This document shows, one piece after another, positions 1 to 64,000 of a stretch of 64,000 nucleotides of DNA. This DNA is from an uncultured bacterium. Lineage in GTDB: Bacteria > Omnitrophota > Omnitrophia > Omnitrophales > Abzuiibacteriaceae. The stretch lies in the NCBI GenBank assembly GCA_964387845.1, contig CAYLXA010000002.1, forward strand, positions 32,001 to 96,000, given 5' to 3'. How positions within the stretch are numbered: the first letter of the stretch is position 1; each line of letters starts with the position of its first letter. Both the position numbers and the translations under genes were made by a program. The notes under the pieces were generated by a model. It was not told the origin of the DNA, ran no database searches, and was given only the letters and a program-made list of their open reading frames with translations.

Positions 1-575
1 AGAAGCGCCATCGCGCCGCACCAAAACGTAATCCAAAAAGCCCTGCCGCCTAAATGACCTGCGTCAATTTGGATCAGCAGCCAAACAGCCATAACGCCGA
101 ACAGAAAAGCGGAGTGGTCATACCAAGGATGCGGAAACCACCAATAAAATCCCACAACGCTCAAAAGAGTGGCGATCAACGTGAGTATCAAAGGCATCCT
201 GCGCTGCGCTATGAAAAAAGTTGCCGCAGCTACGAGCGAGCTGACAGTGATTAAGTGAGTTAAAATCGCAGATTTTCCGAAACCAAGTAAAAAAAAGAAA
301 AAGGCATTCATGTAAAGATGAATTGGGCCCGTTGTGTAGATAAAATCAATATAAGGTTTTTGGCCCTTGTAGATTCTCCAGCTGGCGTCTAGAAATGCGC
401 CATGATCGACCAAATTAAAACCTCGAAATGCAAAATACGCCAGAACGAAAGCGTTGCCCAGAAGGATGAAAGCGAGAATTAGCTTGGCCCTGTTAAGCCG
501 CGTCGGGTCGTTTTTGGGGGAACCGGCAAGAAAATCAATCGTTTCTGTCAGTTTATTTGCTAAAATATTTATCAA
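1..575 (-). CDS. partial polytopic GT-C-type (ArnT/PMT-like) membrane glycosyltransferase; N-terminal ~190 aa in window, rest runs off the left edge
   Basis: Manual reverse-strand translation gives an uninterrupted frame from ~575 to position 1. The product is hydrophobic (…LILAFILLGNAFVLAYFAF…). A first loop (LVDHGAFLDASWRIYKGQKPYIDFIYTTGP) resembles the acidic first periplasmic loop of ArnT/PMT enzymes. The only in-frame start after an upstream TAA is TTG at ~573-575. It is not in the ORF track because it is incomplete. Confidence 0.45.
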   Translation of the reverse strand, partial: MINILANKLTETIDFLAGSPKNDPTRLNRAKLILAFILLGNAFVLAYFAFRGFNLVDHGAFLDASWRIYKGQKPYIDFIYTTGPIHLYMNAFFFFLLGFGKSAILTHLITVSSLVAAATFFIAQRRMPLILTLIATLLSVVGFYWWFPHPWYDHSAFLFGVMAVWLLIQIDAGHLGGRAFWITFWCGAMAL

Positions 576-690
576 TTTTGGCCGTTACTTTCTAAAGGTT
601 TTTAGTTTCAAATATCACAAATAGTGTATCGACATTTACAGCTAAAAGATTACCTGATTCTATGATAGTATTTTATACAATCGTCCATTT

Positions 691-1395
691 ATGAAAATCA
701 CCCTCCTGATTATGACCTGGAACGAAATCGATGGAATGCGTGTGATCATGCCTCAGATCAAGAAAGAGTGGTATGACCAGCTCATCGTGGTTGATGGCGG
801 GTCGACGGACGGAACAATTGAATACGCAAAAGAATGTGGTTACGAAGTATATGTACAGAAACAAAAAGGGTTTCGGCACGCGTATACGGAAGTGATGCCT
901 TATGTTAAAGGTGATGTCATTGTTACTTTTAGCCCGGACGGTAATTCAATTGCCGAGCTGATTCCGGAGCTTAATAAAAAAATGCGCGAAGGCTACGATA
1001 TGGTCATCGTTTCGCGGTATTTGGGGAAAGCAAAAAGCAAGGATGATGATTTGGTGACGGGATTTGGCAATCGGTTATTTACAGGAACCGTAAATTTGCT
1101 TCATGGCGGGCATTATACGGATGCCATGGTGATCTTTCGCGCTTACCGGAAACAGATCGTTTACGATTTAGATTTAGACAAAGAAGAAAGCTATTCGTTT
1201 CCGGAAAAATTATTCAACACCAAAATCAGCTGGGAGCCGCTTTTGTCTGTTCGCGCTGCGAAGCGTAAATTAAAGGTCTCAGAAATTCCGGGCGACGAGC
1301 CGCCGCGAATCGGCGGCGAGAGAAAACTACAAGTACTTAAGTGGGGCGCGGCCTACTATTACCAATTCATCAGCGAAGTGTTTTGTTGGCGTTAA
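691..1395 (+). CDS. family-2 glycosyltransferase (Dpm1-like, soluble)
   Basis: 234-aa ORF. N-terminal GT2 signature (LLIMTWNE…LIVVDGGSTDGT). The size and motif fit a polyprenyl-phosphate sugar synthase-type GT2. Confidence 0.75.
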   Translation: MKITLLIMTWNEIDGMRVIMPQIKKEWYDQLIVVDGGSTDGTIEYAKECGYEVYVQKQKGFRHAYTEVMPYVKGDVIVTFSPDGNSIAELIPELNKKMREGYDMVIVSRYLGKAKSKDDDLVTGFGNRLFTGTVNLLHGGHYTDAMVIFRAYRKQIVYDLDLDKEESYSFPEKLFNTKISWEPLLSVRAAKRKLKVSEIPGDEPPRIGGERKLQVLKWGAAYYYQFISEVFCWR

Positions 1396-1419
1396 ATTAA
1401 CATTGAAGAAAGGAAAAGA

Positions 1420-2355
1420 ATGGCAAAAATCTTGGTAACCGGAGGAGCAGGGTATATCGGATCTGTTTTAGTGCCTACGCTTCTCAAAGAAAAGCATGAA
1501 GTAACCGTGCTTGATAATCTCATGTACCAGCAATCCTCGCTGTTGGATGTTTGTTACGATTCTAATCTCACGGTAGTGCGCGGAGATGCCCGCGATGAAA
1601 AACTGATCGCAGGTCTGGTCAAAACCGTCGATTATATTTTCCCGCTCGCATGTTTGACGGGAGCGCCCCTTTGCGACAAAGATCCTTTCGCGGCCAAAGA
1701 AGTGAACTTAGATGCTATTTTGTTAATTTTAAAACACCGCAGTAAGAATCAGCGCGTAATCTATCCGACGACCAACAGCGGCTACGGAATCGGCCAAAAA
1801 GGAATCCATTGCGATGAAAAAACGCCGCTCAATCCGATTTCGCTCTATGGCAAATTAAAAGTTGAGGCTGAAAAGGCGATTTTGGATTCCGGAAATGCGG
1901 TTACCTTTCGTCTCGCAACGGCGTTCGGCATCAGTCCGCGGATGCGGCTTGATTTGTTGGTGAACGATTTTGTCTACCGAGCGATTAATGACCGTGCTGT
2001 GATTCTTTTTGAAAGTCATTTCAAGCGTAACTATGTCCACGTTCGCGATATTTCGCGAGCATTTGTGCATGCGGTGAATCATTTCGATAAAATGAAAAAC
2101 GAACCGTACAATGTCGGTTTAAGCGACTGCAATTTAAGCAAAAAAGAATTGTGCGATGAAATCAAAAAGCAGGTTCCCAAATTTTATTATGTTGAGTCGG
2201 CAATTGGCGAAGACCCGGATAAACGCGATTACATCGTGAGCAACGAAAAAATCGAGAAAACAGGGTTCAAAACCGAGCATCCGTTGACGGTTGGGATACG
2301 AGAGCTGATCAAGGGGTATCAAGTTATCAAACGGAGTCAATACGGAAACGTTTAA
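1420..2355 (+). CDS. NAD-dependent sugar epimerase/dehydratase (extended SDR)
   Basis: TGGAGYIGS Rossmann motif at the N-terminus. YGKLK matches the YxxxK catalytic motif. Confidence 0.8.
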   Translation: MAKILVTGGAGYIGSVLVPTLLKEKHEVTVLDNLMYQQSSLLDVCYDSNLTVVRGDARDEKLIAGLVKTVDYIFPLACLTGAPLCDKDPFAAKEVNLDAILLILKHRSKNQRVIYPTTNSGYGIGQKGIHCDEKTPLNPISLYGKLKVEAEKAILDSGNAVTFRLATAFGISPRMRLDLLVNDFVYRAINDRAVILFESHFKRNYVHVRDISRAFVHAVNHFDKMKNEPYNVGLSDCNLSKKELCDEIKKQVPKFYYVESAIGEDPDKRDYIVSNEKIEKTGFKTEHPLTVGIRELIKGYQVIKRSQYGNV

Positions 2356-3348
2356 ATGGCGAAATCAACTTCACCAAAAAATAAAGAAATTCTAATCTCG
2401 CTTTATAAAGCGATGCTGAAAATCCGCCGTGCGGAGGAAAAAGTGGCGGAACTTTATCCGTCCGACAAAATCCAAAGCCCGATTCATCTATGCATCGGAC
2501 AGGAGGCTATTTCAGCGGGCGTTTGCCTTGCCATGAAACAGTCAGATCATCTTTATGGAACTTATCGCGGCCACGGTGTTTATTTGGCAAAGGGCGGCAG
2601 CATGAAACAAATGTTTGCCGAGTTGTATGCGAAAGACACGGGTTGTGCGGGCGGTCGCGGCGGCTCCATGCATTTGATTGCGCCCGAAGTTGGCTTGATG
2701 GGATGTTCAGCGATTGTGGCCAGTACGATTCCGCTGGCGGTGGGCGATGCGCTTGCCACAAAGATGCGGAAGAAAAATGATGTAACCGTGACTTTTTTTG
2801 GCGACGGTGCTATCGGCGAAGGCGTTTTCTTTGAAAGTTTGAATTTCGCGGCGTTGAAAAAGCTGCCCGTGGTCTTTGTCTGTGAAAATAACAATTACGC
2901 GGTTCATTCGCGCGTCTCAGACCGCCATAAACAAACCGATCTTTATAAGTACGCGCAGCCTTTCGGAGTTCCGTCTAAACGTTTAGATGGCAATGATGCC
3001 TTGTTAGTTTATGAATCAATGTCGGATGCGATTGCAAAAGCACGGAAGGGCAGCGGTCCTATCTTTATTGAATATATGACCTACCGCATTTATGAACATG
3101 TGGGCCCGTCCAAGGATCATAAAGAGGTGTACCGCGAGACAAAAAAGTTAAAAAATGCCGAAAAAAACGATCCTGTCATTCGATTGGGAAAAGAGCTGCG
3201 TCAAAAATACAAGATTCCTGAATCTGTATTTGCTGAATGGGAATCTGAATTACAGAAAGAGGTCGAGAGCGCGGTCCAGTTCGCAGAAAAAAGTCCGGAG
3301 CCCCCAGCTAGCCGTTTGTACGAGCACATCTATTTGGAGAGATCATGA
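2356..3348 (+). CDS. thiamine-diphosphate-dependent dehydrogenase E1 component, alpha subunit (PDH/acetoin-DH E1alpha-like)
   Basis: YRGHG…GGRGGSMH…FFGDGA…ENNNYA motifs typical of E1 alpha subunits. Start abuts the previous stop. Confidence 0.8.
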   Translation: MAKSTSPKNKEILISLYKAMLKIRRAEEKVAELYPSDKIQSPIHLCIGQEAISAGVCLAMKQSDHLYGTYRGHGVYLAKGGSMKQMFAELYAKDTGCAGGRGGSMHLIAPEVGLMGCSAIVASTIPLAVGDALATKMRKKNDVTVTFFGDGAIGEGVFFESLNFAALKKLPVVFVCENNNYAVHSRVSDRHKQTDLYKYAQPFGVPSKRLDGNDALLVYESMSDAIAKARKGSGPIFIEYMTYRIYEHVGPSKDHKEVYRETKKLKNAEKNDPVIRLGKELRQKYKIPESVFAEWESELQKEVESAVQFAEKSPEPPASRLYEHIYLERS

Positions 3349-4376
3349 GCATTATCAGCTACGGCGAAGCCAATAAACAGGCGCTGACACTGGCGATGGA
3401 ACGCGACCCGAGCGTTTTCTTGATGGGAATCGGTGTAGATGACCACAAGGCCATTTTCGGTAGCGTGCGCGGCATGGTCGAACAGTTCGGCAAAGAGCGT
3501 ATTTTTGATACGCCGATTGCGGAGAGCGGGATGACGGGAATCGCGATTGGCGCCGCGCTAAACGGTATGCGGCCTGTCCATATTCATATCCGCGCCGACT
3601 TTTTATATTTGGCGATGGACCAGCTTTTTAATATTGCAGCGAAGTGGCATGCGATGTTTGGCGGAAAAATGAGCGTTCCGATTGTGATTCGCGCCGTGAT
3701 CGGCCGCAGCTGGGGGCAGGGTGCGCAGCATTCCCAAAGCCCTCAGGCCATGATTGCCCACGTTCCGGGTATTAAATTAGTAATGCCGACCACAGCGTAT
3801 GACGTGAAGGGCTTGCTGCTCAAAGCAATTACCGATCCAAATCCGGTGGTGATGATTGAACATCGCCTGCTTTACGACATTAAAGGAGAGGTGCCGGATG
3901 GTTATTATGAAATTCCATTCGGAAAGGGTGTTGTAAGACGAACCGGAAAGGATGTTACGATTGTCGCAACTTCCTATATGGTTGTTGAGGCATTGAAAGC
4001 TGCCGAATTTTTAACGAATCAGGGAATTGAGGTCGAGATCATTGACCCGCTTACACTGGTTCCGCTGGATGAAGAATTGATTCTGCGATCAGTTCAAAAA
4101 ACCGGCAGAATGCTGGTTGCGGATACCGGCTGGACCAATTGTGGCGTGAGCGCTGAAATTTCCGCGCGTGTTGCAGATCTCGGTTTTTCGTCACTCAAAG
4201 GCCCGATTCGCCGGCTCGGCATGGCGCCCACTGCTTGTCCGGTCAGCAAAGCCCTTGAAAACGCCTTTTATCCAAACGCTAAAACGATTGTCCAGCAAGT
4301 TTGCGAAATGTTGGGCGAGGCGGTTCCAAATGTAGAAGTCCCGCTTTTGGAAAGCAAATTCAAAGGGCCGTTTTAA
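3345..4376 (+). CDS. E1 component beta subunit (transketolase-like)
   Basis: 343-aa ORF. Overlaps the alpha gene by 4 nt, suggesting translational coupling. Transketolase-like Pyr and C-terminal domains characteristic of E1 beta. Confidence 0.8.
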   Translation: MSIISYGEANKQALTLAMERDPSVFLMGIGVDDHKAIFGSVRGMVEQFGKERIFDTPIAESGMTGIAIGAALNGMRPVHIHIRADFLYLAMDQLFNIAAKWHAMFGGKMSVPIVIRAVIGRSWGQGAQHSQSPQAMIAHVPGIKLVMPTTAYDVKGLLLKAITDPNPVVMIEHRLLYDIKGEVPDGYYEIPFGKGVVRRTGKDVTIVATSYMVVEALKAAEFLTNQGIEVEIIDPLTLVPLDEELILRSVQKTGRMLVADTGWTNCGVSAEISARVADLGFSSLKGPIRRLGMAPTACPVSKALENAFYPNAKTIVQQVCEMLGEAVPNVEVPLLESKFKGPF

Positions 4377-5560
4377 TGATTAAATATCATTTAGCTAAAG
4401 ACACAATTGATGAAAAAGATATTCAGGCACTGATTGAGTGGCTTAAATCCTACCCACGGCTCACGAAAGCAAATCTCACGCTTCAATTTGAAGAGCGGTG
4501 GAGCAAATGGCTTGGAAAGAAATATTCAACCTTCTGCAATTCCGGCTCATCCGCAAATTTGTTGATGTATTACGCGCTGCTAAGTTCCAAAAAGCTTAAA
4601 AATAAAAAAGTCGTCGTACCGACTGTTGGATGGGTGACCACCATTGCGCCTGCCATTCAATTCGGCTTTGAGCCGATCATGTGTGAAGCTGATCCCGACA
4701 CTTTTGGCCTTGATTTGGGTCATCTGGAAAAACTTCTCAAGAAGCACAATCCCGGCACGGTAGTGTTGGTACAGGTGCTCGGCGTTCCTCATAAAATGGA
4801 CGAAATTTTGGCGCTTAAGAAAAAATACGACTTCTATTTGTTGGAAGATGCCTGCGCTTCAATCGGTTCCACATATCACGGTAAAAAAATTGGGCAGTTC
4901 GGTGATATGGCAAGCTTTTCGTTCTATTTTGGACATCAAATGTCAACCATCGAAGGCGGTATGGTATCGACGGACAATAAAGAGTTTCAGGATTTATTAT
5001 TGATGCTTCGAAGCCATGGCTGGAGCAAGGATTTAGACGCAAAGACTCATGATGCGCTCGTTGAGCAATATAAAATTGATGACTTTCATACGCCCTTTGT
5101 TTTTTATGAGCCGGGGTTCAATTTGCGCTCAACCGACCTCAACGCATTTCTGGGGCTTCGGCAATTGGACAAGCTCGATTGGATGATTTCGCGGCGTGAT
5201 GAAAATCATAAGCTCTATTATAAACTCTTGGCAAATCAGTTTTACGCTCAGAAATATGCGGATCCAAAAGCAAATGTTTCAAGTATCTCATTTGGTGCTT
5301 TGGCCGCTGATCCGGAAGAGCGGCGCAAGGTCGTGAAGGCTTTGGTGCAGAACGGGATTGAAACCCGGATTTTTTCGGCAGGAAATCTAGGTTTGCATCC
5401 GTTTTGGTATAACCGATACGGAAAAGCGAGCTTTCCGGTTGCCGATAAAGTACACCATTGCGGATTTTTCCTTCCAAATCATCCGTCGCTTGCGACGAAA
5501 GATGTTGAATTTGTGGCGCAGGTAACCTTGGATGCGGTATGCACGGGAAAATCCTCGTAA
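4376..5560 (+). CDS. DegT/ColD/E1-family PMP-dependent sugar 3-dehydratase, with His replacing the catalytic Lys
   Basis: DegT-fold ORF. The ATG at 4376 overlaps the upstream TAA (TAATG); the track's longer start at 4301 is unlikely. The conserved SFYFGHQMSTIEGG segment has His where aminotransferases carry the Schiff-base Lys. The 394-aa size matches ColD-type dehydratases. Confidence 0.65.
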   Translation: MIKYHLAKDTIDEKDIQALIEWLKSYPRLTKANLTLQFEERWSKWLGKKYSTFCNSGSSANLLMYYALLSSKKLKNKKVVVPTVGWVTTIAPAIQFGFEPIMCEADPDTFGLDLGHLEKLLKKHNPGTVVLVQVLGVPHKMDEILALKKKYDFYLLEDACASIGSTYHGKKIGQFGDMASFSFYFGHQMSTIEGGMVSTDNKEFQDLLLMLRSHGWSKDLDAKTHDALVEQYKIDDFHTPFVFYEPGFNLRSTDLNAFLGLRQLDKLDWMISRRDENHKLYYKLLANQFYAQKYADPKANVSSISFGALAADPEERRKVVKALVQNGIETRIFSAGNLGLHPFWYNRYGKASFPVADKVHHCGFFLPNHPSLATKDVEFVAQVTLDAVCTGKSS

Positions 5561-6468
5561 CCGGCGGCACAGGTCTTTTGGGATCAGCGCTTCAAAAGCA
5601 GTGTCCGGATGCGGTTTATGTTGGAAGTAAAGATTATGACTTGAGACGGTTTGATGAGGCTGAGAGGATGTTTGGCGAAATAAAACCAACCCGCGTGATT
5701 CATCTTGCGGCCAATGTGGGTGGGGTGAAGAAAAACGCGGAGCAAAATGCCACACTTTTCTCGGACAATGTTTTAATCAACACCAATGTGATTGAGGCTG
5801 CAATTCAAGGCGGTGTTAAGCGGTTGATTTCAATTTTATCCAGCTGTTGTTTTAAAATTTATCCGGACAAGCCGTCAACAGAGAGCGATTTGCATGAAGG
5901 TGCGCCGTTTGCCGGCAATTTGGGCTATGGTTATGCAAAGCGAATGCTGGACATCCATAGCCGCTTAGCGTGGGAGCAGCATCGGCTGCAGTTTTCATCG
6001 ATCACTCCAGCGACAATGTATGGGCTTAACGATAACTGGGATCTAGAAAGCGGACATGTGGTGGCTGCGTTAATCCGCCGGACGTTTATAGCGAAAGAAA
6101 GGGGCGAGCCGTTGACTGTTTGGGGAAGTGGAAATGCTGTCCGCCAATTTGTCTTAGCAGATGATGTCGCGAGGCTGCTTTTAGAGGAGATTGATACGTT
6201 TGATGGCCCCGACAATATGATCGTAGCACCGGATTCGGGTGTCTCGATACGCGATTTAACAAGCATGATCGCGGAGCTGATGAATTTTAAAGGAGAAATT
6301 ATTTTTGACCAGTCGAAACCGGAGGGACAATTAAAGAGAGTGTTGATCAGTGAGAAATTTAAAAAGCGGTATCCCGAATTTAGCTTTACACCGCTTCGCA
6401 GCGGCTTAAAAATGACCATTGATTGGTTTCTCAAAAACTATAAAACAGCAAGGGTTTTGAAGGTGTGA
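5539..6468 (+). CDS. GDP-L-fucose synthase-like 3,5-epimerase/4-reductase (SDR)
   Basis: LVTGGTGLLGSAL Rossmann motif. SSCCFKIYP and GYGYAK motifs parallel Fcl SSCIYP / YAIAK. Confidence 0.7.
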   Translation: MHGKILVTGGTGLLGSALQKQCPDAVYVGSKDYDLRRFDEAERMFGEIKPTRVIHLAANVGGVKKNAEQNATLFSDNVLINTNVIEAAIQGGVKRLISILSSCCFKIYPDKPSTESDLHEGAPFAGNLGYGYAKRMLDIHSRLAWEQHRLQFSSITPATMYGLNDNWDLESGHVVAALIRRTFIAKERGEPLTVWGSGNAVRQFVLADDVARLLLEEIDTFDGPDNMIVAPDSGVSIRDLTSMIAELMNFKGEIIFDQSKPEGQLKRVLISEKFKKRYPEFSFTPLRSGLKMTIDWFLKNYKTARVLKV

Positions 6469-6469
6469 C

Positions 6470-7516
6470 ATGATTATTAGCCGAACCCCTTTTCGTGTTT
6501 CTTTTTTAGGCGGCGGAACCGATTACCCCGGTTGGTACCGTGAGCATGGCGGAGCCGTGTTGGCGACAACCATTGATAAGTACTGCTATATTACTTGCCG
6601 CTATCTACCCCCATTTTTTGAGCATAAAAGCCGCATCATGTATTCCAAAATCGAGTGCGTTCAGTCCAATAAAGACATCGAACATCCCTCTGTGCGGGAA
6701 ACTTTGAAATATATGAATATCCAAGAGGGGATTGAGATTCATCACGACGGCGATTTGCCTGCCCGCGCCGGTTTGGGATCAAGCTCTGCTTTTACAGTGG
6801 GATTATTGAACGCGCTTTATGGCCTTAAGCGTAAAATGTCGTCTAAAGAAGATTTGGCAAAGGAAGCGATTCATGTGGAAAGAGATCTCCTGAGCGAGAA
6901 TGTGGGATCTCAAGATCAGGTACAGTCGTCGTTTGGCGGTTTGAATCACATTGAATTCCTCAAAAACGGACAATTTAACGTTTTTCCGATTGTTTTGAAG
7001 CATGAGCGCCTTCAAAGTTTTCAAGATCATCTTTTGCTGTATTTTACGGGTTTCTCGCGTTTTGCTTCAGACATTGCAAAAGAGCAAATTGATTCGATTG
7101 CGAAAAAACAAAATGAGCTTAAAGCGATGGGGCAAATGGTTGGTGAAGGCCTCAAGATTCTTACGGGTGACGCAAGCTTGTTGGAATTTGGAAAATTGCT
7201 GCATGAAAGCTGGACATTGAAGCGGAATTTGACTAACCGGATTTCAACACCTGCCATTGATCAAATTTATGAAGAAGCGCGGAGGGCAGGCGCCGTGGGC
7301 GGAAAGCTGCTCGGGGCCGGCGGGGGCGGTTTCGTTCTTTTGCTGGTTGAGCCCGGTAAACAGCAAAAAGTAAAGGATGTGCTGCAAAAATTATTGCTGG
7401 TCCCGTTTCAATTCGAAAACACGGGAACGCAGGTTGTTTTTTACCGCCCTCCCAAGGAAAGTACCGAAATGAGTTGGTTTAAGTTCCAAAAGGAGCGGGA
7501 AGCTTCGCAAAAGTGA
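6470..7516 (+). CDS. GHMP-family sugar kinase, D-glycero-D-manno-heptose 7-phosphate kinase (HddA)-like
   Basis: N-terminus PFRVSFLGGGTDYP plus GHMP ATP-binding motif GLGSSSA. The C-terminal GGKLLGAGGGGF segment is HddA/fucokinase-like. Confidence 0.7.
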   Translation: MIISRTPFRVSFLGGGTDYPGWYREHGGAVLATTIDKYCYITCRYLPPFFEHKSRIMYSKIECVQSNKDIEHPSVRETLKYMNIQEGIEIHHDGDLPARAGLGSSSAFTVGLLNALYGLKRKMSSKEDLAKEAIHVERDLLSENVGSQDQVQSSFGGLNHIEFLKNGQFNVFPIVLKHERLQSFQDHLLLYFTGFSRFASDIAKEQIDSIAKKQNELKAMGQMVGEGLKILTGDASLLEFGKLLHESWTLKRNLTNRISTPAIDQIYEEARRAGAVGGKLLGAGGGGFVLLLVEPGKQQKVKDVLQKLLLVPFQFENTGTQVVFYRPPKESTEMSWFKFQKEREASQK

Positions 7517-8238
7517 ACAAACGCCTGACCGATCCAGCACACATTGACGTGTTAATTATTTGCGGAGGGCTGGGGACGCGCCTCCGTTCTGTCGAGCCCG
7601 ATGCGCCCAAAGGCATGGTTGTTATTGAAGGAAAACCGTTTCTTGAAATTCTGATTGATCATTTGCGTCATTCCGGTTTTCGGCGTTTTATTCTCTGCAC
7701 CGGTTACGGCGCCAAACGTTTTCGGCAGCATTTTGAAGCGGCCAAACAGTCAGAAATTATATTTTCCGAAGAAGTAAAGCCGCTGGGCACGGCCGGAGCT
7801 GTCAAGCAAGCCGAAAAACTCATAAGCAGCGATCAGCAGTTGGTGTTAAATGGCGATTCTTTGTGCTTGGCGGATTGGCAGGAGCTATTACGCTTTCATG
7901 CATCGCATCAGGGGTTGGCAACGCTTTTGGTAACTCAGGACCGAGAGCGAACGGATGTGGGCGGAATCAAGTTTGATCACAACTTCGGCGTAACGCAATT
8001 TAAAGAAAAGGAAAAAGAATCGACCCCATATATTAATGCGGGTATTTATATTTTTGAGCGCCGGTTATTGGAATTGATTCCGAAAAATCAAAAAATTTCT
8101 TTGGAGGAACAAATTTTTCCAAAGCTGAACGAAACCCAACTGTTTGCTTGCGTATCATTAGCAACTGTGTATGATATTGGAACGCCCGAACGTTTAGAGA
8201 AATTTAAACAACTTTATTCTGCAGGAAAATTCAATTAA
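7513..8238 (+). CDS. sugar-phosphate nucleotidyltransferase, heptose-1-P guanylyltransferase (HddC)-like
   Basis: GTG start. LIICGGLGTRLRS…PK motif of NDP-sugar pyrophosphorylases. Overlaps the kinase by 4 nt. Confidence 0.7.
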   Translation: MNKRLTDPAHIDVLIICGGLGTRLRSVEPDAPKGMVVIEGKPFLEILIDHLRHSGFRRFILCTGYGAKRFRQHFEAAKQSEIIFSEEVKPLGTAGAVKQAEKLISSDQQLVLNGDSLCLADWQELLRFHASHQGLATLLVTQDRERTDVGGIKFDHNFGVTQFKEKEKESTPYINAGIYIFERRLLELIPKNQKISLEEQIFPKLNETQLFACVSLATVYDIGTPERLEKFKQLYSAGKFN

Positions 8239-8243
8239 ACGAT

Positions 8244-9794
8244 ATGGTTAATACAAAAAATAAACTTGATGTCTTGCTCATTAATCCTGGCAATTTGATC
8301 CAGGTTTACCAAACGCTGGGACTCAATATTTCTGCTATCGAGCCGCCGGTTTGGTCCGGGTTGATGGCCACTTTCGTTCGGCGCAAAGGCTGTTCCGTTC
8401 AAATTCTGGATGCTAACGCCGAGAATCTGACCCCTGCTCAAACTGCGCAAAAAGCGCTTGAGTTGAAGCCGCTTCTGATCGCTGTTGTTGTTTACGGACA
8501 TCAACCGTCGGCTTCGACGCAAATTATGCCGGCGGCAAGTTCAATTTGCTCCGCGATTAAGGCGCAAGACCCAAGCCAAAAGGTGTTTTTGGTTGGCGGG
8601 CATGTCTCGGCGCTGCCTGATCGGACGCTGAGCGAGGAAAGTGCAGATTTTGTGTCGAGCGGCGAGGGGCCGCACACGCTTTTAGAGTTAATTGAGGCGC
8701 TGAAAGCCGGCGGCTCCGAAAATTTAAAGAAGGTTCGCGGATTACTTTATAAAGAAAACGGGAAAATTCAGTTCAACGCACCGGCACCACTCGTCAAAAA
8801 CTTGGATGAAGAAATGCCTGAAATGGCCTGGGATCTTTTGCCTATGGAAAAATACCGGGCGCACAACTGGCATTGTTTCGGTCATTTAGATAAACGCGCG
8901 CCTTATGCTTCGTTTTATACCACGCTCGGGTGTCCGTATCACTGCACTTTTTGTTGTATTCAGTCGCCTTACAAAACCGGAGAAAAAGAGTCTGGTTTGA
9001 AGGAGGAGATTAACAGCTATCGCTTCTGGAATCCCAAAACGGTTGTCGATCAAATCGGAAAATTAGTCAACGAATACGGAGTCCGCAATATTAAGATCGC
9101 AGACGAGATGTTTGTTCTCAATGCGCGTCATGTATTTGGTATTTGCGATTTGATCATTGAGCGCGGTTATGATTTGAATATTTGGGCGTATGCACGCATT
9201 GACACAATTAAGGACAATATGCTGGACAAATTAAAGCGTGCGGGTGTGAACTGGCTCGCGTTTGGCATCGAGTCGGGTAGCGAGCGTGTCCGAGATAATG
9301 TGGACAAAGCGTTTGACCAAGAGGACATTCGCAAAGTAATTCAAAAAGTGAAAGATGCTGGTATTAACATCATCGGAAATTATATCTTCGGGCTACCGGA
9401 AGATGATATGAATTCAATGAAAGCCACTCTGGATTTAGCGCTCGAACTTAATTGCGAATTTACCAACTTTTATTGCGCGATGGCGTATCCCGGGTCTCCT
9501 TTGTATCAGCAGGCTATCCGTGAAAAATGGGCATTACCAAAAGCCTGGAGCGGTTATTCTCAGCATTCGGTCGATATGCTTCCGCTTGCCACAAAACACC
9601 TCCCGGCTTCTGACGTTATTCGGTTTAGAGACCAGGCATTTGAGGTTTATTTTAAATCACCTAAATATTTAGAGATGGTGCGCCAAAAATTCGGCGAAGA
9701 AACTTTAAAACATATCCAGGCAATGCTTTCACATCAGCTTAAACGACAATTCGTTTCTTCAAGCACGTCAAAAACCTCATCGCAAAAGAGTTGA
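8244..9794 (+). CDS. B12-binding (class B) radical SAM enzyme
   Basis: N-terminal cobalamin-binding Rossmann-like domain. CPYHCTFC gives a CX3CX2C radical SAM motif. 516 aa. Confidence 0.75.
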   Translation: MVNTKNKLDVLLINPGNLIQVYQTLGLNISAIEPPVWSGLMATFVRRKGCSVQILDANAENLTPAQTAQKALELKPLLIAVVVYGHQPSASTQIMPAASSICSAIKAQDPSQKVFLVGGHVSALPDRTLSEESADFVSSGEGPHTLLELIEALKAGGSENLKKVRGLLYKENGKIQFNAPAPLVKNLDEEMPEMAWDLLPMEKYRAHNWHCFGHLDKRAPYASFYTTLGCPYHCTFCCIQSPYKTGEKESGLKEEINSYRFWNPKTVVDQIGKLVNEYGVRNIKIADEMFVLNARHVFGICDLIIERGYDLNIWAYARIDTIKDNMLDKLKRAGVNWLAFGIESGSERVRDNVDKAFDQEDIRKVIQKVKDAGINIIGNYIFGLPEDDMNSMKATLDLALELNCEFTNFYCAMAYPGSPLYQQAIREKWALPKAWSGYSQHSVDMLPLATKHLPASDVIRFRDQAFEVYFKSPKYLEMVRQKFGEETLKHIQAMLSHQLKRQFVSSSTSKTSSQKS

Positions 9795-10978
9795 CTCAGT
9801 CGCGATCAACGCAGAAGCAATGGATAGTTATCGGCGGCGGCATTATTGGCACCGCGGTTGCCCTGGCTCTTGCTAAGCGCAAAGCTGGCTCAATCTTAAT
9901 TCTAGAGAAAGAATCTTCGCTCGGGCTTCATCAAAGCGGTCGCAACAGCGGTGTCATTCATTCCGGGATTAATCAAAAACCCGGAAGTTTGAAAGCAAAA
10001 ATGTGCGTTGAGGGCAGCCGGCGCTTGCGAGAATATTGCAGACAGCGGCGGATTGTGATGAATGAATGTGGGACTTTAGTGATTGCGCGTCATGCCGAAG
10101 AGCTGGCAACCCTAGACCGTCTTTTAAAAATGGGTGTCGAGTGCGGCGTTGAGGGGTTGATGTTAATCGGCCGCGATGAATTGATTGAGCGGGAACCGAT
10201 TGCCAAAGGCGATAGTGCTCTTCTGTCTCCCTCAGGCGCAACCGTTGATTCTGAAATGCTCCTCAAATCTCTTGCGCAAGATGCGCGCGAGGTCGGTGTT
10301 GAGTATAAAATGGTCCATCGCGTTTTAAAAATCGAAGGAAATACGGTCTATACCAACCAAGGGAGTTTCAACGCCGAATACATCATTAATTGTGCGGGGC
10401 TTTATGCAGATGAAATTGCGCATATGATGAACGCAGGGAGAGGTTATCGGATTATTCCATTTCGCGGCGAGTATATGGAAGTCAAAAATTGCGATGTGAA
10501 ATCAATGGTTTATCAGGCTCCTGATCTCCGGTTTCCGTTTTTGAGCATTCATTTAACCCGGGAAACGGACGGAAGAGTGCTTGCCGGGCCTAGCGCAGTT
10601 TTGGCGTTTGGCAGGGAAGCATATGAGAAGGAATGGGATTGGCGTGAAATGGGCCGCATGTTTACTAGTATGCAATTTTTACGGATGGTTATCAGACCAG
10701 AGTTTGTGCAGCTAGCTTCCGAGAATTTGAAAACATCGCTATCAGCAAATAGTTTTTTGGAGCAGATTCAGTCTCTGGTTGCAGGTGTAACGCAAGAACA
10801 GATTGTGCCGCATCGGGCCGGAATCCGAGCTCAGATGGTGGATCAAAGCGGTAAATTGGTTGATGATATTTTGGTGGAACATCAACCGTCGGCAACGCAT
10901 GTGCTGAATGCAGTATCTCCCGGAATGACGTGCAGTCTGGCATTTGCAGACTATTTAGCGGGGCAAATTTTAAATTAG
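9791..10978 (+). CDS. FAD-dependent oxidoreductase (L-2-hydroxyglutarate oxidase LhgO-like)
   Basis: TTG start overlapping the previous stop. The WIVIGGGIIGTAVA dinucleotide-binding motif immediately follows. LhgO/DAO-family architecture. Confidence 0.7.
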   Translation: MTQSRSTQKQWIVIGGGIIGTAVALALAKRKAGSILILEKESSLGLHQSGRNSGVIHSGINQKPGSLKAKMCVEGSRRLREYCRQRRIVMNECGTLVIARHAEELATLDRLLKMGVECGVEGLMLIGRDELIEREPIAKGDSALLSPSGATVDSEMLLKSLAQDAREVGVEYKMVHRVLKIEGNTVYTNQGSFNAEYIINCAGLYADEIAHMMNAGRGYRIIPFRGEYMEVKNCDVKSMVYQAPDLRFPFLSIHLTRETDGRVLAGPSAVLAFGREAYEKEWDWREMGRMFTSMQFLRMVIRPEFVQLASENLKTSLSANSFLEQIQSLVAGVTQEQIVPHRAGIRAQMVDQSGKLVDDILVEHQPSATHVLNAVSPGMTCSLAFADYLAGQILN

Positions 10979-11002
10979 TGAGATAGTTAACGAGTGGCTT
11001 GT

Positions 11003-11968
11003 ATGAAAAAAATTTTAATCTGCGGCGGAACTGGTTTTATCGGCAGGAATTTGGTTGAGTATTTTGTCAAAAAACCAGATTTTGAAGTTTACGCAACTTG
11101 TTACAAGCGTCGTTCTCCCTTAATTCCAAAGGCTAAATTTAAGCGTATTGATTTAACAAATGTTGTGCAAGTTCAAGAAATTGTGAAGGGGATGGATGTT
11201 GTGGTTCAAGCCGCTGCCACAACCTCCGGCGTAAAGGATACGATTGAGGCGCCTTATGTGCACGTTACAGATAACGCCGTAATGAACTCCTTGATTTTTC
11301 GAGCGTGTTTCGAGCAAAAGGTGAAACACGTGATCTTTTTAAGCTGTACCGTGATGTATCCGAATCAGGAGGCGCCAGTTTCGGAAGAAGATATGAATTA
11401 TCAAATTACGGATAATTATTTTGGTGTCGGTTGGACAAAAGTTTACCTCGAGAAAATGAGCCAATTTTATTCGCGAATCGGAAGTGCTAAATATACCGCG
11501 ATTCGGCATTCCAATATTTACGGCCCTTATGATAAGTATGATCTTGAAAAATCACACGTTTTTGGCGCAACGGTTGCGAAAGTTGAAACTGCCAAGGACG
11601 GCAAAGTTGTGGTCTGGGGCACGGGCGCCCAAGAGCGCGATCTTTTATATGTGGATGACCTGTCCCGGTTTATTGATTTGGCAATTGAAAAGCAAACTGA
11701 AAAGTTTGAGCTGGTTAATGTTGGTTACGGAAAAAGCATTTCAATTGCTAATCTGGTCCAGTTGATTATTGACCGCTCCAAAAAGAATTTAAAGATTGAG
11801 TATGATCATTTAAAGCCTTCGGTTAACTTCAAGTTGGTTCTGAATATCGACCGCGCAAAGCGCATTTTTGGCTGGGAGCCGCAGGTGCCGCTTGAAGAAG
11901 GAATTGAAAGGAGTCTTGCGTGGTATCGAAAACATATTCAACCAATGTCTGCCGAAAAGATTAAATGA
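11003..11968 (+). CDS. NAD-dependent epimerase/reductase (second Fcl-like SDR)
   Basis: ICGGTGFIGRNL motif. An LSCTVMYP segment lies where Fcl has SSCIYP. The alternative start is 10994. Confidence 0.7.
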   Translation: MKKILICGGTGFIGRNLVEYFVKKPDFEVYATCYKRRSPLIPKAKFKRIDLTNVVQVQEIVKGMDVVVQAAATTSGVKDTIEAPYVHVTDNAVMNSLIFRACFEQKVKHVIFLSCTVMYPNQEAPVSEEDMNYQITDNYFGVGWTKVYLEKMSQFYSRIGSAKYTAIRHSNIYGPYDKYDLEKSHVFGATVAKVETAKDGKVVVWGTGAQERDLLYVDDLSRFIDLAIEKQTEKFELVNVGYGKSISIANLVQLIIDRSKKNLKIEYDHLKPSVNFKLVLNIDRAKRIFGWEPQVPLEEGIERSLAWYRKHIQPMSAEKIK

Positions 11969-14019
11969 AAAGCAAATTAATTTGCGCTGCCGTATTAGTG
12001 GCGCTGATTGTGATTTCATTTTACACCTACCGCTCCGGTGTCATTTCCGTGCCTCGCTCCGATCACTATGGGTTTATGGCGGAGAGGGAATACGCAGTTT
12101 CGGATACCGAGTTTTTGTTGAAGCAGTTGGTCTATAACCGGACCCGCGTCATCGCAAAGGGTGATTCTTTTTTGTTCAGGCCCGGAATGACCGGCACGCT
12201 CGCGCTTTTGGATATTTTTTTTCGGCATAATTTGTATGCGCTTGGCGCTTTCAGTATCCTCGCGCATGCTTTGACGGCTTTTTCATTGTTCTTATTGCTG
12301 AGTTTGTTTTTAAGGCGCTCTTTTGCGTTTATCCTATCCGTTGTATTTGCCACGCATCTGGCAGGTTTTGAAATGGTTTTTTGGCGCCATATCAGTCCTT
12401 ACATGTTTTGCCTGGTTTTTGTAGGATTGGCATTGTACGCGCTTGGCCGCTGGCTTCAGCCGCCCGAAAATCGAAATTGGCTTTTATTATTTTCATTCTG
12501 CCTTTTTTTATCTTCACTATTTCACGAAGTTGTTTTGCCGGCGATGGTTATCTTCTGTCTTTTATTTTTAGTTCTGCATTTTCAAAATCAATCAACGAAT
12601 CCATCTTATTTTAAATCATTGTCAATCGCGTGCCTGGTCCCGCTGGCTGCTAATTTGCTGCTCAACGTCGCTGGCCGGATCGCTTTTAGCAGCCAGGCCA
12701 ACCTGTTATTGAGTGATGCGGCGCAACCGGCAAGCGTTGCTTACGCCTCAAAATTTTTAAGCCACGCGGTTTACGTCGGGGGCCTGATTATCACTGCCTT
12801 TTTGGCGCCGAGCATCATTCGTTTCTCATTTATTAATTTGGATTTTCGGGCGGAGTGGGACTTTCTCAAAATTCCAGCGCCTGTTTTTTACACCGCCGGT
12901 TTTATTTTTCTTACATTGATCGCAGGGGCGTTAATTTATCTATATATTTTCAGAAAAAAGCTCGGTCAGCGACAGCTTTTTCCGATTTTTGCATTCGCGG
13001 GAATATTTTTGATTGTCACTTTTTTGGGACTAACGGTCGGGAGGGCCATTCCGCGCTCAATCGGTTATTTGAAAAACTCCACCTATTATTTCTATCTAAC
13101 CAATTACGCCCTTACAATCATCGTTGCTATGGGCTTGAGAAAAATCAGCAGCTTACCGTATAAAAATTTAAAAATCGGATTAGTGTTTTTCCTGCTCTGT
13201 GTTGCCGGTTATCAGATTAAAAGCGGTATTGCGGGAATCGAAAAGGCAATCAATGCTCGAGGTGATTACGATAAACAAATCGCTTCCAAAACACTCCGGG
13301 TTTGGTCAGAATTAAGCAAGCATCCGGAATATTGCTATGGTGGGACCGGGGCCGAAAGAGTTTCAAGCTTTGTGCCCAATGTTCTGCTGTACCGAAGGTC
13401 ATGCAATGCTTTCCCGGACAAAATCCCGCTCTATTTGCTCGAAAACGAAAAACGCGAACTTTGGTTTATGCAGTTGATTCCTGAGCAGATTGATCAGCAG
13501 GCCTATCGTTATGGGCAGATCAATAATGAGGGGCAAGCCGAGTTTTCCGCTCAATCAACCGATAACCAGCTCAGTTTTAGCGGTTTTTCTCTTAGCAATG
13601 CCGTCCATCATCCTATTTATTACGGCGCCCGGCTTCATGGGGGATTTGTCGGAGGTTTGGTATTTAACTATCACGACCCCGCCAATTTTTCAATCTTAGT
13701 GGCAAATGAACGTTACACTTATGTGCAATTTAACGAGAATGGAAACCCCTCGGAACCGTCGTATGTGGCGCAGCAGATTTTAGATCCGATCGCTTTTGAT
13801 TTGTCGATTCGGAGAATCGGCGGCAGGTATGTTGTATTCTATAACCGGACTTTGCTTGCAGTGATCAATGATGCTGTTTCCGAGGGACGAGTGGGGCTTT
13901 ATCGGAAGCCCCGTCATTCAGCAGGCGAGTATTTTACCGACGTGGTCTTGATTGATGCTTCAGAGGCCAAACAATCGCAGATGGGTGCTTTTGAACCTGT
14001 TTTTCAATTTCAATTTTAG
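11965..14019 (+). CDS. large polytopic membrane protein with a ~250-aa C-terminal soluble beta-rich domain (GT-C-like?)
   Basis: 684 aa. About 10 predicted TM segments in the first ~430 aa, then a hydrophilic C-terminal domain. 4-nt overlap with the upstream gene. Confidence 0.6.
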   Translation: MKSKLICAAVLVALIVISFYTYRSGVISVPRSDHYGFMAEREYAVSDTEFLLKQLVYNRTRVIAKGDSFLFRPGMTGTLALLDIFFRHNLYALGAFSILAHALTAFSLFLLLSLFLRRSFAFILSVVFATHLAGFEMVFWRHISPYMFCLVFVGLALYALGRWLQPPENRNWLLLFSFCLFLSSLFHEVVLPAMVIFCLLFLVLHFQNQSTNPSYFKSLSIACLVPLAANLLLNVAGRIAFSSQANLLLSDAAQPASVAYASKFLSHAVYVGGLIITAFLAPSIIRFSFINLDFRAEWDFLKIPAPVFYTAGFIFLTLIAGALIYLYIFRKKLGQRQLFPIFAFAGIFLIVTFLGLTVGRAIPRSIGYLKNSTYYFYLTNYALTIIVAMGLRKISSLPYKNLKIGLVFFLLCVAGYQIKSGIAGIEKAINARGDYDKQIASKTLRVWSELSKHPEYCYGGTGAERVSSFVPNVLLYRRSCNAFPDKIPLYLLENEKRELWFMQLIPEQIDQQAYRYGQINNEGQAEFSAQSTDNQLSFSGFSLSNAVHHPIYYGARLHGGFVGGLVFNYHDPANFSILVANERYTYVQFNENGNPSEPSYVAQQILDPIAFDLSIRRIGGRYVVFYNRTLLAVINDAVSEGRVGLYRKPRHSAGEYFTDVVLIDASEAKQSQMGAFEPVFQFQF

Positions 14020-14043
14020 TTATGCGGTAGTGAGGTGTGTGTG

Positions 14044-15963
14044 ATGATTTTGTTTCCGGTTTTATTATTTGCGGCTTTGGTTCTGATTTTAAACGGCCAT
14101 CCGCAATTTCGAGTCAATGAACGCGATGATTGGCGTTATCAAACGGGTCTTGCATTTGTTGTGACGGGCGTCATCGCGGTTGCTGCGATTGAAGTGTTGA
14201 GCGTTTTTTCTGCGCTTACACAAAAAACCGTTGGCGTGACATGGGGAGCGCTGCTGTGCGTTGCTCTGTCTGTTTGGTTTTTTGGTTATCGAAAAACTCA
14301 GATCCTGCCTTCGATTTCCGGTTTTTCAGGTTTATTCTTAGGGCTTTTGTCCGGGATTTTTTTCCTCGTAATTATTACGAGCGTTGTTGCTCTTTTGGCT
14401 CCGCCCAATACATGGGATTCGCTGACGTATCACATGAGCCGGGTCGCGCATTGGGTCCAAAATAGAAGTGTCGGACACTATCCAACCAACATTTTAAGGC
14501 AATTGTATCATGCGCCAGGAGCCGAATTTATGATCTTGCAAGCCCAGCTCTTGAGCGGAGGCGACCGCTTTGCCAATATGATTCAATGGAGTTTTTATAT
14601 CGGCTGTGTTCTCACCAGTTCTTTGCTGACAAAGCAATTTGGATTTGACCGGTGGGCACAGCTGCTGACCGCGGTTTTTGCGTCAACGCTCCCGATGGCG
14701 ATTTTACAGGCTTCAAGCACGCAAAACGATCTGGCAGCCTCGTTCTGGCTTCTTGCAGCAGTTGTGTTTCTTCTGAGGCTGCAGAATCAATTTAATTGGA
14801 CAGATGCGTGCGGTGCCGGTGCCGGTATTGGGCTTGCGTTTCTGACAAAATCACTATCCTATGTTTACATTATTCCGTTCATAGCGTGGTTTGCTTGGGC
14901 TTGCGTCAGAAACAGGCAGTGGGGAAAGTTGTCAAAAACTGCGGCGTTAATTGCTGCGCTGGTTATCGTGATTAATCTGGGCCACTGGTCGCGCAATTTC
15001 GTACTTTTCCATCATCCGCTAGGGCCAATAAAAACAATAGATTTAACCAACGAGAAATTCGGCGTCCGGCCCGTGTTGTCTAACATAATTCGGGGCGCTG
15101 CCTCGCACGCGAGCTTTCCGATCATTGGTATTAACCACGAGCTGACCAAATGGATTTATGCGTTCCACCGTTCGCTTGGCATGGATGCCAATGATCCGAA
15201 GACAACCTATGATCCTAATTTTGGAAAATTTCAAATCCGTCCGCTTCACGCCCATGAAGATTCAGCGAGCAACCCCATTCATTTTTGGCTGATTGTGATT
15301 TGCGGGATTATTGCGCTGCGCAGGCGCGAGACTCGAAAAGAGCCAAAATTTATATTTTATCTTGCATCGGTCATTGCTGCCTTCCTGCTAATTTGCATTA
15401 TTTTCAAGTGGCAAGTGTGGATCAGCCGTTTGCAGCTGCCTCTTTTCTTTTTTTGGGCACCTGTGGCGGGTTCAGTGCTGTCTTTGATGAAAGCAAAAAG
15501 CGTATCTGGCGCAGTTGCCGTTTTTTTGCTGGTCAGCTCACTTTATTCAGCTTTCTTTAATTTTTCTCGGAGTTTTTTTAAGTGGCCTTTTGTTGACAAT
15601 ATGCCGCCCACTGTTTTTGAAGCAGGACGTGACATGCTGTATATGAATAACGGGGCTAACATTGTGAAGCTTTCATATTTACTTGCAACAAAACATATTG
15701 AATCGAAGCGCTATAAGAATGTCGGACTTATTGTTCATGAGGATGACTGGGAATATCCGTACTGGGCGATACTGCAAGCCAATCGGAATGCGATCCGGAT
15801 TGAACATATAGAAGTGGCGAATATATCGAGTAAAATAAAAAGAAAGCCTTTTCGGCCGGATGTTGTTATTGCATCAAAGCCAACGGATGGGCAAATCCGA
15901 CGCTATGAAGCCGAGTATGGTTCCGGCGAACAGATGGGAATTTTGTGGGTTTTTGGCCGGTAG
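14044..15963 (+). CDS. polytopic GT-C-type membrane glycosyltransferase (ArnT/PMT-like)
   Basis: ATG at 14044 preceded by GAGGTG. Many TM helices. Early loop PPNTWDSLTYHMSRVAHW resembles the GT-C acidic loop. Soluble C-terminal ~150 aa. Confidence 0.6.
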   Translation: MILFPVLLFAALVLILNGHPQFRVNERDDWRYQTGLAFVVTGVIAVAAIEVLSVFSALTQKTVGVTWGALLCVALSVWFFGYRKTQILPSISGFSGLFLGLLSGIFFLVIITSVVALLAPPNTWDSLTYHMSRVAHWVQNRSVGHYPTNILRQLYHAPGAEFMILQAQLLSGGDRFANMIQWSFYIGCVLTSSLLTKQFGFDRWAQLLTAVFASTLPMAILQASSTQNDLAASFWLLAAVVFLLRLQNQFNWTDACGAGAGIGLAFLTKSLSYVYIIPFIAWFAWACVRNRQWGKLSKTAALIAALVIVINLGHWSRNFVLFHHPLGPIKTIDLTNEKFGVRPVLSNIIRGAASHASFPIIGINHELTKWIYAFHRSLGMDANDPKTTYDPNFGKFQIRPLHAHEDSASNPIHFWLIVICGIIALRRRETRKEPKFIFYLASVIAAFLLICIIFKWQVWISRLQLPLFFFWAPVAGSVLSLMKAKSVSGAVAVFLLVSSLYSAFFNFSRSFFKWPFVDNMPPTVFEAGRDMLYMNNGANIVKLSYLLATKHIESKRYKNVGLIVHEDDWEYPYWAILQANRNAIRIEHIEVANISSKIKRKPFRPDVVIASKPTDGQIRRYEAEYGSGEQMGILWVFGR

Positions 15964-16031
15964 GTAGCTTTTTGCCTTTACCGGAGCAGTGAAATTGCCG
16001 ATAAAAATAGCTAAATTTAAGGAGTTTTTTC

Positions 16032-17042
16032 ATGATTCAAATCGGTGTAATCGGATGCGGGCAATGGGGGCCTAACCATATCCGCAATTTTACCAACTTA
16101 GAAGATAGCCGCGTGGCTGCCTGTTCCGATTTAGACTCAGTACGTTTAACCGCCATGTCAAAGCTTGTGAAGGGTATTGAAACCACGCGGAATTACCGAG
16201 ACATTCTCCACAACCCGCGCATTGACGCAGTGGTGATCTCCACTCCGGCTGCGCTTCATTACAAGATTGCGAAAGAAAGCCTATTAGCGGGCAAGGACGT
16301 GCTCTGCGAAAAACCGCTTTGCACCAAAGTTAGCGATGCGATCAAGCTGACGGAGCTTGCAAAAAAGCTCAAAAGAGTGTTGATGGTCGGGCATGTTTTT
16401 GTATTCAATCCGGGTATCCGAAAGTTAAAAGAACTGATTCAGAAGAAAAAATGCGGGCGCGTATATTATTTACATTCTGAACGGACCAACCTTGGGCCGT
16501 TCCGGCGCGATGTGAATGCAGTGTGGGATTTGGCCTGCCACGACGTTTATATTTTTAATTACTTACTGAATAGTTTTCCGATCGAGGTTACCGCGCGCGG
16601 AGGAAAGTATCTTCAGAGCAAAATCGAAGACGTTGCCTTTATATCGATGACTTATCCGAGCGGTGTTTTGGTGAACATCCATGTCAGCTGGCTGGATCCC
16701 AAAAAAATCAGGCAAATTACCGTCGTTGGAAATAAATCCATGATTACCTGGGATGATTTGGACAATGTCGGCCCGATTAAAATTTACGATAGCCAGGTTG
16801 TGCACAAGTATTACTACGAAACTTTCGGTGAATTTGCGCTGTTGGCGAGGGAAGGTGATATCACGATTCCTAAAATCGCGCTGCAGGAACCTTTAAAGAT
16901 CCAAGATTCCCATTTTTTGGAATGCGTTCAGAAAAGAAAGCAGCCCGCGGCGGATGGTGTTGCCGGTATCCAAACGGTAAAGGTGCTTACGGCCATTCAG
17001 AAATCTCTGGCAAAGCGGGGCAATCCGGTACGCGTCGGATGA
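16032..17042 (+). CDS. Gfo/Idh/MocA-family NAD(P)-dependent sugar oxidoreductase
   Basis: IGVIGCGQWGPNH Rossmann N-terminus. EKP motif (CEKPL). 336 aa. Confidence 0.8.
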   Translation: MIQIGVIGCGQWGPNHIRNFTNLEDSRVAACSDLDSVRLTAMSKLVKGIETTRNYRDILHNPRIDAVVISTPAALHYKIAKESLLAGKDVLCEKPLCTKVSDAIKLTELAKKLKRVLMVGHVFVFNPGIRKLKELIQKKKCGRVYYLHSERTNLGPFRRDVNAVWDLACHDVYIFNYLLNSFPIEVTARGGKYLQSKIEDVAFISMTYPSGVLVNIHVSWLDPKKIRQITVVGNKSMITWDDLDNVGPIKIYDSQVVHKYYYETFGEFALLAREGDITIPKIALQEPLKIQDSHFLECVQKRKQPAADGVAGIQTVKVLTAIQKSLAKRGNPVRVG

Positions 17043-17776
17043 AAGCGCTCATCATTGCGTGTGCCTATAATGAAGGTGTCAAATTTGAAGCCACGTGCGA
17101 TCGAATCGCGGCTTTTCTGAAAAAACGTGATAAAAGCCGTGTCGTAATTGACGTTCTTGTTATCGATGATGCTTCGAGCGATTCCGCGCCTAAGCAATCG
17201 GCATCCAAGCACGGATTCCCGTATTTACGAAATGAAAAGAGAAGCGGTATCGGTTTCTCAATTCGGCGCGGCTATGAATTTGGTATTCAAAAACAGTACG
17301 ATATCTTGATCACAATCGCGGGAAACAACAAGGACAATCCCGATGAATTGGATCAATTGATTGAACCCATTGTCAGCGGGAAAGCGGATTTTGTCCAAGG
17401 ATCCCGGTATTTGGCGGGCGGAAATTATGGTAACATGCCGTTTTATCGGCTTATTACGACACGCTATGTCCATCCTTGGCTATTTTCTTTGGTGGCGGGC
17501 AGGCGGATTACGGATACAACTAACGGTTTCCGGGCCGTGAAAAACTCAGTTTTGAAAGATGTTCGGATTGATTTGCGGCAAGACTGGTTGGATCATTACG
17601 AACTGGAACCCTATTTATTCTGCCGTGCAATACGGTTGGGTTTTCGTATTGCAGAGGTTCCGGTGACCAAGATTTATCCTGACAGAAAGTTAGGTTATTC
17701 TAAAATGGCTCCCATCACGGGTTGGTGGAGTATTTTGAGGCCTCTGGTGTATCTATTTTTTAATTTAAAAAAATAA
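17039..17776 (+). CDS. family-2 glycosyltransferase (Dpm1-like)
   Basis: ATG at 17039 overlaps the previous TGA (ATGA). IIACAYNEG…VIDDASSD is a GT2 DxD region. The longer track ORF from 16922 lies inside the upstream gene. Confidence 0.7.
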   Translation: MKALIIACAYNEGVKFEATCDRIAAFLKKRDKSRVVIDVLVIDDASSDSAPKQSASKHGFPYLRNEKRSGIGFSIRRGYEFGIQKQYDILITIAGNNKDNPDELDQLIEPIVSGKADFVQGSRYLAGGNYGNMPFYRLITTRYVHPWLFSLVAGRRITDTTNGFRAVKNSVLKDVRIDLRQDWLDHYELEPYLFCRAIRLGFRIAEVPVTKIYPDRKLGYSKMAPITGWWSILRPLVYLFFNLKK

Positions 17777-20700
17777 ATGATTTCCGAAACTACTTCGCCT
17801 TTACCTAATATTAAAACATCGATGAGACCTCGCACGCTGAGCTTGCTCGTCCTATCATTTTTCTTTGTGTCCGGCGCCTGCGGCTTAATGTATCAAGTCG
17901 TGTGGCTTCGGGTGATGGGCCTCGTTTTTGGAAACACGACCTATGCCACCAGTGCGGTACTGTCGGGTTACATGGCGGGATTGGGGCTGGGAGCGCTGTG
18001 CTTCGGCAAGTGGATTGACAAGCCGTCAGCAGGAGATCCGGTTAAGCTTTATGGAATTATGGAGGGCGGAGTCGGAGCTTACGCGCTTTTGACGCCGTTT
18101 ATTTGGTATTTCATCGATTGGATCAACATCGTTTTTTACCGCGCCTTTAATCCCGAATTTCTTCAATTCAGTCTATTCAAATTTGCAGTGTCATTTGTGT
18201 TTTTGTTCATTCCGACATTTTTGATGGGCGGCACGCTGCCGGTGTTAAGCAAATTTTATATAGAGCATCGCGATCAGATTGCGCACAAGGTGGGGATTTT
18301 ATATGCGCTCAATACGGCAGGCGCCGTGCTAGGCGTGATTTTCAGCGGTTTTTTTTGTTTGTATTATTTTGGCGTATGGCAAACCACGGTTTTGACAGCC
18401 GTTCTTAACCTTTTGATTTTTGCCGCATGCTGGTTCTGGATTAAGGGGAATGCTGCGGGCGCTAGCGCTTTGCCGCCCGAAATCGCCGTTCAAGAACTGC
18501 CGGCTCCATCAAAATCGCAGCCAAATGCGTACTATACGACGCTGCTTGTTTTATTTGGGATTTCCGGCGGCGTTTCCATGATGTATGAAATCGGATGGAC
18601 GCGCATACTCGCCATTGTCGTCGGAAGCTCTATCTACGCATTTTCGGTAATGCTGTCGACGTTTCTATTGGGCATCGCCCTCGGCAGCTTTTTGTTCAGC
18701 TGGCTCTCCAAGCGGATCAAAATCGACCTATCCATTTTTGCCACCTTGCAAGCCGCCACTGCATTATTTGCTTTTTTGGGCATGAATCAATTTGAAGAAA
18801 TGCCATACCGCTTTTTAAAGCTCTATCACTGGTCTAAGCACACACCGTTTTTAATCGAGCTTGGAAGATTCGCGCTTTGTACAATCGTTATGCTGGGCCC
18901 GACCATTTGCATCGGCGCCATGTTTGCTTGCTTTATTCATTTGTATCATCAGCAAGAGCGTTTGGGGGGCGATATTGGCACGGCTTATTTTGCGAATACT
19001 GTGGGGACTATTTTTGGTTCGGCGCTGACCGGCTTTTTGATTATCCCAATCCTGGGAATTTACAAAACACTCATGGCCGCCGCCGGATTAAATGCCGCGA
19101 TCGGCGCGATTGCGTTTATGATGAGTTTGCCTAACCGGCAACTCAGGCGGACAATTGCTTTTTCCGTCGTGTTTGTTTTTACTTGGGTTGGTGCTAGCCT
19201 AGCGCGCCCGTGGAATAAATCAGTAATCACAAGCGGGGCGGTGGTTCGTCCGAACATGCATAACGCCAATTCGCAAGAAGAGTTTATCCGGTCTATGGAA
19301 AACCGGCTTAATCTGTTCTATAAGGAAGGGACGAGCGCAACGGTCAGCGTTAACCGAGTGCGCGATGTTATTTCACTCGCAGTGAATGGAAAAACAGATG
19401 CCTCTAACGGAACCGACGCGTTCAATCAATTTTTGCTTGGCCACTTGCCGATGCTGTTAAATCCGGATGCGCAAAAGGTACTTACCATCGGCCTGGGAAG
19501 CGGTTCGACGGTTGCCGCAGTCGCGTCTTACGCGGTCAAACAGATTGATTGCGTCGAACTGGAAGCTGCCGTGGTTGAGGGCGCCAGATTTTTTTCGGAA
19601 CTGAATCGAAATGTGCTAAACGACCCCAGGCTTCGCATGATTGTGAATGACGGCCGCAATTACTTAAAAATCAATCCTACGCTGTATGATGTCATCATTT
19701 CCGAACCTTCAAATCCATGGATGGCCGGTGTCGCTAATTTGTTTTCGCGCGAGCATTACGAAACAATGAAAGCGCGTCTCGCGCCGCAGGGGATCGTGTG
19801 CCAATGGCTTCACGCTTACAGCATGTCCGATCAGGATATGCGTATGATTATTCGAACATTCACGCTGGTATTTCCAAATACAAGTCTATGGACATCGAAT
19901 TATCCTGACCTGCTTCTGCTCGGGTCGAATGAACCGATTGAAATAGATTATCTCGAATTAAAAAAATCCTTTAACCGTCCGGAGGTTTTACAGGATTTTG
20001 AACCCTACGGAATTAAAACAGCGGATGGTTTTCTAGGCGCTTTTTGGCTGGATGACGAAGCGTTGCGTAGTTTTTCCGAAGGAGCCCGAATCAACAGCGA
20101 TAATTACCCCTACCTAGAATTTTCGGCACCGCGCCATTTGTATGACGATACGGTGAGCAGTAATTATCATTTAATCAACGCTTTTGCGTCGAAGCAGTAT
20201 CCAAAAATTAAAAACCTGAATCCTCCGATTGATCAAAATATTGAGTTTCATGTCAATATTGCCAGAAGCAACTTTTACCGGAAAATATACGGGAGGGTCC
20301 AAAGCGAACTTGACTTCATCAAAGAGCTGGATCCTAAAAACCCGGACTTGATCGAAATTTTGGGAATGGTTCAGTATGAGATGGGGAACTTTACAGACGC
20401 AGAGCGGCTGTTATCTGAATCTTTGATTCAAAATCCTGATTCACCCGAAACCCACTTCTACTTTGGATTGATCCAGCAAAGGAAGAAGCGCCACGAAAAT
20501 GCGATATTTTCTTTTGGTGAAGCGATACAGCTCGATTCGCGTGCCGCTAAGTATTACATAGCGCTGGGTGATTCATTGATGGAAATGAATGCGTTTGTCT
20601 CTGCGGTTGATGCTTTTGATCAGGCTTTGATTTATTCGCCTGCCAAGTTTGACTTATTGATTCGGAAGGCTTCCGCTCTCAGCCGTATTGTGCCGATCAA

Positions 20701-21001
20701 CGAGCAAATCAGATTTACGGAAGAGTTGCTTGAAATGTACCCGAAACATGTGGCGCTTTATGAAATGTTGGGAAATCTTTATCAAAATAACCATCAGCGC
20801 GATGACGCGGAAAAAATTTATTTAAGGATGATTCAAGAGTTTCCCCTGGAGCCCAACAGTTATTTGCAGCTCGGCATTTTATACGGCAAGACGGGCTCAA
20901 TGATGAAAGCAAAAGAGCAGCTCAAGAAGGCTGTACGCTATGATCCGGAACTGTTAAAAAACCCTGAAATTCAAAAAGTACTTCAGTATAAAGGTGCCTA
21001 A
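17777..21001 (+). CDS. fused polytopic membrane domain / spermidine-synthase-like aminopropyltransferase domain / C-terminal TPR repeats
   Basis: 1074 aa. About 12 TM helices (aa 1-480). The central segment VLTIGLGSGSTV…DVIISEPSNPW…GIVCQWL matches the SpeE fold motifs GGGDG…D(S/P)xDP. The last ~300 aa are TPR-like repeats. Confidence 0.7.
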   Translation: MISETTSPLPNIKTSMRPRTLSLLVLSFFFVSGACGLMYQVVWLRVMGLVFGNTTYATSAVLSGYMAGLGLGALCFGKWIDKPSAGDPVKLYGIMEGGVGAYALLTPFIWYFIDWINIVFYRAFNPEFLQFSLFKFAVSFVFLFIPTFLMGGTLPVLSKFYIEHRDQIAHKVGILYALNTAGAVLGVIFSGFFCLYYFGVWQTTVLTAVLNLLIFAACWFWIKGNAAGASALPPEIAVQELPAPSKSQPNAYYTTLLVLFGISGGVSMMYEIGWTRILAIVVGSSIYAFSVMLSTFLLGIALGSFLFSWLSKRIKIDLSIFATLQAATALFAFLGMNQFEEMPYRFLKLYHWSKHTPFLIELGRFALCTIVMLGPTICIGAMFACFIHLYHQQERLGGDIGTAYFANTVGTIFGSALTGFLIIPILGIYKTLMAAAGLNAAIGAIAFMMSLPNRQLRRTIAFSVVFVFTWVGASLARPWNKSVITSGAVVRPNMHNANSQEEFIRSMENRLNLFYKEGTSATVSVNRVRDVISLAVNGKTDASNGTDAFNQFLLGHLPMLLNPDAQKVLTIGLGSGSTVAAVASYAVKQIDCVELEAAVVEGARFFSELNRNVLNDPRLRMIVNDGRNYLKINPTLYDVIISEPSNPWMAGVANLFSREHYETMKARLAPQGIVCQWLHAYSMSDQDMRMIIRTFTLVFPNTSLWTSNYPDLLLLGSNEPIEIDYLELKKSFNRPEVLQDFEPYGIKTADGFLGAFWLDDEALRSFSEGARINSDNYPYLEFSAPRHLYDDTVSSNYHLINAFASKQYPKIKNLNPPIDQNIEFHVNIARSNFYRKIYGRVQSELDFIKELDPKNPDLIEILGMVQYEMGNFTDAERLLSESLIQNPDSPETHFYFGLIQQRKKRHENAIFSFGEAIQLDSRAAKYYIALGDSLMEMNAFVSAVDAFDQALIYSPAKFDLLIRKASALSRIVPINEQIRFTEELLEMYPKHVALYEMLGNLYQNNHQRDDAEKIYLRMIQEFPLEPNSYLQLGILYGKTGSMMKAKEQLKKAVRYDPELLKNPEIQKVLQYKGA

Positions 21002-21954
21002 TGGAAAAGTTTAACTATGCGCTGAGTGTTATCGTCCCATTTTTCAATGAAGAACAATCATTGCCGGGAATTATAAAAGGTGCGCAAGCAGTTTTGAGCC
21101 ATTTTTCACAGCAAAGCGAAATCATTTTTGTAGATGACGGCAGTGCGGATGCGGGTATTCAGATTGTCAAAAATGAGGCCAAATCAGATAAGCGTATTAA
21201 ATTGGTAGCGTTCAAAAAAAATTTCGGGCAGACCGCTGCCTGGGCTGCCGGTATTGATCATGCCAAGGGTGACGTTATTGCATTTTTGGATGCGGATTTA
21301 CAAAATGACCCGGCAGACATTCTGATGCTTGCAAAAAAACTTGGCGAAGGTTTTGATGTTATCAGTGGCTGGCGGAAGGACAGAAAGGATAGTCTCTTAA
21401 CGAGGCGCATTCCGTCACAGATCGCAAACTGGCTGATTTCAACCGTTACGGGTGTGCATTTGCATGACTACGGATGCTCTTTGAAGCTCTATCGCGCCGA
21501 AATTTTACGCGGCGTAAAGCTTTATGGAGAAATGCACCGCTTTCTGCCTGCTTACGCGGCTTGGGAAGGTGCGCGGATCACTGAAGTAATCGTCAATCAC
21601 CAAGAGCGGCGGCACGGTGTAAGTAAATACGGATTAGGAAGAATTTCAAAAGTAATCCTGGATCTCACGACCGTTTCTTTTCTGGGCGGTTTTGCGACAA
21701 AGCCTATTTATTTCTTCGGGCGGCTCGGTTTTGTGCTATTCCTTCTTGGTTTGGCGACCTTAGGCCTAGTGGCTTATCGTGTTTTGATTTTACAAAATAA
21801 AGAAGCAACGCCTGCGGTCTTTATGATGGTCGTATTTTTCATCTCTTCAATTCAGCTGATTTTAATGGGGTTGCTTGCTGAAATGGTGATGCGGGTTTAT
21901 CACCAAGGCCAGGAGAGGCCGGTTTATCGGATTTCAGAAAAAATCAATTTTTAA
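21001..21954 (+). CDS. family-2 glycosyltransferase, ArnC/GtrB-like polyprenyl-phosphate sugar synthase with C-terminal TM helices
   Basis: SVIVPFFNEE…FVDDGSAD…DADLQ motifs. Two C-terminal hydrophobic helices as in ArnC/GtrB. Confidence 0.75.
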   Translation: MEKFNYALSVIVPFFNEEQSLPGIIKGAQAVLSHFSQQSEIIFVDDGSADAGIQIVKNEAKSDKRIKLVAFKKNFGQTAAWAAGIDHAKGDVIAFLDADLQNDPADILMLAKKLGEGFDVISGWRKDRKDSLLTRRIPSQIANWLISTVTGVHLHDYGCSLKLYRAEILRGVKLYGEMHRFLPAYAAWEGARITEVIVNHQERRHGVSKYGLGRISKVILDLTTVSFLGGFATKPIYFFGRLGFVLFLLGLATLGLVAYRVLILQNKEATPAVFMMVVFFISSIQLILMGLLAEMVMRVYHQGQERPVYRISEKINF

Positions 21955-21973
21955 TTATCGCTAGGGCTTCACC

Positions 21974-23875
21974 GTGTGCGGAATCTACGGTTTTATCCAC
22001 CTGTCACAAAATTCCAAAATAGACGCAGGAATCTTAAATCAAATGAGCGGCTCGCTCAGGCATCGCGGGCCAGACGGGGAAGGCGCCTGGGTTGATGGTG
22101 CTGTCGCGTTTGGTCACCGGCGTCTGAAAATCATCGATTTAAGCGATAATGCCCGTCAGCCCATGTCTAACCGGGACGGCAGTATATGGATAACGTTTAA
22201 CGGAGAGATTTATAATTATCAAGATCATATTTCAGCGTTAAAGCAGAAGGGGTATCAATTTAAATCTACCTCAGACACTGAGATTATTTTGCACCTCTAC
22301 GAAGAGCATGGAATTGATTGCTTGAAGCACCTAAACGGGATGTTTGCGTTCGCGATTTGGGACAAGCGCAAAAACGAAGGGTATTTGGTCCGGGACCGTT
22401 TGGGTATTAAACCCCTCCATTATATCGAAGTGAACCGTAAGCTCATTTTTGCATCCGAAATCAAAGCAATTCTGAAGCATCCGGATGTAAGCCGTGAAGT
22501 TGATTTTCAATCGCTCGGTCAATATCTCAGTTTTGACTATGTTCCCGCGCCGAATACGATTTTGAGAAACGTTAAAAAGTTGGAGCCGGGACACTGCCTT
22601 AAGATCAAGCAAGGTTCCGTAGAGAGCATTCAATATTGGTCAGTTTCATATTCCGATCCAATAGAAAAAAAATCCGCAGCTGAATACGCGGAAGCCTTGC
22701 TGGATGTATTAAAAAGATCGGTGCGCCGTCATTTGATCTCCGATGTGCCGCTGGGGGCTTTTTTGAGCGGCGGAATTGACTCAAGTTCAATTTGTGTGCT
22801 GATGCGCGAACTTGGTGTTTCGAAAATCAAAACTTTTCATATCGGATTTGAAGAAGAATCCTTTGACGAAACGAAGTATGCGCGGCAAGTAGCGGCATAC
22901 CTGGGCACGGAGCATCATTCTGAAATTTTATCGGTCACAAAAGCGCGGGATTTGATTCCCGATATGATGGACTTTTTGGATGAGCCTTTTGGGGACGCTT
23001 CGTTTCTTCCAACCCTGCTACTATCCCAATTTACAAAAAAGCATGTGACAGTTTCGCTTAGCGGTGATGGTGGCGATGAAATTTTTGCCGGGTACCCAAC
23101 TTACCAAGCGCATTCGGTTGCTCGTAGTCTTGGCTGGATCCCGAAGTCCGTCTGGCAGCTGATGCGCGGCCTGACATCGCAGCTGCCTGTTTCAGACGAG
23201 AATTTAAGCACCGATTATAAGCTAAAAAAGTTTATCGATGGGATGGAGGAAGAGAATATGATTGCACGGCATTATCGGTGGTTGGGATCTTTTGATCCGA
23301 AAAGCCAGGCCGACTTGCTGTCAGCAGATGTTTGCGCTGCTTTGGGCGCTTTTGATCCGTATCAAATTGCAAAGGAATACGGTAGTGTAACTCGTCCGGA
23401 AGATTGGCTGGGCCGCCTTTTACATTGTGATCAAAGGTTTTATTTACAGGACAATATGCTGGTCAAGATTGACCGCGCAACGATGGCTGCGTCTCTGGAG
23501 GGAAGGGTCCCGTTTTTGGATCATGAAGTGGTTGAATTTGCAACCAAACTGCCGTCAAATTTGAAGTTGAACGGCCTGATAACCAAATACATTCTGAAGA
23601 AAACCATGAAACATCATCTTCCGGATGCCATCATCAACCGGAAGAAAAAGGGTTTTGGAATTCCTGTCGCCAAGTGGTTCAAAGCCGAGTTGAAGCCATT
23701 TTTGAAAGCAATATTTGAGCCGGCCAAAATTAAGCGTGAGGGATTCTTAAATCCGGCAGCCGTATCAAAATTATTAAGCGAGCATTTTGAAGGGAAGTTC
23801 GATCATAGAAAACAAATCTATACACTGCTTAATTTTGAACTTTGGCTTGAGCGGTATATTAGAAAATCGGACTAA
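21974..23875 (+). CDS. asparagine synthase (glutamine-hydrolysing), AsnB-family amidotransferase
   Basis: GTG start directly before Cys (MCGIYG). Ntn glutamine amidotransferase domain plus SGGIDSS PP-loop. 633 aa. Confidence 0.85.
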   Translation: MCGIYGFIHLSQNSKIDAGILNQMSGSLRHRGPDGEGAWVDGAVAFGHRRLKIIDLSDNARQPMSNRDGSIWITFNGEIYNYQDHISALKQKGYQFKSTSDTEIILHLYEEHGIDCLKHLNGMFAFAIWDKRKNEGYLVRDRLGIKPLHYIEVNRKLIFASEIKAILKHPDVSREVDFQSLGQYLSFDYVPAPNTILRNVKKLEPGHCLKIKQGSVESIQYWSVSYSDPIEKKSAAEYAEALLDVLKRSVRRHLISDVPLGAFLSGGIDSSSICVLMRELGVSKIKTFHIGFEEESFDETKYARQVAAYLGTEHHSEILSVTKARDLIPDMMDFLDEPFGDASFLPTLLLSQFTKKHVTVSLSGDGGDEIFAGYPTYQAHSVARSLGWIPKSVWQLMRGLTSQLPVSDENLSTDYKLKKFIDGMEEENMIARHYRWLGSFDPKSQADLLSADVCAALGAFDPYQIAKEYGSVTRPEDWLGRLLHCDQRFYLQDNMLVKIDRATMAASLEGRVPFLDHEVVEFATKLPSNLKLNGLITKYILKKTMKHHLPDAIINRKKKGFGIPVAKWFKAELKPFLKAIFEPAKIKREGFLNPAAVSKLLSEHFEGKFDHRKQIYTLLNFELWLERYIRKSD

Positions 23876-25812
23876 GTTTTCCGAAACGAAGCTGTTGTAA
23901 CGGAATCGTAAAACACCATCAAGATCTCATCAATCGGGATATCGGCCGTCAACTTAGGGTTCAAAATTTCAAATCGACCGTCCGTAACATTAACGAAACC
24001 AAAAGGCGCGATTTCACGGCTTGGCGCGGCAACCTGAACATAAACTTCGTAAATTCCGTCCGGAAATCCATCCCCTTGAATCAAATACCCCTCCTGCGTT
24101 AAACCGCTTTTTGCCGCTGCCTTTGGAAGCGATTCAGAGAAAAATTCATAACCAGTTTCATCTGCTATTCGGGGTTTTGCTGATAGCCGATAGGTATTAA
24201 CCTGCTCAATCAAAAGAGGTGCCTGTGTTTTGGGAATAGATTCCGTGATATAGAGCGTCGGATCACGATTAATAATAATCACATCGCCTTTTTTAATGAA
24301 TTGGTAAGAGCCGGGCCCTAAAACCAGTGGCTCGCTGGGGTTGTTGGCACGTTGCGGTAAATACGTCGTGATGGGCAGGTGATAGACTGGTTTTCCGGTA
24401 TAAAATTCGATCGCGTTACCGTAGAAGTGGTAGATGTATGTGACTTTATCGTTGATGTCAAAAACATAATCTTTGGGATGAATGGTATAGTAAGGCCCGA
24501 CCCAAAAAATACTAGAATTTTGAGACAAGCTTTTTGCGGCCTTGCTGATCTTGCCTGAAAAATCGTTCGAATAAACGGGATCGGCGAATTTTATGCACTC
24601 TGAAAATCCTTTCTGAAGAGGCGAGAAGGCAAACACAAAGCACAGCATGCCCGCAAAAGCATTCTTGATTTGATCCGATTTGATTCTGAGAGCTATAAAT
24701 TGAATAATTGCCAATGCGCCTTTCAGCGTGAAATAAAACACGGGCGGAAAGAGCGGAAACAAATAACGAGCTTCTCTGACGGCAATTACATAAGTTTGAA
24801 ATAGAAAAAAGGCAAAAAACCAAATGATGAAAAATAGTGACAATGGCCGCCTGTCCTTCGCTGACAGAAAAATCCCACCAACAAAAAGGAGATGGAGCGG
24901 AAAAGGAATCGATTTTAATAAAAATACATAGTTCCAGTTCGGGTTTTCCCAGCCTGTATTTTTTTGATACTGCGCAATCAGGTCTTGGACGAATTTCAGA
25001 ATTGACGAGTGCCATGGTGCTAAATCCAAAAGCGTATAGAGCAGGCCGGCCAGTAAGAAATAAACCGTAACCGGCACGATGAATAAAGCGATTAATTTCA
25101 CAAGCAAACCTACTTGTCGAGGCTTGCCCGTGCTCTTGATTTGAAAAACACGGTTAATGATTTCGTAGATAAGAAAAACGCCGAATAGAAACGGAATTAA
25201 GTTGTAGCGGATCCCGATTGCAAACATAGTCAAAATTCCAGCACTCCACAAAAAACCGGCATTTCCGGAGTTTTGACTCTTCCAATATAAATAAAATGCA
25301 GCCGAAGTGAATAAGGTGGCCGCAATGTCTTCTTTGGCAAACGGAGCATAGTGAATTAAGAGCGTATTGCCGGCCAGAAATAGAGTTCCGAGCAGCGCTT
25401 CGGTTTTACCAAATTCAAACCGCAAGAACTTGAAAAACACGAAAAGCAAAAGCAAGAACAAAGCAACGCAGGTCAGATGGACGGTTATCAGCGAGAAGTC
25501 GGGGCTTTGTGCCCATTGCTCTAAAATAAAGATCGGAGAAAGAAGGATCGGAAAAATAAAAGGTCTTTTCCAATAATAAGTCAGCGATTCATCCAATGTC
25601 GCAATTTTTCGGGCGTTGACCAGGGTTTCATAGGCGTCAAAAAAGTCAATTCTAAGGTGAAGCGCAACCCAAAATAGGTATAAGCCGAGAGCGACCAATA
25701 AGGAAACGATAATGAAGTTGATTTTGCTTCGAATGCGGTCTGTAAACGGGAGTGTTGCTTCAGGCAAGTTCAATCGGTGTACCTTTGCTGTTTTCGAAGC
25801 GCTAATCGACAA
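23872..25812 (-). CDS. polytopic GT-C-type membrane glycosyltransferase (ArnT/PMT-like)
   Basis: 646 aa, highly hydrophobic. Early loop DFFDAYETLVNARKIATLDESLTYYWKRPF is GT-C-like. Convergent with asnB, with stop codons overlapping. Confidence 0.6.
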   Translation of the reverse strand: MSISASKTAKVHRLNLPEATLPFTDRIRSKINFIIVSLLVALGLYLFWVALHLRIDFFDAYETLVNARKIATLDESLTYYWKRPFIFPILLSPIFILEQWAQSPDFSLITVHLTCVALFLLLLFVFFKFLRFEFGKTEALLGTLFLAGNTLLIHYAPFAKEDIAATLFTSAAFYLYWKSQNSGNAGFLWSAGILTMFAIGIRYNLIPFLFGVFLIYEIINRVFQIKSTGKPRQVGLLVKLIALFIVPVTVYFLLAGLLYTLLDLAPWHSSILKFVQDLIAQYQKNTGWENPNWNYVFLLKSIPFPLHLLFVGGIFLSAKDRRPLSLFFIIWFFAFFLFQTYVIAVREARYLFPLFPPVFYFTLKGALAIIQFIALRIKSDQIKNAFAGMLCFVFAFSPLQKGFSECIKFADPVYSNDFSGKISKAAKSLSQNSSIFWVGPYYTIHPKDYVFDINDKVTYIYHFYGNAIEFYTGKPVYHLPITTYLPQRANNPSEPLVLGPGSYQFIKKGDVIIINRDPTLYITESIPKTQAPLLIEQVNTYRLSAKPRIADETGYEFFSESLPKAAAKSGLTQEGYLIQGDGFPDGIYEVYVQVAAPSREIAPFGFVNVTDGRFEILNPKLTADIPIDEILMVFYDSVTTASFRKT

Positions 25813-26956
25813 CGACGACTTTTGCCGGAGGGAACCCGTTAAATGCGGCTACGGCACTGGCAGCCGAATAAGCTCCGATATTCTTGACGTAAATCACATT
25901 ACCGACGTCAAGCTCCGGAAGTTCCTCGCTGGCTGAAATCGTATCAAATGAATCGCAAGTCGGGCCGGCAAGCGTGCTTAAAAACCTTTGACCGCGGCGG
26001 AGAGTTTTGAATTCGTACTTGCAGTGATCAAAAACAATGCCCGAGAAATCCTGATAAATCCCATCATTCAAATAATAGTAATTTTTGTTATTCCGGAATG
26101 TGCGCCCCACGACTTCAGTCACTAAAATTCCTGCGGGGCCCACCAAAAAACGGCCCGGCTCAGCCATGAATTTCACGTCTTTATCAAACAAACGCTTCAT
26201 TTCGGTTTTGATGGCGCGCGCCATATTTTCGAATGTTGCGTGCTGGTCGTTGTCAAAGTGGCGGATCGGAAAACCGCCGCCGATATCAACCGTATTAAGA
26301 TAGATTCCTTCACGTTTTAATTCCTTGAAAATCGCCGACGTGACTTCGAGGGCTTGGACGTAGTTGCCGGTATTGGTGCACTGAGAGCCGACGTGAAAAC
26401 AGATGCCGGCTGGTGTTAAGCCGAGCTGTTTCGCTTTTTTCAGCAGGAAAGTGGCCTGATCGGGATCGGCGCCGAATTTGAGCGATAATTCGACTATGCT
26501 GCCCAAATTCGCGACCTTGATTCTTAGTAATACTTTGGCTCGCGGGCAATATTTGGCAATTTTGTATAGCTCGGGCTCATTGTCGAAAACGGTAAATTTT
26601 ACGCGGCAGGCACGCGCAAGCTTTAAATCCTCGGCAGATTTAATCGGATTGGCGAAGATGACTTGATCGGGCGAAGCGCCGAGGTCAATCACAGTCTTCA
26701 TTTCGGCTGCGCTCGCAACGTCAAATTTGGTGTTCAGCCGCAAAAATGTTTTGATGATTTCGGGGTTTGGATTGGCTTTGATCGCGTAATAAATCTGGAC
26801 CTGCGGCAGGTGTTTCTTGAAAAGCTGGTATTGCCTAATCAAAATACTGCGCTTGATCAGCATAAAAGGTGTCGAATGCTTCTTCAGAGATTTTCGGATC
26901 AGCGTTTCGACACCGTTCCCGGAAATTTGAGCTGTCTTGGTTAGGGTAGCGGGCAT
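25802..26956 (-). CDS. PLP-dependent fold-III decarboxylase, eukaryotic-type ornithine (or lysine/ornithine) decarboxylase-like
   Basis: Motifs YYAIKANPNP, FDVAS, VIFANPIK, KFGA, FHVGSQC and VDIGGGFP align with ODC family signatures. 384 aa. Confidence 0.7.
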   Translation of the reverse strand: MPATLTKTAQISGNGVETLIRKSLKKHSTPFMLIKRSILIRQYQLFKKHLPQVQIYYAIKANPNPEIIKTFLRLNTKFDVASAAEMKTVIDLGASPDQVIFANPIKSAEDLKLARACRVKFTVFDNEPELYKIAKYCPRAKVLLRIKVANLGSIVELSLKFGADPDQATFLLKKAKQLGLTPAGICFHVGSQCTNTGNYVQALEVTSAIFKELKREGIYLNTVDIGGGFPIRHFDNDQHATFENMARAIKTEMKRLFDKDVKFMAEPGRFLVGPAGILVTEVVGRTFRNNKNYYYLNDGIYQDFSGIVFDHCKYEFKTLRRGQRFLSTLAGPTCDSFDTISASEELPELDVGNVIYVKNIGAYSAASAVAAFNGFPPAKVVVVD

Positions 26957-26963
26957 CTAGGGA

Positions 26964-28415
26964 TCAACGGACCAAAAAGGTGTTGAACTGCCATGTCTCA
27001 TGCTCGGTCGGAATGTGGCCGTTTGTGTTTCGGAAAAGGCGAAATAAATTTTTCACAGGTGTCCAATCAACCGGCTGAGAAATAAAAGGCCCCAAGTAAG
27101 GCCTTGCGACTTTCATGATTTCATCATGGGGCAGGTCATCCGGAACGCAAACGCCTTCAGACGGATTCGCCATCATCCACATCACCGCCGCAAGCACCGA
27201 GCAAGCGACTTGAAGGGTGGTTGCATTTTGATGGGGTGCCAAGCGGCGAGCCTCTTCGATATCCAGCAAGCTTCCGGTCCACCAGGATTTGAAATCATGG
27301 CCCATGAGCAATACACCGAGTTCGTCGCGCCCGCTCACGATGTCGTCATTCAGGATGCGCTGCTTGCTTTGCAGGTCGAACTGGCGCATTTCAAGCTCAA
27401 TCAATGAATTCATCGCTGCATCGCAAGGACAGTAGGCATAGTGGACGGTAGGGCGGTAAACCGGCTTATCATCCTCCCAAACGGTTAAATAATCGGAAAT
27501 GGTGAATGCTTCACCGTGACGCACAACCATTCCCACAATCTCACCGCTCGGAACCCAGGAGCGAACCCACGTTTTAATACCGGGGCGGGCAAGGCAAATT
27601 TGATTACCGGGGCCTGATAAATGATAGTGCGCATCGGGCGGGAGGTTCATTTCGTGGGTTCCCCAGCCCATTTCGGCGGGTGCAATACCTTCTTCGCGAA
27701 AGCCTTCGACGCTCCAGGTGTTTACAAATTCATTCACTTCTTTTGGTTTGCGCGTAATCTGCGAATCGCGTTCACTGATATGAATGGTTTTCACGCCGCA
27801 AAGCTGCGCTAGCTTGGCGTATTGTTTATGGCGAAGGGCTTTTTGAATGTCCTTCAGCCGTGTTCGGGATTCCTTGGCTTTTGTTTTAAGGATTTTTTCA
27901 GCAATATCCTGAAGCGCTATTTTCGTGAAATGGGAAACGAGTCCGGGATTGGCGCCGTGATCCACAACCGCGCTCGGGCCCTTGTTGTTTTCCCAGCTAT
28001 TGATCAGCTTTCGGATCGCCATTTGGCGGACATAAAGGGTAAGCTCGGTCGGGTGCTGTTCTGTGCCTCCAAAATAAGGGTCCCAAAGCTCAACGGAAGT
28101 GTTGATGTAATTGACGCCGTTTTGATGGCACCAATTGAGAATTTCGACCGTGTCGATGTTGTAGGCCAAATCAACGATCATATCGCCCTGGCCGACAAAT
28201 TGTTTCAGGATCTTGGCGTAATTATCTTTTGTAATTTCTTTTTGTGTGTACTTAACGCCTTTGGCGAGAACGTCTTTTACGTGGCGCCGATTGTCGATCA
28301 TGTCCATGATCGTGATTTTTTCGGTCGGCATTTCGATGTGTTTCAAAAACAAAGGCAGTGTGCATTGCGAAACAGAGCCGCAGCCAATCACTAATAATTT
28401 TCCGTTAAATTTCAT
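26964..28415 (-). CDS. hss: homospermidine synthase (saccharopine-dehydrogenase family)
   Basis: 483 aa. N-terminal LLVIGCGSVSQCTLPL NAD fold. Conserved HSS blocks VNTWSVEGF, AEMGWGTHE, VHYAYCPCD, DELGVLLMGH, APHQNATTLQVA and the WQF…LVR C-terminus match the bacterial HSS I recall. Confidence 0.75.
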   Translation of the reverse strand: MKFNGKLLVIGCGSVSQCTLPLFLKHIEMPTEKITIMDMIDNRRHVKDVLAKGVKYTQKEITKDNYAKILKQFVGQGDMIVDLAYNIDTVEILNWCHQNGVNYINTSVELWDPYFGGTEQHPTELTLYVRQMAIRKLINSWENNKGPSAVVDHGANPGLVSHFTKIALQDIAEKILKTKAKESRTRLKDIQKALRHKQYAKLAQLCGVKTIHISERDSQITRKPKEVNEFVNTWSVEGFREEGIAPAEMGWGTHEMNLPPDAHYHLSGPGNQICLARPGIKTWVRSWVPSGEIVGMVVRHGEAFTISDYLTVWEDDKPVYRPTVHYAYCPCDAAMNSLIELEMRQFDLQSKQRILNDDIVSGRDELGVLLMGHDFKSWWTGSLLDIEEARRLAPHQNATTLQVACSVLAAVMWMMANPSEGVCVPDDLPHDEIMKVARPYLGPFISQPVDWTPVKNLFRLFRNTNGHIPTEHETWQFNTFLVR

Positions 28416-28564
28416 TATGTTCTCCGGTTTTGCTTACAGAAATGTATTCTATACAAGTTGCTGTGCACTGCAAGAAAAAAATGAGGTTTTTACGCATATT
28501 TTGCTTTTTGGGAAATCTAGATGTTTGATTGAACAGGGAATCAAATTTTGATAAGATTTTGGTC

Positions 28565-30232
28565 ATGAAAATAAATCAAAATATCCGAATCGGTATCGGA
28601 CAGATCAATCCGACAGTAGGCGACTTTGACGGCAACCGCGAAAAAATTATCGCGCAGATCAAAAAAGCAAATGCCGAAGGCGTTGACCTGCTTGTTTTTC
28701 CCGAATTGTCGGTCTGCGGTTATCCGGTTTGGGATTTGGCAAACAAAAAACAATTTATTGATGCCGGCAAAGACTCTCTGAAAAAAATTACGCAAGCAAC
28801 GAAGGGAATGCGTTTGCATGCGGTGGTTGGCTTTATTGATGACGGGAGCGCCAAAAGCGGAAAATCGCGCAACGCGCTTGCCGTGATTTCAAACGGTAAA
28901 ATCATTCAGACGCATGACAAAGTTTTGCTTCCGACCTATGACGTTTTTTTGGAGCAGATTTATTTCGAATCCGGCGAATCCTACCATCTTTTTAAGTTGA
29001 AAAATATGAAGGCCGGAACGAGTATTTGCGAAGATCTCTGGGACGATTTGTATCCTTTAAAACCCACTCGACAAATTAAGAGAAAAGGCGCAGACCTTCT
29101 TATTAATATATCTGCGTCGCCTTTTCACCGGAATGTGGCACGGATTCGTCATGATTTAATCGCCCGCAAAGCAAAAAAGAATAAGCTCTGGATTATCTAT
29201 GCAAATCAAGTTGGGAGCCAGGATGACCTGGTTTTTGATGGCCGGAGTTTAATCGCAAATCCAAAAGGCGAAATTGTATTTCAGGCACCAGCATTCCAGG
29301 AGGGCCTTTTTATCGCTGAAATAGGCCCAGAATCGAAAAAGCAGGCCAAATCTGACCCGAACCAGGTTGATGACATGTATCGGGCGCTAGTGCTCGGAAT
29401 TCGCGATTATATGCGGAAGAACCGGTTTGCGAAGGCAGTGATCGGTATGAGCGGAGGCATTGATTCAGCGCTCGTAGCAACGCTCGCGTGCGATGCAATC
29501 GGAGCGTCAAACGTTTTAGGCGTCACCATGCCGGGCGAATATTCCAGCACCGGAAGCTACGAAGATTCCGAGAAATTGGCAAAGAACCTCGGATTTGAAA
29601 TCCGGAAGCAGCCGATCACGCCGATGTACAAAAATTTTATCGAAACAGCGATCGAGCAAAAAAATAAGCGCGGCATCTCGGCGGTCGAAAAAGACAAAAT
29701 TACATTGGCCATGGAAAATTTGCAGGCGCGCCTCCGGGCGCTGCAGCTCATGTACATTTCAAATGATGAGAACCGGCTTTTACTTTCGACCGGCAACAAG
29801 TCTGAGCTTGCGATGGGTTATTGCACGCTCTATGGTGACATGTGCGGCGGTTTGTGTGTTTTGGGCGATGTTTACAAAACCGATGTGTACAAAATTGCGC
29901 GCTACCGGAATTCGGTATCTCGCGTGATTCCGGACGCTATTTTGGATAAGGCGCCGTCGGCTGAATTGCGTCCAAACCAAAAAGATCAGGATTCTTTGCC
30001 GCCCTACGAGGCATTAGACAAAATTCTGGAGTTTTATATTGAAAAAAATTTAAGCAAGACGCAAATTGCGCAAAAGTTGAAAGCCGAAAAGGTTTCTCTT
30101 GAATTTATTGCCGACATTTTACAAAAAGTGAACCGTAATGAATATAAACGCCGGCAAACGCCGCCGCTGATCCGCGTAACCGAAAAAGCGTGGTTTGGGA
30201 GGCGAATGCCGATTACCAACCAATTTGGGTGA
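28565..30232 (+). CDS. nadE: glutamine-dependent NAD+ synthetase (nitrilase domain + NadE domain)
   Basis: N-terminal CN-hydrolase domain. SGGIDS PP-loop ATP pyrophosphatase motif. ATG at 28565 is preferred over the track start at 28529. Confidence 0.85.
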   Translation: MKINQNIRIGIGQINPTVGDFDGNREKIIAQIKKANAEGVDLLVFPELSVCGYPVWDLANKKQFIDAGKDSLKKITQATKGMRLHAVVGFIDDGSAKSGKSRNALAVISNGKIIQTHDKVLLPTYDVFLEQIYFESGESYHLFKLKNMKAGTSICEDLWDDLYPLKPTRQIKRKGADLLINISASPFHRNVARIRHDLIARKAKKNKLWIIYANQVGSQDDLVFDGRSLIANPKGEIVFQAPAFQEGLFIAEIGPESKKQAKSDPNQVDDMYRALVLGIRDYMRKNRFAKAVIGMSGGIDSALVATLACDAIGASNVLGVTMPGEYSSTGSYEDSEKLAKNLGFEIRKQPITPMYKNFIETAIEQKNKRGISAVEKDKITLAMENLQARLRALQLMYISNDENRLLLSTGNKSELAMGYCTLYGDMCGGLCVLGDVYKTDVYKIARYRNSVSRVIPDAILDKAPSAELRPNQKDQDSLPPYEALDKILEFYIEKNLSKTQIAQKLKAEKVSLEFIADILQKVNRNEYKRRQTPPLIRVTEKAWFGRRMPITNQFG

Positions 30233-30235
30233 CCC

Positions 30236-30724
30236 ATGAGCGAAAACTTTGTCTACTTTGCCGATACGAGAGCCGGAACATTCAAACTGGTTGCTACAAA
30301 CCGAGGATTGCTGTCGATTGATTTTCCAAAAAAAGGCACGGAACGCCGCACTCGAAAACTTCCGGTTGCAGTGAAGAAAAATTGCAAAATAGCCGAAAAG
30401 TGGCTCATACAGTACTTTCGGTCAAGCGCGCGCGCAGCTAGGTTGCCCAAGATCGATGACGAACGTTGGTCGACGGCACGTAAGCGTATGACAAAAGAAC
30501 TTTTCAAAATTAAAAGCGGCAAAACGCATTCATATCAGGAGCTCGCAAAATCTTGCGGGATTCCCAAAGGCCCGCGCGCTATCGGGCAGCTTTTAGGTTC
30601 AAATCCGCTACCGGTTCTCGTTCCGTGCCACAGAATATTAAGATCGGACGGGCAGTTGGGCGGATTCAGCGGCGGACTTGAGTGGAAAAAGAAGTTGCTG
30701 CGGCACGAGCGTGTATTAAAATAA
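30236..30724 (+). CDS. ogt: methylated-DNA--protein-cysteine methyltransferase
   Basis: PCHRILRSDGQLGGFSGG active-site motif. Confidence 0.8.
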   Translation: MSENFVYFADTRAGTFKLVATNRGLLSIDFPKKGTERRTRKLPVAVKKNCKIAEKWLIQYFRSSARAARLPKIDDERWSTARKRMTKELFKIKSGKTHSYQELAKSCGIPKGPRAIGQLLGSNPLPVLVPCHRILRSDGQLGGFSGGLEWKKKLLRHERVLK

Positions 30725-30762
30725 GCTTTCATAGTTAACCCTAAACTTACGCGAGGAAGTTT

Positions 30763-31134
30763 TTGAGACCCCAGCAGTTGGTTTTGGCAGCCGAGCAGGC
30801 CGCTGACGATAAAAAGGCCGAAAATCCGGTTGTCTTAGACCTTCGGAAATCAACGGCCGCTGCCTCCTATTTTTTGATCGTCAATGGTACCTCCGATCGT
30901 CATGCGCGTACGATTGCCGAAAATGTGATCGACGAGCTCGGCAAGAAGGGCGTCAAAGCCTGGCATACAGAAGGTATGCGGGAAGGCCGTTGGATTTTGA
31001 TCGATTTCGTGGATTTGGTGGTGCATGTGTTTCATCACGAAACAAGACGGTTTTATGACCTCGAACGGCTTTGGGGAAAACCTGTAAAACCTGCGGCCCC
31101 GAAAAGGAAAAAGAGAAGTGCGAGAAAGCGTTAA
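30763..31134 (+). CDS. rsfS: ribosomal silencing factor RsfS (Iojap family)
   Basis: TTG start. Colinear with E. coli RsfS (…LDL…SDRH…IVHVF…LERLW). Confidence 0.75.
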   Translation: MRPQQLVLAAEQAADDKKAENPVVLDLRKSTAAASYFLIVNGTSDRHARTIAENVIDELGKKGVKAWHTEGMREGRWILIDFVDLVVHVFHHETRRFYDLERLWGKPVKPAAPKRKKRSARKR

Positions 31135-32734
31135 ATCCCTCGTTGATTCGATTTTACCGGCCCTAGCTCAGAAAATCGATTACGCCATTCCGCCCGGCTT
31201 CGCTTACGATATCGAAGTTCCCAAAAACAAAGCGTTCGGCGATTTTTCCGTTAATTCTGCAATGAAGCTAGCAAAACTTGCCGGCAAAAATCCGCGCCAA
31301 ATCGCAACAGCCACAAAAGAGATTATCGATGCGCAGGCATCTTCGTTTCCTTTCCTGAAAAAAGTGCAAGTGGATGGGCCCGGCTTTATTAATTTTTTCC
31401 TCACCGAAGTTTCCCGTGCAGACATTCTGACGCAGATCCAAAAACTGAATGAACATTTCGGCGAATCTGATTTCGGAAAAGGCGAGAAAGTCATTATCGA
31501 ATTCGTGAGCGCCAATCCCACGGGGCCTCTCACGATTGCTCACGGCCGGCAAGCCGCGGTTGGCGATACGCTTGCCAATATCATGAAAGCTGCCGGGTTT
31601 AAAGTCCATAAAGAGTTTTATTTAAACGACGCCGGCCGGCAGGTTGATCTTTTGGGACAAAGCGTGATCGCGCGCTTGGCACAAAAGGACGTACCGGAGG
31701 ACGGTTATCACGGCCATTACGTCATCGATTTAGCCAAGGAAGCGGCGGCGGCCGTCAAAAATCAAGAGCCTGCAAAAATCAAGGATTTCGCGGTTGAGCG
31801 GATGCTTACGCAAATTAAAAATGATCTGAAGGCGCTTGGGGTTCAATTTGACGAATATTTCAGGGAATCTTCGCTTTATCAAAAATCAATCGACGCAGCG
31901 CTTGCCAAATTAAAGAAGGCGAATCATTTATTTGATGCAGAGGGCGCCACGTGGTTTCGTTCGACCGATTTTGGCGATGATAAAGACCGGGTTTTGAAGC
32001 GCTCAAACGGCGAATATACGTACTTTACGCCGGATATTGCGTATCACGAAACCAAATTCGTGCGCGGCTTTCATTCATTGATTAATTTATGGGGCCCCGA
32101 TCATCACGGCTACATTCCGCGCGTCAAAGCCGCTTGCCAAGCGCTGGGCCATGACCCGGAGAAGTTGATCGTGTTGATTGTGCAGCTCGTGACGCTTTAC
32201 AGGCGCGGCGAGCAAGTCCGGATGTCGAAGCGGGCGGGGGAATACGTAACGCTTCGGGAATTAATGGATGAAGTCGGTGCTGATGCGACCCGGTTTTTCT
32301 TCTTGATGCGCCGCGTCGAAAGCCCGCTTGATTTTGACTTAGAGCTTGCGAAAGAAAAATCGCAGGATAATCCCGTTTATTATTTGCAATACGCACATGC
32401 CCGGATTTGTAGTTTGATTGCACTTTCCAAACAAAAACCGGATCCGCAAGCGGACGCCAGCATCCTGACTACGAAAGAAGAGACCGCCGTGCTGCAGCTT
32501 TTGGGAGAATGTCCGGAAGCGATCAAGCAAGCCGCGCGGCTAAGGGAGCCTTACCGGCTGGTCGAATATCTGCGGGAGCTAGCAGCTGCTTTCCATAGTT
32601 TTTATGGCGCTTGCCGCGTGATCAGCGAAGACCAGAGAATGACGGAAGCGAGACTTCTTCTCACCGATTGCGTTCGAATCGCGATGCGCAACGGACTCAG
32701 AATTCTAGGCATTTCCCAGCCCGAATCGATGTAA
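31118..32734 (+). CDS. argS: arginine--tRNA ligase
   Basis: Class-I HIGH-type region PTGPLTIAHGR. 538 aa. DALR anticodon-binding C-terminus. Confidence 0.9.
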   Translation: MRESVKSLVDSILPALAQKIDYAIPPGFAYDIEVPKNKAFGDFSVNSAMKLAKLAGKNPRQIATATKEIIDAQASSFPFLKKVQVDGPGFINFFLTEVSRADILTQIQKLNEHFGESDFGKGEKVIIEFVSANPTGPLTIAHGRQAAVGDTLANIMKAAGFKVHKEFYLNDAGRQVDLLGQSVIARLAQKDVPEDGYHGHYVIDLAKEAAAAVKNQEPAKIKDFAVERMLTQIKNDLKALGVQFDEYFRESSLYQKSIDAALAKLKKANHLFDAEGATWFRSTDFGDDKDRVLKRSNGEYTYFTPDIAYHETKFVRGFHSLINLWGPDHHGYIPRVKAACQALGHDPEKLIVLIVQLVTLYRRGEQVRMSKRAGEYVTLRELMDEVGADATRFFFLMRRVESPLDFDLELAKEKSQDNPVYYLQYAHARICSLIALSKQKPDPQADASILTTKEETAVLQLLGECPEAIKQAARLREPYRLVEYLRELAAAFHSFYGACRVISEDQRMTEARLLLTDCVRIAMRNGLRILGISQPESM

Positions 32735-32737
32735 TCC

Positions 32738-33661
32738 ATGAGAAAGCCGAAGCTTTTATTTTTAATCGGCCCCACCGGATCCGGAAAATCAGAGCTTGCG
32801 GTTGAGATCGCAAAATCTCTTAAAGGCGAAATCATTTCTTGTGATTCCATGCTGGTTTACAAAGGGATGAATATCGGAACGGCAAAGCCGACGAAGCTTG
32901 AGCAAAAGGGCATTCGGCATCACTGTATGAACTTAATCACGCCGAGGCAAAAAATCTCAGTTTATCAATACCGAAAATCTGCTCTCAAAGCTATTGAGCA
33001 GATCATCGCTCGAAAGCGCTTGCCGATCATCGTTGGCGGTTCCGGGCTTTATGTGAAAGCGATTACGGATGGCATTGCATCGCAATCTGGAAAAACGGCG
33101 CAACACCGGCGAAAATTAGAAAAACTCGAAGCCAAATACGGTTGGGCTTATTTGTATAAACGGCTTCAAAAAATTGATCCAAAGCGGGCATCTGAGATAT
33201 TGCCAAATGACAAACGGCGCACGATCCGTGCACTCGAAATATATGAAACCTTTGGTAAAAAGCCAAGCGAATGGCGTGAGGAAACAGAAACTTTGGAGGA
33301 TTTGGGTTATTCATATCAAATATTCGGCCTTGCGCGGGACAGAGCGAAATTGTACGAACGGATCAATGCGCGCGTGCTTCGGATGATCGAAAACGGCTTG
33401 ATTGAGGAAGTCAAACGCCTGCGAAAAACCGGCTTTTCGATGACGTCAAAACAGGCGATCGGTTACTGTGAAATTTTGGCGTATTTGAATCAACAATTGA
33501 CGTTGGAGCAAGCGGTGGAGTTAATTCAAAAACGTTCGCGTCATCTGGCAAAAAAACAACTTACGTGGTTCCGCCGGAATGATAGAATCGAGTGGATCGA
33601 AGTTTTGGATAATAAAAACGCACTTCAAAAAGCGAAACAATCGATTTTGAGCAAATTATGA
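32738..33661 (+). CDS. miaA: tRNA dimethylallyltransferase
   Basis: P-loop LIGPTGSGKSELA. 307 aa. Confidence 0.9.
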   Translation: MRKPKLLFLIGPTGSGKSELAVEIAKSLKGEIISCDSMLVYKGMNIGTAKPTKLEQKGIRHHCMNLITPRQKISVYQYRKSALKAIEQIIARKRLPIIVGGSGLYVKAITDGIASQSGKTAQHRRKLEKLEAKYGWAYLYKRLQKIDPKRASEILPNDKRRTIRALEIYETFGKKPSEWREETETLEDLGYSYQIFGLARDRAKLYERINARVLRMIENGLIEEVKRLRKTGFSMTSKQAIGYCEILAYLNQQLTLEQAVELIQKRSRHLAKKQLTWFRRNDRIEWIEVLDNKNALQKAKQSILSKL

Positions 33662-34779
33662 GCGAAAGAATTTTATTGGTGCAGGTGGATTGGCGGCGGG
33701 CCAATCGGTTTCATCAGGAAGATGAAAGGGAAATGACAGAACTCGTCCGTTCAGCCGGCGGTTCGCTCCTTTCCGTGATTCGGGCATCGATCGATAAGCC
33801 GGCACCGTCTCACTTCATTCGATCTGGAAAAGTCGAGGAACTGAAGCAAAAACGAATTGCGAGCAGCGCGACGCTTGCTATTTTCAATATTGATCTGACG
33901 CCGGTTCAGGCGCGCAATATTGAACAGGATTGCGGGCTGAGAGTTGTCGACCGGACCGGTTTGATTTTGGATATTTTTGCGCTTCGTGCACAATCCCGCG
34001 AAGGAAGATTGCAGGTCGAGCTTGCTCAGCTTAATTATTTATTGCCGCGCCTCGTCGGAAAAGGTGTTTTGATGTCGCGTTTGGGCGGCGGTATCGGCAC
34101 CCGCGGACCCGGTGAACAAAAACTGGAAATCGACCGCCGTAAAATCAGAGCTCGGATTTCTCGGATCAAAAATGATTTGAAGAAAGTCGCCAAACACAGA
34201 GAGCTTCTCCGAAAATCCCGAAAGCGCAAAGCATTCGCGCTCGTGTCTGTCGTGGGTTATACGAATGCAGGAAAAAGCACGCTTTTGAATGCGCTCACCG
34301 GATCACACGTTTTAGCTGAGAATAAATTATTCGCAACGCTCGATCCCACGACGCGGATTTATGAAACAAAAAACGGTGCAAAGTTTTTGCTGACGGATAC
34401 GGTCGGATTTATTCAAAATCTGCCGCATAACCTGGTGGAAGCATTTAAAGCCACACTGGAAGAAGTGACGGAGGCCGATATTTTGATTCATGTATTGGAT
34501 GTTTCGAATCCGTTTGTCGAGCATCAGTACGACACGGTAAACAAAGTTCTCGAAGATTTAAAAGCGCAGGAGAAGCCCGTGGTGCTGGCGCTTAATAAAA
34601 TTGACCAGCTGCTCGCGCCCGAAATCGACCGGTTTGTTTCAAAATTTCAGGGCTCGATCCCCGTTTCGGCAAAAAACAAAAGCAATCTTGATGAGCTCAT
34701 CAGCCGGCTTGAAGAAATGATGGCTGGACAAAACATTCTCCACAATACCGAAAAGTTTGATCAGGGGCTCGTGACGTGA
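33658..34779 (+). CDS. hflX: GTPase HflX
   Basis: HflX N-domain followed by G1 GYTNAGKST and G3 DTVGF motifs. 4-nt overlap with miaA. Confidence 0.85.
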   Translation: MSERILLVQVDWRRANRFHQEDEREMTELVRSAGGSLLSVIRASIDKPAPSHFIRSGKVEELKQKRIASSATLAIFNIDLTPVQARNIEQDCGLRVVDRTGLILDIFALRAQSREGRLQVELAQLNYLLPRLVGKGVLMSRLGGGIGTRGPGEQKLEIDRRKIRARISRIKNDLKKVAKHRELLRKSRKRKAFALVSVVGYTNAGKSTLLNALTGSHVLAENKLFATLDPTTRIYETKNGAKFLLTDTVGFIQNLPHNLVEAFKATLEEVTEADILIHVLDVSNPFVEHQYDTVNKVLEDLKAQEKPVVLALNKIDQLLAPEIDRFVSKFQGSIPVSAKNKSNLDELISRLEEMMAGQNILHNTEKFDQGLVT

Positions 34780-35324
34780 AGAAAACACTGCCCACCGTCG
34801 GTCAAAAATTGATTTATCAAGGGTGTGTTGTGCGCCTAGAGGAATTAAAACTTAAAGCGCCGGACGGAACGCACATTAAACGCGAACTGATCCGACATTA
34901 CGGCTCGGCCGTGATTGTGCCACTTTTAGATCGCGACCACTTTGTGCTGGTCTATCAATACCGCGTGGCCTCCAACAGCTACATGCTCGAGTTTCCCGCT
35001 GGGACCAAAGAGCGCAATGAATCGCCTCTCGCCTGTGCAAAGCGCGAAATTGTTGAGGAAATTAATTATTCAGCCGGGAAGTGGGTAAAGCTCGGCAAAT
35101 TTTATCCGGCACCGGGTGTTTCTACGGAACTCATGCATATGTATTTGGCCATGAATTTAAAGCCGCAAGTCGGCAAAATGGACGATGATGAATGGCTGGA
35201 GACACGCGTGCTCACGCGGCGTGAGCTGAGGCGCCAAATTGACCAAGGCAAAATCGTCGACGCCAAAACCGTCATCGGGTTCTTCTTGCTATTGGAATAT
35301 GAGAAGGGCCTTGGGCGGCGGTAG
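34776..35324 (+). CDS. NUDIX hydrolase (ADP-ribose pyrophosphatase-like)
   Basis: Nudix box GTKERNESPLACAKREIVEE. Confidence 0.8.
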   Translation: MKKTLPTVGQKLIYQGCVVRLEELKLKAPDGTHIKRELIRHYGSAVIVPLLDRDHFVLVYQYRVASNSYMLEFPAGTKERNESPLACAKREIVEEINYSAGKWVKLGKFYPAPGVSTELMHMYLAMNLKPQVGKMDDDEWLETRVLTRRELRRQIDQGKIVDAKTVIGFFLLLEYEKGLGRR

Positions 35325-35410
35325 TCTTTGCTTGCTTTTGAAGCCGAATCCCGCTAAAATTACTCACTTTTACCTGAAACTCCGGTTAAATCCCATAAAA
35401 TACCAAGGTT

Positions 35411-36532
35411 ATGAGCGAACCTTTACAGCTTAAATTAAGCGACAAAGAATTAATTCAGAGAAAGGCCGAAGTATTGGCAAAGCCCATTGCTTCGATTGAT
35501 TTAGAGAAAATCACCAGCCTGTCGGACTTGGTCGATTCCTTCAAAAATACATCCATTCAAGCCCGGAATGTCGGAGCCTGTGCGGATATTTTTGGCCGGA
35601 TGCTGCAGGACTCAGAACGCCCGACGATTTTGCTCGGATTGGCGGGGCCTTTGATTGCGGCAGGCCTCCGCAAAGTGATCCGGGACATGATCGAATACAA
35701 CATGGTGGACGTGGTTGTTTCAACTGGTGCTATTTTGTATCAAGATTATTATCAGGCGCGCGGCGGCAGGCATTTCCGAGGAACGCCGGATGCGGACGAT
35801 TCGGAGCTTCGTGATCTTTACATCGACCGGATTTACGATACCTACGTAGATGAAGAAAAATTTTGGAGCTTTGACATTGAAATCGGCCGCTTCGCTGATC
35901 AGCTGCATCCGGGGGAATATTCCACGCGCGAATTTTTGCATTTGCTCGGAAGCACGATTACGGACAATGACTCCATTCTGGGAACGGCGAGCAAGCACGG
36001 TATTCCGGTGTTTTGCCCCGCGATCAATGATTCCAGTATCGGAATCGGACTAACCGAACATTATCACCGCGCAAAGAAACAAAATAAAAAGGGAATTACG
36101 ATCAGTTCAATCCGCGATAATTATGAGCTGACCCAAATTGTTGTTAATTCCAAACGCACCGCAGCTTTTTATGTGGCGGGCGGTGTTCCAAAAAATTACA
36201 TTAATGACTCGGTCGTGATGAGCTACATCTTCGGAAAAGATACGGGCGGCCACAAATACGCAATTCAACTCACGACCGATTCGCCGCACTGGGGCGGATT
36301 AAGCGGCAGTACGTTATCTGAGGCAAAATCGTGGGGCAAAGTGAACACCGAAGCCAACACCAGCATGGCGTTTGTGGAGCCATCGGTATCGCTTCCGCTG
36401 GTGGTGGGCTCAGCGCTCCATAAAAAGTTGTATCAAGGCCGCAAACGGCTCCAATTTCAATGGGATCATGACGAATTAACGCAAATCTCGTCGGAATTGA
36501 ATACTCAAAAGAAGGCGGCAGCACTCAAATGA
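35411..36532 (+). CDS. deoxyhypusine synthase-like protein (bacterial DHS-like homospermidine synthase family)
   Basis: 373 aa. Conserved DHS blocks LAGPLIAAGLR…MVDVVVSTGA and C-terminal GGLSGST…AKSWGK. Confidence 0.7.
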   Translation: MSEPLQLKLSDKELIQRKAEVLAKPIASIDLEKITSLSDLVDSFKNTSIQARNVGACADIFGRMLQDSERPTILLGLAGPLIAAGLRKVIRDMIEYNMVDVVVSTGAILYQDYYQARGGRHFRGTPDADDSELRDLYIDRIYDTYVDEEKFWSFDIEIGRFADQLHPGEYSTREFLHLLGSTITDNDSILGTASKHGIPVFCPAINDSSIGIGLTEHYHRAKKQNKKGITISSIRDNYELTQIVVNSKRTAAFYVAGGVPKNYINDSVVMSYIFGKDTGGHKYAIQLTTDSPHWGGLSGSTLSEAKSWGKVNTEANTSMAFVEPSVSLPLVVGSALHKKLYQGRKRLQFQWDHDELTQISSELNTQKKAAALK

Positions 36533-37488
36533 AAGCACTGGTAACGGGCGGCGCGGGTTTTATCGGATCCAACTTGGCAATCACTTTAGAATCGCAAGGG
36601 ATCGATGTGACGGTTCTGGATAATTTCAAGTCCGGCGATTTCCGGAATCTGAGTGATTTCAAAGGCGATGTCACTGCGCAGGATGCAGCAGAAACGGATT
36701 GGAATGTGCTTCCGAAGTTTGACGTCATTTTCCATCAACAGGCCATCACCGACACGACAGTGCTTGATCAAAAATGGATGCTCGCGCAAAATGTGGAAGC
36801 TTTTCGCGGTTTGGTTGACTATTGTACCGGTAAGAAAATTCCTCTGATTTATGCTTCATCTGCAGGGGTTTACGGTAACGAGCCGCCGCCGCAGTGTGAA
36901 AATGGGCCGTTAAAACCGCTCAATATCTATGGCTTTTCGAAATTGTTAATGGATCGTCTGACGTTCAAGACAATCAAAACTGCCAAAAGCCCAATCGTGG
37001 GCTTGCGTTATTTCAACGTGTTCGGGCCGCGCGAGCAGTACAAAGGAAAAGCGGCGAGCATGATCTATCAACTGTCGGAGCAGATCCGCGCTGGAAAAAA
37101 GCCCCGGATTTTTGAATTTGGCGAGCAGGAACGCGATCATATTTATGTCAAAGATGTTGTGAGCGCTAATTTGTGCGCCTGGAAATCCGGGAAAAGTGGT
37201 GTTGTGAATGTGGGAACCGGCAAGCCGACTTCCTTCAACCGGCTGCTCGAAATTATTAAAGAATTTTTTGGAACAAACGTTGAAACCGAATATTTCAAAA
37301 ATCCGTATGATTTTTATCAAAATCATACATGCGCGGATGCTTCAAGTGCGCAAAAGTTGATCGGCTTTAAAGCCGAATGGAGTATCGAAAAGGGAATTAA
37401 GGATTATTTGGGTATATTGTATTCAGAAAAGAAATCAAGCTCTCTCAATCAATCTGCTAAGAAAACTCGCCAAAAAGTCACGTCTTAA
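36529..37488 (+). CDS. hldD: ADP-L-glycero-D-manno-heptose-6-epimerase-like SDR
   Basis: [13 protein letters not shown]…VLDN N-terminus. YGFSK catalytic motif. RYFNVFGP block typical of HldD/UDP-sugar epimerases. Confidence 0.6.
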   Translation: MKALVTGGAGFIGSNLAITLESQGIDVTVLDNFKSGDFRNLSDFKGDVTAQDAAETDWNVLPKFDVIFHQQAITDTTVLDQKWMLAQNVEAFRGLVDYCTGKKIPLIYASSAGVYGNEPPPQCENGPLKPLNIYGFSKLLMDRLTFKTIKTAKSPIVGLRYFNVFGPREQYKGKAASMIYQLSEQIRAGKKPRIFEFGEQERDHIYVKDVVSANLCAWKSGKSGVVNVGTGKPTSFNRLLEIIKEFFGTNVETEYFKNPYDFYQNHTCADASSAQKLIGFKAEWSIEKGIKDYLGILYSEKKSSSLNQSAKKTRQKVTS

Positions 37489-37561
37489 GCCCATGTAGCT
37501 CAGCTGGTAGAGCGGCGCTTTCGTAAAGCGTAGGTCGTCAGTTCAATCCTGACCGTGGGCT
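37489..37561 (+). tRNA. tRNA-Thr (anticodon CGU)
   Basis: 73-nt cloverleaf by eye: 7-bp acceptor stem GCCCATG/CGTGGGC, D-arm GCTC/GAGC, anticodon stem GCGCT/AGCGT with loop TTCGTAA, T-arm GTCAG-TTCAATC-CTGAC. Starts 1 nt after the hldD stop. Confidence 0.85.
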
Positions 37562-37564
37562 GTT

Positions 37565-39013
37565 TTATTTTGATTTACGAAGATGAGAGGGAAGGATCCG
37601 CAGAATATCGCGGTATTTGGCGATGGTGCGCCGCGCGACTTGAACACCGTCCGCTTTCAACAAACTCACAATTTTTGCATCACTAAAAGGTTTCTTCGGG
37701 TCTTCTGAATCAACCAGGTTTTTGATTTTTTCCATCACGCTTTTTTGCGATTCCATCTCACCATTATCGGCTGCCAATGCATTCGAGAAAAAGCTCTTCA
37801 AAGGAATCGTGCCTTGCGGCGAGCGGACGTATTTCCCCTGAATCGCACGGCTGATGGTGGATTCGTGAATTCCGACTTTATCGGCAATGTCGCGCAGGCG
37901 GAGCGGCTTAAGCTGCGCAAACCCATTATCTAAAAAATCTTTCTGTGCCTTCACGATTTCTTCGGCAATCCGCCGCAAAGTAGATTTTCGCTCGCTTAAG
38001 GCGCGGATGTACATCAAAGCCGCCTGCATTTTTTCGCGTAAAAAGGCTTTCGTTTTCGGATCGACATCTTTTTGTTTGATCATTTTCCGGTACATCGGGT
38101 TGATGCGAAGTTCCGGAATTGTTTCGTTGTGGATTTCGATATCGTATTCGTTTTCGTTGTCATCCGACGGCATGATCGTAATGTCGGGAATTACGGAGAT
38201 AGCCTCATCTTGATAAAAAATCCGCCCCGGTTTCGGCTCAAGTGATGCGATTAATTTGCAGGCTTGTGAAATATGATCCGGCGAAGCGGCGAGAGCTTTT
38301 GCAATCTGATCGATCTGCCTTCGCTCAAGCAATTGAAAGTGTGACTCCACAATCTTAATCGGCAGCGCGCCGCTTTTGCGCCGTTTCAACTGCAGGATTA
38401 AAACCTCTTGAATGTTGCGTCCGCCCACGCCCGGCGGATCGAGCGTTTGAATCGCTTCTAAAATTTTCTCAACCGTATCTTTTTCCGTTTGTGCGGCGGC
38501 GGCAATTTCGTCAACGGAGCCCGCGAAATAGCCGTCTTCATTGATGCTGCCGATAATTTCCTGGGCAATTTTCTCTTTCTCCTCATCAAGACCCAAAAGG
38601 CCCAGCTGCCATTCAAGATAATCGGTTAGGGTGGGCGCTTTTGAGAGAATCGACTCCTGGTAGTCCTTCTTCTTTTGGAGATCGGAAGCAAGCCCTTCGG
38701 TAAGGTCGGTTTGCCTGAATAGATTTTCGCGCATGTCATCATCTAGCGCGCTCATTTGGTCTAACTTTTCGTCGAATTCCAGTTCGGATTCCGACGTTCC
38801 GGAATCATTTAAATCATCCGTTATTTCGCCGTCTTCAGATTCATCTTTGACTTCTTCCAGTACCGGATTTTGCGCGAGTTCCTGCTCGACCGACAATTGC
38901 AAATCGGTGATGGGAAGCTGCAGCAATTTTAAAAATTGACGAAGCTGCGGCGACAGGATGAGCTGCTGTGATTGTGACTGCGAAAGTTGAGGTTGCAGGT
39001 TCGGGGAAGACAT
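37565..39013 (-). CDS. rpoN: RNA polymerase sigma-54 factor
   Basis: Glutamine-rich N-terminus, acidic region, HTH and C-terminal RpoN box ARRTIAKYR. Confidence 0.9.
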   Translation of the reverse strand: MSSPNLQPQLSQSQSQQLILSPQLRQFLKLLQLPITDLQLSVEQELAQNPVLEEVKDESEDGEITDDLNDSGTSESELEFDEKLDQMSALDDDMRENLFRQTDLTEGLASDLQKKKDYQESILSKAPTLTDYLEWQLGLLGLDEEKEKIAQEIIGSINEDGYFAGSVDEIAAAAQTEKDTVEKILEAIQTLDPPGVGGRNIQEVLILQLKRRKSGALPIKIVESHFQLLERRQIDQIAKALAASPDHISQACKLIASLEPKPGRIFYQDEAISVIPDITIMPSDDNENEYDIEIHNETIPELRINPMYRKMIKQKDVDPKTKAFLREKMQAALMYIRALSERKSTLRRIAEEIVKAQKDFLDNGFAQLKPLRLRDIADKVGIHESTISRAIQGKYVRSPQGTIPLKSFFSNALAADNGEMESQKSVMEKIKNLVDSEDPKKPFSDAKIVSLLKADGVQVARRTIAKYRDILRILPSHLRKSK

Positions 39014-39130
39014 TTTTTATCTATTTTGAATGCCAACGAAAGCCTATCACCTTTTAGGGGTCGTGTCAAAGCGCATTCCGGCTGTAAAAACGTTTATAAA
39101 CCGCGTTTTCACAATTACTTATGGAATGAA

Positions 39131-39158
39131 TTGACACCCCTCTTTTGTCTGCTATAAT
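39131..39158 (+). promoter_or_regulatory. consensus sigma-70 promoter (TTGACA-N16-TATAAT) for accD
   Basis: Exact TTGACA at ~39131-39136 and TATAAT at ~39153-39158 in the rpoN/accD divergent spacer. GAGGA RBS follows at ~39172. Confidence 0.6.
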
Positions 39159-39180
39159 TTTCACTTTACATGAGGATATT

Positions 39181-40092
39181 GTGACAGCAGCCAATAACGC
39201 TCCGCCAACCGAAAATTCGCCCAAGAAGCCTGTTACGGGCCCAATCCGGAAAAAAAATGTTCCGGAAGGTTTATGGGTTAAATGCCCGAGCTGCAATCAC
39301 ACCCTTTACAGTAAGGCCCTGCAGGAAAACGAGTCCGTTTGTACCAAGTGCGATTACCATTTCATCATTGGAGCAAAAGAGCGCATTGCGCAGTTGATTG
39401 ACGAAGGTACTTTCCGCGAGCTAGATGCCAATCTCAGGGCGGCTGATCCGCTGGGCTTTACCGGAAGTAAATCATACTTAGATAAAGTTAAACAGGATCA
39501 AAAGAAAACAGGCCTGGCCGAAGCCGTGATTGTCGGGCATGGAAAATTGGAAGGATCGGACGTTGCGCTCGCAGCAACCGATTCCCGTTTTATCATGGGT
39601 TCGATGGGTTCTGTGGTGGGCGAGAAAATCACGCGGCTGATCGAATCTGCGATGCAGAAAAAGGTTCCGCTTATTATTGTGTCCGGCTCAGGCGGCGGCG
39701 CGCGGATGTATGAGGGTGCTTTGAGTCTCATGCAAATGGCAAAAACCTCGGCTGCACTTGCGCAATTTTCCAAAACCAAAATGCCTTATATTTCGGTTTT
39801 GACGAATCCGACCATGGGCGGCGTAATGGCAAGTTTTGCGTCGTTGGGCGACATTATCGTTGCCGAGCCCAAGGCGCTGATCGGTTTTGCCGGCCCGCGC
39901 GTAATCGAACAAACAATTCGCCAAAAATTGCCGCCGGATTTTCAAACTTCGGAATTTTTGCTCAAGCATGGCATGATCGACTTGGTTGTGGAACGGAAAG
40001 AATTAAAACAAACTTTACATCGCTTGGTTCAACTGTGTGCCGGAGGAGAAAATGGCTCGCGTCTCGCTAAAAGACGTCACGAAACTGTATAA
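39181..40092 (+). CDS. accD: acetyl-CoA carboxylase carboxyltransferase beta subunit
   Basis: CPSCNHTLY…CTKCDYH zinc ribbon followed by a crotonase-like CT domain. The promoter -10 lies downstream of the track start 39145, so the start is revised to the in-frame GTG 39181, which has an RBS. Confidence 0.85.
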   Translation: MTAANNAPPTENSPKKPVTGPIRKKNVPEGLWVKCPSCNHTLYSKALQENESVCTKCDYHFIIGAKERIAQLIDEGTFRELDANLRAADPLGFTGSKSYLDKVKQDQKKTGLAEAVIVGHGKLEGSDVALAATDSRFIMGSMGSVVGEKITRLIESAMQKKVPLIIVSGSGGGARMYEGALSLMQMAKTSAALAQFSKTKMPYISVLTNPTMGGVMASFASLGDIIVAEPKALIGFAGPRVIEQTIRQKLPPDFQTSEFLLKHGMIDLVVERKELKQTLHRLVQLCAGGENGSRLAKRRHETV

Positions 40093-41155
40093 CAACTCGG
40101 TTGTGGCAGTCGATAAAGTATCGCTCGACATTGAGGACAAAGAGTTTGTTGTGTTAGTCGGTCCGTCGGGTTGCGGAAAGTCTACCACACTACGGATGGT
40201 CGCAGGACTCGAAGAAATTTCATCCGGCGAAATTTTTATCGATAACCAAGTCGTCAACGACATTCCCGCAAAAAACCGCGATATTGCCATGGTTTTTCAA
40301 AATTATGCGCTATACCCTCACATGACTGTTTACGAGAACATGGCATTTGGCCTTAAACTCAGACATTATCCAAAGAAGGAAATTGACAGGCGGGTTCATG
40401 AGGCAGCCGAAATTTTAGGGTTGGCTGATCGTATCAAGCGGAAACCAAAAGAACTCTCTGGAGGCGAGCGGCAGCGTGTAGCGCTGGGCCGTGCGATCGT
40501 GCGGAAACCAAAAGTGTTTCTGTTCGATGAGCCTCTGAGTAACCTTGATGCTAAATTGCGCGTTCAAATGCGTTCAGAAATCAAAAAACTACACAATCGT
40601 CTTCAGTCGACCATGATCTATGTGACCCATGACCAAGTTGAAGCGCTCACGCTCGGTGATCGTATTGTTGTCATGAAGGACGGGTTGGTCCAGCAAGTTG
40701 ATAAACCGATCAATTTATACGAAAACCCCAACAACCGGTTTATCGCAGGCTTTATTGGTTCGCCGCCCATGAATTTTCTGAAAGGAAATATCGTGCCGCA
40801 TAACGGCGGGTTGGCTTTTGCGGATAAGGCTATCCGGCTTAAAATCCTTAAGCAGCACGAAAAACATCTTTCAGAATACGTAAACCGGGAGGTTTATTTT
40901 GGGATCCGGCCCGAAGACATTTATGACAAATTGTTTGCCCAGGATGCTTCAGAAGAATTTACGATTACCGCAACGGTTGATATTGTTGAACCGATGGGTG
41001 CCGAAATTTTTATTTATTTCACAGTCGGACGAAACAGCTTTATCGCCCGCGTCGACAATCAGGACACCGCGTCTGCCCGGCAAGATCTCCAAGTTGTTTT
41101 TGATATGTCGAAAGCGCATTTTTTTGACATCGAATCCGAGAAAGCAATCGTATAA
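40052..41155 (+). CDS. ABC transporter ATP-binding protein, MalK/UgpC-like with C-terminal TOBE domain
   Basis: Walker A GPSGCGKST, signature LSGGERQRV, Walker B LFDEPLSNLD. 41-nt overlap with accD. No permease or binding-protein gene adjacent. Confidence 0.85.
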   Translation: MARVSLKDVTKLYNNSVVAVDKVSLDIEDKEFVVLVGPSGCGKSTTLRMVAGLEEISSGEIFIDNQVVNDIPAKNRDIAMVFQNYALYPHMTVYENMAFGLKLRHYPKKEIDRRVHEAAEILGLADRIKRKPKELSGGERQRVALGRAIVRKPKVFLFDEPLSNLDAKLRVQMRSEIKKLHNRLQSTMIYVTHDQVEALTLGDRIVVMKDGLVQQVDKPINLYENPNNRFIAGFIGSPPMNFLKGNIVPHNGGLAFADKAIRLKILKQHEKHLSEYVNREVYFGIRPEDIYDKLFAQDASEEFTITATVDIVEPMGAEIFIYFTVGRNSFIARVDNQDTASARQDLQVVFDMSKAHFFDIESEKAIV

Positions 41156-41207
41156 CGTTGTTCGGTAAAACGGATTTGCCAGCCGTACGTCGTTTTGAAC
41201 ATTTGAG

Positions 41208-42665
41208 GTGGCGGAAAATATGCCAAGCATAGCGGCACGACTTGATCGGGTCGAATTGCGAATCCTGGCTTTTTTATCCGCACAACTCCTGCTTGCCTTC
41301 TGCATTTACCAATCGATCCTCAAGCTCCGGGAAGCCTACTACCGACTCCTTGCATTACATCACATTTCCTTTTATTGCTCTGTCGCGCTGATTGCAATTC
41401 TTTTGGGGTGGTTTGGGTTGAAAAAAATCGGTGCATTTATTACCGGAATGATTGCATCCTGCGCCGCCATTTTGTGCGCCATCGTAATGAGTGAAAGCTG
41501 GCTTATTATTTTTCCTCTCAGTTATTTGTTTCTCTTTTTATTAATCCAAATTGTTGAGAAACGGTATTCGGATGAGTGCGTGGTCCGCGAGGTTGAAATC
41601 GATAAATATTTGGCAGGAAAAAATGATCTAGAGCTTGCCTTCATTGAAAAAGGGCGGGGTATCAGCGTTTGCTTTGAAAAGTATTCAACTTACTATAACT
41701 TGCGCCGCTTGGCAGATGAATTTTCAACCACCTTCCAGCTTTCGGAGCTTGGAACAATCGTGGTGAATCGCACAATCGAATTTATTCAGCGCGGCAGTTC
41801 GTGCTTGTTATTTTTAGCGTCGCATGAGCACGATCAAATTTCTTTAATTGCATCAAAATACAGCACGCCGAACCAAAAGAGGCCGCTTCGAAAGCTGGGA
41901 GATATTCTAGATTTTTGGGTACTGCGCAACCGCCAGCATCTGCTCGTGAATGATTTACAAAATGATTTTCGTTTTGACCTTAGAAAAGCCACAGCGCTTG
42001 AAAATTTGGCGAGTGCTATTTTGGCGCCGATCACGCACGAGGGAAAGGTGGTGGGTACGCTGCGAATTAATTCAGAGAAGCCGGACTCATTCACAACCGA
42101 CCACTTGCGGCTTCTGGATGCGATCGCCACTCTGGCATCGTCGGCTTTGTCGAATGCGCTTTTGTATCAAAAAACAGAAGAGCTTGCAATTCGCGACTCA
42201 CTGACCGGCCTGTATGTGCACCGCTATTTTCTGGATCGCTTGAAGGATGAGCATCAACGAGCATTGTTAAATCATGAAAATTTGTCTCTTCTGATGTGCG
42301 ACTTGGATCATTTTAAAAATATCAATGACCACTACGGGCATGCGATCGGTGATTTGGCTTTGCAGCGCTTGGCGCGAGTGCTTCGAACGCACTGCGAGCA
42401 TGCGATTGTTGCCCGGTACGGCGGTGAGGAGTTTGCCGTTTTACTTCCGCAGATTACAAAAGTCGAAGCCAAAAAATTAGCCGAGAAGATTCGTCAGCAG
42501 GTAGAAACGGAACGCATTGAGATCAGGCGCGATGTTTTGCCGGTCACAGTATCAATCGGTGTTGCCAACATCCCCGACGATACGCTCGATTCGGAGGAGC
42601 TCATCCGGCTTGCCGATACGCGCCTTTATCAGGCCAAGCATGAAGGACGAAACCGCGTATGTTGA
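41208..42665 (+). CDS. membrane-anchored GAF-GGDEF diguanylate cyclase
   Basis: N-terminal TM helices, a GAF-like middle domain, RYGGEEF active site and RxxD I-site. Confidence 0.8.
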   Translation: MAENMPSIAARLDRVELRILAFLSAQLLLAFCIYQSILKLREAYYRLLALHHISFYCSVALIAILLGWFGLKKIGAFITGMIASCAAILCAIVMSESWLIIFPLSYLFLFLLIQIVEKRYSDECVVREVEIDKYLAGKNDLELAFIEKGRGISVCFEKYSTYYNLRRLADEFSTTFQLSELGTIVVNRTIEFIQRGSSCLLFLASHEHDQISLIASKYSTPNQKRPLRKLGDILDFWVLRNRQHLLVNDLQNDFRFDLRKATALENLASAILAPITHEGKVVGTLRINSEKPDSFTTDHLRLLDAIATLASSALSNALLYQKTEELAIRDSLTGLYVHRYFLDRLKDEHQRALLNHENLSLLMCDLDHFKNINDHYGHAIGDLALQRLARVLRTHCEHAIVARYGGEEFAVLLPQITKVEAKKLAEKIRQQVETERIEIRRDVLPVTVSIGVANIPDDTLDSEELIRLADTRLYQAKHEGRNRVC

Positions 42666-44095
42666 AAACATTCAGCGCATTTTTAACAGCAATCGTTTTT
42701 TTGATAGCGGCATTCCTTCAGTCAAATAACCAAATTGATCACCTTGCTGCGTATACCACCGTTTCATTGGTGGCCACTTTGTACTTGCTGAGCCTGGAAA
42801 AGCGCTGGATGGCAAAAATAATCGGAGGATGGTTTTTGATCGGGCTTGTTATTAAATCAAAAGTGATCGGACCTGTTTATTCGGCCATGCTTTCATTTAG
42901 TTTTGCTTCAATTGTACTTCTTTGGCTGTATTTTCTGACGACTTGGAAAGAAAAATTAGCATTTGTTGATCTTCAACGGAAGCGAGTAGATGACGATACG
43001 CGCATTCTAAAGGATAAATATGATGCGCGCGACGAAAGCCTGTCGCATTTGGAGCGGCAAGTTACCGGCCTGCAAAACTTGTTTGAGGTTGCTCGCGACT
43101 TCAATGAATGCCTTACGTATGACGAATTGATCTTAACGTTAAGCCAGAAAGTGCGCTCAGAGATTCCTTATCGAAAATTGGCGTTGTCCGTGTTGGATTC
43201 TAAAGGGGCAAACAGCAGGGAGATTGTTAAAGTTTTTGCGGTTAGTGATGTCAAAGAGAATATCGGCGATTCACAGCCTCCAACCGACTTTGATAAATTT
43301 TGTTTTAGCCAGGTCCAGGATGGTAAGAAAGTGGTGCAAATCTCTGCTGCGCAGGCTAAGTCGTTTGACTATCTCCGGGAGGTTTCGGTTGATTTTCCGC
43401 TCTGGATTTTCTCGATTTACTCAAAGGAAAAAATGATCGCAACCCTCTCGGTTCAGGGGGCTATGGATGACGATTTCCCAAAGTATGAGTTGTTGGTTTC
43501 GCAATTGGCTCTCCAAGTCAAAAAAATCGAACTTTACGAAACAGTGAAGGAATTGTCGATTGTGGATGGGTTGACAAAGGTTTTTGTCAGGCGCCACTTT
43601 TTGGAGCGCTTTGAGGAAGAATTAAAGCGTGCCATCAAACGTCGTAACCCATTGACTGTTTTATTATTAGACATCGATAACTTCAAAAGTTATAATGACA
43701 CCTTCGGACATCTGGTGGGGGATGGTACGTTACGTGAAGTGGCGGCAGTTATTCGCGAGCACGTAAGAAAAGTGGATTTGGTGGCGCGTTACGGAGGGGA
43801 AGAATTTGTGATTGTCATGCCTGAAATTACCAATCCCTTCAATATCGAATCTGCGGAAAGAATCCGGTCTGCAGTTGCTCAGAGAAAATTCCGGATTTAT
43901 GATGAGGAAACGCGCGTAACCGTCAGCATTGGTTTAGCATCGTTTCCGTCAGATTTGGATGAACCGCGAGTTTCCGAGTTTCAAGAACCGCTAATGCTGG
44001 AATTGATTCAAAAGGCCGACAAAGCTCTTTATCGCGCAAAGGAAGACGGTCGTAATCGAGTGGTCAGTTATCATTCAATTCAAAATAAGGGGTAA
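42659..44095 (+). CDS. membrane-anchored GAF-GGDEF diguanylate cyclase (paralog)
   Basis: Same architecture as the upstream DGC. RYGGEEF motif. The start overlaps the upstream stop (ATGTTGA). Confidence 0.8.
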   Translation: MLKTFSAFLTAIVFLIAAFLQSNNQIDHLAAYTTVSLVATLYLLSLEKRWMAKIIGGWFLIGLVIKSKVIGPVYSAMLSFSFASIVLLWLYFLTTWKEKLAFVDLQRKRVDDDTRILKDKYDARDESLSHLERQVTGLQNLFEVARDFNECLTYDELILTLSQKVRSEIPYRKLALSVLDSKGANSREIVKVFAVSDVKENIGDSQPPTDFDKFCFSQVQDGKKVVQISAAQAKSFDYLREVSVDFPLWIFSIYSKEKMIATLSVQGAMDDDFPKYELLVSQLALQVKKIELYETVKELSIVDGLTKVFVRRHFLERFEEELKRAIKRRNPLTVLLLDIDNFKSYNDTFGHLVGDGTLREVAAVIREHVRKVDLVARYGGEEFVIVMPEITNPFNIESAERIRSAVAQRKFRIYDEETRVTVSIGLASFPSDLDEPRVSEFQEPLMLELIQKADKALYRAKEDGRNRVVSYHSIQNKG

Positions 44096-44098
44096 GAC

Positions 44099-44758
44099 AT
44101 GAAATTTTTTGTGGACTCTGCAAATGTTGCTGAAATACGCGAAGCGGCAAGCTGGGGTGTTTTGGATGGCGTTACAACCAATCCATCGCTTGTCAGCAAG
44201 GAAAAGAAAGATTTTCATAAGCTAGTCCATGAGATTTGTGAAATTGCAAACGGACCGGTAAGTGCTGAAGTGGTGTCGACCAAATGTGCAGATATGGTCA
44301 TTGAAGGCAAGGCGCTTGCTAAGATACATCCCCACGTTGTTGTTAAAATCCCTCTCATCGTTGAAGGCTTAAAAGCCGTTAAAATATTAAGCAGCGAAGG
44401 CATCAAAACCAACGTAACGCTTTGTTTCTCGGCGACCCAAGCGCTTTTGGCGGCCAAAGCCGGCGCAACGTATATTAGCCCGTTTGTCGGGAGGCTCGAT
44501 GACATCGCTCATGACGGGATGCAGCTCATACGGGATATTCGCGTGATCTACGACAATTACAGCTTTAAAACTCAAATTTTAACCGCCAGCACGCGCGGGC
44601 CTTTACACATCCTGGAAGCTGCGCGAGTTGGTTCTGACGTGGTCACGATGCCGTTTAAAGTACTTGAACAAATCGTGAAACATCCATTGACCGACATCGG
44701 TTTAGAAAAATTTCTGGCCGACTGGGCTTCGGTAGCATCCGTTAAACAAACTAAATAA
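44099..44758 (+). CDS. transaldolase / fructose-6-phosphate aldolase family (short Tal/FSA)
   Basis: 219 aa. N-terminal [13 protein letters not shown]…GVTTNPSL. Schiff-base lysine context VVVKIP. Confidence 0.8.
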
Positions 44759-44774
44759 ATCTCAATTCCGGCGC

Positions 44775-47114
44775 ATGGGTTTCTTACACAATCGTTTCAT
44801 GAAACAAGCTGCCTGTATATTATGGGTGTGTTTCCTTGTCTTTTTATTTCAGCCGCATCTCAAAGCCGAAGAAAGCAACGCGGCATCACAAGAACGTTCA
44901 ATAGTTGAGCCGGATGATTCCGGAGATATTCCCGTCGAAGTAGTCGCCGATGATGTCGACTATTTTAAAGACGAACAAAAAACGATTGGGCGCGGCAATG
45001 TGGTGGTGACTCGGGATGATGTCAAGCTGCTTGCGGATTATGTGGAAGTTTACACGGATACCAAAAAGGCATTTGCAGAAGGGCATGTAACGGTTATTCG
45101 CGCCGGTAAAACTCAAATTTCTGGCGATAAGGGCTTTTACGATTTCAAAAACCACCAGGGGTCTTTCCCGAATTCCCAAATGATCTCGTCGCCGTGGTAT
45201 ATCACCGGCGAGCAAGCCGAACAGGTCGCAAAAGATCAAATCAATTTATACCAGGCCATCGTCACAACTTGTCCCTATCAAGATTCGCATTGGGATATTA
45301 AAGCAAAGCAAGTAGTTGTGTATCCGGGCGACAAAATGATTGCCTGGAATATTAAGCTCCGCATTTTAAAAGTTCCTGTTTTCTGGTGGCCGTACATGAT
45401 TATCCCGCTTGATCAGGATACCGGCCCATTTGAATTGCATCTGGGTCAATCCAAGTCTCATGGCAACTACGCTTTGATTGGCAAAACTTATTCGATCATT
45501 CCTCAGTCAGAAGGCCGAGAGCTTAAGACAAAAGTTCATGTCGATTTGCGCAAAAAACGCGGAACAGCCGTTGGCAATCAACTGTGGTATCACTTTGATA
45601 AAATCGGAGACGGGCATGCAAAATTATATTGGATAAAAGATGCCCGAGCGCCGGATCCCGCCTATTATTCTCCCGGCGATGGGTTTCGTAAAAAGCAGCG
45701 TTATCGTGTTACCTGGAAGCACAGAACTGATTTTGGTCCGTTTACTAATTTAATAGCGCAGTGGAACAAGTTTAGCGACCGCGAAATCTTGCACGATTTC
45801 TTTGAGCGAGAGTTTGATGAAGAGCCAATTCCTCAATCGTTTGCCACATTTACACATAACAGTGACAGATATGGCTTCTTGATTGATATTCAACGACAGG
45901 CGAATTCATTTGATAATGTGCTTCAAAGGCTTCCCGAAATACGCTTTAACTGGCGGGATCAGGAAATTAAGCAAACAGGCGTCTACTATAATTCACAGAC
46001 TCAATACGTGAATTATCATTACATCACACACGCAAACCGGACTGACCCTTCAGACGAATCTGGCCGCAAACGCTTGGTAACTGACGTGGAGTCTGACATT
46101 TCCAGGGCTGACACCTTTCATGAGATTTCTTATCCGAAACGATATTTAAGATATTATGATTTTACGCCGCGAGCAAATATGAGGGTCACTCATTTTAGTG
46201 AGAATTTGGCTAATGAGAAACGTGATTTTAGAAGAGTTTTTGGGCTTGGCGGAGAAGCTAGTACGCGTTTTTATCGGTTCTTTGAAGTGCCGAAGGGCAA
46301 TTTTTTAGGTATCCAAGCGGACCGAATTCGGCATGTTCTTAAACCCACGGTTTCATATTTTGCCAACCGCCTTGTTTCAACGCGCCCATCTTTGCTGAAA
46401 CAATTTGACGGAATTGATGGCATTGCAGTTTCTGACACCATTCGTTTTGGGCTTGAGAATAGAATCCAAACCAAATCTAAAGGCAAACGAGTAGATATCG
46501 TAAGCTTAAATGCCTATGTGGATTACGTTTTTAATAACTCAGAGCGCGATACCCGGTTTCAAACGGGTGCGGCGGAAGTGATTCTCCGGCCTTATCCGTG
46601 GTTCCAACTACAAAGCAAGGCATTGTTCGACATGAAAGCCCATCGCAGAACCGAACAGGTAACGGACGCCGTTGTGAGAACCAAATATATTGATTTCTCG
46701 GTTTACCATCGCTATGTGATGACGACCTCAGAAGCGCTTGCCGCTGACAATAATTTTAGCAAGGAAACCAACGTGGTTGCCTTTAAAGGCGAAACAAGAA
46801 TGAATGAAAGATGGAAAATCGCCGGTTATTTCAGATTTGATGCACGGCGGCATTCTTGGAGAGAGTATGAGTGGGAAATTATCCGTGATTTGCATGACTG
46901 GACAGTATCTTTTGGACAAAATATTCGTCATTCCGAAATTAATTATTTGGATCATGAGCTTTTCTTCGAGCTTCAGCTAAAAGCACTTCCGGGTGTTAAG
47001 TTTTCAACCGGCCAGCGTGCAAATTTCTCGGATGCTCGAATTGGCGAAACAGTATCGGGCGCCAATCAGTCGCCGGCCCCCAATTCACTTTTGCCATCGC
47101 CTAGCACGGGTTAA
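44775..47114 (+). CDS. lptD: LPS-assembly outer-membrane protein LptD (OstA family)
   Basis: Signal peptide. N-terminal OstA/LptA-like beta-jellyroll (VVADDVDYFKDEQ…GNVVVT). Large C-terminal beta-barrel with Y/F-rich alternating strands. 779 aa. Confidence 0.8.
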   Translation: MGFLHNRFMKQAACILWVCFLVFLFQPHLKAEESNAASQERSIVEPDDSGDIPVEVVADDVDYFKDEQKTIGRGNVVVTRDDVKLLADYVEVYTDTKKAFAEGHVTVIRAGKTQISGDKGFYDFKNHQGSFPNSQMISSPWYITGEQAEQVAKDQINLYQAIVTTCPYQDSHWDIKAKQVVVYPGDKMIAWNIKLRILKVPVFWWPYMIIPLDQDTGPFELHLGQSKSHGNYALIGKTYSIIPQSEGRELKTKVHVDLRKKRGTAVGNQLWYHFDKIGDGHAKLYWIKDARAPDPAYYSPGDGFRKKQRYRVTWKHRTDFGPFTNLIAQWNKFSDREILHDFFEREFDEEPIPQSFATFTHNSDRYGFLIDIQRQANSFDNVLQRLPEIRFNWRDQEIKQTGVYYNSQTQYVNYHYITHANRTDPSDESGRKRLVTDVESDISRADTFHEISYPKRYLRYYDFTPRANMRVTHFSENLANEKRDFRRVFGLGGEASTRFYRFFEVPKGNFLGIQADRIRHVLKPTVSYFANRLVSTRPSLLKQFDGIDGIAVSDTIRFGLENRIQTKSKGKRVDIVSLNAYVDYVFNNSERDTRFQTGAAEVILRPYPWFQLQSKALFDMKAHRRTEQVTDAVVRTKYIDFSVYHRYVMTTSEALAADNNFSKETNVVAFKGETRMNERWKIAGYFRFDARRHSWREYEWEIIRDLHDWTVSFGQNIRHSEINYLDHELFFELQLKALPGVKFSTGQRANFSDARIGETVSGANQSPAPNSLLPSPSTG

Positions 47115-47202
47115 TCAAATTGTTAACGATGGCAGAATCCAAAATTCATTTTTCTTCTAATTACTACAGCGTCATTAACAATCAAACTTCGATAAGCCAA
47201 AA

Positions 47203-48495
47203 ATGAAACTATCAATCATAGGATCGGGGCATGTGGGGTTGGTTACCGGAGCTTGTTTTGCCGAGCTTGGGCACCGTGTTATTTGTGTGGATTCTGATCC
47301 AAAAAAGATCAAATTGCTGAAACAGGGCGGTTGCCCGATTTTTGAACCCGAACTTCATGAGTTGGTCAAACGCAATGTTGCACAGGGGCGCCTGTCATTT
47401 ACGGGTGAAATTCATACGGCTGTCAAAGAAACAGAAATTCTATTCATCTGCGTCGGAACGCCGCCGCTTGAAGATGGCGGTACGGATTTATCATCTGTAG
47501 TTGCAGTCGCAAAAGCGATTGCGAAAAGCATGAAATCCTACAGGCTGATTGTGGAAAAAAGCACAGTGCCCGTTGAAACCGGCGAAGAGGTGAAGCGCAC
47601 CATTCGGCAGTATAAGGCAAAGGGCGTATCCTTTGATGTCGCATCAAACCCCGAATTTTTAAGGGAAGGAACCGCGGTACGGGATTTTTTGGAACCGGAC
47701 AGGATTGTGGTGGGGGTTGAAAGTAAGCGTGCCGAAAAAATGTTGCGCGAACTTTACCGTCAATTTCAGGCGCCGCTTATTGTTACGGATATTAAAAGCG
47801 CCGAAATCATTAAACACGCATCAAACTCATTCTTATCGATGAAAATTTCCTTTATCAATTTAATTGCCCGGCTTTGCGATAAGGTGGGCGCTAATGTCGC
47901 GGAAGTTGCTGAAGGAATGGGCTCAGATCCACGGATACGAAGAAATTTCCTGAATGCCGGAATTGGATTTGGCGGTTTTTGTTTCCCGAAGGATTTATCG
48001 GCCTTTATTCATATTGCAGAAAAAAACGGTGTTGATTTTGGGTTGCTCCGTGAAGTTTTGGAGATTAACCAAACTCAGAAAGATTATTTTGTATCGCTGG
48101 TCAAAAAAGCACTTAAAAATTTGGCCAAAAAGCGGCTGGCGGTCTTGGGGCTCTCCTTCAAACCTGACACGGATGATATGCGGTTTGCGCCTTCCTTAGA
48201 TATTATTCCAGAGCTTCAGAAATTAGGTGCTTCTATTTGCGCATACGATCCGGTCGCCATGCCCGAATCGAAAGAGATTTTCAAAGGAATTTCATTTGCC
48301 AAAACTGCCTACGAAGCGTGTGATAAGGCGGATGCGGTTTTGATCTTGACCGAATGGCGGGAATTTCAAGAGATTGATTTAAATCAAATTAAAAAGCGCT
48401 TGCGGAGCGCTGTGATGATTGACGGGCGGAATATTTATGATCCGGCGGTTATGAAGAAGAACGGCTTTAAGTATTTCGGGATCGGAAGACGCTGA
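47203..48495 (+). CDS. ugd: UDP-glucose 6-dehydrogenase
   Basis: IIGSGHVGLVTGACFAELGH N-terminus. Catalytic Cys context GFGGFCFPKD. Confidence 0.85.
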   Translation: MKLSIIGSGHVGLVTGACFAELGHRVICVDSDPKKIKLLKQGGCPIFEPELHELVKRNVAQGRLSFTGEIHTAVKETEILFICVGTPPLEDGGTDLSSVVAVAKAIAKSMKSYRLIVEKSTVPVETGEEVKRTIRQYKAKGVSFDVASNPEFLREGTAVRDFLEPDRIVVGVESKRAEKMLRELYRQFQAPLIVTDIKSAEIIKHASNSFLSMKISFINLIARLCDKVGANVAEVAEGMGSDPRIRRNFLNAGIGFGGFCFPKDLSAFIHIAEKNGVDFGLLREVLEINQTQKDYFVSLVKKALKNLAKKRLAVLGLSFKPDTDDMRFAPSLDIIPELQKLGASICAYDPVAMPESKEIFKGISFAKTAYEACDKADAVLILTEWREFQEIDLNQIKKRLRSAVMIDGRNIYDPAVMKKNGFKYFGIGRR

Positions 48496-48515
48496 TTCGT
48501 GATGAGTTGTTATTT

Positions 48516-49496
48516 ATGAAAAGACTTTTGGTGACAGGCGGATGCGGATTCATCGGCTCGAATTTTATCCGTCACGTATTGGCAAATAGACCTGATTGCT
48601 TGATCACAAATCTTGATTTACTGACTTATGCTGGAAATCTTCAGAATTTAAGCGGAATTGATCAACACCCTAACTATAAATTTATTCAGGGTGATATTGC
48701 TGATGAAGCGCTTGCCGGCATGCTTATGAAAAGCGCGGATGCCGTTGTTCATTTTGCGGCCGAAAGCCACGTGGATCGTTCGATTGCTTCGTCACACGAT
48801 TTTATTCGAACCAACGTGATCGGGACCCAGGTCTTATTGGATGCCGCAAGGGAAGCGGGCCGAATTGAAAAGTTCATTCATTTTTCGACCGATGAGGTTT
48901 ACGGTTGCGCTGAACAAGGTGCTTTTCGAGAAGATGGCCTGGTCAATCCAACCAGCCCCTACGCGGCGTCCAAGGCAAGTTCAGACTTGCTTGCGATGTC
49001 GTACTACAAGACGCACAAGCTTCCGGTGATTGTCATGCGTGCATCGAACAATTACGGGCCTTATCAGTATCCGGAAAAAGTAATTCCGCTTTTTGTGACT
49101 AATTTAATCGAGAAAAAAAAGGTTCCGCTGTATTCTCGCGGGGAGAATGTCCGGGAATGGATGTATGTTGAGGATACTTGCCGGGCTGTTTCGTTTATTT
49201 TAGACAACGGACAGGCGGGTAATATTTATAATGTCGGGTCCGGCGTCGAGATCAGCAATATCACATTGGTGAACACGATTTTAAAAGCCTTTGGACTGGA
49301 TGAGGGCTGGATTTCATATGTAAAAGACAGGCCCGCACACGACATTCGCTATAGATTGAATTCAAGTAAAATCTCTATGCTTGGGTTCCAAATTTCAAGC
49401 AAATTTGATGAAAGATTGCAATATACAATAGATTGGTACCGCCAAAATGAGGCTTGGTGGAAACCGCTTAAAAACAATCAATATACGGTGAAGTGA
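48516..49496 (+). CDS. rfbB: dTDP-glucose 4,6-dehydratase
   Basis: LVTGGCGFIGSNF motif, STDEVYG, YAASKAS (YxxxK). 326 aa. ATG 48516 is preferred over the track start 48507. Confidence 0.85.
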   Translation: MKRLLVTGGCGFIGSNFIRHVLANRPDCLITNLDLLTYAGNLQNLSGIDQHPNYKFIQGDIADEALAGMLMKSADAVVHFAAESHVDRSIASSHDFIRTNVIGTQVLLDAAREAGRIEKFIHFSTDEVYGCAEQGAFREDGLVNPTSPYAASKASSDLLAMSYYKTHKLPVIVMRASNNYGPYQYPEKVIPLFVTNLIEKKKVPLYSRGENVREWMYVEDTCRAVSFILDNGQAGNIYNVGSGVEISNITLVNTILKAFGLDEGWISYVKDRPAHDIRYRLNSSKISMLGFQISSKFDERLQYTIDWYRQNEAWWKPLKNNQYTVK

Positions 49497-49497
49497 C

Positions 49498-50394
49498 ATG
49501 TCTTTCAAAATATTGGTAACAGGCGCACGCGGGATGCTTGGAAGCGATTTGGTGGCCCTGCTCAGCAAGCACTACTCGGTTTATGGCCTCACGCGAAAAC
49601 AAGATGATCGGCCCACGTTTGCGGTTTGTGATATTACCGACCGCGCGGATACGATTAAAGCAATCGAGCGAATCAATCCGAAAGTCGTTATTCATGCAGC
49701 GGCGTGGGCGGATGTAGACGCTTGTGAAATTAACCGCGCAAAAGCAATGAAGGTTAATTTTGAGGGAACCAAAAATGTTGTGGATGGCTGCCGGCATGTA
49801 AAGGGGCTGCTTATTTACATCAGCACCGACTTCGTGTTCAGCGGCAATCAGAAAGACGCTTACAAAGAAACCAACATGACGCATCCGGTCAATGTTTACG
49901 GAGAATCGAAATTGCTTGGAGAATTTTACACACGATCTCAAAGTCTTGATTATTGGATCGTGCGAACATCGTGGCTGTTTGGTAAGAATGGCAATAATTT
50001 CATGTCGAAGATATTGGAAAAGGCAAAATCCGGCGAACGGCTCAATGTTGTTCATGACCAAAAAGGTTGCCCGACTTACACCAAAGATCTTGCTAAAGCG
50101 ATTTTACGTATGATTGACCGCCGCTTTGAATCCGAAAAACAACCCATGCTGAATGGGATTTACCACGTCTGTAATCGGGAACCCGCAACACGGTATGAAG
50201 TAGCTTTAGAAATTGTGGGCCGCAAAGGGCTCAAAGACGTCAAAGTTGATCCTGTGGGATCAGATGAAGTTAAAACCCTGGCTGCTCGGCCGAAGAATTC
50301 AACGCTCGATATGAGTAAATTTGAGAAATCGTTTGATTTTGCCATGCGGTCATGGAAAGACGCGTTGGTTGATTATATAAAGGAATTGAATTGA
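49498..50394 (+). CDS. rfbD: dTDP-4-dehydrorhamnose reductase-like
   Basis: ILVTGARGMLGSDL, YGESKLLGE (YxxxK). 298 aa. Adjacent to rfbB. Confidence 0.75.
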   Translation: MSFKILVTGARGMLGSDLVALLSKHYSVYGLTRKQDDRPTFAVCDITDRADTIKAIERINPKVVIHAAAWADVDACEINRAKAMKVNFEGTKNVVDGCRHVKGLLIYISTDFVFSGNQKDAYKETNMTHPVNVYGESKLLGEFYTRSQSLDYWIVRTSWLFGKNGNNFMSKILEKAKSGERLNVVHDQKGCPTYTKDLAKAILRMIDRRFESEKQPMLNGIYHVCNREPATRYEVALEIVGRKGLKDVKVDPVGSDEVKTLAARPKNSTLDMSKFEKSFDFAMRSWKDALVDYIKELN

Positions 50395-50395
50395 G

Positions 50396-51727
50396 ATGTC
50401 ACCGAAGCGTAAATTGCCAAACCTAGTGAAGAACTTAACAAAACGTATTCAAACCCGGCAAATTAGTGTTGCCGTGATCGGTCTTGGGTATGTCGGGTTG
50501 CCGCTTGCGGTTCACTTTGCGGAACGCAAGGTCAAAGTATTTGGTATTGATTTAGATGCAAAAAAAATTGCCGCTCTGAATAAAGGCGGTTCATATATTC
50601 AAGATGTATCTGCGGCCAAAGTTCAGCGTGCGGTGCGTCAGAATCGCTTAAAAGCCACTAGCGATTATCAAGTTCTTAAAAAGGCGGACGCAGTTATTAT
50701 TTGTGTGCCGACCCCGCTCAATCGAGCCAAAGATCCCGATTTGTCGTTTATCATCAAAGCAACCGACGAAGTTGTTAAACACCTCCACAAGGGCCAAATC
50801 ATTATCCTGGAGAGCACCACTTATCCGGGCACAACCGATGAAGTGATCTTGCCAAAGCTGGAAGCGAGCGGTCTTAAAGCAGGAAAGGACTTTTTTCTTT
50901 GTTTTTCGCCGGAGCGAATTGATCCCGGCCGTAAAGATTTGCCGATATCCCTGATTCCAAAAGTGGTCGGCGGTATCAGTAAGAACTGCACAAAACTCGG
51001 AAGCTTGCTTTACGGCGTTGTGTTTGAGAAAGTGGTGCCGGTGTCATCCGCGCGGACAGCTGAAATGGCCAAGCTGCTTGAAAACACGTTCCGCATTGTT
51101 AATATCGGCATGATCAATGAACTGGCGACGATTGCGGGCGCGCTTGGTATCGATATTTGGGAAGTGATCGAAGCTGCCAAAACGAAACCCTTCGGTTTTA
51201 TGCCGTTTTATCCCGGCCCCGGCGTTGGCGGACACTGCATCGGGATCGATCCCATATATTTATCGTGGAAAGCGAAAACGCACGGGTTTAACATCAAATT
51301 TATCGATCTGGCACGTGACGTAAATGCGCACATGCCGCATTATGTGGTTGAAAAAACTCAAGAGCTTTTACTGCGTAATACAAAAAAATCAATCAATCAA
51401 ATGAGAATTTTAATCTCCGGAATTACTTACAAGCGCGATGTTGTGGATACCAGAGAATCGCCCGCGCTTGAGGTTATTGAGGAGCTTGCTCGTCTGGGCA
51501 TTAAGGTTTCTTACCATGATCCGTTTGTTCCAAAACTTAGATACGAAAGCATTTCTTTAAAATCAGTTTCGCTTACGCCAAAAATTTTGAAAAGACAGGA
51601 CTTGGTATTGATTCTAACCGATCATTCTAAAATTGATTACAAGCTCATCGCAAAAAATTCAAAATTGGTTTTTGATACGCGCAATGTATTCAAAAATATG
51701 AAAATGGAGCATATCGTTAAAATTTGA
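50396..51727 (+). CDS. UDP-N-acetyl-D-hexosamine 6-dehydrogenase (WbpA/WbpO/WecC family)
   Basis: IGLGYVGLPLA N-terminus, catalytic GGHCIGIDP. 443 aa. Confidence 0.8.
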   Translation: MSPKRKLPNLVKNLTKRIQTRQISVAVIGLGYVGLPLAVHFAERKVKVFGIDLDAKKIAALNKGGSYIQDVSAAKVQRAVRQNRLKATSDYQVLKKADAVIICVPTPLNRAKDPDLSFIIKATDEVVKHLHKGQIIILESTTYPGTTDEVILPKLEASGLKAGKDFFLCFSPERIDPGRKDLPISLIPKVVGGISKNCTKLGSLLYGVVFEKVVPVSSARTAEMAKLLENTFRIVNIGMINELATIAGALGIDIWEVIEAAKTKPFGFMPFYPGPGVGGHCIGIDPIYLSWKAKTHGFNIKFIDLARDVNAHMPHYVVEKTQELLLRNTKKSINQMRILISGITYKRDVVDTRESPALEVIEELARLGIKVSYHDPFVPKLRYESISLKSVSLTPKILKRQDLVLILTDHSKIDYKLIAKNSKLVFDTRNVFKNMKMEHIVKI

Positions 51728-51743
51728 AAATTGGGGGAAGTGT

Positions 51744-52703
51744 ATGAAACGTTGTTTGGTAACGGGCGGTGCAGGATTTATCGGATCAAATATCGTAGAA
51801 ACTCTTGTAAAAAAGGGTTTTCGGGTCCGCGTTCTGGATAATTTCTCGACTGGCTTCAAGCAAAATCTGAAATTTCTAGAATCAAAAATAGAAATTCACA
51901 CAGGCGATATCCGAAATTTGAGGCATGCGCAGCGCGCAGCCAAGGGAATGGATTACGTGATCCATACGGCAGCGAATCGTGCAGTTTTGAGATCGGTGGA
52001 TGACCCGCTAGAGACCAATGAAGCCAATGTCAACGGAACGCTTAATATCTTAATTGCAGCGCGTGACGCCAAGGTGAAAAGAGTCGTCTATTCTTCATCG
52101 TCATCGGTTTACGGTGAAACAAATCAATTTCCGCTCAATGAAACCGCCAAGCCGAACCCGCAATCGCCCTATGCTGCACAGAAACTGATGGGTGAATATT
52201 ATTGCCGGCTGTTTTATCAATTGTACGGGCTCGAGACCGTTTCGCTCCGCTATTTTAATGTATTCGGACCCAGGCAAAATCCGGAGTCAAAATATTCAGC
52301 CGTGATTCCGATTTTCATCGACCAGCTTTTAAAAGGCGAACGTCCGGTTTTGCATTGGGATGGAAAACAATCTCGTGATTTTTCTTATGTCGATAATGTC
52401 GTGTACGGCAATTTGTGCGCGATGCATGCAGGCAAACAAGCTGCCGGGCAAGTTTATAATATTGCCTGTCATGAAGAGTACAGCGTGCTGGATATTTTTA
52501 ATGAACTGAAAAGAATTCTTCGAAAACCTTCTGTTCAGCCCATTTTCAAACCGAAGCGGGCGGGGGATGTTAGGCGGACATTTGCCGATATTCGAAAAGC
52601 AAAGCGAGAGTTAGGCTTTCGAGTTCAGACGAGATTTCGCGCAGGCCTGCAAAAAACCGTCGATTGGTTTCTCGAGAGCAAAGTTCTAGAGCGCCGCTCA
52701 TGA
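51744..52703 (+). CDS. UDP-sugar 4-epimerase (WbpP/CapD-like SDR)
   Basis: [24 protein letters not shown]. The pairing with the upstream HexNAc dehydrogenase is typical of WbpO/WbpP. Confidence 0.75.
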
Positions 52704-53635
52704 AAACCGTGGTTGTCACCGGCGGGGCCGGCTTTATCGGCTCACACCTTTCTGAACATTTTCTTCAAAACGGTTTTAAGGTCATCTGCCTTGATAATTT
52801 ATTGACCGGATCAGCTCAAAATATCAAGACTTTTAAGAATCATCCTCATTATGAATTCGTCGAGCATAATATCTGCGATTACATCGATGTGCCCGGATCT
52901 GTCGACTATGTTCTCCATTTTGCATCACCGGCAAGTCCGATTGATTATTTAAAATTACCGATTCAAACTTTAAAAGTCGGATCGCTGGGCACGCACAACG
53001 CGCTCGGCTTTGCGAAAGCAAAAAAAGCGGTTTTTTTACTGGCGTCAACCTCTGAAGTATACGGAGACCCCTTGGTCCATCCGCAGCCGGAAGATTATTG
53101 GGGGAATGTGAATCCCATCGGTCCGCGCGGAGTTTACGATGAAGCAAAGCGTTTTGCGGAAGCCATTACGCTGGCATATCATCGGTCACACGAAATGGAT
53201 GTCAAGATCGTCCGTATTTTTAATACCTATGGGCCCCGGATGCGCAAAGAAGACGGGCGGGCGATTCCGGCATTCATCAGCCAGGCGTTAAATGGTGAAG
53301 CGGTGACCGTGTTCGGCGACGGGTCCCAAACCCGCAGTTTTTGTTACATCAGCGATCTTGTTGACGGAATTGTGAAGCTTTTGCTGTCGCCTCAGCACGG
53401 CCCTATCAATATCGGAAACCCGAATGAGATGTCGCTTTTGGATTTAGCAAAGGAAATCATCCGCCTTACCAAAAGCAAAAGCGAGATCAAATTCATGAAA
53501 CTTCCGCAGGATGATCCCAAGGTGCGCCAGCCGGATATTACAAAGGCAAAGACATTGTTGAAGTGGGGGCCAAAAGTACAGCTCGAGGACGGCCTTCGAA
53601 AAACAATTGAGTATTTTAAATTGGTAGGCAAATGA
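52700..53635 (+). CDS. UDP-glucuronate decarboxylase (UDP-xylose synthase/ArnA-C-terminal-like)
   Basis: [28 protein letters not shown], and FNTYGPRM typical of the UXS family. ATG 52700 overlaps the previous stop. Confidence 0.8.
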
Positions 53636-54570
53636 CGCGAATTTTGGTAACAGGCGCATCCGGTTTCGTGGGCGGCCACATGGTTGATTTCTTAAGCCAA
53701 AAGCGGGTCGAAGTTTTCGGCACATATTTCCAGCACAAACCCGATTCTCAACCGGGAGTGTCTTATTTGGCGTGCGATTTCATGAATCGCGAGGCCGTTG
53801 TTAAGCTTTTTCAGAAAACAAAACCCACGCACGTGATTCATTTGGTGGGCCAGAGTTCGCCGTCGCTGTCTTGGAAGATTCCGTACGAAACAGTTCAGGG
53901 AAATGTTTTTTCGGCAATCCATTTGGTGGATGCGTGCCGTAGGCTTAGCTTGCAGCCTAAAATTCTTTATATTTCTTCCGCGCATGTGTATGGACAGACT
54001 TTTTATGAAAAGAGAAATGTGTCAGAAACTGATTTGCCTAAACCGATGGACCCTTACGGCGCTTCCAAGATTCAGGGTGAATATTTTGTCATGCAGTATC
54101 ATTACCAATTTAAAATTCCTTACGTCATTATGCGCGCCTCGGCGCATATCGGCGTAAATCAGCCCCCGTTCTTTTCGATTTCGAATTTTGCAAAGCAGAT
54201 TGCTGAGATCGAGAAAAGGAAAAAGCCGCCTGTTATACTGGTCGGAAATTTGAATGTTGAGCGCGGTTTTGTTGCCGTCGAAGACATTGTGAAAGCATAT
54301 TGGCTGGCACTTACAAAGGCAAAAGCGGGCGAGATCTACAATATAGGCGCCAAAGGCGTCAAAAGCATGGGTAGTTGGCTTGATGATCTGCTGAATTTAA
54401 CCGACGTCAAAATCAAAATCCAGCAGGATCCCAACCGGAAAAGACTGAAAGAACCGGCCCGCATTTCCATCAATAGTAAGAAATTTCGACAAATGACCGG
54501 ATGGAAGGAAGCGAAGCCGATTTTGGAATCATTTGAAAACATCCTCAATTGGTGGCGCGCTCGTGTCTAG
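53632..54570 (+). CDS. NAD-dependent sugar epimerase/4-ketoreductase (Rmd/GDP-6-deoxy-hexose reductase-like SDR)
   Basis: [18 protein letters not shown]. Confidence 0.65.
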
Positions 54571-55609
54571 CGTTGATTTCATCGTTGTTTCGAAAAACCA
54601 ACTCCATTTTACCCGCCAGTGCATTGAAAGCCTCTTCAAAAATGTTTCAGTGCCGTCCCATTTGATTTGGGTGGATAACGCAAGTGATGATGGTACACGG
54701 GAATATCTTGAGAAAATCAAGACGAACAAGCCGTCTCATTTTGAAGTAACGGTAATTTTGAGCGCTGAGAATCTGGGTTATGGCTTGGGGTTGAACAAAG
54801 GCCTGACGGTTTCGAAATCGCCGTATGTGTTTTTCTGCAATAACGACATCAAATTTTATCCGGATTCCGTTGAGGAAGTAGTCCGCATTGCCAAAACCAA
54901 TCCAAAATTTGGTTTAGTGAACCCAAACTCGAACGAGTTTGATCAAATTAAATCTTATGACCCGGCGATACTAAAAGCGTTGCGCGGAAGCGTGATTGAA
55001 CGAACGCATACCTCCGGATTTTGTGTTTTAGTCAGGCGGGAAGTCATTGATAAAATCGGCGGCATTGACCCTGATTTCAACCCCGCCTATTTTGAAGACA
55101 TGGACTATGCTGAACGTGCCAAAAAAGCCGGATTTTTATGCGTGGTAGCCCGCGGCGCTTTTGTTGAACATTTTGGGACTAGGACTTTTCTTCCGAAGGA
55201 AAAACAGGATTTGTGGGACAAGCATAAGGAAAGGTTTGCCAAGCGGTGGGGTGGGACCAAATGGTTTGCTGTTTACGGTGATGATGATTTGGCAAATTCG
55301 GAAACCTTAGAGCGGTTCAAAAATGCCGCGCTCAGCCTTGCGCGAAAAGAGACCGCGATTGTTCATTTGTTTGTTCCGCCTGGAACTAAACAAGGCTTAA
55401 CCGGCCTTCATGAGAGTTTTCGCATTGCAGAATCACCAAAAGTCTTGCGGGGATTTTTGATTTTGATGAAAGCGTGGCGATCAGGCTCAAAACCGATTAG
55501 CAGGATTTATGTTCCAAATACCGGAACAAAAAAAATATTTGAATCTTTAAAAGCGTTTCACCGCGCCGAAGTTTGTAATTTGGAAAACTTGCTGCAAACA
55601 GCAGTATAG
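54563..55609 (+). CDS. family-2 glycosyltransferase
   Basis: GTG 54563 overlaps the previous stop. FIVVSKN…WVDNASDDGT with DxD-type GT2 architecture. Confidence 0.7.
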   Translation: MSSVDFIVVSKNQLHFTRQCIESLFKNVSVPSHLIWVDNASDDGTREYLEKIKTNKPSHFEVTVILSAENLGYGLGLNKGLTVSKSPYVFFCNNDIKFYPDSVEEVVRIAKTNPKFGLVNPNSNEFDQIKSYDPAILKALRGSVIERTHTSGFCVLVRREVIDKIGGIDPDFNPAYFEDMDYAERAKKAGFLCVVARGAFVEHFGTRTFLPKEKQDLWDKHKERFAKRWGGTKWFAVYGDDDLANSETLERFKNAALSLARKETAIVHLFVPPGTKQGLTGLHESFRIAESPKVLRGFLILMKAWRSGSKPISRIYVPNTGTKKIFESLKAFHRAEVCNLENLLQTAV

Positions 55610-56772
55610 AGTTGATTGACAAGCCGCATGTGCGGCTCTTCCGTAAACAATTCATCCGAACGTCGCTTTCCCTCGAGACCCATTGCTTCGGCGGTGTCGG
55701 GATGGGTGAGTAGATAATCCATTTTCTCGGATAACGAATCGACGTCTTGCGTTTTGGTCAAAAAGCCGGTTTTGTTATCCAAGAGCCATTCCGGAATTCC
55801 ACCAATCGAAAAACCGATCACAGGCCGTGCCCGCGCCATGGCCTCAAGCCCTACGGTTGGAAATGAGTCGGGATAAACGGACGGCACAACCAACATAGCG
55901 CACCGGTCCAGATATTCGTTCATTTTTTCATGCGGTTGATTACCGAGAAAACGGACACGCTCTTCGATTTTTAACTCACGAGCAAGTTTCTCTAAATTTT
56001 TGCGCTCCTCGCCGTCGCCCACAATCTCAAGCGCCGTTTTTTGTTTCATTTTTTGGAAAGCACGCAAAAGATAAGAAACGCCTTTGTAAGCACGCAAGCG
56101 GCCTAGAAATAGAATAGGAGGCGCATTTTTGGGGTATGGGGCAGGCGGTTGATTGGATTTAAATGCAAAGAGCGGGATGACCGAGATTTTATCGCTTGGA
56201 ACGCCTTCGTGGGTCAAAATTTCTTGCGACCTGTGGCTAGGCACAACGGCGCGCGAAATTGAACGGAGCGCTTCCAGCGATTGCTTTTTAATTGAAATAA
56301 TTTCAAGCGAACGTTTGGGGTGCCGGCTCATGCAATTTTGATAGTAAGCAATCGGTAGGCAGCCGAAGCCGAGGCGGAACCGGCATTCTTTGCCGGATGT
56401 GTAAAGGTATTTATCGGTGCCGCCGCAGTAGGCATCGGCATTGAGCGTTGTTTTGATGGTCGGATAATTTTCGCCGCAATAGCGAATGACATACGGATTA
56501 TTAAGATCATGAATATGGATCAGGTCAGGCTTAATTGCTTGAAGCGCTTCTGAAATTGCAGCGATCGATTCTTTAGCGGTTTTGTGCTCATAAGATGATA
56601 TTTGAGGAATTGTCGTAATGGGGCATTCTGTAAACTCTTTCGGTGCATGGGCTGTGAGTAAGTGAATCTGATAGCCGTGCCTGAGCGATATTTTAATCAG
56701 GTTTTGGATGTAGATTTCACATCCACCGACCGGATCGATGCTTCTGGTGATGTGTAAAACAAGAGGAGGCAT
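55558..56772 (-). CDS. GT4-family glycosyltransferase (GT-B, retaining)
   Basis: 404 aa. C-terminal EGFG-type motif region (FPTVGLEAMA…PV) typical of GT4. Confidence 0.75.
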   Translation of the reverse strand: MPPLVLHITRSIDPVGGCEIYIQNLIKISLRHGYQIHLLTAHAPKEFTECPITTIPQISSYEHKTAKESIAAISEALQAIKPDLIHIHDLNNPYVIRYCGENYPTIKTTLNADAYCGGTDKYLYTSGKECRFRLGFGCLPIAYYQNCMSRHPKRSLEIISIKKQSLEALRSISRAVVPSHRSQEILTHEGVPSDKISVIPLFAFKSNQPPAPYPKNAPPILFLGRLRAYKGVSYLLRAFQKMKQKTALEIVGDGEERKNLEKLARELKIEERVRFLGNQPHEKMNEYLDRCAMLVVPSVYPDSFPTVGLEAMARARPVIGFSIGGIPEWLLDNKTGFLTKTQDVDSLSEKMDYLLTHPDTAEAMGLEGKRRSDELFTEEPHMRLVNQLYTAVCSKFSKLQTSAR

Positions 56773-56820
56773 AGCGCATTATAGCTGCCATGCCTTAAAG
56801 TGCAATTCATAAGGCGTTGA

Positions 56821-56848
56821 TTGACAATTTGAGGAATTGCTTTAAAAT
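56821..56848 (+). promoter_or_regulatory. sigma-70-like promoter TTGACA-N16-TAAAAT in a divergent GT4/GT4 spacer
   Basis: TTGACA at ~56821 and TAAAAT at ~56843, about 50 nt upstream of the GT4 start at 56898. Confidence 0.45.
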
Positions 56849-56897
56849 GGATGTTTCCAATTTGTAAATATCATAACCTATTGTAATACAATAACTT

Positions 56898-58028
56898 ATG
56901 AAAATAGCAACCCCGCATTGCGGTTTTTCGCCCGAGACAAATTCCGGCGGCGAAACCTACGAACGTGAAATTCTGAAAAATTTGGCCAAATTGGGCGCGG
57001 AATTTGAAGTTATTCTGGCCAAAGGAAAACGATACCCGGAAGGCTTCCCGCAGTTTCACGTTCATCATTTGCCGGTTGAAAAGGGGCTGCGCTGGTATGT
57101 TTCGAATTGGATTTGGCCTCATTATTTAAAAAGGATCGAAAAATCCTGCGGATTTGACCTGCTCCGCATTCATTCCTTGCGCTTCACGGGCCCGGGCGTG
57201 CTGTGGTTTAACCGAATGTCACAGAAGAAGTATCCCGTTGTATGTCACCATCATCACATCGATCCGGATCCGTTGAATCCGTTCATTGAAAAAAAGGTGA
57301 TTGAAAAGTCAGACCTTTTGATCACGGGCAGTGAATTTTCAAAACGCCAACTGGTAGAAACTTTCAAAACCAATCCTACAAAAATCAAAGTAGTTCCGTA
57401 CGGTATCGATGAAACATTTGCACCGCAAGAGAAAGATGAAGCATACAAAAAAGAACTCGGGCTCAAAAATGAAAAAATCCTGCTGTTTCTTGCCGGACTT
57501 AAGAAAAGAAAAAAAGTTTTTTTTCTAATCGATACATTTCAAGAATTGTTAAGGCATTACCGGGACCCTGTTAAGTTGATAATCGCAGGCTCCGGGCCTC
57601 TCAAAAAGAAACTGCAGGAATATGCACTGTCAAAAAACCTAGGCGGTAAAATTTTATTTACAGGATTTGTACCCGAAGACCGAAAGCTTACGCTTTACAA
57701 TCTTTGCGATACTTTTGTATTTCCATCCGACATGGAAGGTTTTGGCTTCAGCCCTGCAGAAGCCATGGCTTGCGGCAAACCGGTTGTATGTTCTGATGCA
57801 GGATCACTGCCTGAAATTGTAGAAGACGGACAAAGCGGTTTTTGCGTACCCAACAAAGTGCCGGCATTTGTCGAAAAAATACTCACCTTGCTCAATGACG
57901 GTGAAATGAGACGGCGTTTTGGAAGTGCCGGTGAAATGCGGGCCCGAACCATTTTTCAGTGGCCTATTGTTGCGCAACGAACTTTAGAAGCTTATCAAGC
58001 ATTGCTAGACAACCGCCGCGAGTCTTGA
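56898..58028 (+). CDS. GT4-family glycosyltransferase
   Basis: 376 aa. EGFGFSPAEAMACGKPVV motif. Confidence 0.8.
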   Translation: MKIATPHCGFSPETNSGGETYEREILKNLAKLGAEFEVILAKGKRYPEGFPQFHVHHLPVEKGLRWYVSNWIWPHYLKRIEKSCGFDLLRIHSLRFTGPGVLWFNRMSQKKYPVVCHHHHIDPDPLNPFIEKKVIEKSDLLITGSEFSKRQLVETFKTNPTKIKVVPYGIDETFAPQEKDEAYKKELGLKNEKILLFLAGLKKRKKVFFLIDTFQELLRHYRDPVKLIIAGSGPLKKKLQEYALSKNLGGKILFTGFVPEDRKLTLYNLCDTFVFPSDMEGFGFSPAEAMACGKPVVCSDAGSLPEIVEDGQSGFCVPNKVPAFVEKILTLLNDGEMRRRFGSAGEMRARTIFQWPIVAQRTLEAYQALLDNRRES

Positions 58029-58031
58029 TCA

Positions 58032-58805
58032 ATGATGAATGCGTGGTTTCAGTTTGTTTGCTGGTTTAATCAGAAGGCGAAAAGTTTGGCTATCCGATTG
58101 GTGAAATGGACCGGAAAAAGCACGCAATACATTCACCCAAAACATCTGATCAAGGACGATCATCATCATTGGTTTGTCAAATTTTTGCGTGCAGGTGACC
58201 AGGTTTTGGATTTGGGCTGCGGCGGAGGCGCTCATAGTTTTGTGGCGGCAGAGCATGTAAAAGCGGTAAAGGGAATCGATCATTCCAGCCGGAACCTTGA
58301 AATCGCGAAGCGATTGGCGTCCGAAAAAAAACTAACAAATGTGCAATTCGCAGAAGGAGATTTGGAAAAGCCGCTGGATGAGAAAGATCAAACCTACGAT
58401 GTCGTGATCGCGCTGGACATTTTAGAGCACCTGCACAACCGGGAACAATTTTTAAATGAAGCAGCTCGTGTTTTGAAACCTGCCGGCCGGCTGGTTGTTG
58501 CAATCCCAAACCGTGACACGCAGTGGAAGAAAGCTTTAAAGCGCCACGGACTTTTCTATTATTCAGACTTGGACCATAAATACGAATATGAACAGAGCGA
58601 GCTTGATGCGGTATTCAAAAGGGGCCATTTTTCGATCCGGTCGATCGAACCGGCCGTCTACGATACGCCGTGGGTTGGGTTAATCGATTTAATCGGCGGT
58701 GTGTCGATTGGCTGGTACAGAAAGTTGGCCGACTGGAAGCGCAGTATGGCACTTAAATATCCTTCGGAATCAACCGGATTTCGAATCGAGGCGGTTAAAA
58801 ATTAA
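58032..58805 (+). CDS. class-I SAM-dependent methyltransferase
   Basis: VLDLGCGGGAH motif I. Acidic motif II VVIALDILEH. Confidence 0.8.
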   Translation: MMNAWFQFVCWFNQKAKSLAIRLVKWTGKSTQYIHPKHLIKDDHHHWFVKFLRAGDQVLDLGCGGGAHSFVAAEHVKAVKGIDHSSRNLEIAKRLASEKKLTNVQFAEGDLEKPLDEKDQTYDVVIALDILEHLHNREQFLNEAARVLKPAGRLVVAIPNRDTQWKKALKRHGLFYYSDLDHKYEYEQSELDAVFKRGHFSIRSIEPAVYDTPWVGLIDLIGGVSIGWYRKLADWKRSMALKYPSESTGFRIEAVKN

Positions 58806-60112
58806 TGAAAATTGGGCTCATCAACGAATTTTTCCCTCCATTTGCACCGGGCGGCGCCGAATGGAGCATGTCGGCGCTTGCCAATGCCATGGCGGCCAAG
58901 GGGCATCAGGTGGTTGTCATGACACCGAATTACGGCGCCCAGCCATTTGAGCAATCTGGGCGGGTACGGATCTACCGGTACCCGTTCGCCAAAAAAATGA
59001 AGCAGGGCAGCCGGCTGCCGGGTTTTTTGTGGCATGCAAACCCATTTTTTTATTTGCACAGCGCTTATCAAATTTGGAAAATTGCTCAAAAAGAAAAGCT
59101 GGATTTGTTACATGTCCAGAATAAATATTCGCTGATCGGCACAAGTTGGGCGGCTCGATTTTTGAACATCCCGGTCGTGGCAACGATTCGCGATACAAGT
59201 TATATCTGCCGGATCAGCGTTTGCTTGCAGCATCATGACACAGTTCCTAATGACTGCAGTCTTAAAAAACTTTTAGCGGAATGTTCGGAAGAATATTATG
59301 AGCATTATTACGAACAAAAAAACATTTGGGTTCACGCAAAGGATAAGCTGGCTCAAACGTATCATTGGTTTGACGTTCATTGGCGCCGTTGGCATTTGAA
59401 TCGGGCCGATGCGGTGATCGGTGTTAGCAACGGAATTTTAGAAACACACGGGCGCTCCGGAATTTTTAGAAATCAAAAGAGCATTCGAAGGGCGGTTTAC
59501 AATTTGCAGGATGAGATCAAGCCTCTCGCGAACGGTTTGGGCGATCAGCTGCGCCAGAAATATGGCTTGGGCCGCAATAGAATCGTGCTTTATGTCGGCA
59601 AATTTTCAAGAGGAAAAGGAACGAGGGATTTTGTAGAATCTTTTGAGATAGTGAGCAAGCAGTGTCCGAACACGGTTTATGTCATGGCGGGGTCCGGGAT
59701 GAAAATAGCCGGCTCTGATCAAATTAAAGTTCTGAACCAGCTTCCGCATGCCGAGGTGCTGGATCTTATGGCGATTGCCGACTTAATTGTGGTGCCGAGT
59801 GTATGGCCTGAACCTTTGAGCCGCGTTCTGTTGGAAGCGCTTTATTTATCAAAACCGATTGTCGGGACGCGTGTCGGCGGTACGCCTGAGGTTGTAGCGG
59901 ACGGTGAAAACGGCTTTTTGGTTCCGAGAAGCCAGCCCGAAAAGCTTGCGGAAGCGATTTCGAGAATTCTTTCGGATGATTCACTTGCAAAAAGAATGGG
60001 CAAGCGCTCGCGTGAAATTGCGCTGACAAAATTCGAAAAATCCGCCTTAGTGAGGCAATATGAAATTGTGTATCAAGACTGCATGAATCAAACCCAGGGT
60101 GGACGATTATGA
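58805..60112 (+). CDS. GT4-family glycosyltransferase
   Basis: 435 aa. WPEPLSRVLLEALYLSKPIVGT (E-x7-E GT4 motif). Confidence 0.8.
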   Translation: MKIGLINEFFPPFAPGGAEWSMSALANAMAAKGHQVVVMTPNYGAQPFEQSGRVRIYRYPFAKKMKQGSRLPGFLWHANPFFYLHSAYQIWKIAQKEKLDLLHVQNKYSLIGTSWAARFLNIPVVATIRDTSYICRISVCLQHHDTVPNDCSLKKLLAECSEEYYEHYYEQKNIWVHAKDKLAQTYHWFDVHWRRWHLNRADAVIGVSNGILETHGRSGIFRNQKSIRRAVYNLQDEIKPLANGLGDQLRQKYGLGRNRIVLYVGKFSRGKGTRDFVESFEIVSKQCPNTVYVMAGSGMKIAGSDQIKVLNQLPHAEVLDLMAIADLIVVPSVWPEPLSRVLLEALYLSKPIVGTRVGGTPEVVADGENGFLVPRSQPEKLAEAISRILSDDSLAKRMGKRSREIALTKFEKSALVRQYEIVYQDCMNQTQGGRL

Positions 60113-60849
60113 TTGAAGGGCTGAAAGTTGTGGTGGTGCTTCCTGCTTATAATGCAGAAAAGACGCTTGAAATGACAGTGAACGAAATTCCAAATTCAAT
60201 CGTTGATGAAATCATTCTGGTTGACGATTTTAGTACAGACCGAACCACCGAAGTCGCAAAAAAGATAGGGTTAAAGCACGTTATTCGGCATGAAAAAAAT
60301 CTGGGTTACGGTGGAAACCAGAAAACCTGCTATCGCAAAGCGCTGGAGTTGGGTGCCGATATTGTGTTGATGCTTCATCCGGATTATCAATACACACCAA
60401 AATTGATTTTGCCGATGGTGTCTCTGATCGCTTCGGGACAGTTTGATGTTGTGCTTGGTTCGCGTATTTTGGGAATCGGCGCCTTGAAGGGCGGGATGCC
60501 GTTTTATAAATATGTGGCAAACCGTTTTCTGACAGCATTTGAAAATATTCTGCTTTCGCACAAATTATCGGAATATCACACGGGCTACCGCGCATTTTCC
60601 AGAAAAGTACTGGAAACAGTAAAATTTGAAAAGAATTCGAATGATTTTGTGTTTGATAACCAAATGTTAGCCCAAGTGATTTATCACGGATTCCAAATCG
60701 GTGAAATCACATGCCCGACCAAGTATTTTCCCGAAGCTTCTTCAATCAACTTTTCTAGAAGTGTTGCGTATGGCTTAGGCGTGTTAAAAACCGCGCTTGC
60801 ATTTCGCCTGCACAAAGCCGGCATTCTCCGCAGCGCACTCTTTTCCTGA
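60109..60849 (+). CDS. family-2 glycosyltransferase (Dpm1-like polyprenyl-phosphate sugar synthase type)
   Basis: VVLPAYNAEK…ILVDDFSTD motif. 246 aa. 4-nt overlap with the upstream gene. Confidence 0.75.
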   Translation: MIEGLKVVVVLPAYNAEKTLEMTVNEIPNSIVDEIILVDDFSTDRTTEVAKKIGLKHVIRHEKNLGYGGNQKTCYRKALELGADIVLMLHPDYQYTPKLILPMVSLIASGQFDVVLGSRILGIGALKGGMPFYKYVANRFLTAFENILLSHKLSEYHTGYRAFSRKVLETVKFEKNSNDFVFDNQMLAQVIYHGFQIGEITCPTKYFPEASSINFSRSVAYGLGVLKTALAFRLHKAGILRSALFS

Positions 60850-60852
60850 TAT

Positions 60853-62499
60853 ATGAAGTCAAAAACAGACAATCAAGACAAATGGTTTGGATTGGCGATT
60901 CTTATTGCTTTAGCGGTCGCTTTTTTATATCAATCCACTTATTCTTCGGCACCGACCAGCGACGCTCCTTCATGGATACGCGCTGCTAAGAACATGGACT
61001 GGCGGTTGATTTTTGTTCCAACACACTTATTGCCTCTGGGGCTTATTATGCTGGTGCAAAATTTATTTGGAATTGCATCGGTTTTGCCTGTAATCAATTT
61101 CGCAAATACCGTTCTCTCATTTTTAATTATTTTAAATGTCTATCGCTTGACTAAATTTGCCAATCTAAATCCCTTTACAAGGCTGACGGCCGCCGGCTTA
61201 TTCGGCGTATCATACGGGCTGTGGTATTTTGCAAACGGGGAATTGCACCATTTTGGAATTCTCTTCGTCATTTTAATTTTTATTAAACTCATTCAGTATC
61301 GCGAACAGCCCTCTATCCGCGGCGTAATCTTTATCGCCGTTTTGCATGTGCTGGCTGTTTTATTGCATCAAGAGCATGCCTTCATGTTGTTTCCGATCGC
61401 CTGGATGATGCTGTATGGACGTTTCAACAAAAACTCAATAAAAAATTTTACCGCCTATTTTTTGAGCGCATTGCTTTTTGGAGGATTCTCGGTTTTTTTG
61501 ATAGGCGTATTTGTCAACCGCACCATGCATCCCGCCGAACTTTTTCGATGGTTTTTTTATATCTATGACACCGGGCTGTCGAAGGAAGGCTACATGTTAT
61601 TGCGCTGGCACGACTGGTTTCTTCTGCGTGTTGTAAAAGGGATGCTGATGGCAATCAGTTACGGATCGCAAATCGTGATTGATATCCTGAGATATCCGGA
61701 CATTCGCATGATTCCGAGCGTGGTTTTCTATACGCTTTTTTCGCTAGTCGCATTTGCTGGAATAGGGTTTGGCGTATTTCGGTTTTGCGCTCATTTCGTT
61801 TCGCTTAAATCATCCGAGTCTAAAGCCGTGTTAAGTGGTTTGATCGTTTGGTTTGCTTGTTACAAATTATTTTTTAACCTGACGTATATGCCAGAATCTC
61901 CCGAATACCACATCAGCGCCAATATTCCCTTGCTTATTTTTGTGTCAATCGGCTTAGCGTCAGTTTCATCGCGATTTGCTCGAATCGGGGCGTCGGTTAC
62001 TTTGATCGGTTTAATATTTTCAGTCAACCTATGGGCTTCGATTTTGCCGTGGAGATCGCATGGTATCGAGATGGCAAAGTTTGATCGGTACGTGACCGCC
62101 CATTTCAAAGACACTGATTTCTTTGTTTCCATGGAATCTTCTTTGGATCCGGTCATTAGCCGTTACTGGAAACCTTATTCGTTGAAAGCAATGTTTATGC
62201 TGAATCCTCCCGAAAAAGTTTTTGAGGTCGTGACCGGTGAAATTGACGGCCAGCTTTCACAGGGCAAACGCGTTTTTTTATACAACCCTATTCCGAGCAC
62301 TTATGCGCTTAAGTCGATCAATTTTTATAATCCGGGCAATCGTCTCACTGAAGATTTTTTTGAAGATTTTTTTGAACGTATTAAATTGCGATATGCACTG
62401 ATCCCCATTTTTGAATACAGCGAAACGGCAAACTCTCGAGATTATTTGCTTAACACAGTCAGTAAAAAAGATAACTTTTGGGAAGTAAAGCGAAAATGA
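60853..62499 (+). CDS. polytopic membrane protein (GT-C-like glycosyltransferase or O-antigen polymerase/ligase-like)
   Basis: 548 aa with >10 predicted TM helices. Located directly after a Dpm1-like GT2 gene. Confidence 0.55.
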   Translation: MKSKTDNQDKWFGLAILIALAVAFLYQSTYSSAPTSDAPSWIRAAKNMDWRLIFVPTHLLPLGLIMLVQNLFGIASVLPVINFANTVLSFLIILNVYRLTKFANLNPFTRLTAAGLFGVSYGLWYFANGELHHFGILFVILIFIKLIQYREQPSIRGVIFIAVLHVLAVLLHQEHAFMLFPIAWMMLYGRFNKNSIKNFTAYFLSALLFGGFSVFLIGVFVNRTMHPAELFRWFFYIYDTGLSKEGYMLLRWHDWFLLRVVKGMLMAISYGSQIVIDILRYPDIRMIPSVVFYTLFSLVAFAGIGFGVFRFCAHFVSLKSSESKAVLSGLIVWFACYKLFFNLTYMPESPEYHISANIPLLIFVSIGLASVSSRFARIGASVTLIGLIFSVNLWASILPWRSHGIEMAKFDRYVTAHFKDTDFFVSMESSLDPVISRYWKPYSLKAMFMLNPPEKVFEVVTGEIDGQLSQGKRVFLYNPIPSTYALKSINFYNPGNRLTEDFFEDFFERIKLRYALIPIFEYSETANSRDYLLNTVSKKDNFWEVKRK

Positions 62500-63626
62500 T
62501 CCTCGGCATTCTTCCGTCTTTAGGAGGCAGCATTGAATCGCAAAAAAAAGATCAACGGGAAGGGCTTTTTCTCGGGTACTACATACCAAAATACCTTGAG
62601 CAATTCAAAAAAGTTCATTATTTTTCGTACGCAGATACAGAAACCAAAGCCCTGCCGAATGTTGCCATCGTAGCGAATCAGCTGAGGTGGCATCGCTATT
62701 TGTACGCCTTTTTGATGCCGCTTCTTCATCGAGATGCGATATGCGCGTGCGGCATTCTGCGTGTTATGCATCTGAACGGAACAGTTCCTGCAATTATTGC
62801 GAAATGGTTTTATCGAATTCCTTTTGTCACAACTTATGGGTACGATTATGTAAAATTTGCCAAATTAGAAGGACACTGGCTAAAGGCAAAACTCCTCAAA
62901 CTATTTATTCCATTTGCGCTGAAGTGCGCAAATGGTGTTATCGTAACAACCCCCGCACTTCAACTCGAAGTTGAAAGCTATATAGGACGCTCTGACAAGA
63001 TCCAACTGATCCCAAATGCTGTTGATATCAACAGGTTTTCTCCTGCGCATACCGGCAACCCCTCCAATCGAGAGCCATTTCGCTTTCTATTCATCGGACG
63101 TTTTGAAAGACAGAAAAACATCGATTTTCTTTTCGATGTGATTGATGAATTAAAGGAGCAAAAACCAATCATTCTCAACATGATCGGAACCGGGTCGCTG
63201 TTGGAGCAATTTAAGCAAAAGGCAAAACAGAGAAAATTACCCATTCAATTTTCCGGCAGTGTGGCATATGAGTCAATTCCGCAGCGCCACCGCGATTCTG
63301 ATTGCTATATTTCAACCTCGCTTGCGGAAGGGCACCCCAAAGCCTTGATCGAAGCTATGAGTTCCGGCCTTTTCTGTGTGGTTTCCGATTGCCCGGGTCA
63401 CAAGGATTTGATTCAGGAAGGCCGGAATGGCTTATTGCTTGGAATGGATCACGTGTCGCATTGGGTTCGAGCGCTGGTTGATCTAATAGAGGATCCTCGG
63501 AGGCGCCAGGCCTTGTCTGAACAAGCGCGCCAGTCTGTTGTTGAGAAATTTTCGATTCACAATACCCTGACTCAAGAAACACTGTTTTTAACTCGAACGC
63601 AGGCCCTGCATGGAAAAACAAGTTAA
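62496..63626 (+). CDS. GT4-family glycosyltransferase
   Basis: ATG 62496 overlaps the previous TGA. EGHPKALIEAMSSGLFCV GT4 motif. Confidence 0.75.
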   Translation: MILGILPSLGGSIESQKKDQREGLFLGYYIPKYLEQFKKVHYFSYADTETKALPNVAIVANQLRWHRYLYAFLMPLLHRDAICACGILRVMHLNGTVPAIIAKWFYRIPFVTTYGYDYVKFAKLEGHWLKAKLLKLFIPFALKCANGVIVTTPALQLEVESYIGRSDKIQLIPNAVDINRFSPAHTGNPSNREPFRFLFIGRFERQKNIDFLFDVIDELKEQKPIILNMIGTGSLLEQFKQKAKQRKLPIQFSGSVAYESIPQRHRDSDCYISTSLAEGHPKALIEAMSSGLFCVVSDCPGHKDLIQEGRNGLLLGMDHVSHWVRALVDLIEDPRRRQALSEQARQSVVEKFSIHNTLTQETLFLTRTQALHGKTS

Positions 63627-64000
63627 TCATTTCTCAAATCGAGATGCGCTCATTATTAAAATTGCAACCATATTTGCGTTTGCCTGCATCATTGCGGGCT
63701 TTGTGCTGAACGAATGGGTTCTGGTAAGGCTGCTTAGTTCGGATGGAGCGCTGGAAGTTGGGACTAAATATCTGATTCGTGCATTTGATTTTTTTGCCAT
63801 CTGCCTTGGGATTTGGCTTTTGCGCAACAGGCACAATATGCAGCTCCATTTAAATTTGATTACATTTTTAGTCACTTTGTCTGTCATGATGCTGTTGGTT
63901 GAGGTTGGATTGCGAACAGAAAAGATCGTGAGAGCTCATAAGCAAGCAAACGAACTTCAAGCACATCCGGGGCCTTTTCAAGAAAATCCGAGCGGAGCTG
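63610..64000 (+). CDS. partial ORF (N-terminal 130 aa) of a membrane-anchored hypothetical protein, continuing past the right edge
   Basis: ATG at ~63610 overlaps the last 17 nt of the GT4 gene. Open frame to the window end (MEKQVNHFSNRDALIIKIATIFAFACIIAGFVLNEW…) with a TM-like N-terminus. It is absent from the track only because it has no stop in the window. Coordinates follow the ORF-track frame. Confidence 0.4.
   Translation, partial: MEKQVNHFSNRDALIIKIATIFAFACIIAGFVLNEWVLVRLLSSDGALEVGTKYLIRAFDFFAICLGIWLLRNRHNMQLHLNLITFLVTLSVMMLLVEVGLRTEKIVRAHKQANELQAHPGPFQENPSGA

Follow-up and report, generated by a model that had tools for sequence, protein, structure and literature searches.

The window, meaning the whole stretch of 64,000 nucleotides analysed here, holds about 55 genes, including five GT2 glycosyltransferase genes, four of which are DPM1-like. 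Genes from 691 to 23875 form an uninterrupted plus-strand run in which every gap is shorter than 80 nt. The run opens with GT2a (691-1395, 234 aa), followed by a sugar-nucleotide block of ten genes (1420-11968) recognised through Pfam and NCBIfam: three SDR epimerase/dehydratases (1420, 5539 and 10994), the alpha and beta subunits of a PDH-E1-like TPP enzyme (2356 and 3345), a DegT aminotransferase (4301), an HddA-like GHMP sugar kinase (6470), a nucleotidyltransferase (7513), a B12-radical SAM enzyme (8244) and a DAO-type FAD oxidoreductase (9791). Next come two large polytopic membrane proteins, M1 (11965-14019, 684 aa) and M2 (14035-15963, 642 aa, or 639 aa from the called start at 14044), and a conserved three-gene unit whose first member is a GFO/IDH/MocA oxidoreductase (16032-17042; Pfam) resembling UDP-GlcNAc 3-dehydrogenase (NCBIfam NF040723, 2.6e-58, 198 bits versus a cut-off of 450). 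The oxidoreductase stop is overlapped by the start of GT2b (17039-17776, 245 aa; start taken as 17039, the longer start at 16922 not being used by the gene call, L001), and the GT2b stop abuts the start of a 1074-aa fusion protein (17777-21001). GT2c (21001-21954, 317 aa) follows, and the last gene of this operon encodes an AsnB-type glutamine amidotransferase (21974-23875; Pfam Asn_synthase, 2e-105) that scored 607 bits against the XrtA/PEP-CTERM-system amidotransferase model TIGR03108 (cut-off 817). On the minus strand, a PLP-dependent decarboxylase of the Orn/DAP/Arg family (25802-26956; Pfam), with sub-cut-off NCBIfam matches to LysA-like and exosortase-A-associated decarboxylase models, and a saccharopine-dehydrogenase-like gene (26964-28415; Pfam) lie upstream of M3 (23872-25812, 646 aa, or 633 aa from its called start), the last gene of that operon, with near-zero spacing between the three. 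Further along, Pfam identified a conventional polysaccharide (O-antigen/EPS-like) cluster on both strands (47203-60112) with two UDP-sugar dehydrogenases, RmlD-like and other SDRs, an ordinary GT2 (54533), GT4 enzymes (55558 on the minus strand, 56898 and 58805) and a methyltransferase (58032), after which GT2d (60109-60849, 246 aa), M4 (60853-62499, 548 aa) and another GT4 (62478-63626; Pfam Glycos_transf_1, 6e-30) are encoded on the plus strand.

Four of the five polytopic proteins considered are GT-C-type enzymes, an assignment that holds through Pfam, profile comparison or predicted fold, and two of the families are without a database model. A crude Kyte-Doolittle scan gave each of M1 to M4 about 7-10 or more hydrophobic segments. 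M2 matched PMT_2 (1.5e-8, 35.4 bits versus a cut-off of 26.1) and, below cut-off, the NCBIfam LA_3751/LA_3752 putative glycosyltransferase family (1.8e-7), while M3, whose C-terminal part (about 250 aa) is extramembrane, passed the thresholds of both PMT_2 (6.2e-6, 26.9 bits versus 26.1) and PMT (8e-6, 26.0 versus 22.7). M4 itself had no Pfam or NCBIfam match, and its homologues numbered 3 by word search and 490 by profile HMM. The M4 family is remotely related to TMEM260/PMT_2: of 59 members, 15 match PMT_2 and 14 match TMEM260-like, and the family profile finds TMEM260 (9rql) at 1.7e-9. The AF2 model of M4 (pLDDT 92.9, pTM 0.92) has a GT-C fold with a small C-terminal alpha/beta domain, and its top 35 Foldseek matches in the PDB consist solely of GT-C enzymes, including STT3 (8.6e-7), DPY19, ArnT (6.5e-6), PglB, AftD, Pmt4 and ALG9. 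The M1 family is rare, has no Pfam or NCBIfam model and has relatives in Acidobacteriota and Leptospiraceae MAGs. In the predicted model of M1, which has ArnT among its structural matches as well, a GT-C fold with about 13 TM helices is joined to a C-terminal CBM66/lectin-like beta-sandwich (residues ~455-684), suggesting that the enzyme may bind a glycan acceptor. Comparison by hhalign indicates remote homology between the M1 and M4 families (probability 95%) and matches M3 to the M4 family at 90%. Transporter or Wzy/WaaL folds, which the earlier note had named beforehand as evidence against its reading, were not found in M1 and M4, the two proteins examined for this.

The acidic first loop that the note ascribed to these proteins is present in M1, where P30-R31-x-D33 after TM1 is invariant in 12 homologues, in M4, where at least 90% of 59 homologues retain D37, also located behind TM1, and in M3 (IDFFDAYE after TM1). 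In M2, by contrast, the candidate loop, NTWDSLTYH, comes after hydrophobic segment four instead of segment one. A fifth protein, M0 (1-575, minus strand), is a candidate GT-C only: it is known from six-frame translation as an N-terminal fragment of about 190 aa that runs off the left window edge, is transcribed divergently from GT2a and has at least four hydrophobic segments. This partial sequence had no Pfam or PDB match and, as an N-terminal fragment, reached a probability of 6-12% against the M4 family by hhalign; it shares the loop motif FRGFNxxDxGxFxDxSWRxxxGQxPYxDF with three fragmentary homologues.

The 1074-aa neighbour of GT2b was also considered as a GT-C and rejected, with a probability of at most 1.2% in hhalign against GT-C profiles. 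It combines an MFS-like membrane domain (~1-500), internally duplicated (22-214 versus 255-442, E 1.4e-18), with a spermidine-synthase fold (~530-715) and TPRs (~850-1060). It matched Pfam Spermine_synth (7.6e-23) and TPR families, as well as the NCBIfam 'fused MFS/spermidine synthase' model NF037959 (119.5 bits versus a cut-off of 40), and relative to A. thaliana SPDS1 its signature is changed from GGGDGG to GLGSGS and from DSSDP to EPSNP.

The acceptors of these enzymes may be glycans or proteins. PMT/TMEM260/TMTC-like transfer from polyprenyl-phosphate-sugars onto Ser/Thr in proteins of the periplasm or outer membrane is unlikely as the role of the system. PMT_2 also covers ArnT-type transferases acting on lipid A and glycans, and M1 and M4 both have ArnT among their structural matches; M1 bears a carbohydrate-binding-type domain; M4 lies within a GT4-based polysaccharide cluster; the TPR domain belongs to the 1074-aa protein and not to a GT-C; and no gene for a possible Ser/Thr-rich acceptor was seen.

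The sugar donors of the GT-C enzymes would come from the small GT2 proteins. GT2a, GT2b, GT2c and GT2d all passed the Pfam Glycos_transf_2 threshold, and polyprenyl-phosphate-sugar synthases ranked first for each of them in NCBIfam (AglJ, Dol-P-hexose transferase, PpgS, ArnC and PgfS) and in the PDB (PfDPMS, ArnC and GtrB). GT2c is of the ArnC/GtrB type, with the motif FLDADLQNDP, containing DAD, and two C-terminal TM helices (245-263 and 273-291) that form the hairpin also found in ArnC and GtrB; it matched both solved enzymes over its full length (2.5e-53 and 1.5e-38) and scored best against the NCBIfam ArnC model (8.3e-61, 205.7 bits versus a cut-off of 529), with PgfS second (2e-42). GT2a (Pfam GT2 7e-14) was closest to AglJ (3.9e-21) and Dol-P-hexose transferase (4.2e-18) and, among solved structures, to PfDPMS (5mlz, 1.6e-7), then ArnC and GtrB. 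Similarly, GT2b matched AglJ (5e-17), Dol-P-hexose transferase (2.8e-13) and PpgS (2.9e-8), with PfDPMS its sole PDB match (1.6e-12), and GT2d (Pfam GT2 2.4e-24) matched AglJ (1.7e-19), PpgS (5.7e-18) and PfDPMS (8.2e-14; DADLQHPP aligned to HPDYQYTP). None of the four reached an NCBIfam equivalog cut-off, and therefore none is ArnC, GtrB or AglJ itself. The ordinary GT2 at 54533 serves as a contrast: its NCBIfam matches are to HpnB, PgaC and TuaG-type models, with no match to the synthase models for AglJ, Dol-P-hexose transferase, PpgS or ArnC. The synthase-type assignment made for the four genes from the sequence alone thus held, and they probably encode small enzymes that load sugars onto a membrane lipid carrier.

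The position of the genes also supports this assignment. GT2d and M4 are directly adjacent, while one gene separates GT2b from M2 (the GFO oxidoreductase) and GT2c from M3 on the opposite strand (the AsnB-like gene), and M1 has no GT2 beside it within the window. Four of the five GT2s are DPM1-like, each of these lies at most one gene away from a polytopic protein, and the pairings recur in independent contigs from metagenomes and Leptospiraceae, which together argue for an association beyond chance. In three loci, orthologues of GT2a (45-52% identical) are clustered with orthologues of M1; in L002 the GT2a, 10994 SDR and M1 orthologues are contiguous in that order, and in L003 and L009 they share a cluster. 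The 5539-11968 genes likewise have syntenic orthologues in L002 and, for part of the block, in L003 and L009. GT2a is therefore tied by conserved context to M1, and GT2b to the GFO oxidoreductase and the 1074-aa protein rather than to a GT-C, so the module boundaries first drawn around these two genes do not stand. GT2b always neighbours the 1074-aa protein, in an order kept in L002/L016 and L003, with orthologues 80% (L002) and 59% (L003) identical to GT2b and 84% and 69% identical to the oxidoreductase. An M2 orthologue (59% identical) has the same position in L002, as does an M3 orthologue (54%) in L016, where the decarboxylase and saccharopine-dehydrogenase-like genes are syntenic; since L002/L016 represents a close relative, this synteny is weak evidence for functional linkage. 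The pairing of GT2c with the AsnB-like gene is repeated in L010, and the order GT2d-M4-GT4 is kept in L011 and L012. In the L011 pair, the GT2d orthologue is 85% identical and precedes an M4 orthologue that is only 35% identical, mirroring the pattern of gtr clusters, in which GtrB is conserved and GtrC variable. In relatives, additional small GT2 genes immediately precede genes for PMT_2 proteins or for polytopic proteins without a family assignment. The view of the earlier note that so many modules are unusual is not supported: related metagenome loci and a Leptospiraceae MAG carry as many or more, and multi-GT-C systems have been described (PMC11127046, PMC8035078).

An alternative interpretation treats GT2a, GT2b and GT2d as ordinary GT-A transferases of the cytoplasm that use soluble acceptors or Und-PP-linked oligosaccharides; they would then lie near polytopic proteins simply because envelope-biogenesis genes tend to cluster. 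All three lack TM segments and the canonical DxD (SPD in GT2a, HPD in GT2d and AGNNKD, within AGNNKDNP, in GT2b at the aligned position), fall under all curated cut-offs and match the solved synthases modestly (E 1e-7 to 1e-14), mainly over the generic GT-A core. This interpretation is nonetheless quite unlikely, as the DPM1-like clade is consistently on top with matches spanning some 200 positions of profiles that are 213-293 long, the GT2 at 54533, taken as a control, gives a different pattern, and the pairing with polytopic proteins is seen again in unrelated contigs. In addition, DPM1-type synthases can be soluble or monotopic, human DPM1 being an example.

The window therefore likely contains two glycan loci built on the route of lipid-phosphate-sugar synthase plus GT-C for extracytoplasmic glycosylation, a well-known way to build or decorate cell-surface glycans that is densely packed here. 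In the proposed scheme, the kinase, nucleotidyltransferase, SDRs, DegT enzyme, TPP-dependent E1 alpha and beta subunits, B12-radical SAM enzyme and FAD and GFO oxidoreductases of the first locus (locus A) would produce one or more unusual nucleotide sugars in the cytoplasm, and each of GT2a-d would attach one monosaccharide, taken from a nucleotide sugar, to undecaprenyl (polyprenyl) phosphate on the inner side of the membrane. The lipid-phosphate-sugars would then have to be flipped across to the periplasmic side. No flippase gene of the GtrA, SMR, MATE, Wzx or LPG_synthase_TM type was found in the window; relatives encode candidates, GtrA-like in L011 and LPG_synthase_TM in L009. On the periplasmic side, at least four GT-C-fold enzymes (M1-M4) may use the flipped donors to glycosylate their acceptors. 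As M4 lies inside the conventional GT4-based cluster, it may decorate the polymer of that cluster after assembly, by analogy with GtrC-type enzymes. Locus A, in contrast, has no cytoplasmic chain-building glycosyltransferase, suggesting that its GT-Cs would either decorate a polymer encoded elsewhere or build a short glycan stepwise in the periplasm. The modules are mutually divergent, with the GT2s about 23-24% identical to GT2c and the GT-Cs not detectable as paralogues of one another by phmmer, which would fit different donors and acceptors. The earlier observation as a whole is thus confirmed and its interpretation partly supported.

Several characterised systems share parts of this arrangement. 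Arn-type modification of lipid A or the LPS core, in which GT2c and a GT-C would add a cationic or amidated sugar, is improbable: ArnC is the best match and closest solved relative of GT2c, ArnT is among the structural matches, an ArnB-related DegT aminotransferase is present (122 bits) and the organism is a diderm, as the presence of LptD indicates, but GT2c misses the ArnC equivalog cut-off, genes for ArnA (formyltransferase/decarboxylase), ArnD, ArnE and ArnF are lacking, no GT-C in the window matches an ArnT model, and this reading would account for no more than one module of the four. The Gram-positive systems CsbB/GtcA/YfhO, GtlA/GtlB and PgfS/PgfM1/PgfE/PgfM2 show the same three-part logic, with PgfS the second-best match of GT2c, epimerase genes interleaved with the components, as PgfE is, and YfhO-type GT-Cs in the clusters of M1 orthologues in L003 and L009; however, neither YfhO nor GtcA is encoded in the window, and the acceptors there are monoderm teichoic acids, rhamnan and adhesins. 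In O-antigen glucosylation by the Gtr proteins of Shigella, Salmonella and their phages, the flippase GtrA and the Und-P-Glc synthase GtrB serve a serotype-specific GT-C, GtrC. In the window, too, a synthase gene adjoins a GT-C gene, GT2c has the GtrB architecture of a GT-A domain with two C-terminal TM helices, GT2d and M4 are encoded amid polysaccharide genes, and the synthase of this pair is far better conserved than the GT-C across relatives. In contrast to Gtr, the window lacks GtrA, three of its four synthases are short and without TM segments, its GT-Cs fall into different families (PMT_2 or unassigned), and several modules are chained in one operon. Mycobacteria and corynebacteria assemble periplasmic glycans with the synthases Ppm1 and PpgS and the GT-Cs PimE, Mpt, Emb and Aft. 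As proposed for the window, several different GT-Cs are fed by polyprenyl-phosphate-monosaccharide donors there, and in both cases some carry a carbohydrate-binding module (Emb and AftD there, the CBM66-like domain of M1 here); moreover, PpgS is among the best NCBIfam matches of GT2d and GT2b. The organism studied here is a diderm with LptD, and sequence-level membership of Emb, Aft or PimE is lacking. Mycobacterial mannan and arabinan synthesis offers a model for stepwise periplasmic assembly by the GT-Cs of locus A, which is without chain-building glycosyltransferases. The GT136 pentofuranose system of Citrobacter youngae O1 differs in its first two components, a PRPP-dependent phosphoribosyl synthase instead of a GT2 and a MATE flippase, neither of which occurs in the window, but its GT-C, which adds side-chain sugars to a finished polysaccharide, has a C-terminal CBM, comparable to the CBM66-like domain of M1, and related loci with multiple GT-Cs have been noted (PMC11127046). 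The pairing of lipid-phosphate-sugar synthases with GT-Cs, including GT-Cs with CBM domains, is an established paradigm (PMC11127046, PMC8035078).

The modules of small GT2 genes and polytopic membrane proteins described in the earlier note were confirmed as an observation; within their interpretation, the GT2 type, the GT-C fold and the distinctness of the modules found support, but duplication and unusual density did not. By the ORF listing and the Pfam and NCBIfam scans, the window falls into three parts. The first, locus A (1-28.4 kb), is a glycan locus with a central, uninterrupted plus-strand run of 19 genes (691-23875) and two flanking minus-strand units, a truncated gene (1-575) and an operon (28415-23872), and contains no intergenic gaps of at least 80 nt between 691 and 28416. 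It is followed by a housekeeping stretch (28.5-47 kb) encoding NadE, Ogt, ArgRS, MiaA, HflX, a NUDIX protein, a deoxyhypusine-synthase-like protein, RpoN, AccD, an ABC ATPase, two GGDEF proteins, a transaldolase and LptD, the last of which indicates that the organism is a diderm. Among these housekeeping genes, the deoxyhypusine-synthase-family protein (35411-36532) scored about equally against the deoxyhypusine synthase and 1,9-bis(guanidino)-5-aza-nonane synthase models, in both cases below cut-off, and hints at unusual polyamine metabolism. The two GGDEF diguanylate cyclase genes (41208-44095), one with a GAF domain, lie next to each other between both glycan loci. Locus C (47-64 kb), a polysaccharide cluster of conventional type, encodes two dehydrogenases for UDP-sugars, SDR enzymes (RmlD-like and others), GT4 enzymes, a methyltransferase and one ordinary GT2, and its end carries a small GT2 and a polytopic protein. 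Directly after its last GT4, an ORF for a membrane protein with at least two hydrophobic segments (63610-64000) continues past the window's right edge.

All four GT2 genes lie on the plus strand where they had been noted (GT2a, 691-1395; GT2b, 17039-17776; GT2c, 21001-21954; GT2d, 60109-60849), and each encodes a GT-A fold GT2 catalytic domain, scoring 52.5, 33.6, 108.7 and 86.6 bits, respectively, against a Pfam Glycos_transf_2 cut-off of 23.3. Their best NCBIfam matches were AglJ, the haloarchaeal Dol-P-hexose transferase, PpgS, ArnC and PgfS, and their best PDB matches were the Pyrococcus Dol-P-Man synthase (PfDPMS), ArnC and GtrB. PfDPMS was the best PDB match for GT2a (1.6e-7), GT2b (1.6e-12, its sole match) and GT2d (8.2e-14), and GT2c (317 aa) aligned over its full length with ArnC (2.5e-53) and GtrB (1.5e-38). 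In contrast, a control GT2 (54533), the fifth in the window, matched HpnB, PgaC and TuaG-type models in NCBIfam and gave no match there to the AglJ, Dol-P-hexose transferase, PpgS or ArnC synthase models. These comparisons support, with caveats, the proposal that the four are of the polyprenyl-phosphate-sugar-synthase type, with predicted proteins closer to characterised synthases than to other GT2 subfamilies. None of the four reached the NCBIfam equivalog score of a named synthase (ArnC, AglJ, PpgS or PgfS), the best case being GT2c against the ArnC model (205.7 bits versus a cut-off of 529; the others 62-76 bits versus 325-375), and the names ArnC, GtrB and AglJ are therefore not warranted for any of them. 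The DxD motif is also altered: at the DxD(LQ) position, GT2c has DADLQ, GT2d has HPDYQ aligned to the DADLQ of PfDPMS, and a MAFFT alignment places SPDGN of GT2a and AGNNKD of GT2b there, so that three of the four proteins retain the second Asp, GT2c alone retains the first, and the canonical motif survives only in GT2c. Hydropathy places two TM segments (245-263 and 273-291) in GT2c as a GtrB/ArnC-type C-terminal pair, and none in the three short proteins GT2a, GT2b and GT2d, whose C-termini are short, hydrophobic or amphipathic, a feature compatible with DPM1-like monotopic enzymes though not proof of them.

Four of the polytopic proteins, M1 (11965-14019), M2 (14035-15963), M3 (23872-25812, minus strand) and M4 (60853-62499), agree by hydropathy with the topology expected of GT-C enzymes, a polytopic domain of 7-13 TM helices with an extracytoplasmic loop after TM1. 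M2 (35.4 bits) and M3 (26.9 bits) passed the PMT_2 gathering score (26.1), and M3, which has acidic residues D56, D59 and E61 in its first extracytoplasmic loop, also passed that of Pfam PMT (26.0 versus 22.7). In M2, the PMT_2 match begins only at residue 201 (profile position 44) and NTWDSLTYH near residue 128, probably the catalytic loop, comes after the fourth hydrophobic segment; these positions suggest that M2 has about three additional TM helices at its N-terminus relative to typical PMT_2 proteins. M0, the N-terminus of the truncated minus-strand gene at 1-575, has a suggestive conserved loop motif; it gave no Pfam or PDB match, had only three fragmentary homologues and reached only 6-12% in hhalign against the M4 family, and since these tests were negative or underpowered it stays a candidate from which the GT-C assignment is withheld.

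M1 and M4 had no Pfam or NCBIfam match and were therefore chosen for structure prediction. The M4 model (pLDDT 92.9) found only GT-C enzymes among its best 35 Foldseek matches (STT3, DPY19, ArnT, PglB, AftD, Pmt4 and ALG9), while MFS transporters reached TM-scores of only about 0.12. M4 homologues numbered three by word search and 490 by profile HMM; across 59 members of the family, PMT_2 was matched by 15 and a TMEM260-like model by 14 (E <=0.01), and the family profile matched the solved O-mannosyltransferase TMEM260 at 1.7e-9. The M1 family is very rare, with 13 matches among 5.8 billion clusters, and its AlphaFold2 model, built on a shallow alignment, has a pLDDT of 80 and a pTM of 0.80. 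Sequence searches did not link M1 to solved structures, the best match being a CBM66 levanase at E 0.14, and its assignment was resolved by fold comparison alone. The model has about 13 TM helices, and its loop after TM1 contains two short helices, 32-43 and 47-55; the M4 model resembles it, its own short helices spanning 38-46 and 50-53. Profile comparison points to remote homology between the two families (hhalign probability 95%, E 2e-8), and M3 aligned with the M4 family at a probability of 90%. Both models thus resemble solved GT-C enzymes, and not the transporters or Wzy/WaaL-type proteins that the earlier note had allowed for: Pfam gave no match to Wzy_C/O-antigen ligase, neither Wzy nor WaaL appeared among the fold matches of M1 and M4, and EpsG was matched weakly (0.0068) by one of the 59 M4 relatives. 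Within the loop after TM1 of M1, P30, R31, D33, D67, R72 and P73 are invariant (12 sequences for D33 and D67), and D37 in the first loop of M4 is kept in at least 90% of the 59 family sequences; D33 and D37 are candidate catalytic acidic residues of the first extracytoplasmic loop.

Genomic linkage between synthases and GT-Cs is conserved in related loci on metagenome and MAG contigs, the distant relatives found in a scan of genome contigs belonging to Acidobacteriota and Leptospiraceae MAGs. GT2a, an SDR gene (10994) and M1 are contiguous and in the same order in a JGI metagenome contig (L002), and their orthologues share a cluster in an ENA contig (L003) and a Leptospiraceae MAG (L009). This linkage suggests that GT2a is likely to partner M1, which belongs to the same operon and lies 10 kb downstream, and/or M0, which is transcribed divergently. 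L011 and L012 keep the order GT2d-M4-GT4, with identities in L011 of 85% for the synthase and 35% for the GT-C; a conserved synthase with a variable GT-C is a pattern familiar from gtr clusters. In the JGI metagenome contig L011, the GT2d orthologue (46-621) has its N-terminal ~70 residues replaced or interrupted by stop codons, which may point to a pseudogene or to an error in the assembly. In addition, GT2c followed by an AsnB-like amidotransferase recurs in L010, and L002 and L003 carry further small GT2s immediately before PMT_2 or unassigned polytopic genes.

Within the sugar operon, the 1420-11968 block encodes three SDRs, a TPP enzyme pair of the pyruvate-dehydrogenase-E1 kind (2356-4376), a DegT aminotransferase (4301-5560), an HddA-like kinase and a nucleotidyltransferase, as well as a B12-binding radical SAM enzyme with a DAO-type FAD oxidoreductase (8244-10978). 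By analogy with similar enzyme sets in antibiotic deoxysugar pathways, the TPP, DegT, B12-radical SAM and DAO enzymes suggest a C-branched and/or C-methylated amino sugar. On the minus strand (23872-28415), an operon encoding a PLP-dependent decarboxylase of the Orn/DAP/Arg family (25802-26956) and a saccharopine-dehydrogenase-like protein ends with M3, an arrangement kept in L016; as this sole metagenome match shares its contig with L002 and comes from a close relative whose synteny is complete, it was not counted as independent support. Assignment of the decarboxylase and dehydrogenase to a carboxynorspermidine pathway found no support, LysA-like and exosortase-A-associated decarboxylase models ranking first in NCBIfam, and the saccharopine-dehydrogenase-like protein had no NCBIfam match at E <=1e-10. 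XrtA/PEP-CTERM exosortase EPS models were the best or a high-ranking NCBIfam match, always below cut-off, for three proteins: the AsnB-like amidotransferase (21974-23875; TIGR03108), the decarboxylase (TIGR03099) and the TPR part of a 1074-aa fusion protein (17777-21001; PrsT, TIGR02917). No exosortase or PEP-CTERM protein was seen within the window.

Pfam scans of the window revealed no flippase gene, whether of the GtrA, SMR ArnE/F, MATE, Wzx or LPG_synthase_TM type. Between 691 and 28416, the space outside the annotated genes likewise yielded no small ORF with multiple TM segments. The sole transporter-like element in the window is the membrane domain of the 1074-aa protein. Flippase candidates do occur in relatives, namely a GtrA-like protein in L011 and, in the Leptospiraceae MAG (L009; JACKPA010000011), a 335-aa LPG_synthase_TM protein (16236-17243) that resembles the MprF flippase and directly adjoins the GT2a orthologue. 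The latter is a candidate lipid-P-sugar flippase whose counterpart is absent from the window. Locus A also encodes neither a GT-B nor any other GT that builds chains in the cytoplasm; its GTs are all synthase-like GT2s or GT-Cs. Either the genes for its acceptor must therefore lie elsewhere, or the glycan is built up step by step in the periplasm, in the manner of mycobacteria.

From the fold and family assignments and the gene order, we infer the activities, donors, flipping and acceptors as follows. Nucleotide sugars would be made by the 1420-11968 block together with the GFO oxidoreductase (16032-17042) and the AsnB-like enzyme, and each DPM1-like GT2 would load one sugar onto polyprenyl phosphate. 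The lipid-linked sugar would then be flipped by a component outside those recognised in the window, and the GT-C enzymes would pass it to periplasmic acceptors. Glycans are favoured as these acceptors because of the lectin module that M1 carries at its C-terminus, residues ~455-684, and the position of M4 in a polysaccharide cluster, but protein O-glycosylation is a live alternative, given the PMT and TMEM260 affinities of the GT-Cs.

The best-conserved unit of locus A consists of the GFO oxidoreductase, GT2b and the 1074-aa protein (identities of 84, 80 and 73%, respectively, in L002 and 69, 59 and 47% in L003), the last of which always follows the other two in relatives. The 1074-aa protein combines an internally duplicated MFS-like membrane domain (22-214 versus 255-442, E 1.4e-18), a SpeE-fold domain and terminal TPR repeats, and satisfies the NCBIfam model 'fused MFS/spermidine synthase' (119.5 bits versus a cut-off of 40). 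Its N-terminal domain had no PDB sequence match. A hidden GT-C was considered and rejected, as hhalign gave at most 1.2% against both GT-C profiles and internal duplication is typical of transporters. The SpeE-fold match is clear (Pfam 7.6e-23; PDB SPDS 2e-15), but the SpeE signatures are not kept, GGGDGG being replaced by GLGSGS and DSSDP by EPSNP. GGGDGG is the dcSAM-binding signature of SpeE, and DSxDP contains its catalytic/amine-binding aspartates; the substitutions make a normal aminopropyltransferase unlikely. One possibility is that the protein flips or presents a lipid-linked sugar. A bolder reading, which we consider improbable, takes the GFO-GT2b-fusion unit as a previously undescribed extracytoplasmic modification module that works without a GT-C, in which GT2b would make a lipid-P-(3-keto/amino)sugar, the MFS-like domain would flip it and the SpeE-fold and TPR parts would bind or process the acceptor, and separately has the M1 family, with its CBM66-like domain, 13 members among 5.8 billion clusters and no Pfam model, founding a new CAZy GT-C family. 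A literature search on MFS/SpeE/TPR fusions returned nothing specific, and we know of no function shown for the widespread 'fused MFS/spermidine synthase' class, on which the association of GT2b with the MFS-like/SpeE-like/TPR fusion offers a concrete handle.

Recent duplication as the source of the "repeated modules" can be dismissed, since phmmer detected no similarity among M0-M4 at E<1 and GT2a, GT2b and GT2d are just 23-24% identical to GT2c. The modules are instead distinct synthases and distinct GT-C families gathered in one place, a distinctness that fits the suggestion of a different sugar for each module, and equally one of different acceptors. The number of modules in 64 kb, which had been thought unusual, is matched or exceeded in related loci. 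For example, 22 kb of L003 hold four small GT2s, two YfhO proteins, two PMT_2 proteins and a weak PMT_2 match, together with an M1 orthologue, one more unassigned polytopic protein and a SpeE/TPR fusion, and L009 has six polytopic genes in succession, including YfhO and a second M1-like protein. A literature search for surveys of multi-GT-C loci found nothing specific; published work presents the three-component paradigm as widespread and mentions both loci that contain several GT-Cs and GT-Cs to which CBMs are attached (PMC11127046; PMC8035078). Taken with the related loci, this literature makes the cluster rich but not unprecedented.

If the assignments are right, the 19-gene operon of this uncultured diderm makes exotic sugars, probably amino, C-branched and/or C-methylated, loads them onto lipid carriers and attaches them outside the cytoplasm via several unrelated GT-Cs, and would offer a compact natural set of donor/transferase pairs for glycoengineering. 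Characterisation of M1 and M4 would add GT-C families, and M1 would be one more case of a lectin module guiding a GT-C. The general mechanism is textbook and would not surprise a specialist. The kind of system is known, and what is new in it are two GT-C families without a database model, those of M1 and M4, and the conserved association of GT2b with the MFS-SpeE-TPR protein.

Follow-up and report, generated by a model that had tools for sequence, protein, structure and literature searches.

An operon widespread among bacteria that most likely converts GDP-heptose to a 3-deoxy, carbon-extended surface sugar via thiamine-dependent and radical SAM enzymes

According to the ORF list of the window (the whole 64-kb stretch of DNA analyzed), positions 691 to 11968 hold 11 ORFs, all on the plus strand. 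The original prediction had described these as a co-oriented set of twelve genes; the orientation is confirmed, while the count should be 11, which is also the total of the genes it listed. Its domain assignments (GT2 at the 5′ end, E1 alpha and beta subunits, DegT protein, kinase, nucleotidyltransferase, radical SAM enzyme, FAD enzyme, and SDRs) agree with Pfam and NCBIfam. Junctions within the operon range from −22 to +24 nt, with four overlaps of 4 nt and one of 1 nt, and such tight junctions argue for cotranscription, as originally supposed. The set had been taken to end at 11968; however, the next gene (11965 to 14019) overlaps the last SDR gene by 4 nt, and same-strand genes carry on to 23875, the operon extending into at least two membrane glycosyltransferase genes. 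No promoter-like or terminator-like sites exceeded the shuffled expectation. The AT-rich divergent intergenic region (585 to 690, read directly) is presumed to be the operon promoter region; a convincing sigma-70 match was not found on its plus strand. Beyond it, on the minus strand, lies the N-terminal part of a divergent polytopic membrane protein (3 to 584), recognized by its hydrophobic translation and running off the window. This protein has no Pfam match and is 55% identical to a 523-aa protein found at the corresponding divergent position of locus L087 (the closest relative), in which a PMT_2 gene comes after that counterpart; it is possibly another, putative lipid-carrier-dependent transferase. 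The gene order in L087 is identical, with the FAD gene directly 3′ of the radical SAM gene.

For comparison, we used 83 related loci and what we term full loci, namely, 39 loci from other species with at least 8 kb on each side of a radical SAM homolog. The sugar to be activated is indicated by two genes. The product of the first, an HddA-like GHMP kinase (heptose 7-phosphate 1-kinase; 6470 to 7516), scored highest of all models with NCBIfam HddA (145 bits; cutoff, 600), compared to 88 bits for fucokinase, and its leading PDB matches are the heptose kinases 3K85, 4USK, and 4N3O; homologs with 53 to 66% identity occur in 35 of the 39 full loci. The second product, an HddC/ManC-like sugar-1-phosphate guanylyltransferase (7513 to 8238), has Yersinia HddC (6JQ8/5XHW; E = 7e-34) as its best solved relative, which upholds the earlier call of an HddC-like enzyme, although the mannose-1-phosphate guanylyltransferase model scored slightly higher than HddC (147 versus 129 bits, both below the NCBIfam cutoffs). 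GmhB (above the cutoff) and GmhA (just below it) are encoded inside related cassettes in nine full loci; both are absent from the 64-kb window and would be encoded elsewhere in the genome. These sequence comparisons support heptose as the activated sugar, the kinase and the solved structures favoring heptose enzymes over a grouping with fucokinase or GDP-mannose enzymes.

The original prediction had listed two Fcl-like SDRs and a third SDR, as we also find, and the third (1420 to 2355) proves to be a close homolog of a C4 dehydrogenase. It aligns with 6VO6/6VO8 over residues 3 to 310 without gaps at 55% identity (E = 1e-114; 386 bits); we take 6VO6 for the structure of Cj1427, the GDP-heptose C4 dehydrogenase of Campylobacter, the PDB file naming it only a “putative sugar-nucleotide epimerase/dehydratase.” Homologs with at least 45% identity occur in 26 of the 39 full loci. 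The next modification would fall to a ColD-type PMP-dependent 3-dehydratase of the DegT family (4376 to 5560, in a long ORF from 4301), which likely starts at ATG 4376 rather than at TTG 4301, judging from the alignment with ColD, which begins at residue 26 of the long ORF, and from the 388-aa ortholog in L087. Its best PDB match is ColD (2GMS; E = 1.4e-52), followed by CDP-hexulose 3-dehydrase E1, and a His occupies the column of ColD His188, this catalytic residue being kept in 67 of 67 cassette homologs. By these sequence criteria, it is a ColD/E1-type 3-dehydratase, as had been predicted. In the Campylobacter homolog of this dehydratase, the same step also converts glutamate to 2-oxoglutarate. 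We hypothesize that the Cj1427-like SDR would oxidize C4, with its bound NADH reoxidized by 2-oxoglutarate to give L-2-hydroxyglutarate, and that the dehydratase would remove the 3-hydroxyl to give GDP-3-deoxy-4-keto-heptose. Cj1427 itself consumes 2-oxoglutarate and gives L-2-hydroxyglutarate, and together with a C3-dehydratase it yields GDP-3-deoxy-4-keto-heptose in vitro (PMC10680097).

Pfam and NCBIfam domain searches found no 4,6-dehydratase in the cassette. Given this and the Cj1427-type SDR, we expect a 3-deoxy sugar in which the 6-hydroxyl is kept, in place of the 6-deoxy- or 3,6-dideoxy-heptoses raised originally. A GDP-hexose route would also require a 4,6-dehydratase, which weighs against the reading of a modified hexose, with mannose, fucose, or another sugar as the substrate of the kinase and nucleotidyltransferase. 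That reading would accommodate the heptose-model scores, all far under the NCBIfam equivalog cutoffs, the nucleotidyltransferase's slight preference for the mannose-1-phosphate model, and the missing GmhA and GmhB genes. However, the kinase ranks heptose kinases well over fucokinase and galactokinase, many relatives carry GmhA and GmhB inside the cassette, and the 55% identity is to an enzyme taken as GDP-heptose specific, leaving a hexose substrate very improbable.

A GDP-L-fucose synthase/ColC-like SDR (5539 to 6468) is proposed to be a 3,5-epimerase and 4-reductase, carrying out epimerization and reduction at C4. It matches human GDP-fucose synthase (4E5Y; E = 1.4e-70) and has equivalents of S114, C116, Y143, K147, and H186; all 45 cassette homologs share the Cys, Tyr, Lys, and His of this set. 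The retention of these residues implies that the C4 ketone is finally reduced, and it fits poorly with an acyl branch at C4. The second Fcl-like SDR (10994 to 11968) scored 145 bits with NCBIfam Fcl (cutoff, 500) and matches Fcl in the PDB at 1e-22; with a homolog of at least 40% identity in only 1 of the 39 full loci, it appears accessory and would reduce the added keto group.

The FAD enzyme had been placed outside any recognized pathway. Its presence holds, yet the protein (9791 to 10978; DAO family) passes the NCBI L-2-hydroxyglutarate oxidase model NF008726 with 359.7 bits (cutoff, 299), making it the only product here to reach an NCBIfam equivalog cutoff, the other substrate assignments resting on the nearest relative. 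Because of this match and because Cj1427 yields L-2-hydroxyglutarate, this LhgO-type flavoenzyme probably recycles 2-oxoglutarate, the cosubstrate of the C4 dehydrogenase, by oxidizing L-2-hydroxyglutarate. In four distant loci (Verrucomicrobia, Microcoleus, Nitrospirae, and Planctomycetia), the cassette likewise has an LhgO gene next to it, with scores of 400 to 611 bits, above the cutoff, and lhgO is annotated on plasmid pDMC1. LhgO occurs in a minority of cassettes, namely 6 of the 39 full loci, compared to about 0.2 expected.

Relatives of the operon were found in several hundred species from many bacterial phyla. In the full loci, DegT (37 of 39), the GHMP kinase, E1 beta (33 of 39), and the Fcl-like SDR (28 of 39) recur near the radical SAM homolog, and this recurrence argues against a chance juxtaposition. 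The conserved core comprises the B12 radical SAM enzyme, the two-subunit thiamine enzyme, the dehydratase, the fucose-synthase-like SDR, and the heptose kinase; it is present in cyanobacteria, Acidobacteriota, Planctomycetota, Chloroflexota, and other phyla, as well as on plasmid pDMC1 of the cultured Solidesulfovibrio magneticus RS-1. Reduced forms exist: some cassettes are without the thiamine enzyme, and minimal sets without a dehydratase consist of radical SAM, kinase, and Fcl-like SDR genes in Azospirillum lipoferum 4B and of radical SAM, kinase, and Cj1427-like SDR genes in A. argentinense Az39. A literature search found no published description of the cassette. One might suspect a sugar operon that happens to have genes of central or unrelated metabolism (the E1 pair, LhgO, and the radical SAM enzyme) beside it, as the E1 subunits score near housekeeping pyruvate dehydrogenase (PDH) models and LhgO is a common metabolic enzyme; however, synteny is kept across more than 10 phyla, stop and start codons overlap, LhgO is found near the cassette far beyond expectation, and no gene for an E2 or E3 partner turned up in the annotated ORFs scanned, namely, those before 54533. 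We give such an accident almost no credence.

The thiamine diphosphate enzyme consists of an E1 alpha subunit (2356 to 3348; Pfam E1_dh, 250 bits; PDH E1 alpha model, 330 bits, below the cutoff of 394) with the ThDP motif (GDG-X26-NN) at residues 149 to 180 and an E1 beta subunit (3345 to 4376; Transket_pyr and Transketolase_C domains; PDH E1 beta model, 317 bits versus a cutoff of 321). The pair would decarboxylate pyruvate and attach the resulting two-carbon unit to a carbonyl group of the sugar. In both E1-lacking loci examined (L052 and L082), a split transketolase substitutes for it, adjoined in L052 by a D-2-hydroxyacid dehydrogenase, and a split transketolase also lies near the minimal set of Az39. 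By analogy with yersiniose and eurekanate, the acceptor may be the C4 ketone, which we put at slightly short of an even chance; a carbonyl that the radical SAM enzyme would generate on the side chain is a possible but somewhat weaker candidate.

The latter enzyme (8244 to 9794) combines B12-binding (class B) and Radical_SAM domains, has a CX3CX2C motif at residues 230 to 237, and has relatives with 60 to 68% identity in many phyla. Its best NCBIfam models are HpnJ (169 bits; cutoff, 578) and BchE (142 bits), both far below the cutoff, and its closest solved structure is AprD4, a sugar 1,2-diol dehydratase (E = 1.4e-15; 20% identity). The predicted fold (pLDDT 72, a moderate confidence that does not separate subtypes) matches AprD4 with TM-scores of 0.67/0.76, and TsrM, CysS, TokK, and MgmA match equally well. 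We envisage one radical step on the heptose: tentatively C-methylation, at not quite even likelihood, with diol dehydration doubtful and C-C cyclization or rearrangement slightly more so. As the minimal Azospirillum sets without a dehydratase retain the radical SAM gene, this step may be independent of the other modifications.

How the two enzymes cooperate can be read in three ways. In a yersiniose-type reading, in line with the original prediction, an acetyl group would be placed on the C4 ketone and reduced by an SDR to 1-hydroxyethyl, and the radical SAM enzyme would C-methylate an unactivated carbon, giving a 3-deoxy-4-C-branched, C-methylated heptose. To our knowledge, methyltransferases make up most of the class B radical SAM enzymes characterized so far, and the predicted fold fits TsrM, CysS, TokK, and MgmA as it does AprD4. 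The dehydratase and E1 genes lie side by side in nearly all loci, and thiamine-dependent sugar-branching enzymes, characterized or proposed, all take 4-keto NDP-sugars, often 3-deoxy: YerE-type branching uses 3-deoxy-4-keto sugars (PMC9306805), and PDH-like heterodimers have been proposed to acetyl-branch 4-keto sugars (PMC10338323). However, the Fcl-like Cys/His and Ser/Tyr/Lys, conserved in 45 of 45 homologs, would be without obvious use at a quaternary C4, and HpnJ and BchE, the best-scoring models, are nonmethylating. Some relatives have a split transketolase in place of the E1 pair, and transketolases, as far as we know, add to aldehydes, not ketones. On balance, we consider this combination somewhat unlikely.

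The same exchange of E1 pair for split transketolase, with the D-2-hydroxyacid dehydrogenase in L052, would suit an extension of the side chain. Here, an AprD4-like radical SAM enzyme would act on the exocyclic C6-C7 diol to give a side-chain carbonyl, to which the thiamine enzyme would add two carbons, those of the E1 pair coming from pyruvate and those of the split transketolase from hydroxypyruvate or a ketose, and the ColD-like and ColC/Fcl-like enzymes would complete the ring colitose-style, giving a linear or C6-branched 3-deoxy-nonose. This would account for the wholly conserved Fcl-like catalytic set and for the Azospirillum sets that pair radical SAM and kinase genes without a dehydratase, and AprD4 is the closest solved relative by both sequence and TM-score. 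Yet that similarity is low, HpnJ and BchE outscore it as NCBIfam models, the structural model does not separate subtypes, and we know of no precedent for thiamine-dependent extension of an NDP-heptose; we judge it unlikely.

A third reading draws on caryose, the sugar produced by Burkholderia/Trinickia caryophylli. After acetylation at C4, an HpnJ/BchE-like cyclase, in keeping with the top-scoring models, would join C7 to the acetyl carbonyl to give a caryose-type 4,8-cyclo-3,9-dideoxy-nonose. The 7 + 2 carbons, 3-deoxy position, retained 6-hydroxyl, and terminal methyl equal the structure of caryose given in a review, which also states the origin of this sugar to be unknown and names HpnJ, PtmC, and calditol synthase as radical SAM enzymes with a proposed part in forming cyclopentane sugars (PMC9092360). 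However, the conserved Fcl-like epimerase/reductase would be left without a role, the HpnJ score is far under its cutoff, and some cassettes are without the thiamine enzyme, so we allow this only a slim chance.

The flanking genes suggest how the sugar would be delivered. The predicted GT2 at the 5′ end is confirmed by Pfam as a short protein (691 to 1395; 234 aa; DPM1/AglJ-like) with no predicted transmembrane segment, i.e., soluble; its best NCBIfam models, AglJ and dolichyl-phosphate hexose transferase, are both far below cutoff. Of the 83 related loci, 22 have homologs with 51 to 73% identity, and the pDMC1 copy is 62% identical. This GT2 would transfer the finished sugar from GDP to a polyprenyl phosphate. 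The 684-aa protein encoded at 11965 to 14019 (plus strand) has no match in Pfam or NCBIfam and about 10 transmembrane segments, and it belongs to a rare family (13 proteins found). Its AF2 model (pLDDT 84; pTM 0.84), which includes a C-terminal beta-sandwich (CBM66-like) domain, retrieved STT3/PglB/AglB, AftA, ArnT, and DPY19 in Foldseek (E ~2e-5; TM-score only ~0.35), and on these low TM-scores it is a candidate GT-C-fold membrane glycosyltransferase. The next gene (14035 to 15963; plus strand) encodes a PMT_2-family, polyprenyl-phosphate-sugar-dependent GT-C glycosyltransferase (Pfam, 35 bits; cutoff, 26) with about 10 transmembrane segments. GT-C genes also lie beside the cassette in L052, L087, and pDMC1. 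The two GT-C enzymes would attach the sugar to a periplasmic acceptor.

Taken as a whole, we consider it fairly probable that the region is one operon that makes a GDP-3-deoxy sugar from heptose, adds extra carbon, and passes the product to lipid-carrier glycosylation. For the steps through 3-dehydration and the role of the Fcl-like SDR, the support comes from close homologs, synteny, and the conservation of catalytic residues, and we infer the thiamine-dependent two-carbon addition, the radical SAM step, and the polyprenyl/GT-C delivery. The operon thus most likely converts GDP-heptose to a 3-deoxy, carbon-extended surface sugar via thiamine and radical SAM enzymes, and the cassette is an uncharacterized variation on known deoxy- and branched-sugar pathways.

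Eleven co-oriented ORFs were counted on the + strand of positions 691 to 11968, where the original prediction had claimed twelve genes, although its own list also sums to 11. The domain content that it described was confirmed by Pfam in each case and comprises a short GT2, three extended SDRs, an E1 alpha/beta pair, a DegT-family protein, a GHMP kinase, a nucleotidyltransferase, a radical SAM protein with a B12-binding domain, and a DAO-family flavoprotein. Intergenic junctions within the set range from −22 to +24 nt, and four of them are 4-nt stop/start overlaps. For the DegT gene, the most probable start is the ATG at 4376, which overlaps the E1 beta stop codon by one base: similarity to ColD sets in at residue 26 of the longer reading frame, and the orthologous protein of a related locus, L087, is 388 aa long. 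The operon extends past 11968, as the last SDR gene shares 4 nt with a gene that encodes a 684-aa membrane protein, a PMT_2 gene comes next, and same-strand genes run on as far as 23875. Promoter and terminator scans of the window performed no better than on shuffled sequence, and an Rfam scan of the window returned no cobalamin or TPP riboswitch, its only match being a tRNA-Thr.

The gene set is not peculiar to this contig. In a scan of one genome per species, the radical SAM protein (8244-9794) had at least 571 confirmed matches, the best 80 of which came from more than ten phyla. Homologues with 60 to 68% identity occur in cyanobacteria, Acidobacteriota, Planctomycetota, Verrucomicrobiota, Chloroflexota, Omnitrophota, Elusimicrobiota, Binatia, and others, and very many close relatives, with about 65 to 68% identity, belong to Dehalococcoidales, Binatia, cyanobacteria, Acidobacteria, and other groups. 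Cyanobacteria that carry the cassette include Microcoleus and Floridaenema. ORFs were called in the fetched loci and each was given to its best-matching window protein; co-occurrence was then counted in the 39 loci that extend 8 kb or more to each side of the radical SAM homologue. Genes for DegT (37/39), the GHMP kinase (35/39), and E1 beta (33/39) were the most frequent neighbors, followed by those for the Fcl-like SDR (28/39), E1 alpha (27/39), the Cj1427-like SDR (26/39), the nucleotidyltransferase (23/39), and the short GT2 (9/39). The typical order is Cj1427-like SDR, nucleotidyltransferase, GmhB, GmhA, NUDIX, GHMP kinase, Fcl-like SDR, E1 alpha, E1 beta, DegT, and radical SAM, often then the short GT2. 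L087, the closest relative among the matches listed, has an 80% identical radical SAM protein and retains the gene order of the window, including the flavoprotein gene directly 3' of the radical SAM gene.

Matches in the plasmid collection were limited to Azospirillum, Solidesulfovibrio, Streptomyces, and Skermanella. The cultured Solidesulfovibrio magneticus RS-1 has a complete cassette on its plasmid pDMC1 (L085, NC_012797, 22514-38996), in the order short GT2 (62% identical to that of the window), second GT2, radical SAM, NUDIX, kinase, E1 alpha, E1 beta, Fcl, DegT, Cj1427-like SDR (56% identical), nucleotidyltransferase, "phospholipid carrier-dependent glycosyltransferase," and, by the RefSeq annotation, lhgO as the last gene. 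This cassette lies on a 58.7-kb plasmid and is flanked by IS66 and other transposases, which hints at horizontal mobility. Reduced sets were observed on plasmid p6 of Azospirillum lipoferum 4B (L084) and plasmid p5 of A. argentinense Az39 (L086). These retain only the radical SAM gene (49 to 55% identical), the kinase gene, and one SDR gene, which is Fcl-like in 4B and Cj1427-like in Az39, and they have no dehydratase, so the heptose itself may be the substrate of the radical step. The set in 4B adjoins genes for a sulfotransferase, an adenylyl-sulfate kinase, and a PEP-utilizing enzyme. Some other cassettes (L044, L045, L063, L034, and L082) have one or two extra, distant B12-type radical SAM genes (22 to 32% identical) and a second DegT-family gene, which suggests more heavily modified variants of the sugar.

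Several lines of evidence point to a heptose as the starting sugar. An HddA-like kinase had been predicted, and for the kinase (6470-7516) the heptose model outranks fucokinase: its best NCBIfam model is HddA, at 145 bits against 88 bits for fucokinase, though below the equivalog cut-off of 600, and its best solved relatives in the PDB are three heptose kinases. The nucleotidyltransferase (7513-8238) scored 147 bits with the mannose-1-P guanylyltransferase model (cut-off, 440) and 129 bits with HddC (cut-off, 300), so that all model scores of the two enzymes fall under the equivalog cut-offs; its best solved relative is Yersinia HddC. Neither GmhA nor GmhB was found in the 64-kb window by tblastn, and both may be encoded elsewhere in this genome. 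Both lie within the cassette in 9 of the 39 related loci. In a cyanobacterial cassette, GmhB scored 179.6 bits, above its cut-off of 178, and GmhA scored 203.8 bits, just below its cut-off of 209.45. These two genes and the match of the first SDR (1420-2355) to PDB entries 6VO6 and 6VO8 lend independent support to the predicted heptose origin.

The latter match has 55% identity, without gaps, across 308 residues (E = 1e-114). We take 6VO6 to be Cj1427, the Campylobacter GDP-heptose C4 dehydrogenase, and by this close full-length homology the window SDR fits a Cj1427-type enzyme. Cj1427 binds NADH tightly, and 2-oxoglutarate re-oxidizes the cofactor and becomes L-2-hydroxyglutarate (PMC10680097). 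The same 2-oxoglutarate-driven recycling is predicted, by analogy, for the window SDR, and the prediction is supported indirectly by a co-located LhgO-family flavoprotein (9791-10978), which passes the NCBI L-2-hydroxyglutarate oxidase model NF008726 at 359.7 bits (cut-off, 299). Cassette-side flavoproteins in four other phyla (verrucomicrobial, Microcoleus, Nitrospirae, and planctomycete loci) score 400 to 611 bits with this model. LhgO-like genes occur in 6 of the 39 loci, whereas about 0.2 would be expected (Poisson p of about 8e-8), a rough expectation that assumes one LhgO-like gene per genome. We hypothesize that the flavoprotein recycles L-2-hydroxyglutarate to 2-oxoglutarate, the co-substrate of the C4 dehydrogenase. 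Since the Campylobacter 3-dehydratase turns glutamate into 2-oxoglutarate (PMC10680097), the C4 dehydrogenase, LhgO, and the 3-dehydratase together would close a loop. Our literature search found no paper tying LhgO to heptose synthesis.

The proposed ColD/E1-type 3-dehydratase was well supported. The best solved match of the DegT-family protein (4376-5560) is ColD (1.4e-52), followed by CDP-hexulose 3-dehydrase E1, and the protein has a His at the position of ColD His188, in place of the Schiff-base Lys of DegT aminotransferases. Wild-type 2GMS and the variant 3B8X, presumably the ColD H188N mutant, differ at this alignment column. The His is kept in all 67 cassette DegT homologues, whereas an unrelated neighboring aminotransferase has Lys. 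As no 4,6-dehydratase is present in the gene set, the expected intermediate is GDP-D-glycero-3-deoxy-4-keto-heptose, which the Raushel group made in vitro with exactly these enzyme types, Cj1427 and a C3-dehydratase, and called novel (PMC10680097). The next SDR (5539-6468) resembles true GDP-fucose synthases (1.4e-70 against the human enzyme), and it has all five catalytic residues, aligned with human S114, C116, Y143, K147, and H186 (the Ser/Tyr/Lys triad and the epimerization Cys/His); the Cys, Tyr, Lys, and His are kept in 45 of 45 cassette Fcl-like homologues. The Fcl-like label thus holds at the level of catalytic residues, but the protein falls short of the NCBIfam Fcl equivalog cut-off (189 versus 500). 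From sequence, then, the ring modification is predicted to follow the ColD/ColC (colitose) logic on a heptose. A second Fcl-like SDR is encoded at 10994-11968.

The remaining core enzymes are the ones that could add or rearrange carbon. The E1 alpha (2356-3348) and E1 beta (3345-4376) proteins carry E1_dh, Transket_pyr, and Transketolase_C domains and the ThDP motif GDG-X26-NN, and they score just under the PDH E1 cut-offs; the annotated ORFs upstream of 54533 include no recognized E2 or E3 gene. Judged by domains, motif, and context, the pair fits the PDH-like heterodimers proposed for sugar acetyl branching, namely, EvdU5/EvdS3 and AviB1/AviB2, the latter of which we take to be the names of the eurekanate-pathway (avilamycin) heterodimer. 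A YerE-type single-chain acetolactate-synthase-like ThDP/FAD enzyme was ruled out, as the window enzyme belongs to the pyruvate dehydrogenase family and consists of separate E1 alpha and E1 beta subunits. In some relatives that lack E1, the pair is replaced by a split transketolase with separate N-terminal and pyrimidine/C-terminal subunits, which occupies the same position as the E1 pair in L052 (11502-14299) and L082 (6830-8745) and is also present in L086 (9060-10822). Most cassettes therefore have a two-subunit thiamine enzyme of either type. A D-2-hydroxyacid dehydrogenase gene adjoins the split transketolase in L052, suggesting a different C2 donor there, such as hydroxypyruvate.

The radical SAM protein has an N-terminal B12-binding domain (52 bits) and a Radical_SAM domain (67 bits) in Pfam, with CX3CX2C at residues 230 to 237. 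Domain and motif agree with the class B membership that had been proposed, and cobalamin binding is predicted. The best NCBIfam models, HpnJ and BchE, are both far under cut-off, and identity with HpnJ (TIGR03471) was rejected on a score of 168.6 bits against a cut-off of 577.6. By both sequence and TM-score, the closest solved relative is AprD4, a sugar 1,2-diol dehydratase. A fold search with a moderate-confidence model matched TsrM, AprD4, OxsB, CysS, and TokK; the methyltransferases TsrM, CysS, TokK, and MgmA match almost as well as AprD4, so that the comparison does not separate methylase, dehydratase, and cyclase subtypes.

How the thiamine and radical SAM enzymes might work together can be framed in three ways, all of them unproven. 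An acetyl branch at C4 combined with C-methylation has precedent, in that YerE transfers a two-carbon acyl group to 4-keto or 3-deoxy-4-keto sugars (PMC9306805) and the pyruvate-dehydrogenase-like EvdU5/EvdS3 is proposed for the same type of addition (PMC10338323). However, the conserved epimerase/reductase residues of the Fcl-like SDR better suit an acceptor carbonyl elsewhere on the sugar, and the same is true of the transketolase swap. Alternatively, the radical SAM enzyme would make a side-chain carbonyl, and C2 extension at this position would give a nonose. In the third model, an acetyl branch is combined with a bond between C7 and C8 that closes a caryose-type carbocycle; this scheme agrees with the carbon skeleton of caryose, a sugar whose biosynthetic origin is stated as unknown (PMC9092360). 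We tentatively suggest, as a possibility that we regard as rather doubtful, a new GDP-heptose route to C9/C10 sugars in which the two enzymes jointly extend the side chain (a radical-made carbonyl, then C2) or close a caryose-type carbocycle, yielding an undescribed surface sugar common to several hundred species in more than 10 phyla. If the product is caryose-like, the origin of caryose biosynthesis would be settled as well. Bradyrhizose was dropped as a candidate product; its genes are reported as unknown, and the sole lead is a dTDP-glucose dehydratase cluster.

DPM1-type enzymes use GDP-sugars, and the genes at either end of the set resemble those used for lipid-carrier glycosylation. The short GT2 (691-1395) is a 234-aa protein that resembles dolichyl- and polyprenyl-phosphate glycosyltransferases, has no transmembrane segment, and reaches no equivalog cut-off (AglJ, 76 bits versus 325); it is 51 to 73% identical to counterparts in 22 related loci. 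The 684-aa protein (11965-14019) has no family match and about 10 transmembrane segments, and it belongs to a rare family of which 13 proteins were found. Its confident AF2 model matches the GT-C transferases STT3/PglB/AglB, AftA, ArnT, and DPY19 (Foldseek probability of 1.0 but a low TM of about 0.35) and has a CBM66-like beta-sandwich domain at the C-terminal end. The protein that follows (14035-15963) is a PMT_2 member above the Pfam cut-off. The cassettes of L052, L087, and pDMC1 likewise have GT-C genes beside them; the GT-C proteins are too divergent for BLAST counting across loci. We hypothesize that the sugar is carried as a polyprenyl-phosphate-linked donor and then transferred in the periplasm to an acceptor.

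Genes farther along the window (16032-23875, + strand) have the same direction and encode a GFO/UDP-GlcNAc 3-dehydrogenase-like oxidoreductase, a second AglJ-like GT2, a 1074-aa membrane protein with a spermine/spermidine-synthase domain fused to TPR repeats, an ArnC-like GT2 (206 bits), and an asparagine synthase; they may be further lipid-carrier glycosylation modules. A convergent group (23872-28415, − strand) encodes a PMT/PMT_2 GT-C protein, followed by Orn/DAP/Arg decarboxylase-like and saccharopine-dehydrogenase-like proteins, a pairing typical of carboxy(nor)spermidine synthesis. These polyamine genes adjoin that of the spermine-synthase-domain membrane protein, and a deoxyhypusine-synthase-like gene lies at 35411-36532 (+). 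The single tRNA-Thr(CGT) gene (37488-37562, +) abuts a sigma-54 gene (37565-39013, −), and nearby are housekeeping genes for ArgRS, MiaA, HflX, and AccD and two genes for GGDEF proteins, so the window is ordinary chromosome. A short transaldolase/FSA gene (44099-44758) is just upstream of a second nucleotide-sugar cluster (47203-54570, +) with two UDP-glucose/GDP-mannose dehydrogenase-family genes, an RmlD-like reductase gene, and four epimerase/dehydratase SDR genes.

The early enzymes each have a close known counterpart among the C. jejuni heptose enzymes, ColD/ColC, and LhgO, and as a whole the set follows the logic of pathways for deoxy and branched sugars. The C. jejuni capsular GDP-heptose pathways use HddA/HddC, the C4 dehydrogenase Cj1427, the HS:5 C3-dehydratase, and Fcl-like C4 reductases; the window set has a predicted HddA/HddC-like activation step, a homologue of the C4 dehydrogenase, and, like them, a 3-dehydratase of the PMP/His type as well as reductases of the Fcl family. 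In contrast to them, it has neither cupin C3/C5 epimerases nor a 4,6-dehydratase, adds a thiamine enzyme, a B12 radical SAM enzyme, and LhgO, has a proposed GT2 plus GT-C lipid-carrier route of delivery instead of capsule polymerization, and occurs in hosts from environmental phyla. With GDP-colitose synthesis (ColD and the 5-epimerase/4-reductase ColC) it shares the His-type dehydratase and an SDR with the full Fcl/ColC catalytic set, but the substrate proposed from homology is a heptose that keeps its 6-hydroxyl, entry is via a C4 dehydrogenase rather than GDP-mannose 4,6-dehydratase, and the carbon-adding enzymes are extra.

The pathways for yersiniose (YerE/YerF), erwiniose, caryophyllose, and eurekanate (avilamycin/everninomicin) are similar in combining a 3-dehydratase, a thiamine enzyme, and a reductase. 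The heterodimer proposed for eurekanate (PMC10338323) is the same enzyme type as in the window, whereas the YerE type, a single-chain flavoprotein that resembles acetolactate synthase, acts on CDP-hexoses (PMC9306805). The window set differs from all of these acyl-branching pathways in its GDP-heptose scaffold, in the split transketolase that may replace the E1 pair in relatives, and in its core, which further contains a radical SAM enzyme together with a complete Fcl-type epimerase/reductase. The sugar-acting class B radical SAM enzymes (the diol dehydratase AprD4, HpnJ for the hopanoid cyclitol ether, and the C-methylase GenK) have the same N-terminal B12-binding-type domain, CX3CX2C motif, and sugar context, but the window enzyme reaches no family cut-off and belongs to a separate family that is highly conserved across phyla. 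The ArnC/ArnT, GtrB/GtrC, and DPM1/PMT systems pair a small polyprenyl-phosphate-type GT2 with GT-C membrane transferases, and the window has candidates for both, but its GT2 has no membrane anchor and one of the GT-C proteins is of a rare family without a Pfam model.

Full-text literature searches returned no paper describing the pathway, and nothing relevant turned up for heptose together with radical SAM, thiamine, or 2-hydroxyglutarate oxidase. The combination of a GDP-heptose scaffold, a two-subunit thiamine enzyme, a class B radical SAM enzyme, a dedicated LhgO, and GT2/GT-C delivery is thus not described in the literature that we found. If the proposed pathway is correct, it would bring thiamine and class B radical SAM chemistry to GDP-heptose, a natural use for the 3-deoxy-4-keto-heptose intermediate hitherto only made in vitro, and an L-2-hydroxyglutarate oxidase dedicated to closing the 2-oxoglutarate loop of a ping-pong C4 dehydrogenase. 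The pDMC1 cluster in cultured S. magneticus RS-1 offers a direct experimental handle on these ideas. Given the breadth of the homologues and the lack of a describing paper in our searches, an abundant and chemically unusual surface sugar may have been overlooked in environmental bacteria.

Follow-up and report, generated by a model that had tools for sequence, protein, structure and literature searches.

An operon of an uncultured member of the Omnitrophota contains two genes for the subunits of a ThDP-dependent enzyme of the E1 family which, judged from its sequence, is outside any 2-oxoacid dehydrogenase complex. We consider it rather probable that the pair is a stand-alone, non-oxidative ThDP carboligase, of the "alpha-keto acid dehydrogenase 2" type, which would add a pyruvate-derived acetyl branch at C4 of a sugar. 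The operon extends at least over positions 691-15963 of the window, that is, of the whole 64 kb stretch of DNA that was analysed (Table 1). A sequence-only reading had already proposed the attachment of a two-carbon branch, and all the computational tests that were run supported this proposal. The chemistry set out below is our inference as regards pyruvate as the donor, C4 as the acceptor carbon, the sequence of steps and the end product.

Table 1. Genes of the operon around the E1 pair, with their positions in the window
Feature	Positions	Strand	Basis
GT2 polyprenyl-phosphate sugar transferase (AglJ/ArnC-like), first operon gene	691-1395	+	Pfam Glycos_transf_2
Cj1427-like NAD-dependent GDP-heptose C4-dehydrogenase (SDR), predicted 4-keto maker	1420-2355	+	E=1.2e-114 to PDB 6VO6/6VO8
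ThDP-dependent E1 alpha subunit (PP domain)	2356-3348	+	330 aa; Pfam E1_dh 3.2e-74, full length
ThDP-dependent E1 beta subunit (Pyr and C-terminal domains)	3345-4376	+	343 aa; Transket_pyr 7.4e-32, Transketolase_C 7.6e-34
ColD-type PMP/PLP-dependent sugar 3-dehydratase, DegT family	4376-5560	+	best PDB matches ColD, 1.7e-52
GDP-L-fucose-synthase-like epimerase/reductase (ColC/Cj1428-like)	5539-6468	+	1.4e-70 to human GDP-L-fucose synthase
GHMP sugar kinase, HddA (heptose-phosphate kinase) type	6470-7516	+	best PDB: heptose kinases 3K85, 4N3O
Sugar-1-phosphate guanylyltransferase (HddC/ManC-like)	7513-8238	+	NTP_transferase
B12-binding-domain radical SAM enzyme, putative tailoring	8244-9794	+	Pfam B12-binding and Radical_SAM
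L-2-hydroxyglutarate oxidase	9791-10978	+	NCBIfam NF008726 359.7 bits, above cut-off 299; 2.2e-61 to PDB 8W75
Extended-SDR sugar epimerase, dehydratase or reductase	10994-11968	+	Pfam Epimerase 2.2e-42; GDP_Man_Dehyd full length
684-residue protein	11965-14019	+	no Pfam match; operon membership by position
GT-C (PMT_2/ArnT-like) polyprenyl-phosphate-dependent glycosyltransferase	14035-15963	+	Pfam PMT_2

An intact E1 pair in a conserved sugar cassette

Both ORFs of the pair are intact and, as far as its residues indicate, so is the ThDP machinery. The alpha subunit carries the ThDP motif, with GDG at residue 149 and ENNNY at 177-181 (N178 and N179), and its His248 is the aligned counterpart of human alpha-His263, while the beta subunit conserves Glu60 in AESG and His129. 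Among solved structures, E1 enzymes specific for pyruvate are the nearest relatives of the pair. The alpha subunit matches TPP_enzyme_C only weakly (1.2e-05), and the pair is of the E1_dh/Transket_pyr type, not a YerE-like single polypeptide with TPP_enzyme_N/M/C domains.

Regarding the junctions, the stop codon of the preceding SDR gene (TAA, 2353-2355) is followed immediately by the alpha ATG, as read from the sequence. The beta ATG (3345-3347) overlaps the alpha stop TGA (3346-3348) in an ATGA junction, and the ATG of the 3-dehydratase (4376-4378) uses the last A of the beta TAA (4374-4376), forming TAATG. These two overlaps bear out the earlier statement that alpha and beta are translationally coupled to each other and to the 3-dehydratase.

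Cassettes that combine an E1 pair with sugar genes were found in at least five phyla, and two of the carriers are cultured, namely Solidesulfovibrio magneticus RS-1, on its plasmid pDMC1, and Azospirillum lipoferum 4B, on its plasmid p6. The neighbour that accompanies the pair most constantly is the C4-dehydrogenase, joined in most cassettes by the 3-dehydratase; the cassette L085 has no adjacent 3-dehydratase. Genes for aldo-keto reductases (AKR) occur in the related cassettes L006 and L085. A literature search for E1 genes in O-antigen clusters gave nothing specific, and a lead in Coxiella proved empty.

The SDR is 55% identical over 308 residues to 6VO6, whose identity with Cj1427 follows from a published primer for that gene, which encodes RAFKMMKV, and it is 56-88% identical to its homologues in 11 related cassettes. 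In the 3-dehydratase, a His takes the place of the Schiff-base Lys of the aminotransferases (FGHQMST, against YSHHIAT in ColD); the position of His188 in ColD was fixed by the structures of the H188N and H188K mutants. The same ColD-type His is present in every adjacent DegT gene of the core cassettes, of RS-1 and of A. lipoferum. Since ColD, a GDP-4-keto-6-deoxymannose 3-dehydratase, is the nearest solved relative and the His stands at the Schiff-base Lys position, the label of 3-dehydratase, which the sequence-only reading had also given to this neighbour, is justified.

Among the other genes, the epimerase/reductase scores 189 bits against the NCBIfam Fcl model (cut-off 500) and, aligned with human GDP-L-fucose synthase, shows the residues that are catalytic in GFS, namely the STC-type Cys, YxxxK and the His of GH. 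The best NCBIfam match of the kinase is HddA, well below the cut-off, and those of the guanylyltransferase are mannose-1-P guanylyltransferase and HddC, both below the cut-offs and HddC well below. The radical SAM enzyme matches HpnJ and BchE best among the NCBIfam models, below their cut-offs, and its best PDB match is AprD4, a sugar diol-dehydratase (1.4e-15); a radical SAM gene stands alongside most of the related E1 pairs. A gene lhgO is annotated in the RS-1 cassette too, and L082 has a homologue. The extended SDR has homologues 57-61% identical in L003 and L086, and the start of the 684-residue ORF overlaps the stop of the gene before it. The GT2 that opens the operon has AglJ, dolichyl-phosphate hexose transferase and ArnC as best NCBIfam matches, all under their cut-offs, and is 59-75% identical to its counterparts in related cassettes and 62% in RS-1. 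A GT-C gene also follows the cassette in L087, L082, L083 and RS-1.

Separation from the 2-oxoacid dehydrogenase complexes

Both subunits fall below the curated models. The alpha subunit scores 329.6 against the NCBIfam PDH alpha model TIGR03182, whose cut-off is 393.85, and the beta subunit 316.7 against NF006667, whose cut-off is 321. The sequence-only reading had found no E2/E3 partner or lipoyl gene in the window, and our scans were empty as well: tblastn with eight E2/E3 proteins from canonical loci gave no match in the 64 kb at E<=1e-3, motif scans of the same 64 kb found nothing, and Pfam scans of the window ORFs of at least 150 aa, which covered all but five of them, showed no lipoyl, 2-oxoacid_dh or E3 family. 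It had also left room for an E2/E3 pair just upstream; the adjoining 7.3 kb of the same contig hold none, and encode a membrane protein, a 2OG oxygenase, a FrhB-like protein, a pyruvyl transferase and a GT2. Furthermore, the 17 pairs that are of the cassette type or have an FxGP[FY] tail all lack a neighbouring E2 or E3.

In a neighbour-joining tree of alpha and beta combined, a bipartition with a bootstrap of 100/100 sets 22 pairs without an adjacent E2, the window pair among them, apart from the rest. The comparison with E2-linked pairs that had been suggested earlier places the pair in a clade separate from them. The cassette clade, with eight members, has a bootstrap of 95/100. Of the remaining 52 pairs in the tree, at least 38 have an E2 directly downstream; this count is a lower bound because E2 was scored in related loci by the DHRxxDG motif, which is conservative and missed the E2 of L043 that Pfam found. 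A Kutzneria pair that is directly followed by an EryCIII-type deoxysugar glycosyltransferase falls within the clade of the window pair, and a Streptomyces pair with a downstream E2 falls on the opposite side.

The sugar-linked clade has 18 (near-)invariant positions that are rare among E2-linked pairs, and several of them flank both catalytic His residues (alpha E247, G250 and D254; beta W123 and Q125). The beta subunit of the window ends in a 24-residue extension that finishes with FKGPF. Extensions of 24-37 residues ending in FxGPF are present in 13/13 sugar-linked pairs of the tree, whereas the beta tails of E2-linked pairs have 4-9 residues and the Geobacillus protein has 5-6 residues left at the same position. 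In the Geobacillus E1-PSBD structure, the peripheral-subunit-binding domain of E2 docks at the beta C-terminus. The active site of E1 belongs to the alpha2beta2 assembly, and a monomer shows neither the active site nor the packing of the tail.

Compared with the alpha2beta2 E1 enzymes of the pyruvate, acetoin and branched-chain (BCKDH) complexes, the window pair shares the fold families, the ThDP motif, the beta-Glu and both catalytic His residues, but it differs in that no E2/E3 partner was found, in its scores below the equivalog cut-offs, in its separate clade, in the remodelled residues near the active site and in the extended beta C-terminus. Because of the missed PDH cut-offs, the clade without adjacent E2 and the beta extension, we conclude from the sequences that the pair is not a pyruvate dehydrogenase. 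That it could be the ordinary pyruvate or acetoin dehydrogenase E1 of the host, with E2/E3 encoded elsewhere and with merely incidental sugar neighbours, seems extremely improbable to us: although the pair is ~40-50% identical to genuine PDH E1 subunits (human and Geobacillus), and retains the His residues that serve lipoyl acetylation, and although E2/E3 were looked for over the window and 7.3 kb upstream, this reading is at odds with a sugar-enzyme gene order conserved across five phyla, with the fully supported split from E2-linked pairs, with the curated cut-offs, with a beta C-terminus buried under its extension and with stop and start codons that overlap those of sugar genes. PGAP, moreover, gives the homologues of the beta subunit no name more specific than "transketolase C-terminal domain-containing protein".

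A GP[FY] terminus was found in 50 of the best 150 representatives. As a strict marker of sugar function the FxGPF tail was ruled out, since the RS-1 pair lacks it and a tailed pair on the Streptomyces griseofuscus plasmid pSGRIFU1 adjoins an NRPS condensation-domain protein, an ACP and a phosphopantetheinyl transferase. Therefore the subfamily is not confined to sugars. The same plasmid pair lends some support to the idea that the product of the window pair is an activated unit of two carbons (acetyl or glycolyl), destined for a carrier protein or a small molecule rather than for the carbon skeleton of the sugar, e.g. for glycan acylation. Nevertheless, we regard this as very unlikely, given that the Pfam-scanned genes of the window include no ACP, acyltransferase or lipoyl protein, that these are likewise absent from the Pfam/PGAP gene tables of seven related cassettes and that translational coupling ties the pair to enzymes of sugar modification.

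The predicted pathway and its alternatives

Regarding the acceptor, the sequence-only reading had proposed a keto-sugar supplied by the neighbouring dehydratase. The synteny with enzymes that make first a 4-keto and then a 3-deoxy-4-keto sugar agrees with this part, but what the Cj1427-type C4-dehydrogenase oxidises is most likely a GDP-heptose in place of a GDP-6-deoxyhexose. The acceptor would probably be GDP-3-deoxy-4-keto-heptose and not a mannose derivative, since the SDR is Cj1427-like, an lhgO gene is in the operon and the kinase and nucleotidyltransferase resemble HddA and HddC. A colitose-like route from GDP-mannose, which needs a 4,6-dehydratase, was dropped on account of the SDR, a close Cj1427 homologue, and of the kinase and transferase. 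Cj1427 of Campylobacter is a GDP-heptose C4-dehydrogenase that converts 2-oxoglutarate to L-2-hydroxyglutarate, and together with a C3-dehydratase it gives GDP-3-deoxy-4-keto-heptose in vitro (PMC10680097). The L-2-hydroxyglutarate oxidase of the operon and the lhgO of RS-1 fit this cycle. The pathway that we propose would have the following steps:

i) Oxidation at C4. The Cj1427-like SDR would oxidise C4 and pass the hydride to 2-oxoglutarate, which the L-2-hydroxyglutarate oxidase would regenerate for it.

ii) Deoxygenation at C3. The ColD-like enzyme would take off the 3-hydroxyl, giving GDP-3-deoxy-4-keto-heptose.

iii) Branching at C4. The E1 pair would decarboxylate pyruvate on ThDP and transfer the acetyl-anion equivalent to the C4 carbonyl, which would yield a tertiary alcohol with an acetyl branch, that is, a nine-carbon sugar.

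iv) Tailoring. The fucose-synthase-like SDR may carry out epimerisation or ketoreduction, and the B12-radical-SAM enzyme methylation, deoxygenation or ring closure.

v) Export. The GT2 would charge polyprenyl phosphate with the sugar and the GT-C would then transfer it to a periplasmic acceptor.

The fucose-synthase-like enzyme, the dehydrogenase and the dehydratase could also complete a 3-deoxy-heptose without the ThDP step, and the first of them would in that case compete with the E1 pair for the 4-keto group, unless the two act one after the other. This competition is among the points in favour of another reading, to which we assign a minor but real share of the likelihood, namely that the pair is a ThDP enzyme of the sugar pathway with a chemistry other than C2 addition at C4. 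The donor might then be hydroxypyruvate, 2-oxobutyrate or 2-oxoglutarate, and the last of these is both made and consumed in the pathway. The acceptor might lie elsewhere, for instance at a C6/C7 side-chain carbonyl produced by the radical SAM enzyme; this partner is almost always there, its best solved relative AprD4 yields a ketone and the heptose bears a 6,7-diol. Otherwise an acetoin-type C-C cleavage might shorten a branched or keto sugar, and Ao:DCPIP oxidoreductase is indeed an E1 alpha/beta enzyme able to cleave acyloins. However, a review of the characterised alpha-KADH2 sugar enzymes lists only C2 branches from pyruvate, the dehydrogenase and dehydratase neighbours act at C3 and C4, and the nearest solved relatives are specific for pyruvate, so that the addition of an acetyl branch at C4 is the reading that we prefer.

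As for the final product, one rather doubtful suggestion goes beyond the branched sugar: a nine-carbon carbocycle of the caryose type, in which the B12-radical-SAM enzyme would join the C4 acetyl branch to the heptose side chain. Caryose is a 4,8-cyclo-3,9-dideoxy-nonose whose biosynthetic origin is unknown according to a 2022 review. Retro-biosynthetically, it can formally be derived from a 3-deoxy-heptose that carries two pyruvate carbons at C4, if C7 is bonded to C8 and the chain ends in a methyl group. HpnJ and BchE, the best radical SAM family matches, are both implicated in the formation of five-membered carbon rings. A link with bradyrhizose was considered too and rejected, the only genetic lead in the literature being a dTDP-glucose 4,6-dehydratase cluster that is unconnected to the cassette.

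Comparison with known systems

The precedent invoked by the sequence-only reading, AviB1/AviB2, is sound: the literature describes E1 alpha/beta pairs that put pyruvate-derived C2 acetyl branches on keto-sugars, namely AviB1/B2 (avilamycin), Pau11/Pau12 (paulomycin), the aldgamycin pair and KbDH-alpha/beta (kibdelomycin), and one such pair has been demonstrated in vitro on sugar analogues (PMC4753412, PMC12247030). In the paulomycin case the AKR Pau7 then reduces the branch ketone. These systems resemble ours in arrangement, as two-gene E1 pairs without E2/E3 in a nucleotide-sugar cluster next to a keto-sugar enzyme, and in the proposed reaction, in which pyruvate is decarboxylated and the acetyl goes to a ring ketone to give a tertiary alcohol. 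However, they belong to antibiotic clusters of actinomycetes, whereas the window pair is in a cell-envelope operon of one member of the Omnitrophota, an operon shared with further Gram-negative phyla, probably with GDP-heptose and a Cj1427-type dehydrogenase, with a constant radical SAM partner and with a polyprenyl-phosphate/GT-C export route.

YerE and ErwE, of the pathways to yersiniose and erwiniose in Gram-negative LPS, follow the same logic of 4-keto formation, PMP-dependent 3-deoxygenation, ThDP-dependent C4 acyl branching and ketoreduction, and their product is also a cell-surface glycan. Nevertheless, YerE, a flavoprotein with a single chain, belongs to the decarboxylase/acetolactate-synthase superfamily and uses CDP-3,6-dideoxy-4-keto-glucose, while the window enzyme is of the heteromeric E1 type and would probably use a GDP-heptose; it is thus an analogue and not a homologue at the family level.

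The GDP-heptose pathway of Campylobacter jejuni (HddA/HddC, Cj1427, the C3-dehydratase of HS:5 and Cj1428) has homologues in the window for the kinase, the guanylyltransferase, the C4-dehydrogenase, the C3-dehydratase and the fucose-synthase-like reductase. The C. jejuni clusters, in contrast, have no ThDP enzyme, radical SAM enzyme or L-2-hydroxyglutarate oxidase, and their products are unbranched heptoses. Furthermore, Cj1427 and the C3-dehydratase have so far been reported together only as a mixture in vitro, whereas in the window homologues of both occur side by side in a natural operon.

Implications

Until now, C-branching by E1 alpha/beta enzymes has been described for the antibiotic sugars of actinomycetes, and that of Gram-negative surface glycans has been credited to the unrelated YerE family. 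The locus reveals that the E1 family has a large branch without a name which, in the cassettes examined, is tied in at least five phyla to predicted GDP-heptose chemistry, to a radical SAM enzyme and to polyprenyl-phosphate export. By homology of its genes, it is also the first natural setting for the combination of Cj1427 and a C3-dehydratase, and it suggests that a dedicated L-2-hydroxyglutarate oxidase may close the redox cycle of Cj1427-type enzymes. The enzymes of the pair are potentially useful biocatalysts for tertiary alcohols. The cassette predicts an undescribed higher-carbon, branched and possibly carbocyclic surface sugar in little-known bacteria, for example the Omnitrophota and the Elusimicrobiota, and since S. 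magneticus RS-1 and A. lipoferum 4B are cultured, the proposal is directly testable.

The E1 pair and its operon

The two genes of the E1 pair lie in a run of plus-strand genes that are packed tightly or overlap (see the table). Reading the sequence, the alpha start directly follows the stop codon of the upstream gene (2353-2355), alpha and beta overlap in an ATGA (3345-3348), and the beta stop and the start of the next gene share a TAATG (4374-4378). The sequence-only reading had taken the alpha, beta and dehydratase genes to be coupled, and both junctions bear this out. Regarding the ThDP machinery, it is complete in the pair (GDG149...NN, beta-Glu60, alpha-His248 and beta-His129).

Genes of the operon that carries the E1 pair, in order (window coordinates)
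Gene	Product	Position	Strand	Details
1	GT2 polyprenyl-phosphate transferase	run starts at 691	+	
2	SDR, Cj1427-like	1420-2355	+	
3	E1 alpha	2356-3348	+	330 aa; Pfam E1_dh over the full length, 3.2e-74
4	E1 beta	3345-4376	+	343 aa; Pfam Transket_pyr and Transketolase_C
5	ColD-like dehydratase, DegT family	directly after beta	+	
6	Fucose-synthase-like SDR		+	
7	GHMP kinase		+	
8	Nucleotidyltransferase		+	
9	B12-radical-SAM enzyme		+	
10	FAD oxidase	9791-10978	+	
11	Further SDR		+	
12	Protein without Pfam family		+	
13	GT-C transferase	run reaches at least 15963	+	

Separation from pyruvate dehydrogenase

The E1 pair is not a pyruvate dehydrogenase (PDH). Its NCBIfam scores were below the curated PDH cut-offs for both alpha (329.6 against 393.85) and beta (316.7 against 321), and the pair departs from the PDH E1 functional family in three tested features. 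As the sequence-only reading had stated, the window has no E2/E3 partners or lipoyl genes: tblastn with eight E2/E3 proteins from canonical loci gave no match, motif scans were likewise empty, and Pfam scans of all but five of the window ORFs of at least 150 aa showed neither a lipoyl or 2-oxoacid_dh nor an E3 family. That reading would have been given up had an E2/E3 pair lain immediately upstream of the window; the 7.3 kb of contig inspected there hold glycan genes only.

Scanning one genome per species yielded 80 loci. According to a synteny script, relatives with at most 42% identity mostly have an E2 gene directly downstream, whereas the closest relatives share the sugar genes of the window instead of an adjacent E2. 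In a neighbour-joining tree of 74 pairs, with alpha and beta concatenated, 22 pairs without adjacent E2 split from the remaining pairs with a bootstrap of 100/100; the clade of eight members carrying the conserved set of sugar genes, hereafter the cassette, obtained 95/100 and its inner five members 100/100. A Kutzneria pair, directly followed by an EryCIII-type glycosyltransferase gene, is on the 22-member side, and a Streptomyces pair with Pfam-confirmed E2 falls on the opposite side of the tree from the window pair.

Comparing the 13 sugar-linked pairs with 38 E2-linked ones, we found 18 positions that are invariant or nearly so in the former and rare in the latter; several of these flank the catalytic histidines. 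Furthermore, all 13 sugar-linked beta subunits carry a C-terminal extension of 24-37 residues ending in FxGPF (the last 24 codons, 4305-4376, in the window gene), whereas E2-linked beta subunits stop 4-9 residues past the common core. In the Geobacillus complex the C-terminal carboxylate of beta belongs to the E2 docking site, and such an extension would be incompatible with docking. Among the compared loci, FxGPF-type tails occur in beta subunits without adjacent E2 (L002-L013, L030 and L082-L088), with a GPY variant in two actinomycete pairs; the pair of Solidesulfovibrio magneticus RS-1 is an exception and has no FxGPF tail. When 1.84 billion representatives were scanned in full with HMMER, 50 of the best 150 matches ended in GP[FY]. 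The tailed E1 subfamily is large and has no separate name; in PGAP annotation its homologous beta subunits appear as 'transketolase C-terminal domain-containing protein'.

The subfamily also has a non-sugar context. On Streptomyces griseofuscus plasmid pSGRIFU1 (L089, 10989-16519) an alpha/beta pair with a ...FAGPY tail adjoins a 1103-residue NRPS condensation-domain protein, close to an ACP, a phosphopantetheinyl transferase and gamma-butyrolactone regulators. In a Nitrospirae locus (L004, 10961-12703) the beta gene runs on into a GT2 domain, giving a 580-aa ORF whose Transketolase_C domain is truncated (79/124 positions); this is either a real ThDP-enzyme/glycosyltransferase fusion or an assembly artefact.

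Distribution of the cassette

The cassette was traced by gene neighbourhoods with precomputed Pfam labels and by BLAST labelling. The recurring set comprises the Cj1427-like SDR, E1 alpha and beta, the ColD-type DegT protein, a further SDR, GHMP kinase, nucleotidyltransferase, radical SAM enzyme and GT2, often with a GT-C transferase after them. It occurs in Omnitrophota, Elusimicrobiota, Acidobacteriota, Pseudomonadota (Legionellales and Rhodospirillales) and Thermodesulfobacteriota, the last represented by the cultured RS-1 on plasmid pDMC1. In Azospirillum lipoferum 4B the cassette core sits on plasmid p6, where HAD-IIIA hydrolase and nucleotidyltransferase are fused in one gene. One cassette (L085) has no adjacent 3-dehydratase. 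AKR genes are present in two of the cassettes related to that of the window.

On p6 (L088, 14454-16719) the E1/DegT genes are directly followed by genes for MTA phosphorylase and methylthioribose-1-phosphate isomerase, with sulfotransferase genes nearby. These two enzymes may serve to recycle 5'-deoxyadenosine or MTA formed in SAM chemistry.

Neighbouring enzymes and the probable substrate

The DegT-family protein encoded after beta has ColD as its closest solved relative (1.7e-52) and a His at the ColD His188 position, where aminotransferases have Lys; therefore 'dehydratase' is a fair label, and the earlier call of a 3-dehydratase holds. The SDR encoded before alpha matched PDB 6VO6 (1.2e-114, 55% identity over 308 residues), which we identified as Cj1427 because a published Cj1427 primer encodes RAFKMMKV, found in the 6VO6 sequence. 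To restore its bound NAD+, Cj1427, a GDP-heptose C4-dehydrogenase, uses 2-oxoglutarate, which it reduces to L-2-hydroxyglutarate, and together with a ColD-like C3-dehydratase it yields GDP-3-deoxy-4-keto-heptose in vitro (PMC10680097).

The FAD oxidase scored 359.7, above the NCBIfam cut-off of 299 for L-2-hydroxyglutarate oxidase, and the RS-1 cassette contains an annotated lhgO gene (L090, 21331-22533) as well as a GmhA-like SIS gene. Judging by sequence, the oxidase would fit as the recycling partner of a Cj1427-type 2-oxoglutarate/L-2-hydroxyglutarate ping-pong; we found no description in the literature of this oxidase coupled to a Cj1427-type C4-dehydrogenase. The best solved relatives of the operon kinase are heptose kinases, and sister lineages without adjacent E2 adjoin HldE-like and SIS genes. 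Taken together, the SDR, the oxidase, the kinase and these neighbours point to GDP-heptose, and not GDP-6-deoxyhexose, as the most likely substrate.

The alignment of the fucose-synthase-like SDR contains the Cys, YxxxK and His positions, which we take to be the catalytic residues of fucose synthase. The radical SAM enzyme has the sugar diol-dehydratase AprD4 as nearest solved relative, and its best NCBIfam matches are HpnJ and BchE, both implicated in the formation of five-membered carbon rings.

Other genes of the region

Upstream on the same contig (L001, 1714-7714) there are divergently transcribed glycan genes, specifically a polysaccharide pyruvyl transferase with an FrhB/FdhB-like partner, a 2OG-Fe(II) oxygenase and a GT2. 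Given the pyruvyl transferase gene, the region may thus hold two cases of pyruvate-derived decoration.

Polyamine-type genes are concentrated at 17777-21001, 23872-28415 (minus strand) and 35411-36532: a 1074-residue spermidine-synthase-domain protein with TPR repeats, an Orn/DAP decarboxylase, a saccharopine-dehydrogenase-like protein beside a second PMT-type GT-C, and a deoxyhypusine-synthase-like gene. Two neighbouring diguanylate cyclase (GGDEF) genes lie at 41208-44095, with a GAF domain in the first; a transaldolase and an LptD-like gene come next. All named relatives of the ArgRS belong to Candidatus Omnitrophica/Omnitrophota. A second polysaccharide cluster, separate from the E1 operon, covers 47203-63626, with two UDP-glucose/GDP-mannose dehydrogenases, an RmlD-like reductase, a tandem of three extended SDRs (51744-54570), several GT4 and GT2 transferases and one methyltransferase.

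Proposed pathway and its alternatives

In its probable function the E1 pair is like the alpha-KADH2 sugar-branching enzymes of actinomycetes, and its architecture and context would place it with that group. AviB1/B2 and Pau11/12 are proposed to attach a pyruvate-derived acetyl branch at C4; the aldgamycin pair has feeding and knockout data, KbDH-alpha/beta has carboligation data in vitro, and in paulomycin the aldo-keto reductase Pau7 reduces the branch ketone, an enzyme type also encoded in the two cassettes with AKR genes. YerE, of yersiniose, follows the same pathway logic but has an unrelated ThDP fold. The cassette differs from both systems in its host range, its GDP-heptose/Cj1427 entry, its constant radical SAM partner and its polyprenyl-phosphate/GT-C export route. 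We propose the following steps:

i) The kinase and guanylyltransferase would provide GDP-heptose.

ii) The Cj1427-like enzyme would form the 4-ketone, and L-2-hydroxyglutarate would be recycled by the oxidase.

iii) The ColD-like enzyme would remove the 3-hydroxyl.

iv) The E1 pair would decarboxylate pyruvate and join the acetyl-anion equivalent to C4 without a lipoyl acceptor taking part.

v) The fucose-synthase-like SDR and the radical SAM enzyme would tailor the product.

vi) The GT2 would put the sugar on polyprenyl phosphate and, outside the cytoplasm, the GT-C would then transfer it.

Close homology to characterised enzymes argues for i) to iii), whereas iv) to vi) draw on family membership, synteny and precedent.

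Several observations fit the C4-acetyl branch poorly: the epimerase/reductase could complete a simple 3-deoxy-heptose with no need of the E1 pair, and to this are added the missing dehydratase in L085, the missing RS-1 tail, the L089 setting and AprD4. Because of these misfits we regard the specific C4-acetyl branch as probable with some reserve, and give a minor share of our expectation to other sugar-directed ThDP chemistry, for which a side-chain carbonyl could be the alternative acceptor, since AprD4 is the nearest solved relative of the radical SAM enzyme. If the acetyl branch is formed, the radical SAM enzyme might, going by its HpnJ and BchE matches, join it to the heptose side chain, giving a caryose-type carbocyclic nonose. 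We consider this quite unlikely, although by our own derivation the predicted product matches caryose, whose biosynthesis the literature reports as unknown, in carbon count, 3-deoxy position, tertiary C4 and terminal methyl.

The observation of E1-like genes among sugar genes is real, and the proposal that they attach a two-carbon branch to a keto-sugar is the best available interpretation, with the probable substrate shifted to GDP-heptose by the Cj1427/LhgO context. The heptose context, the analysis of clade and tail and the cultured carriers found here all make this interpretation sharper.
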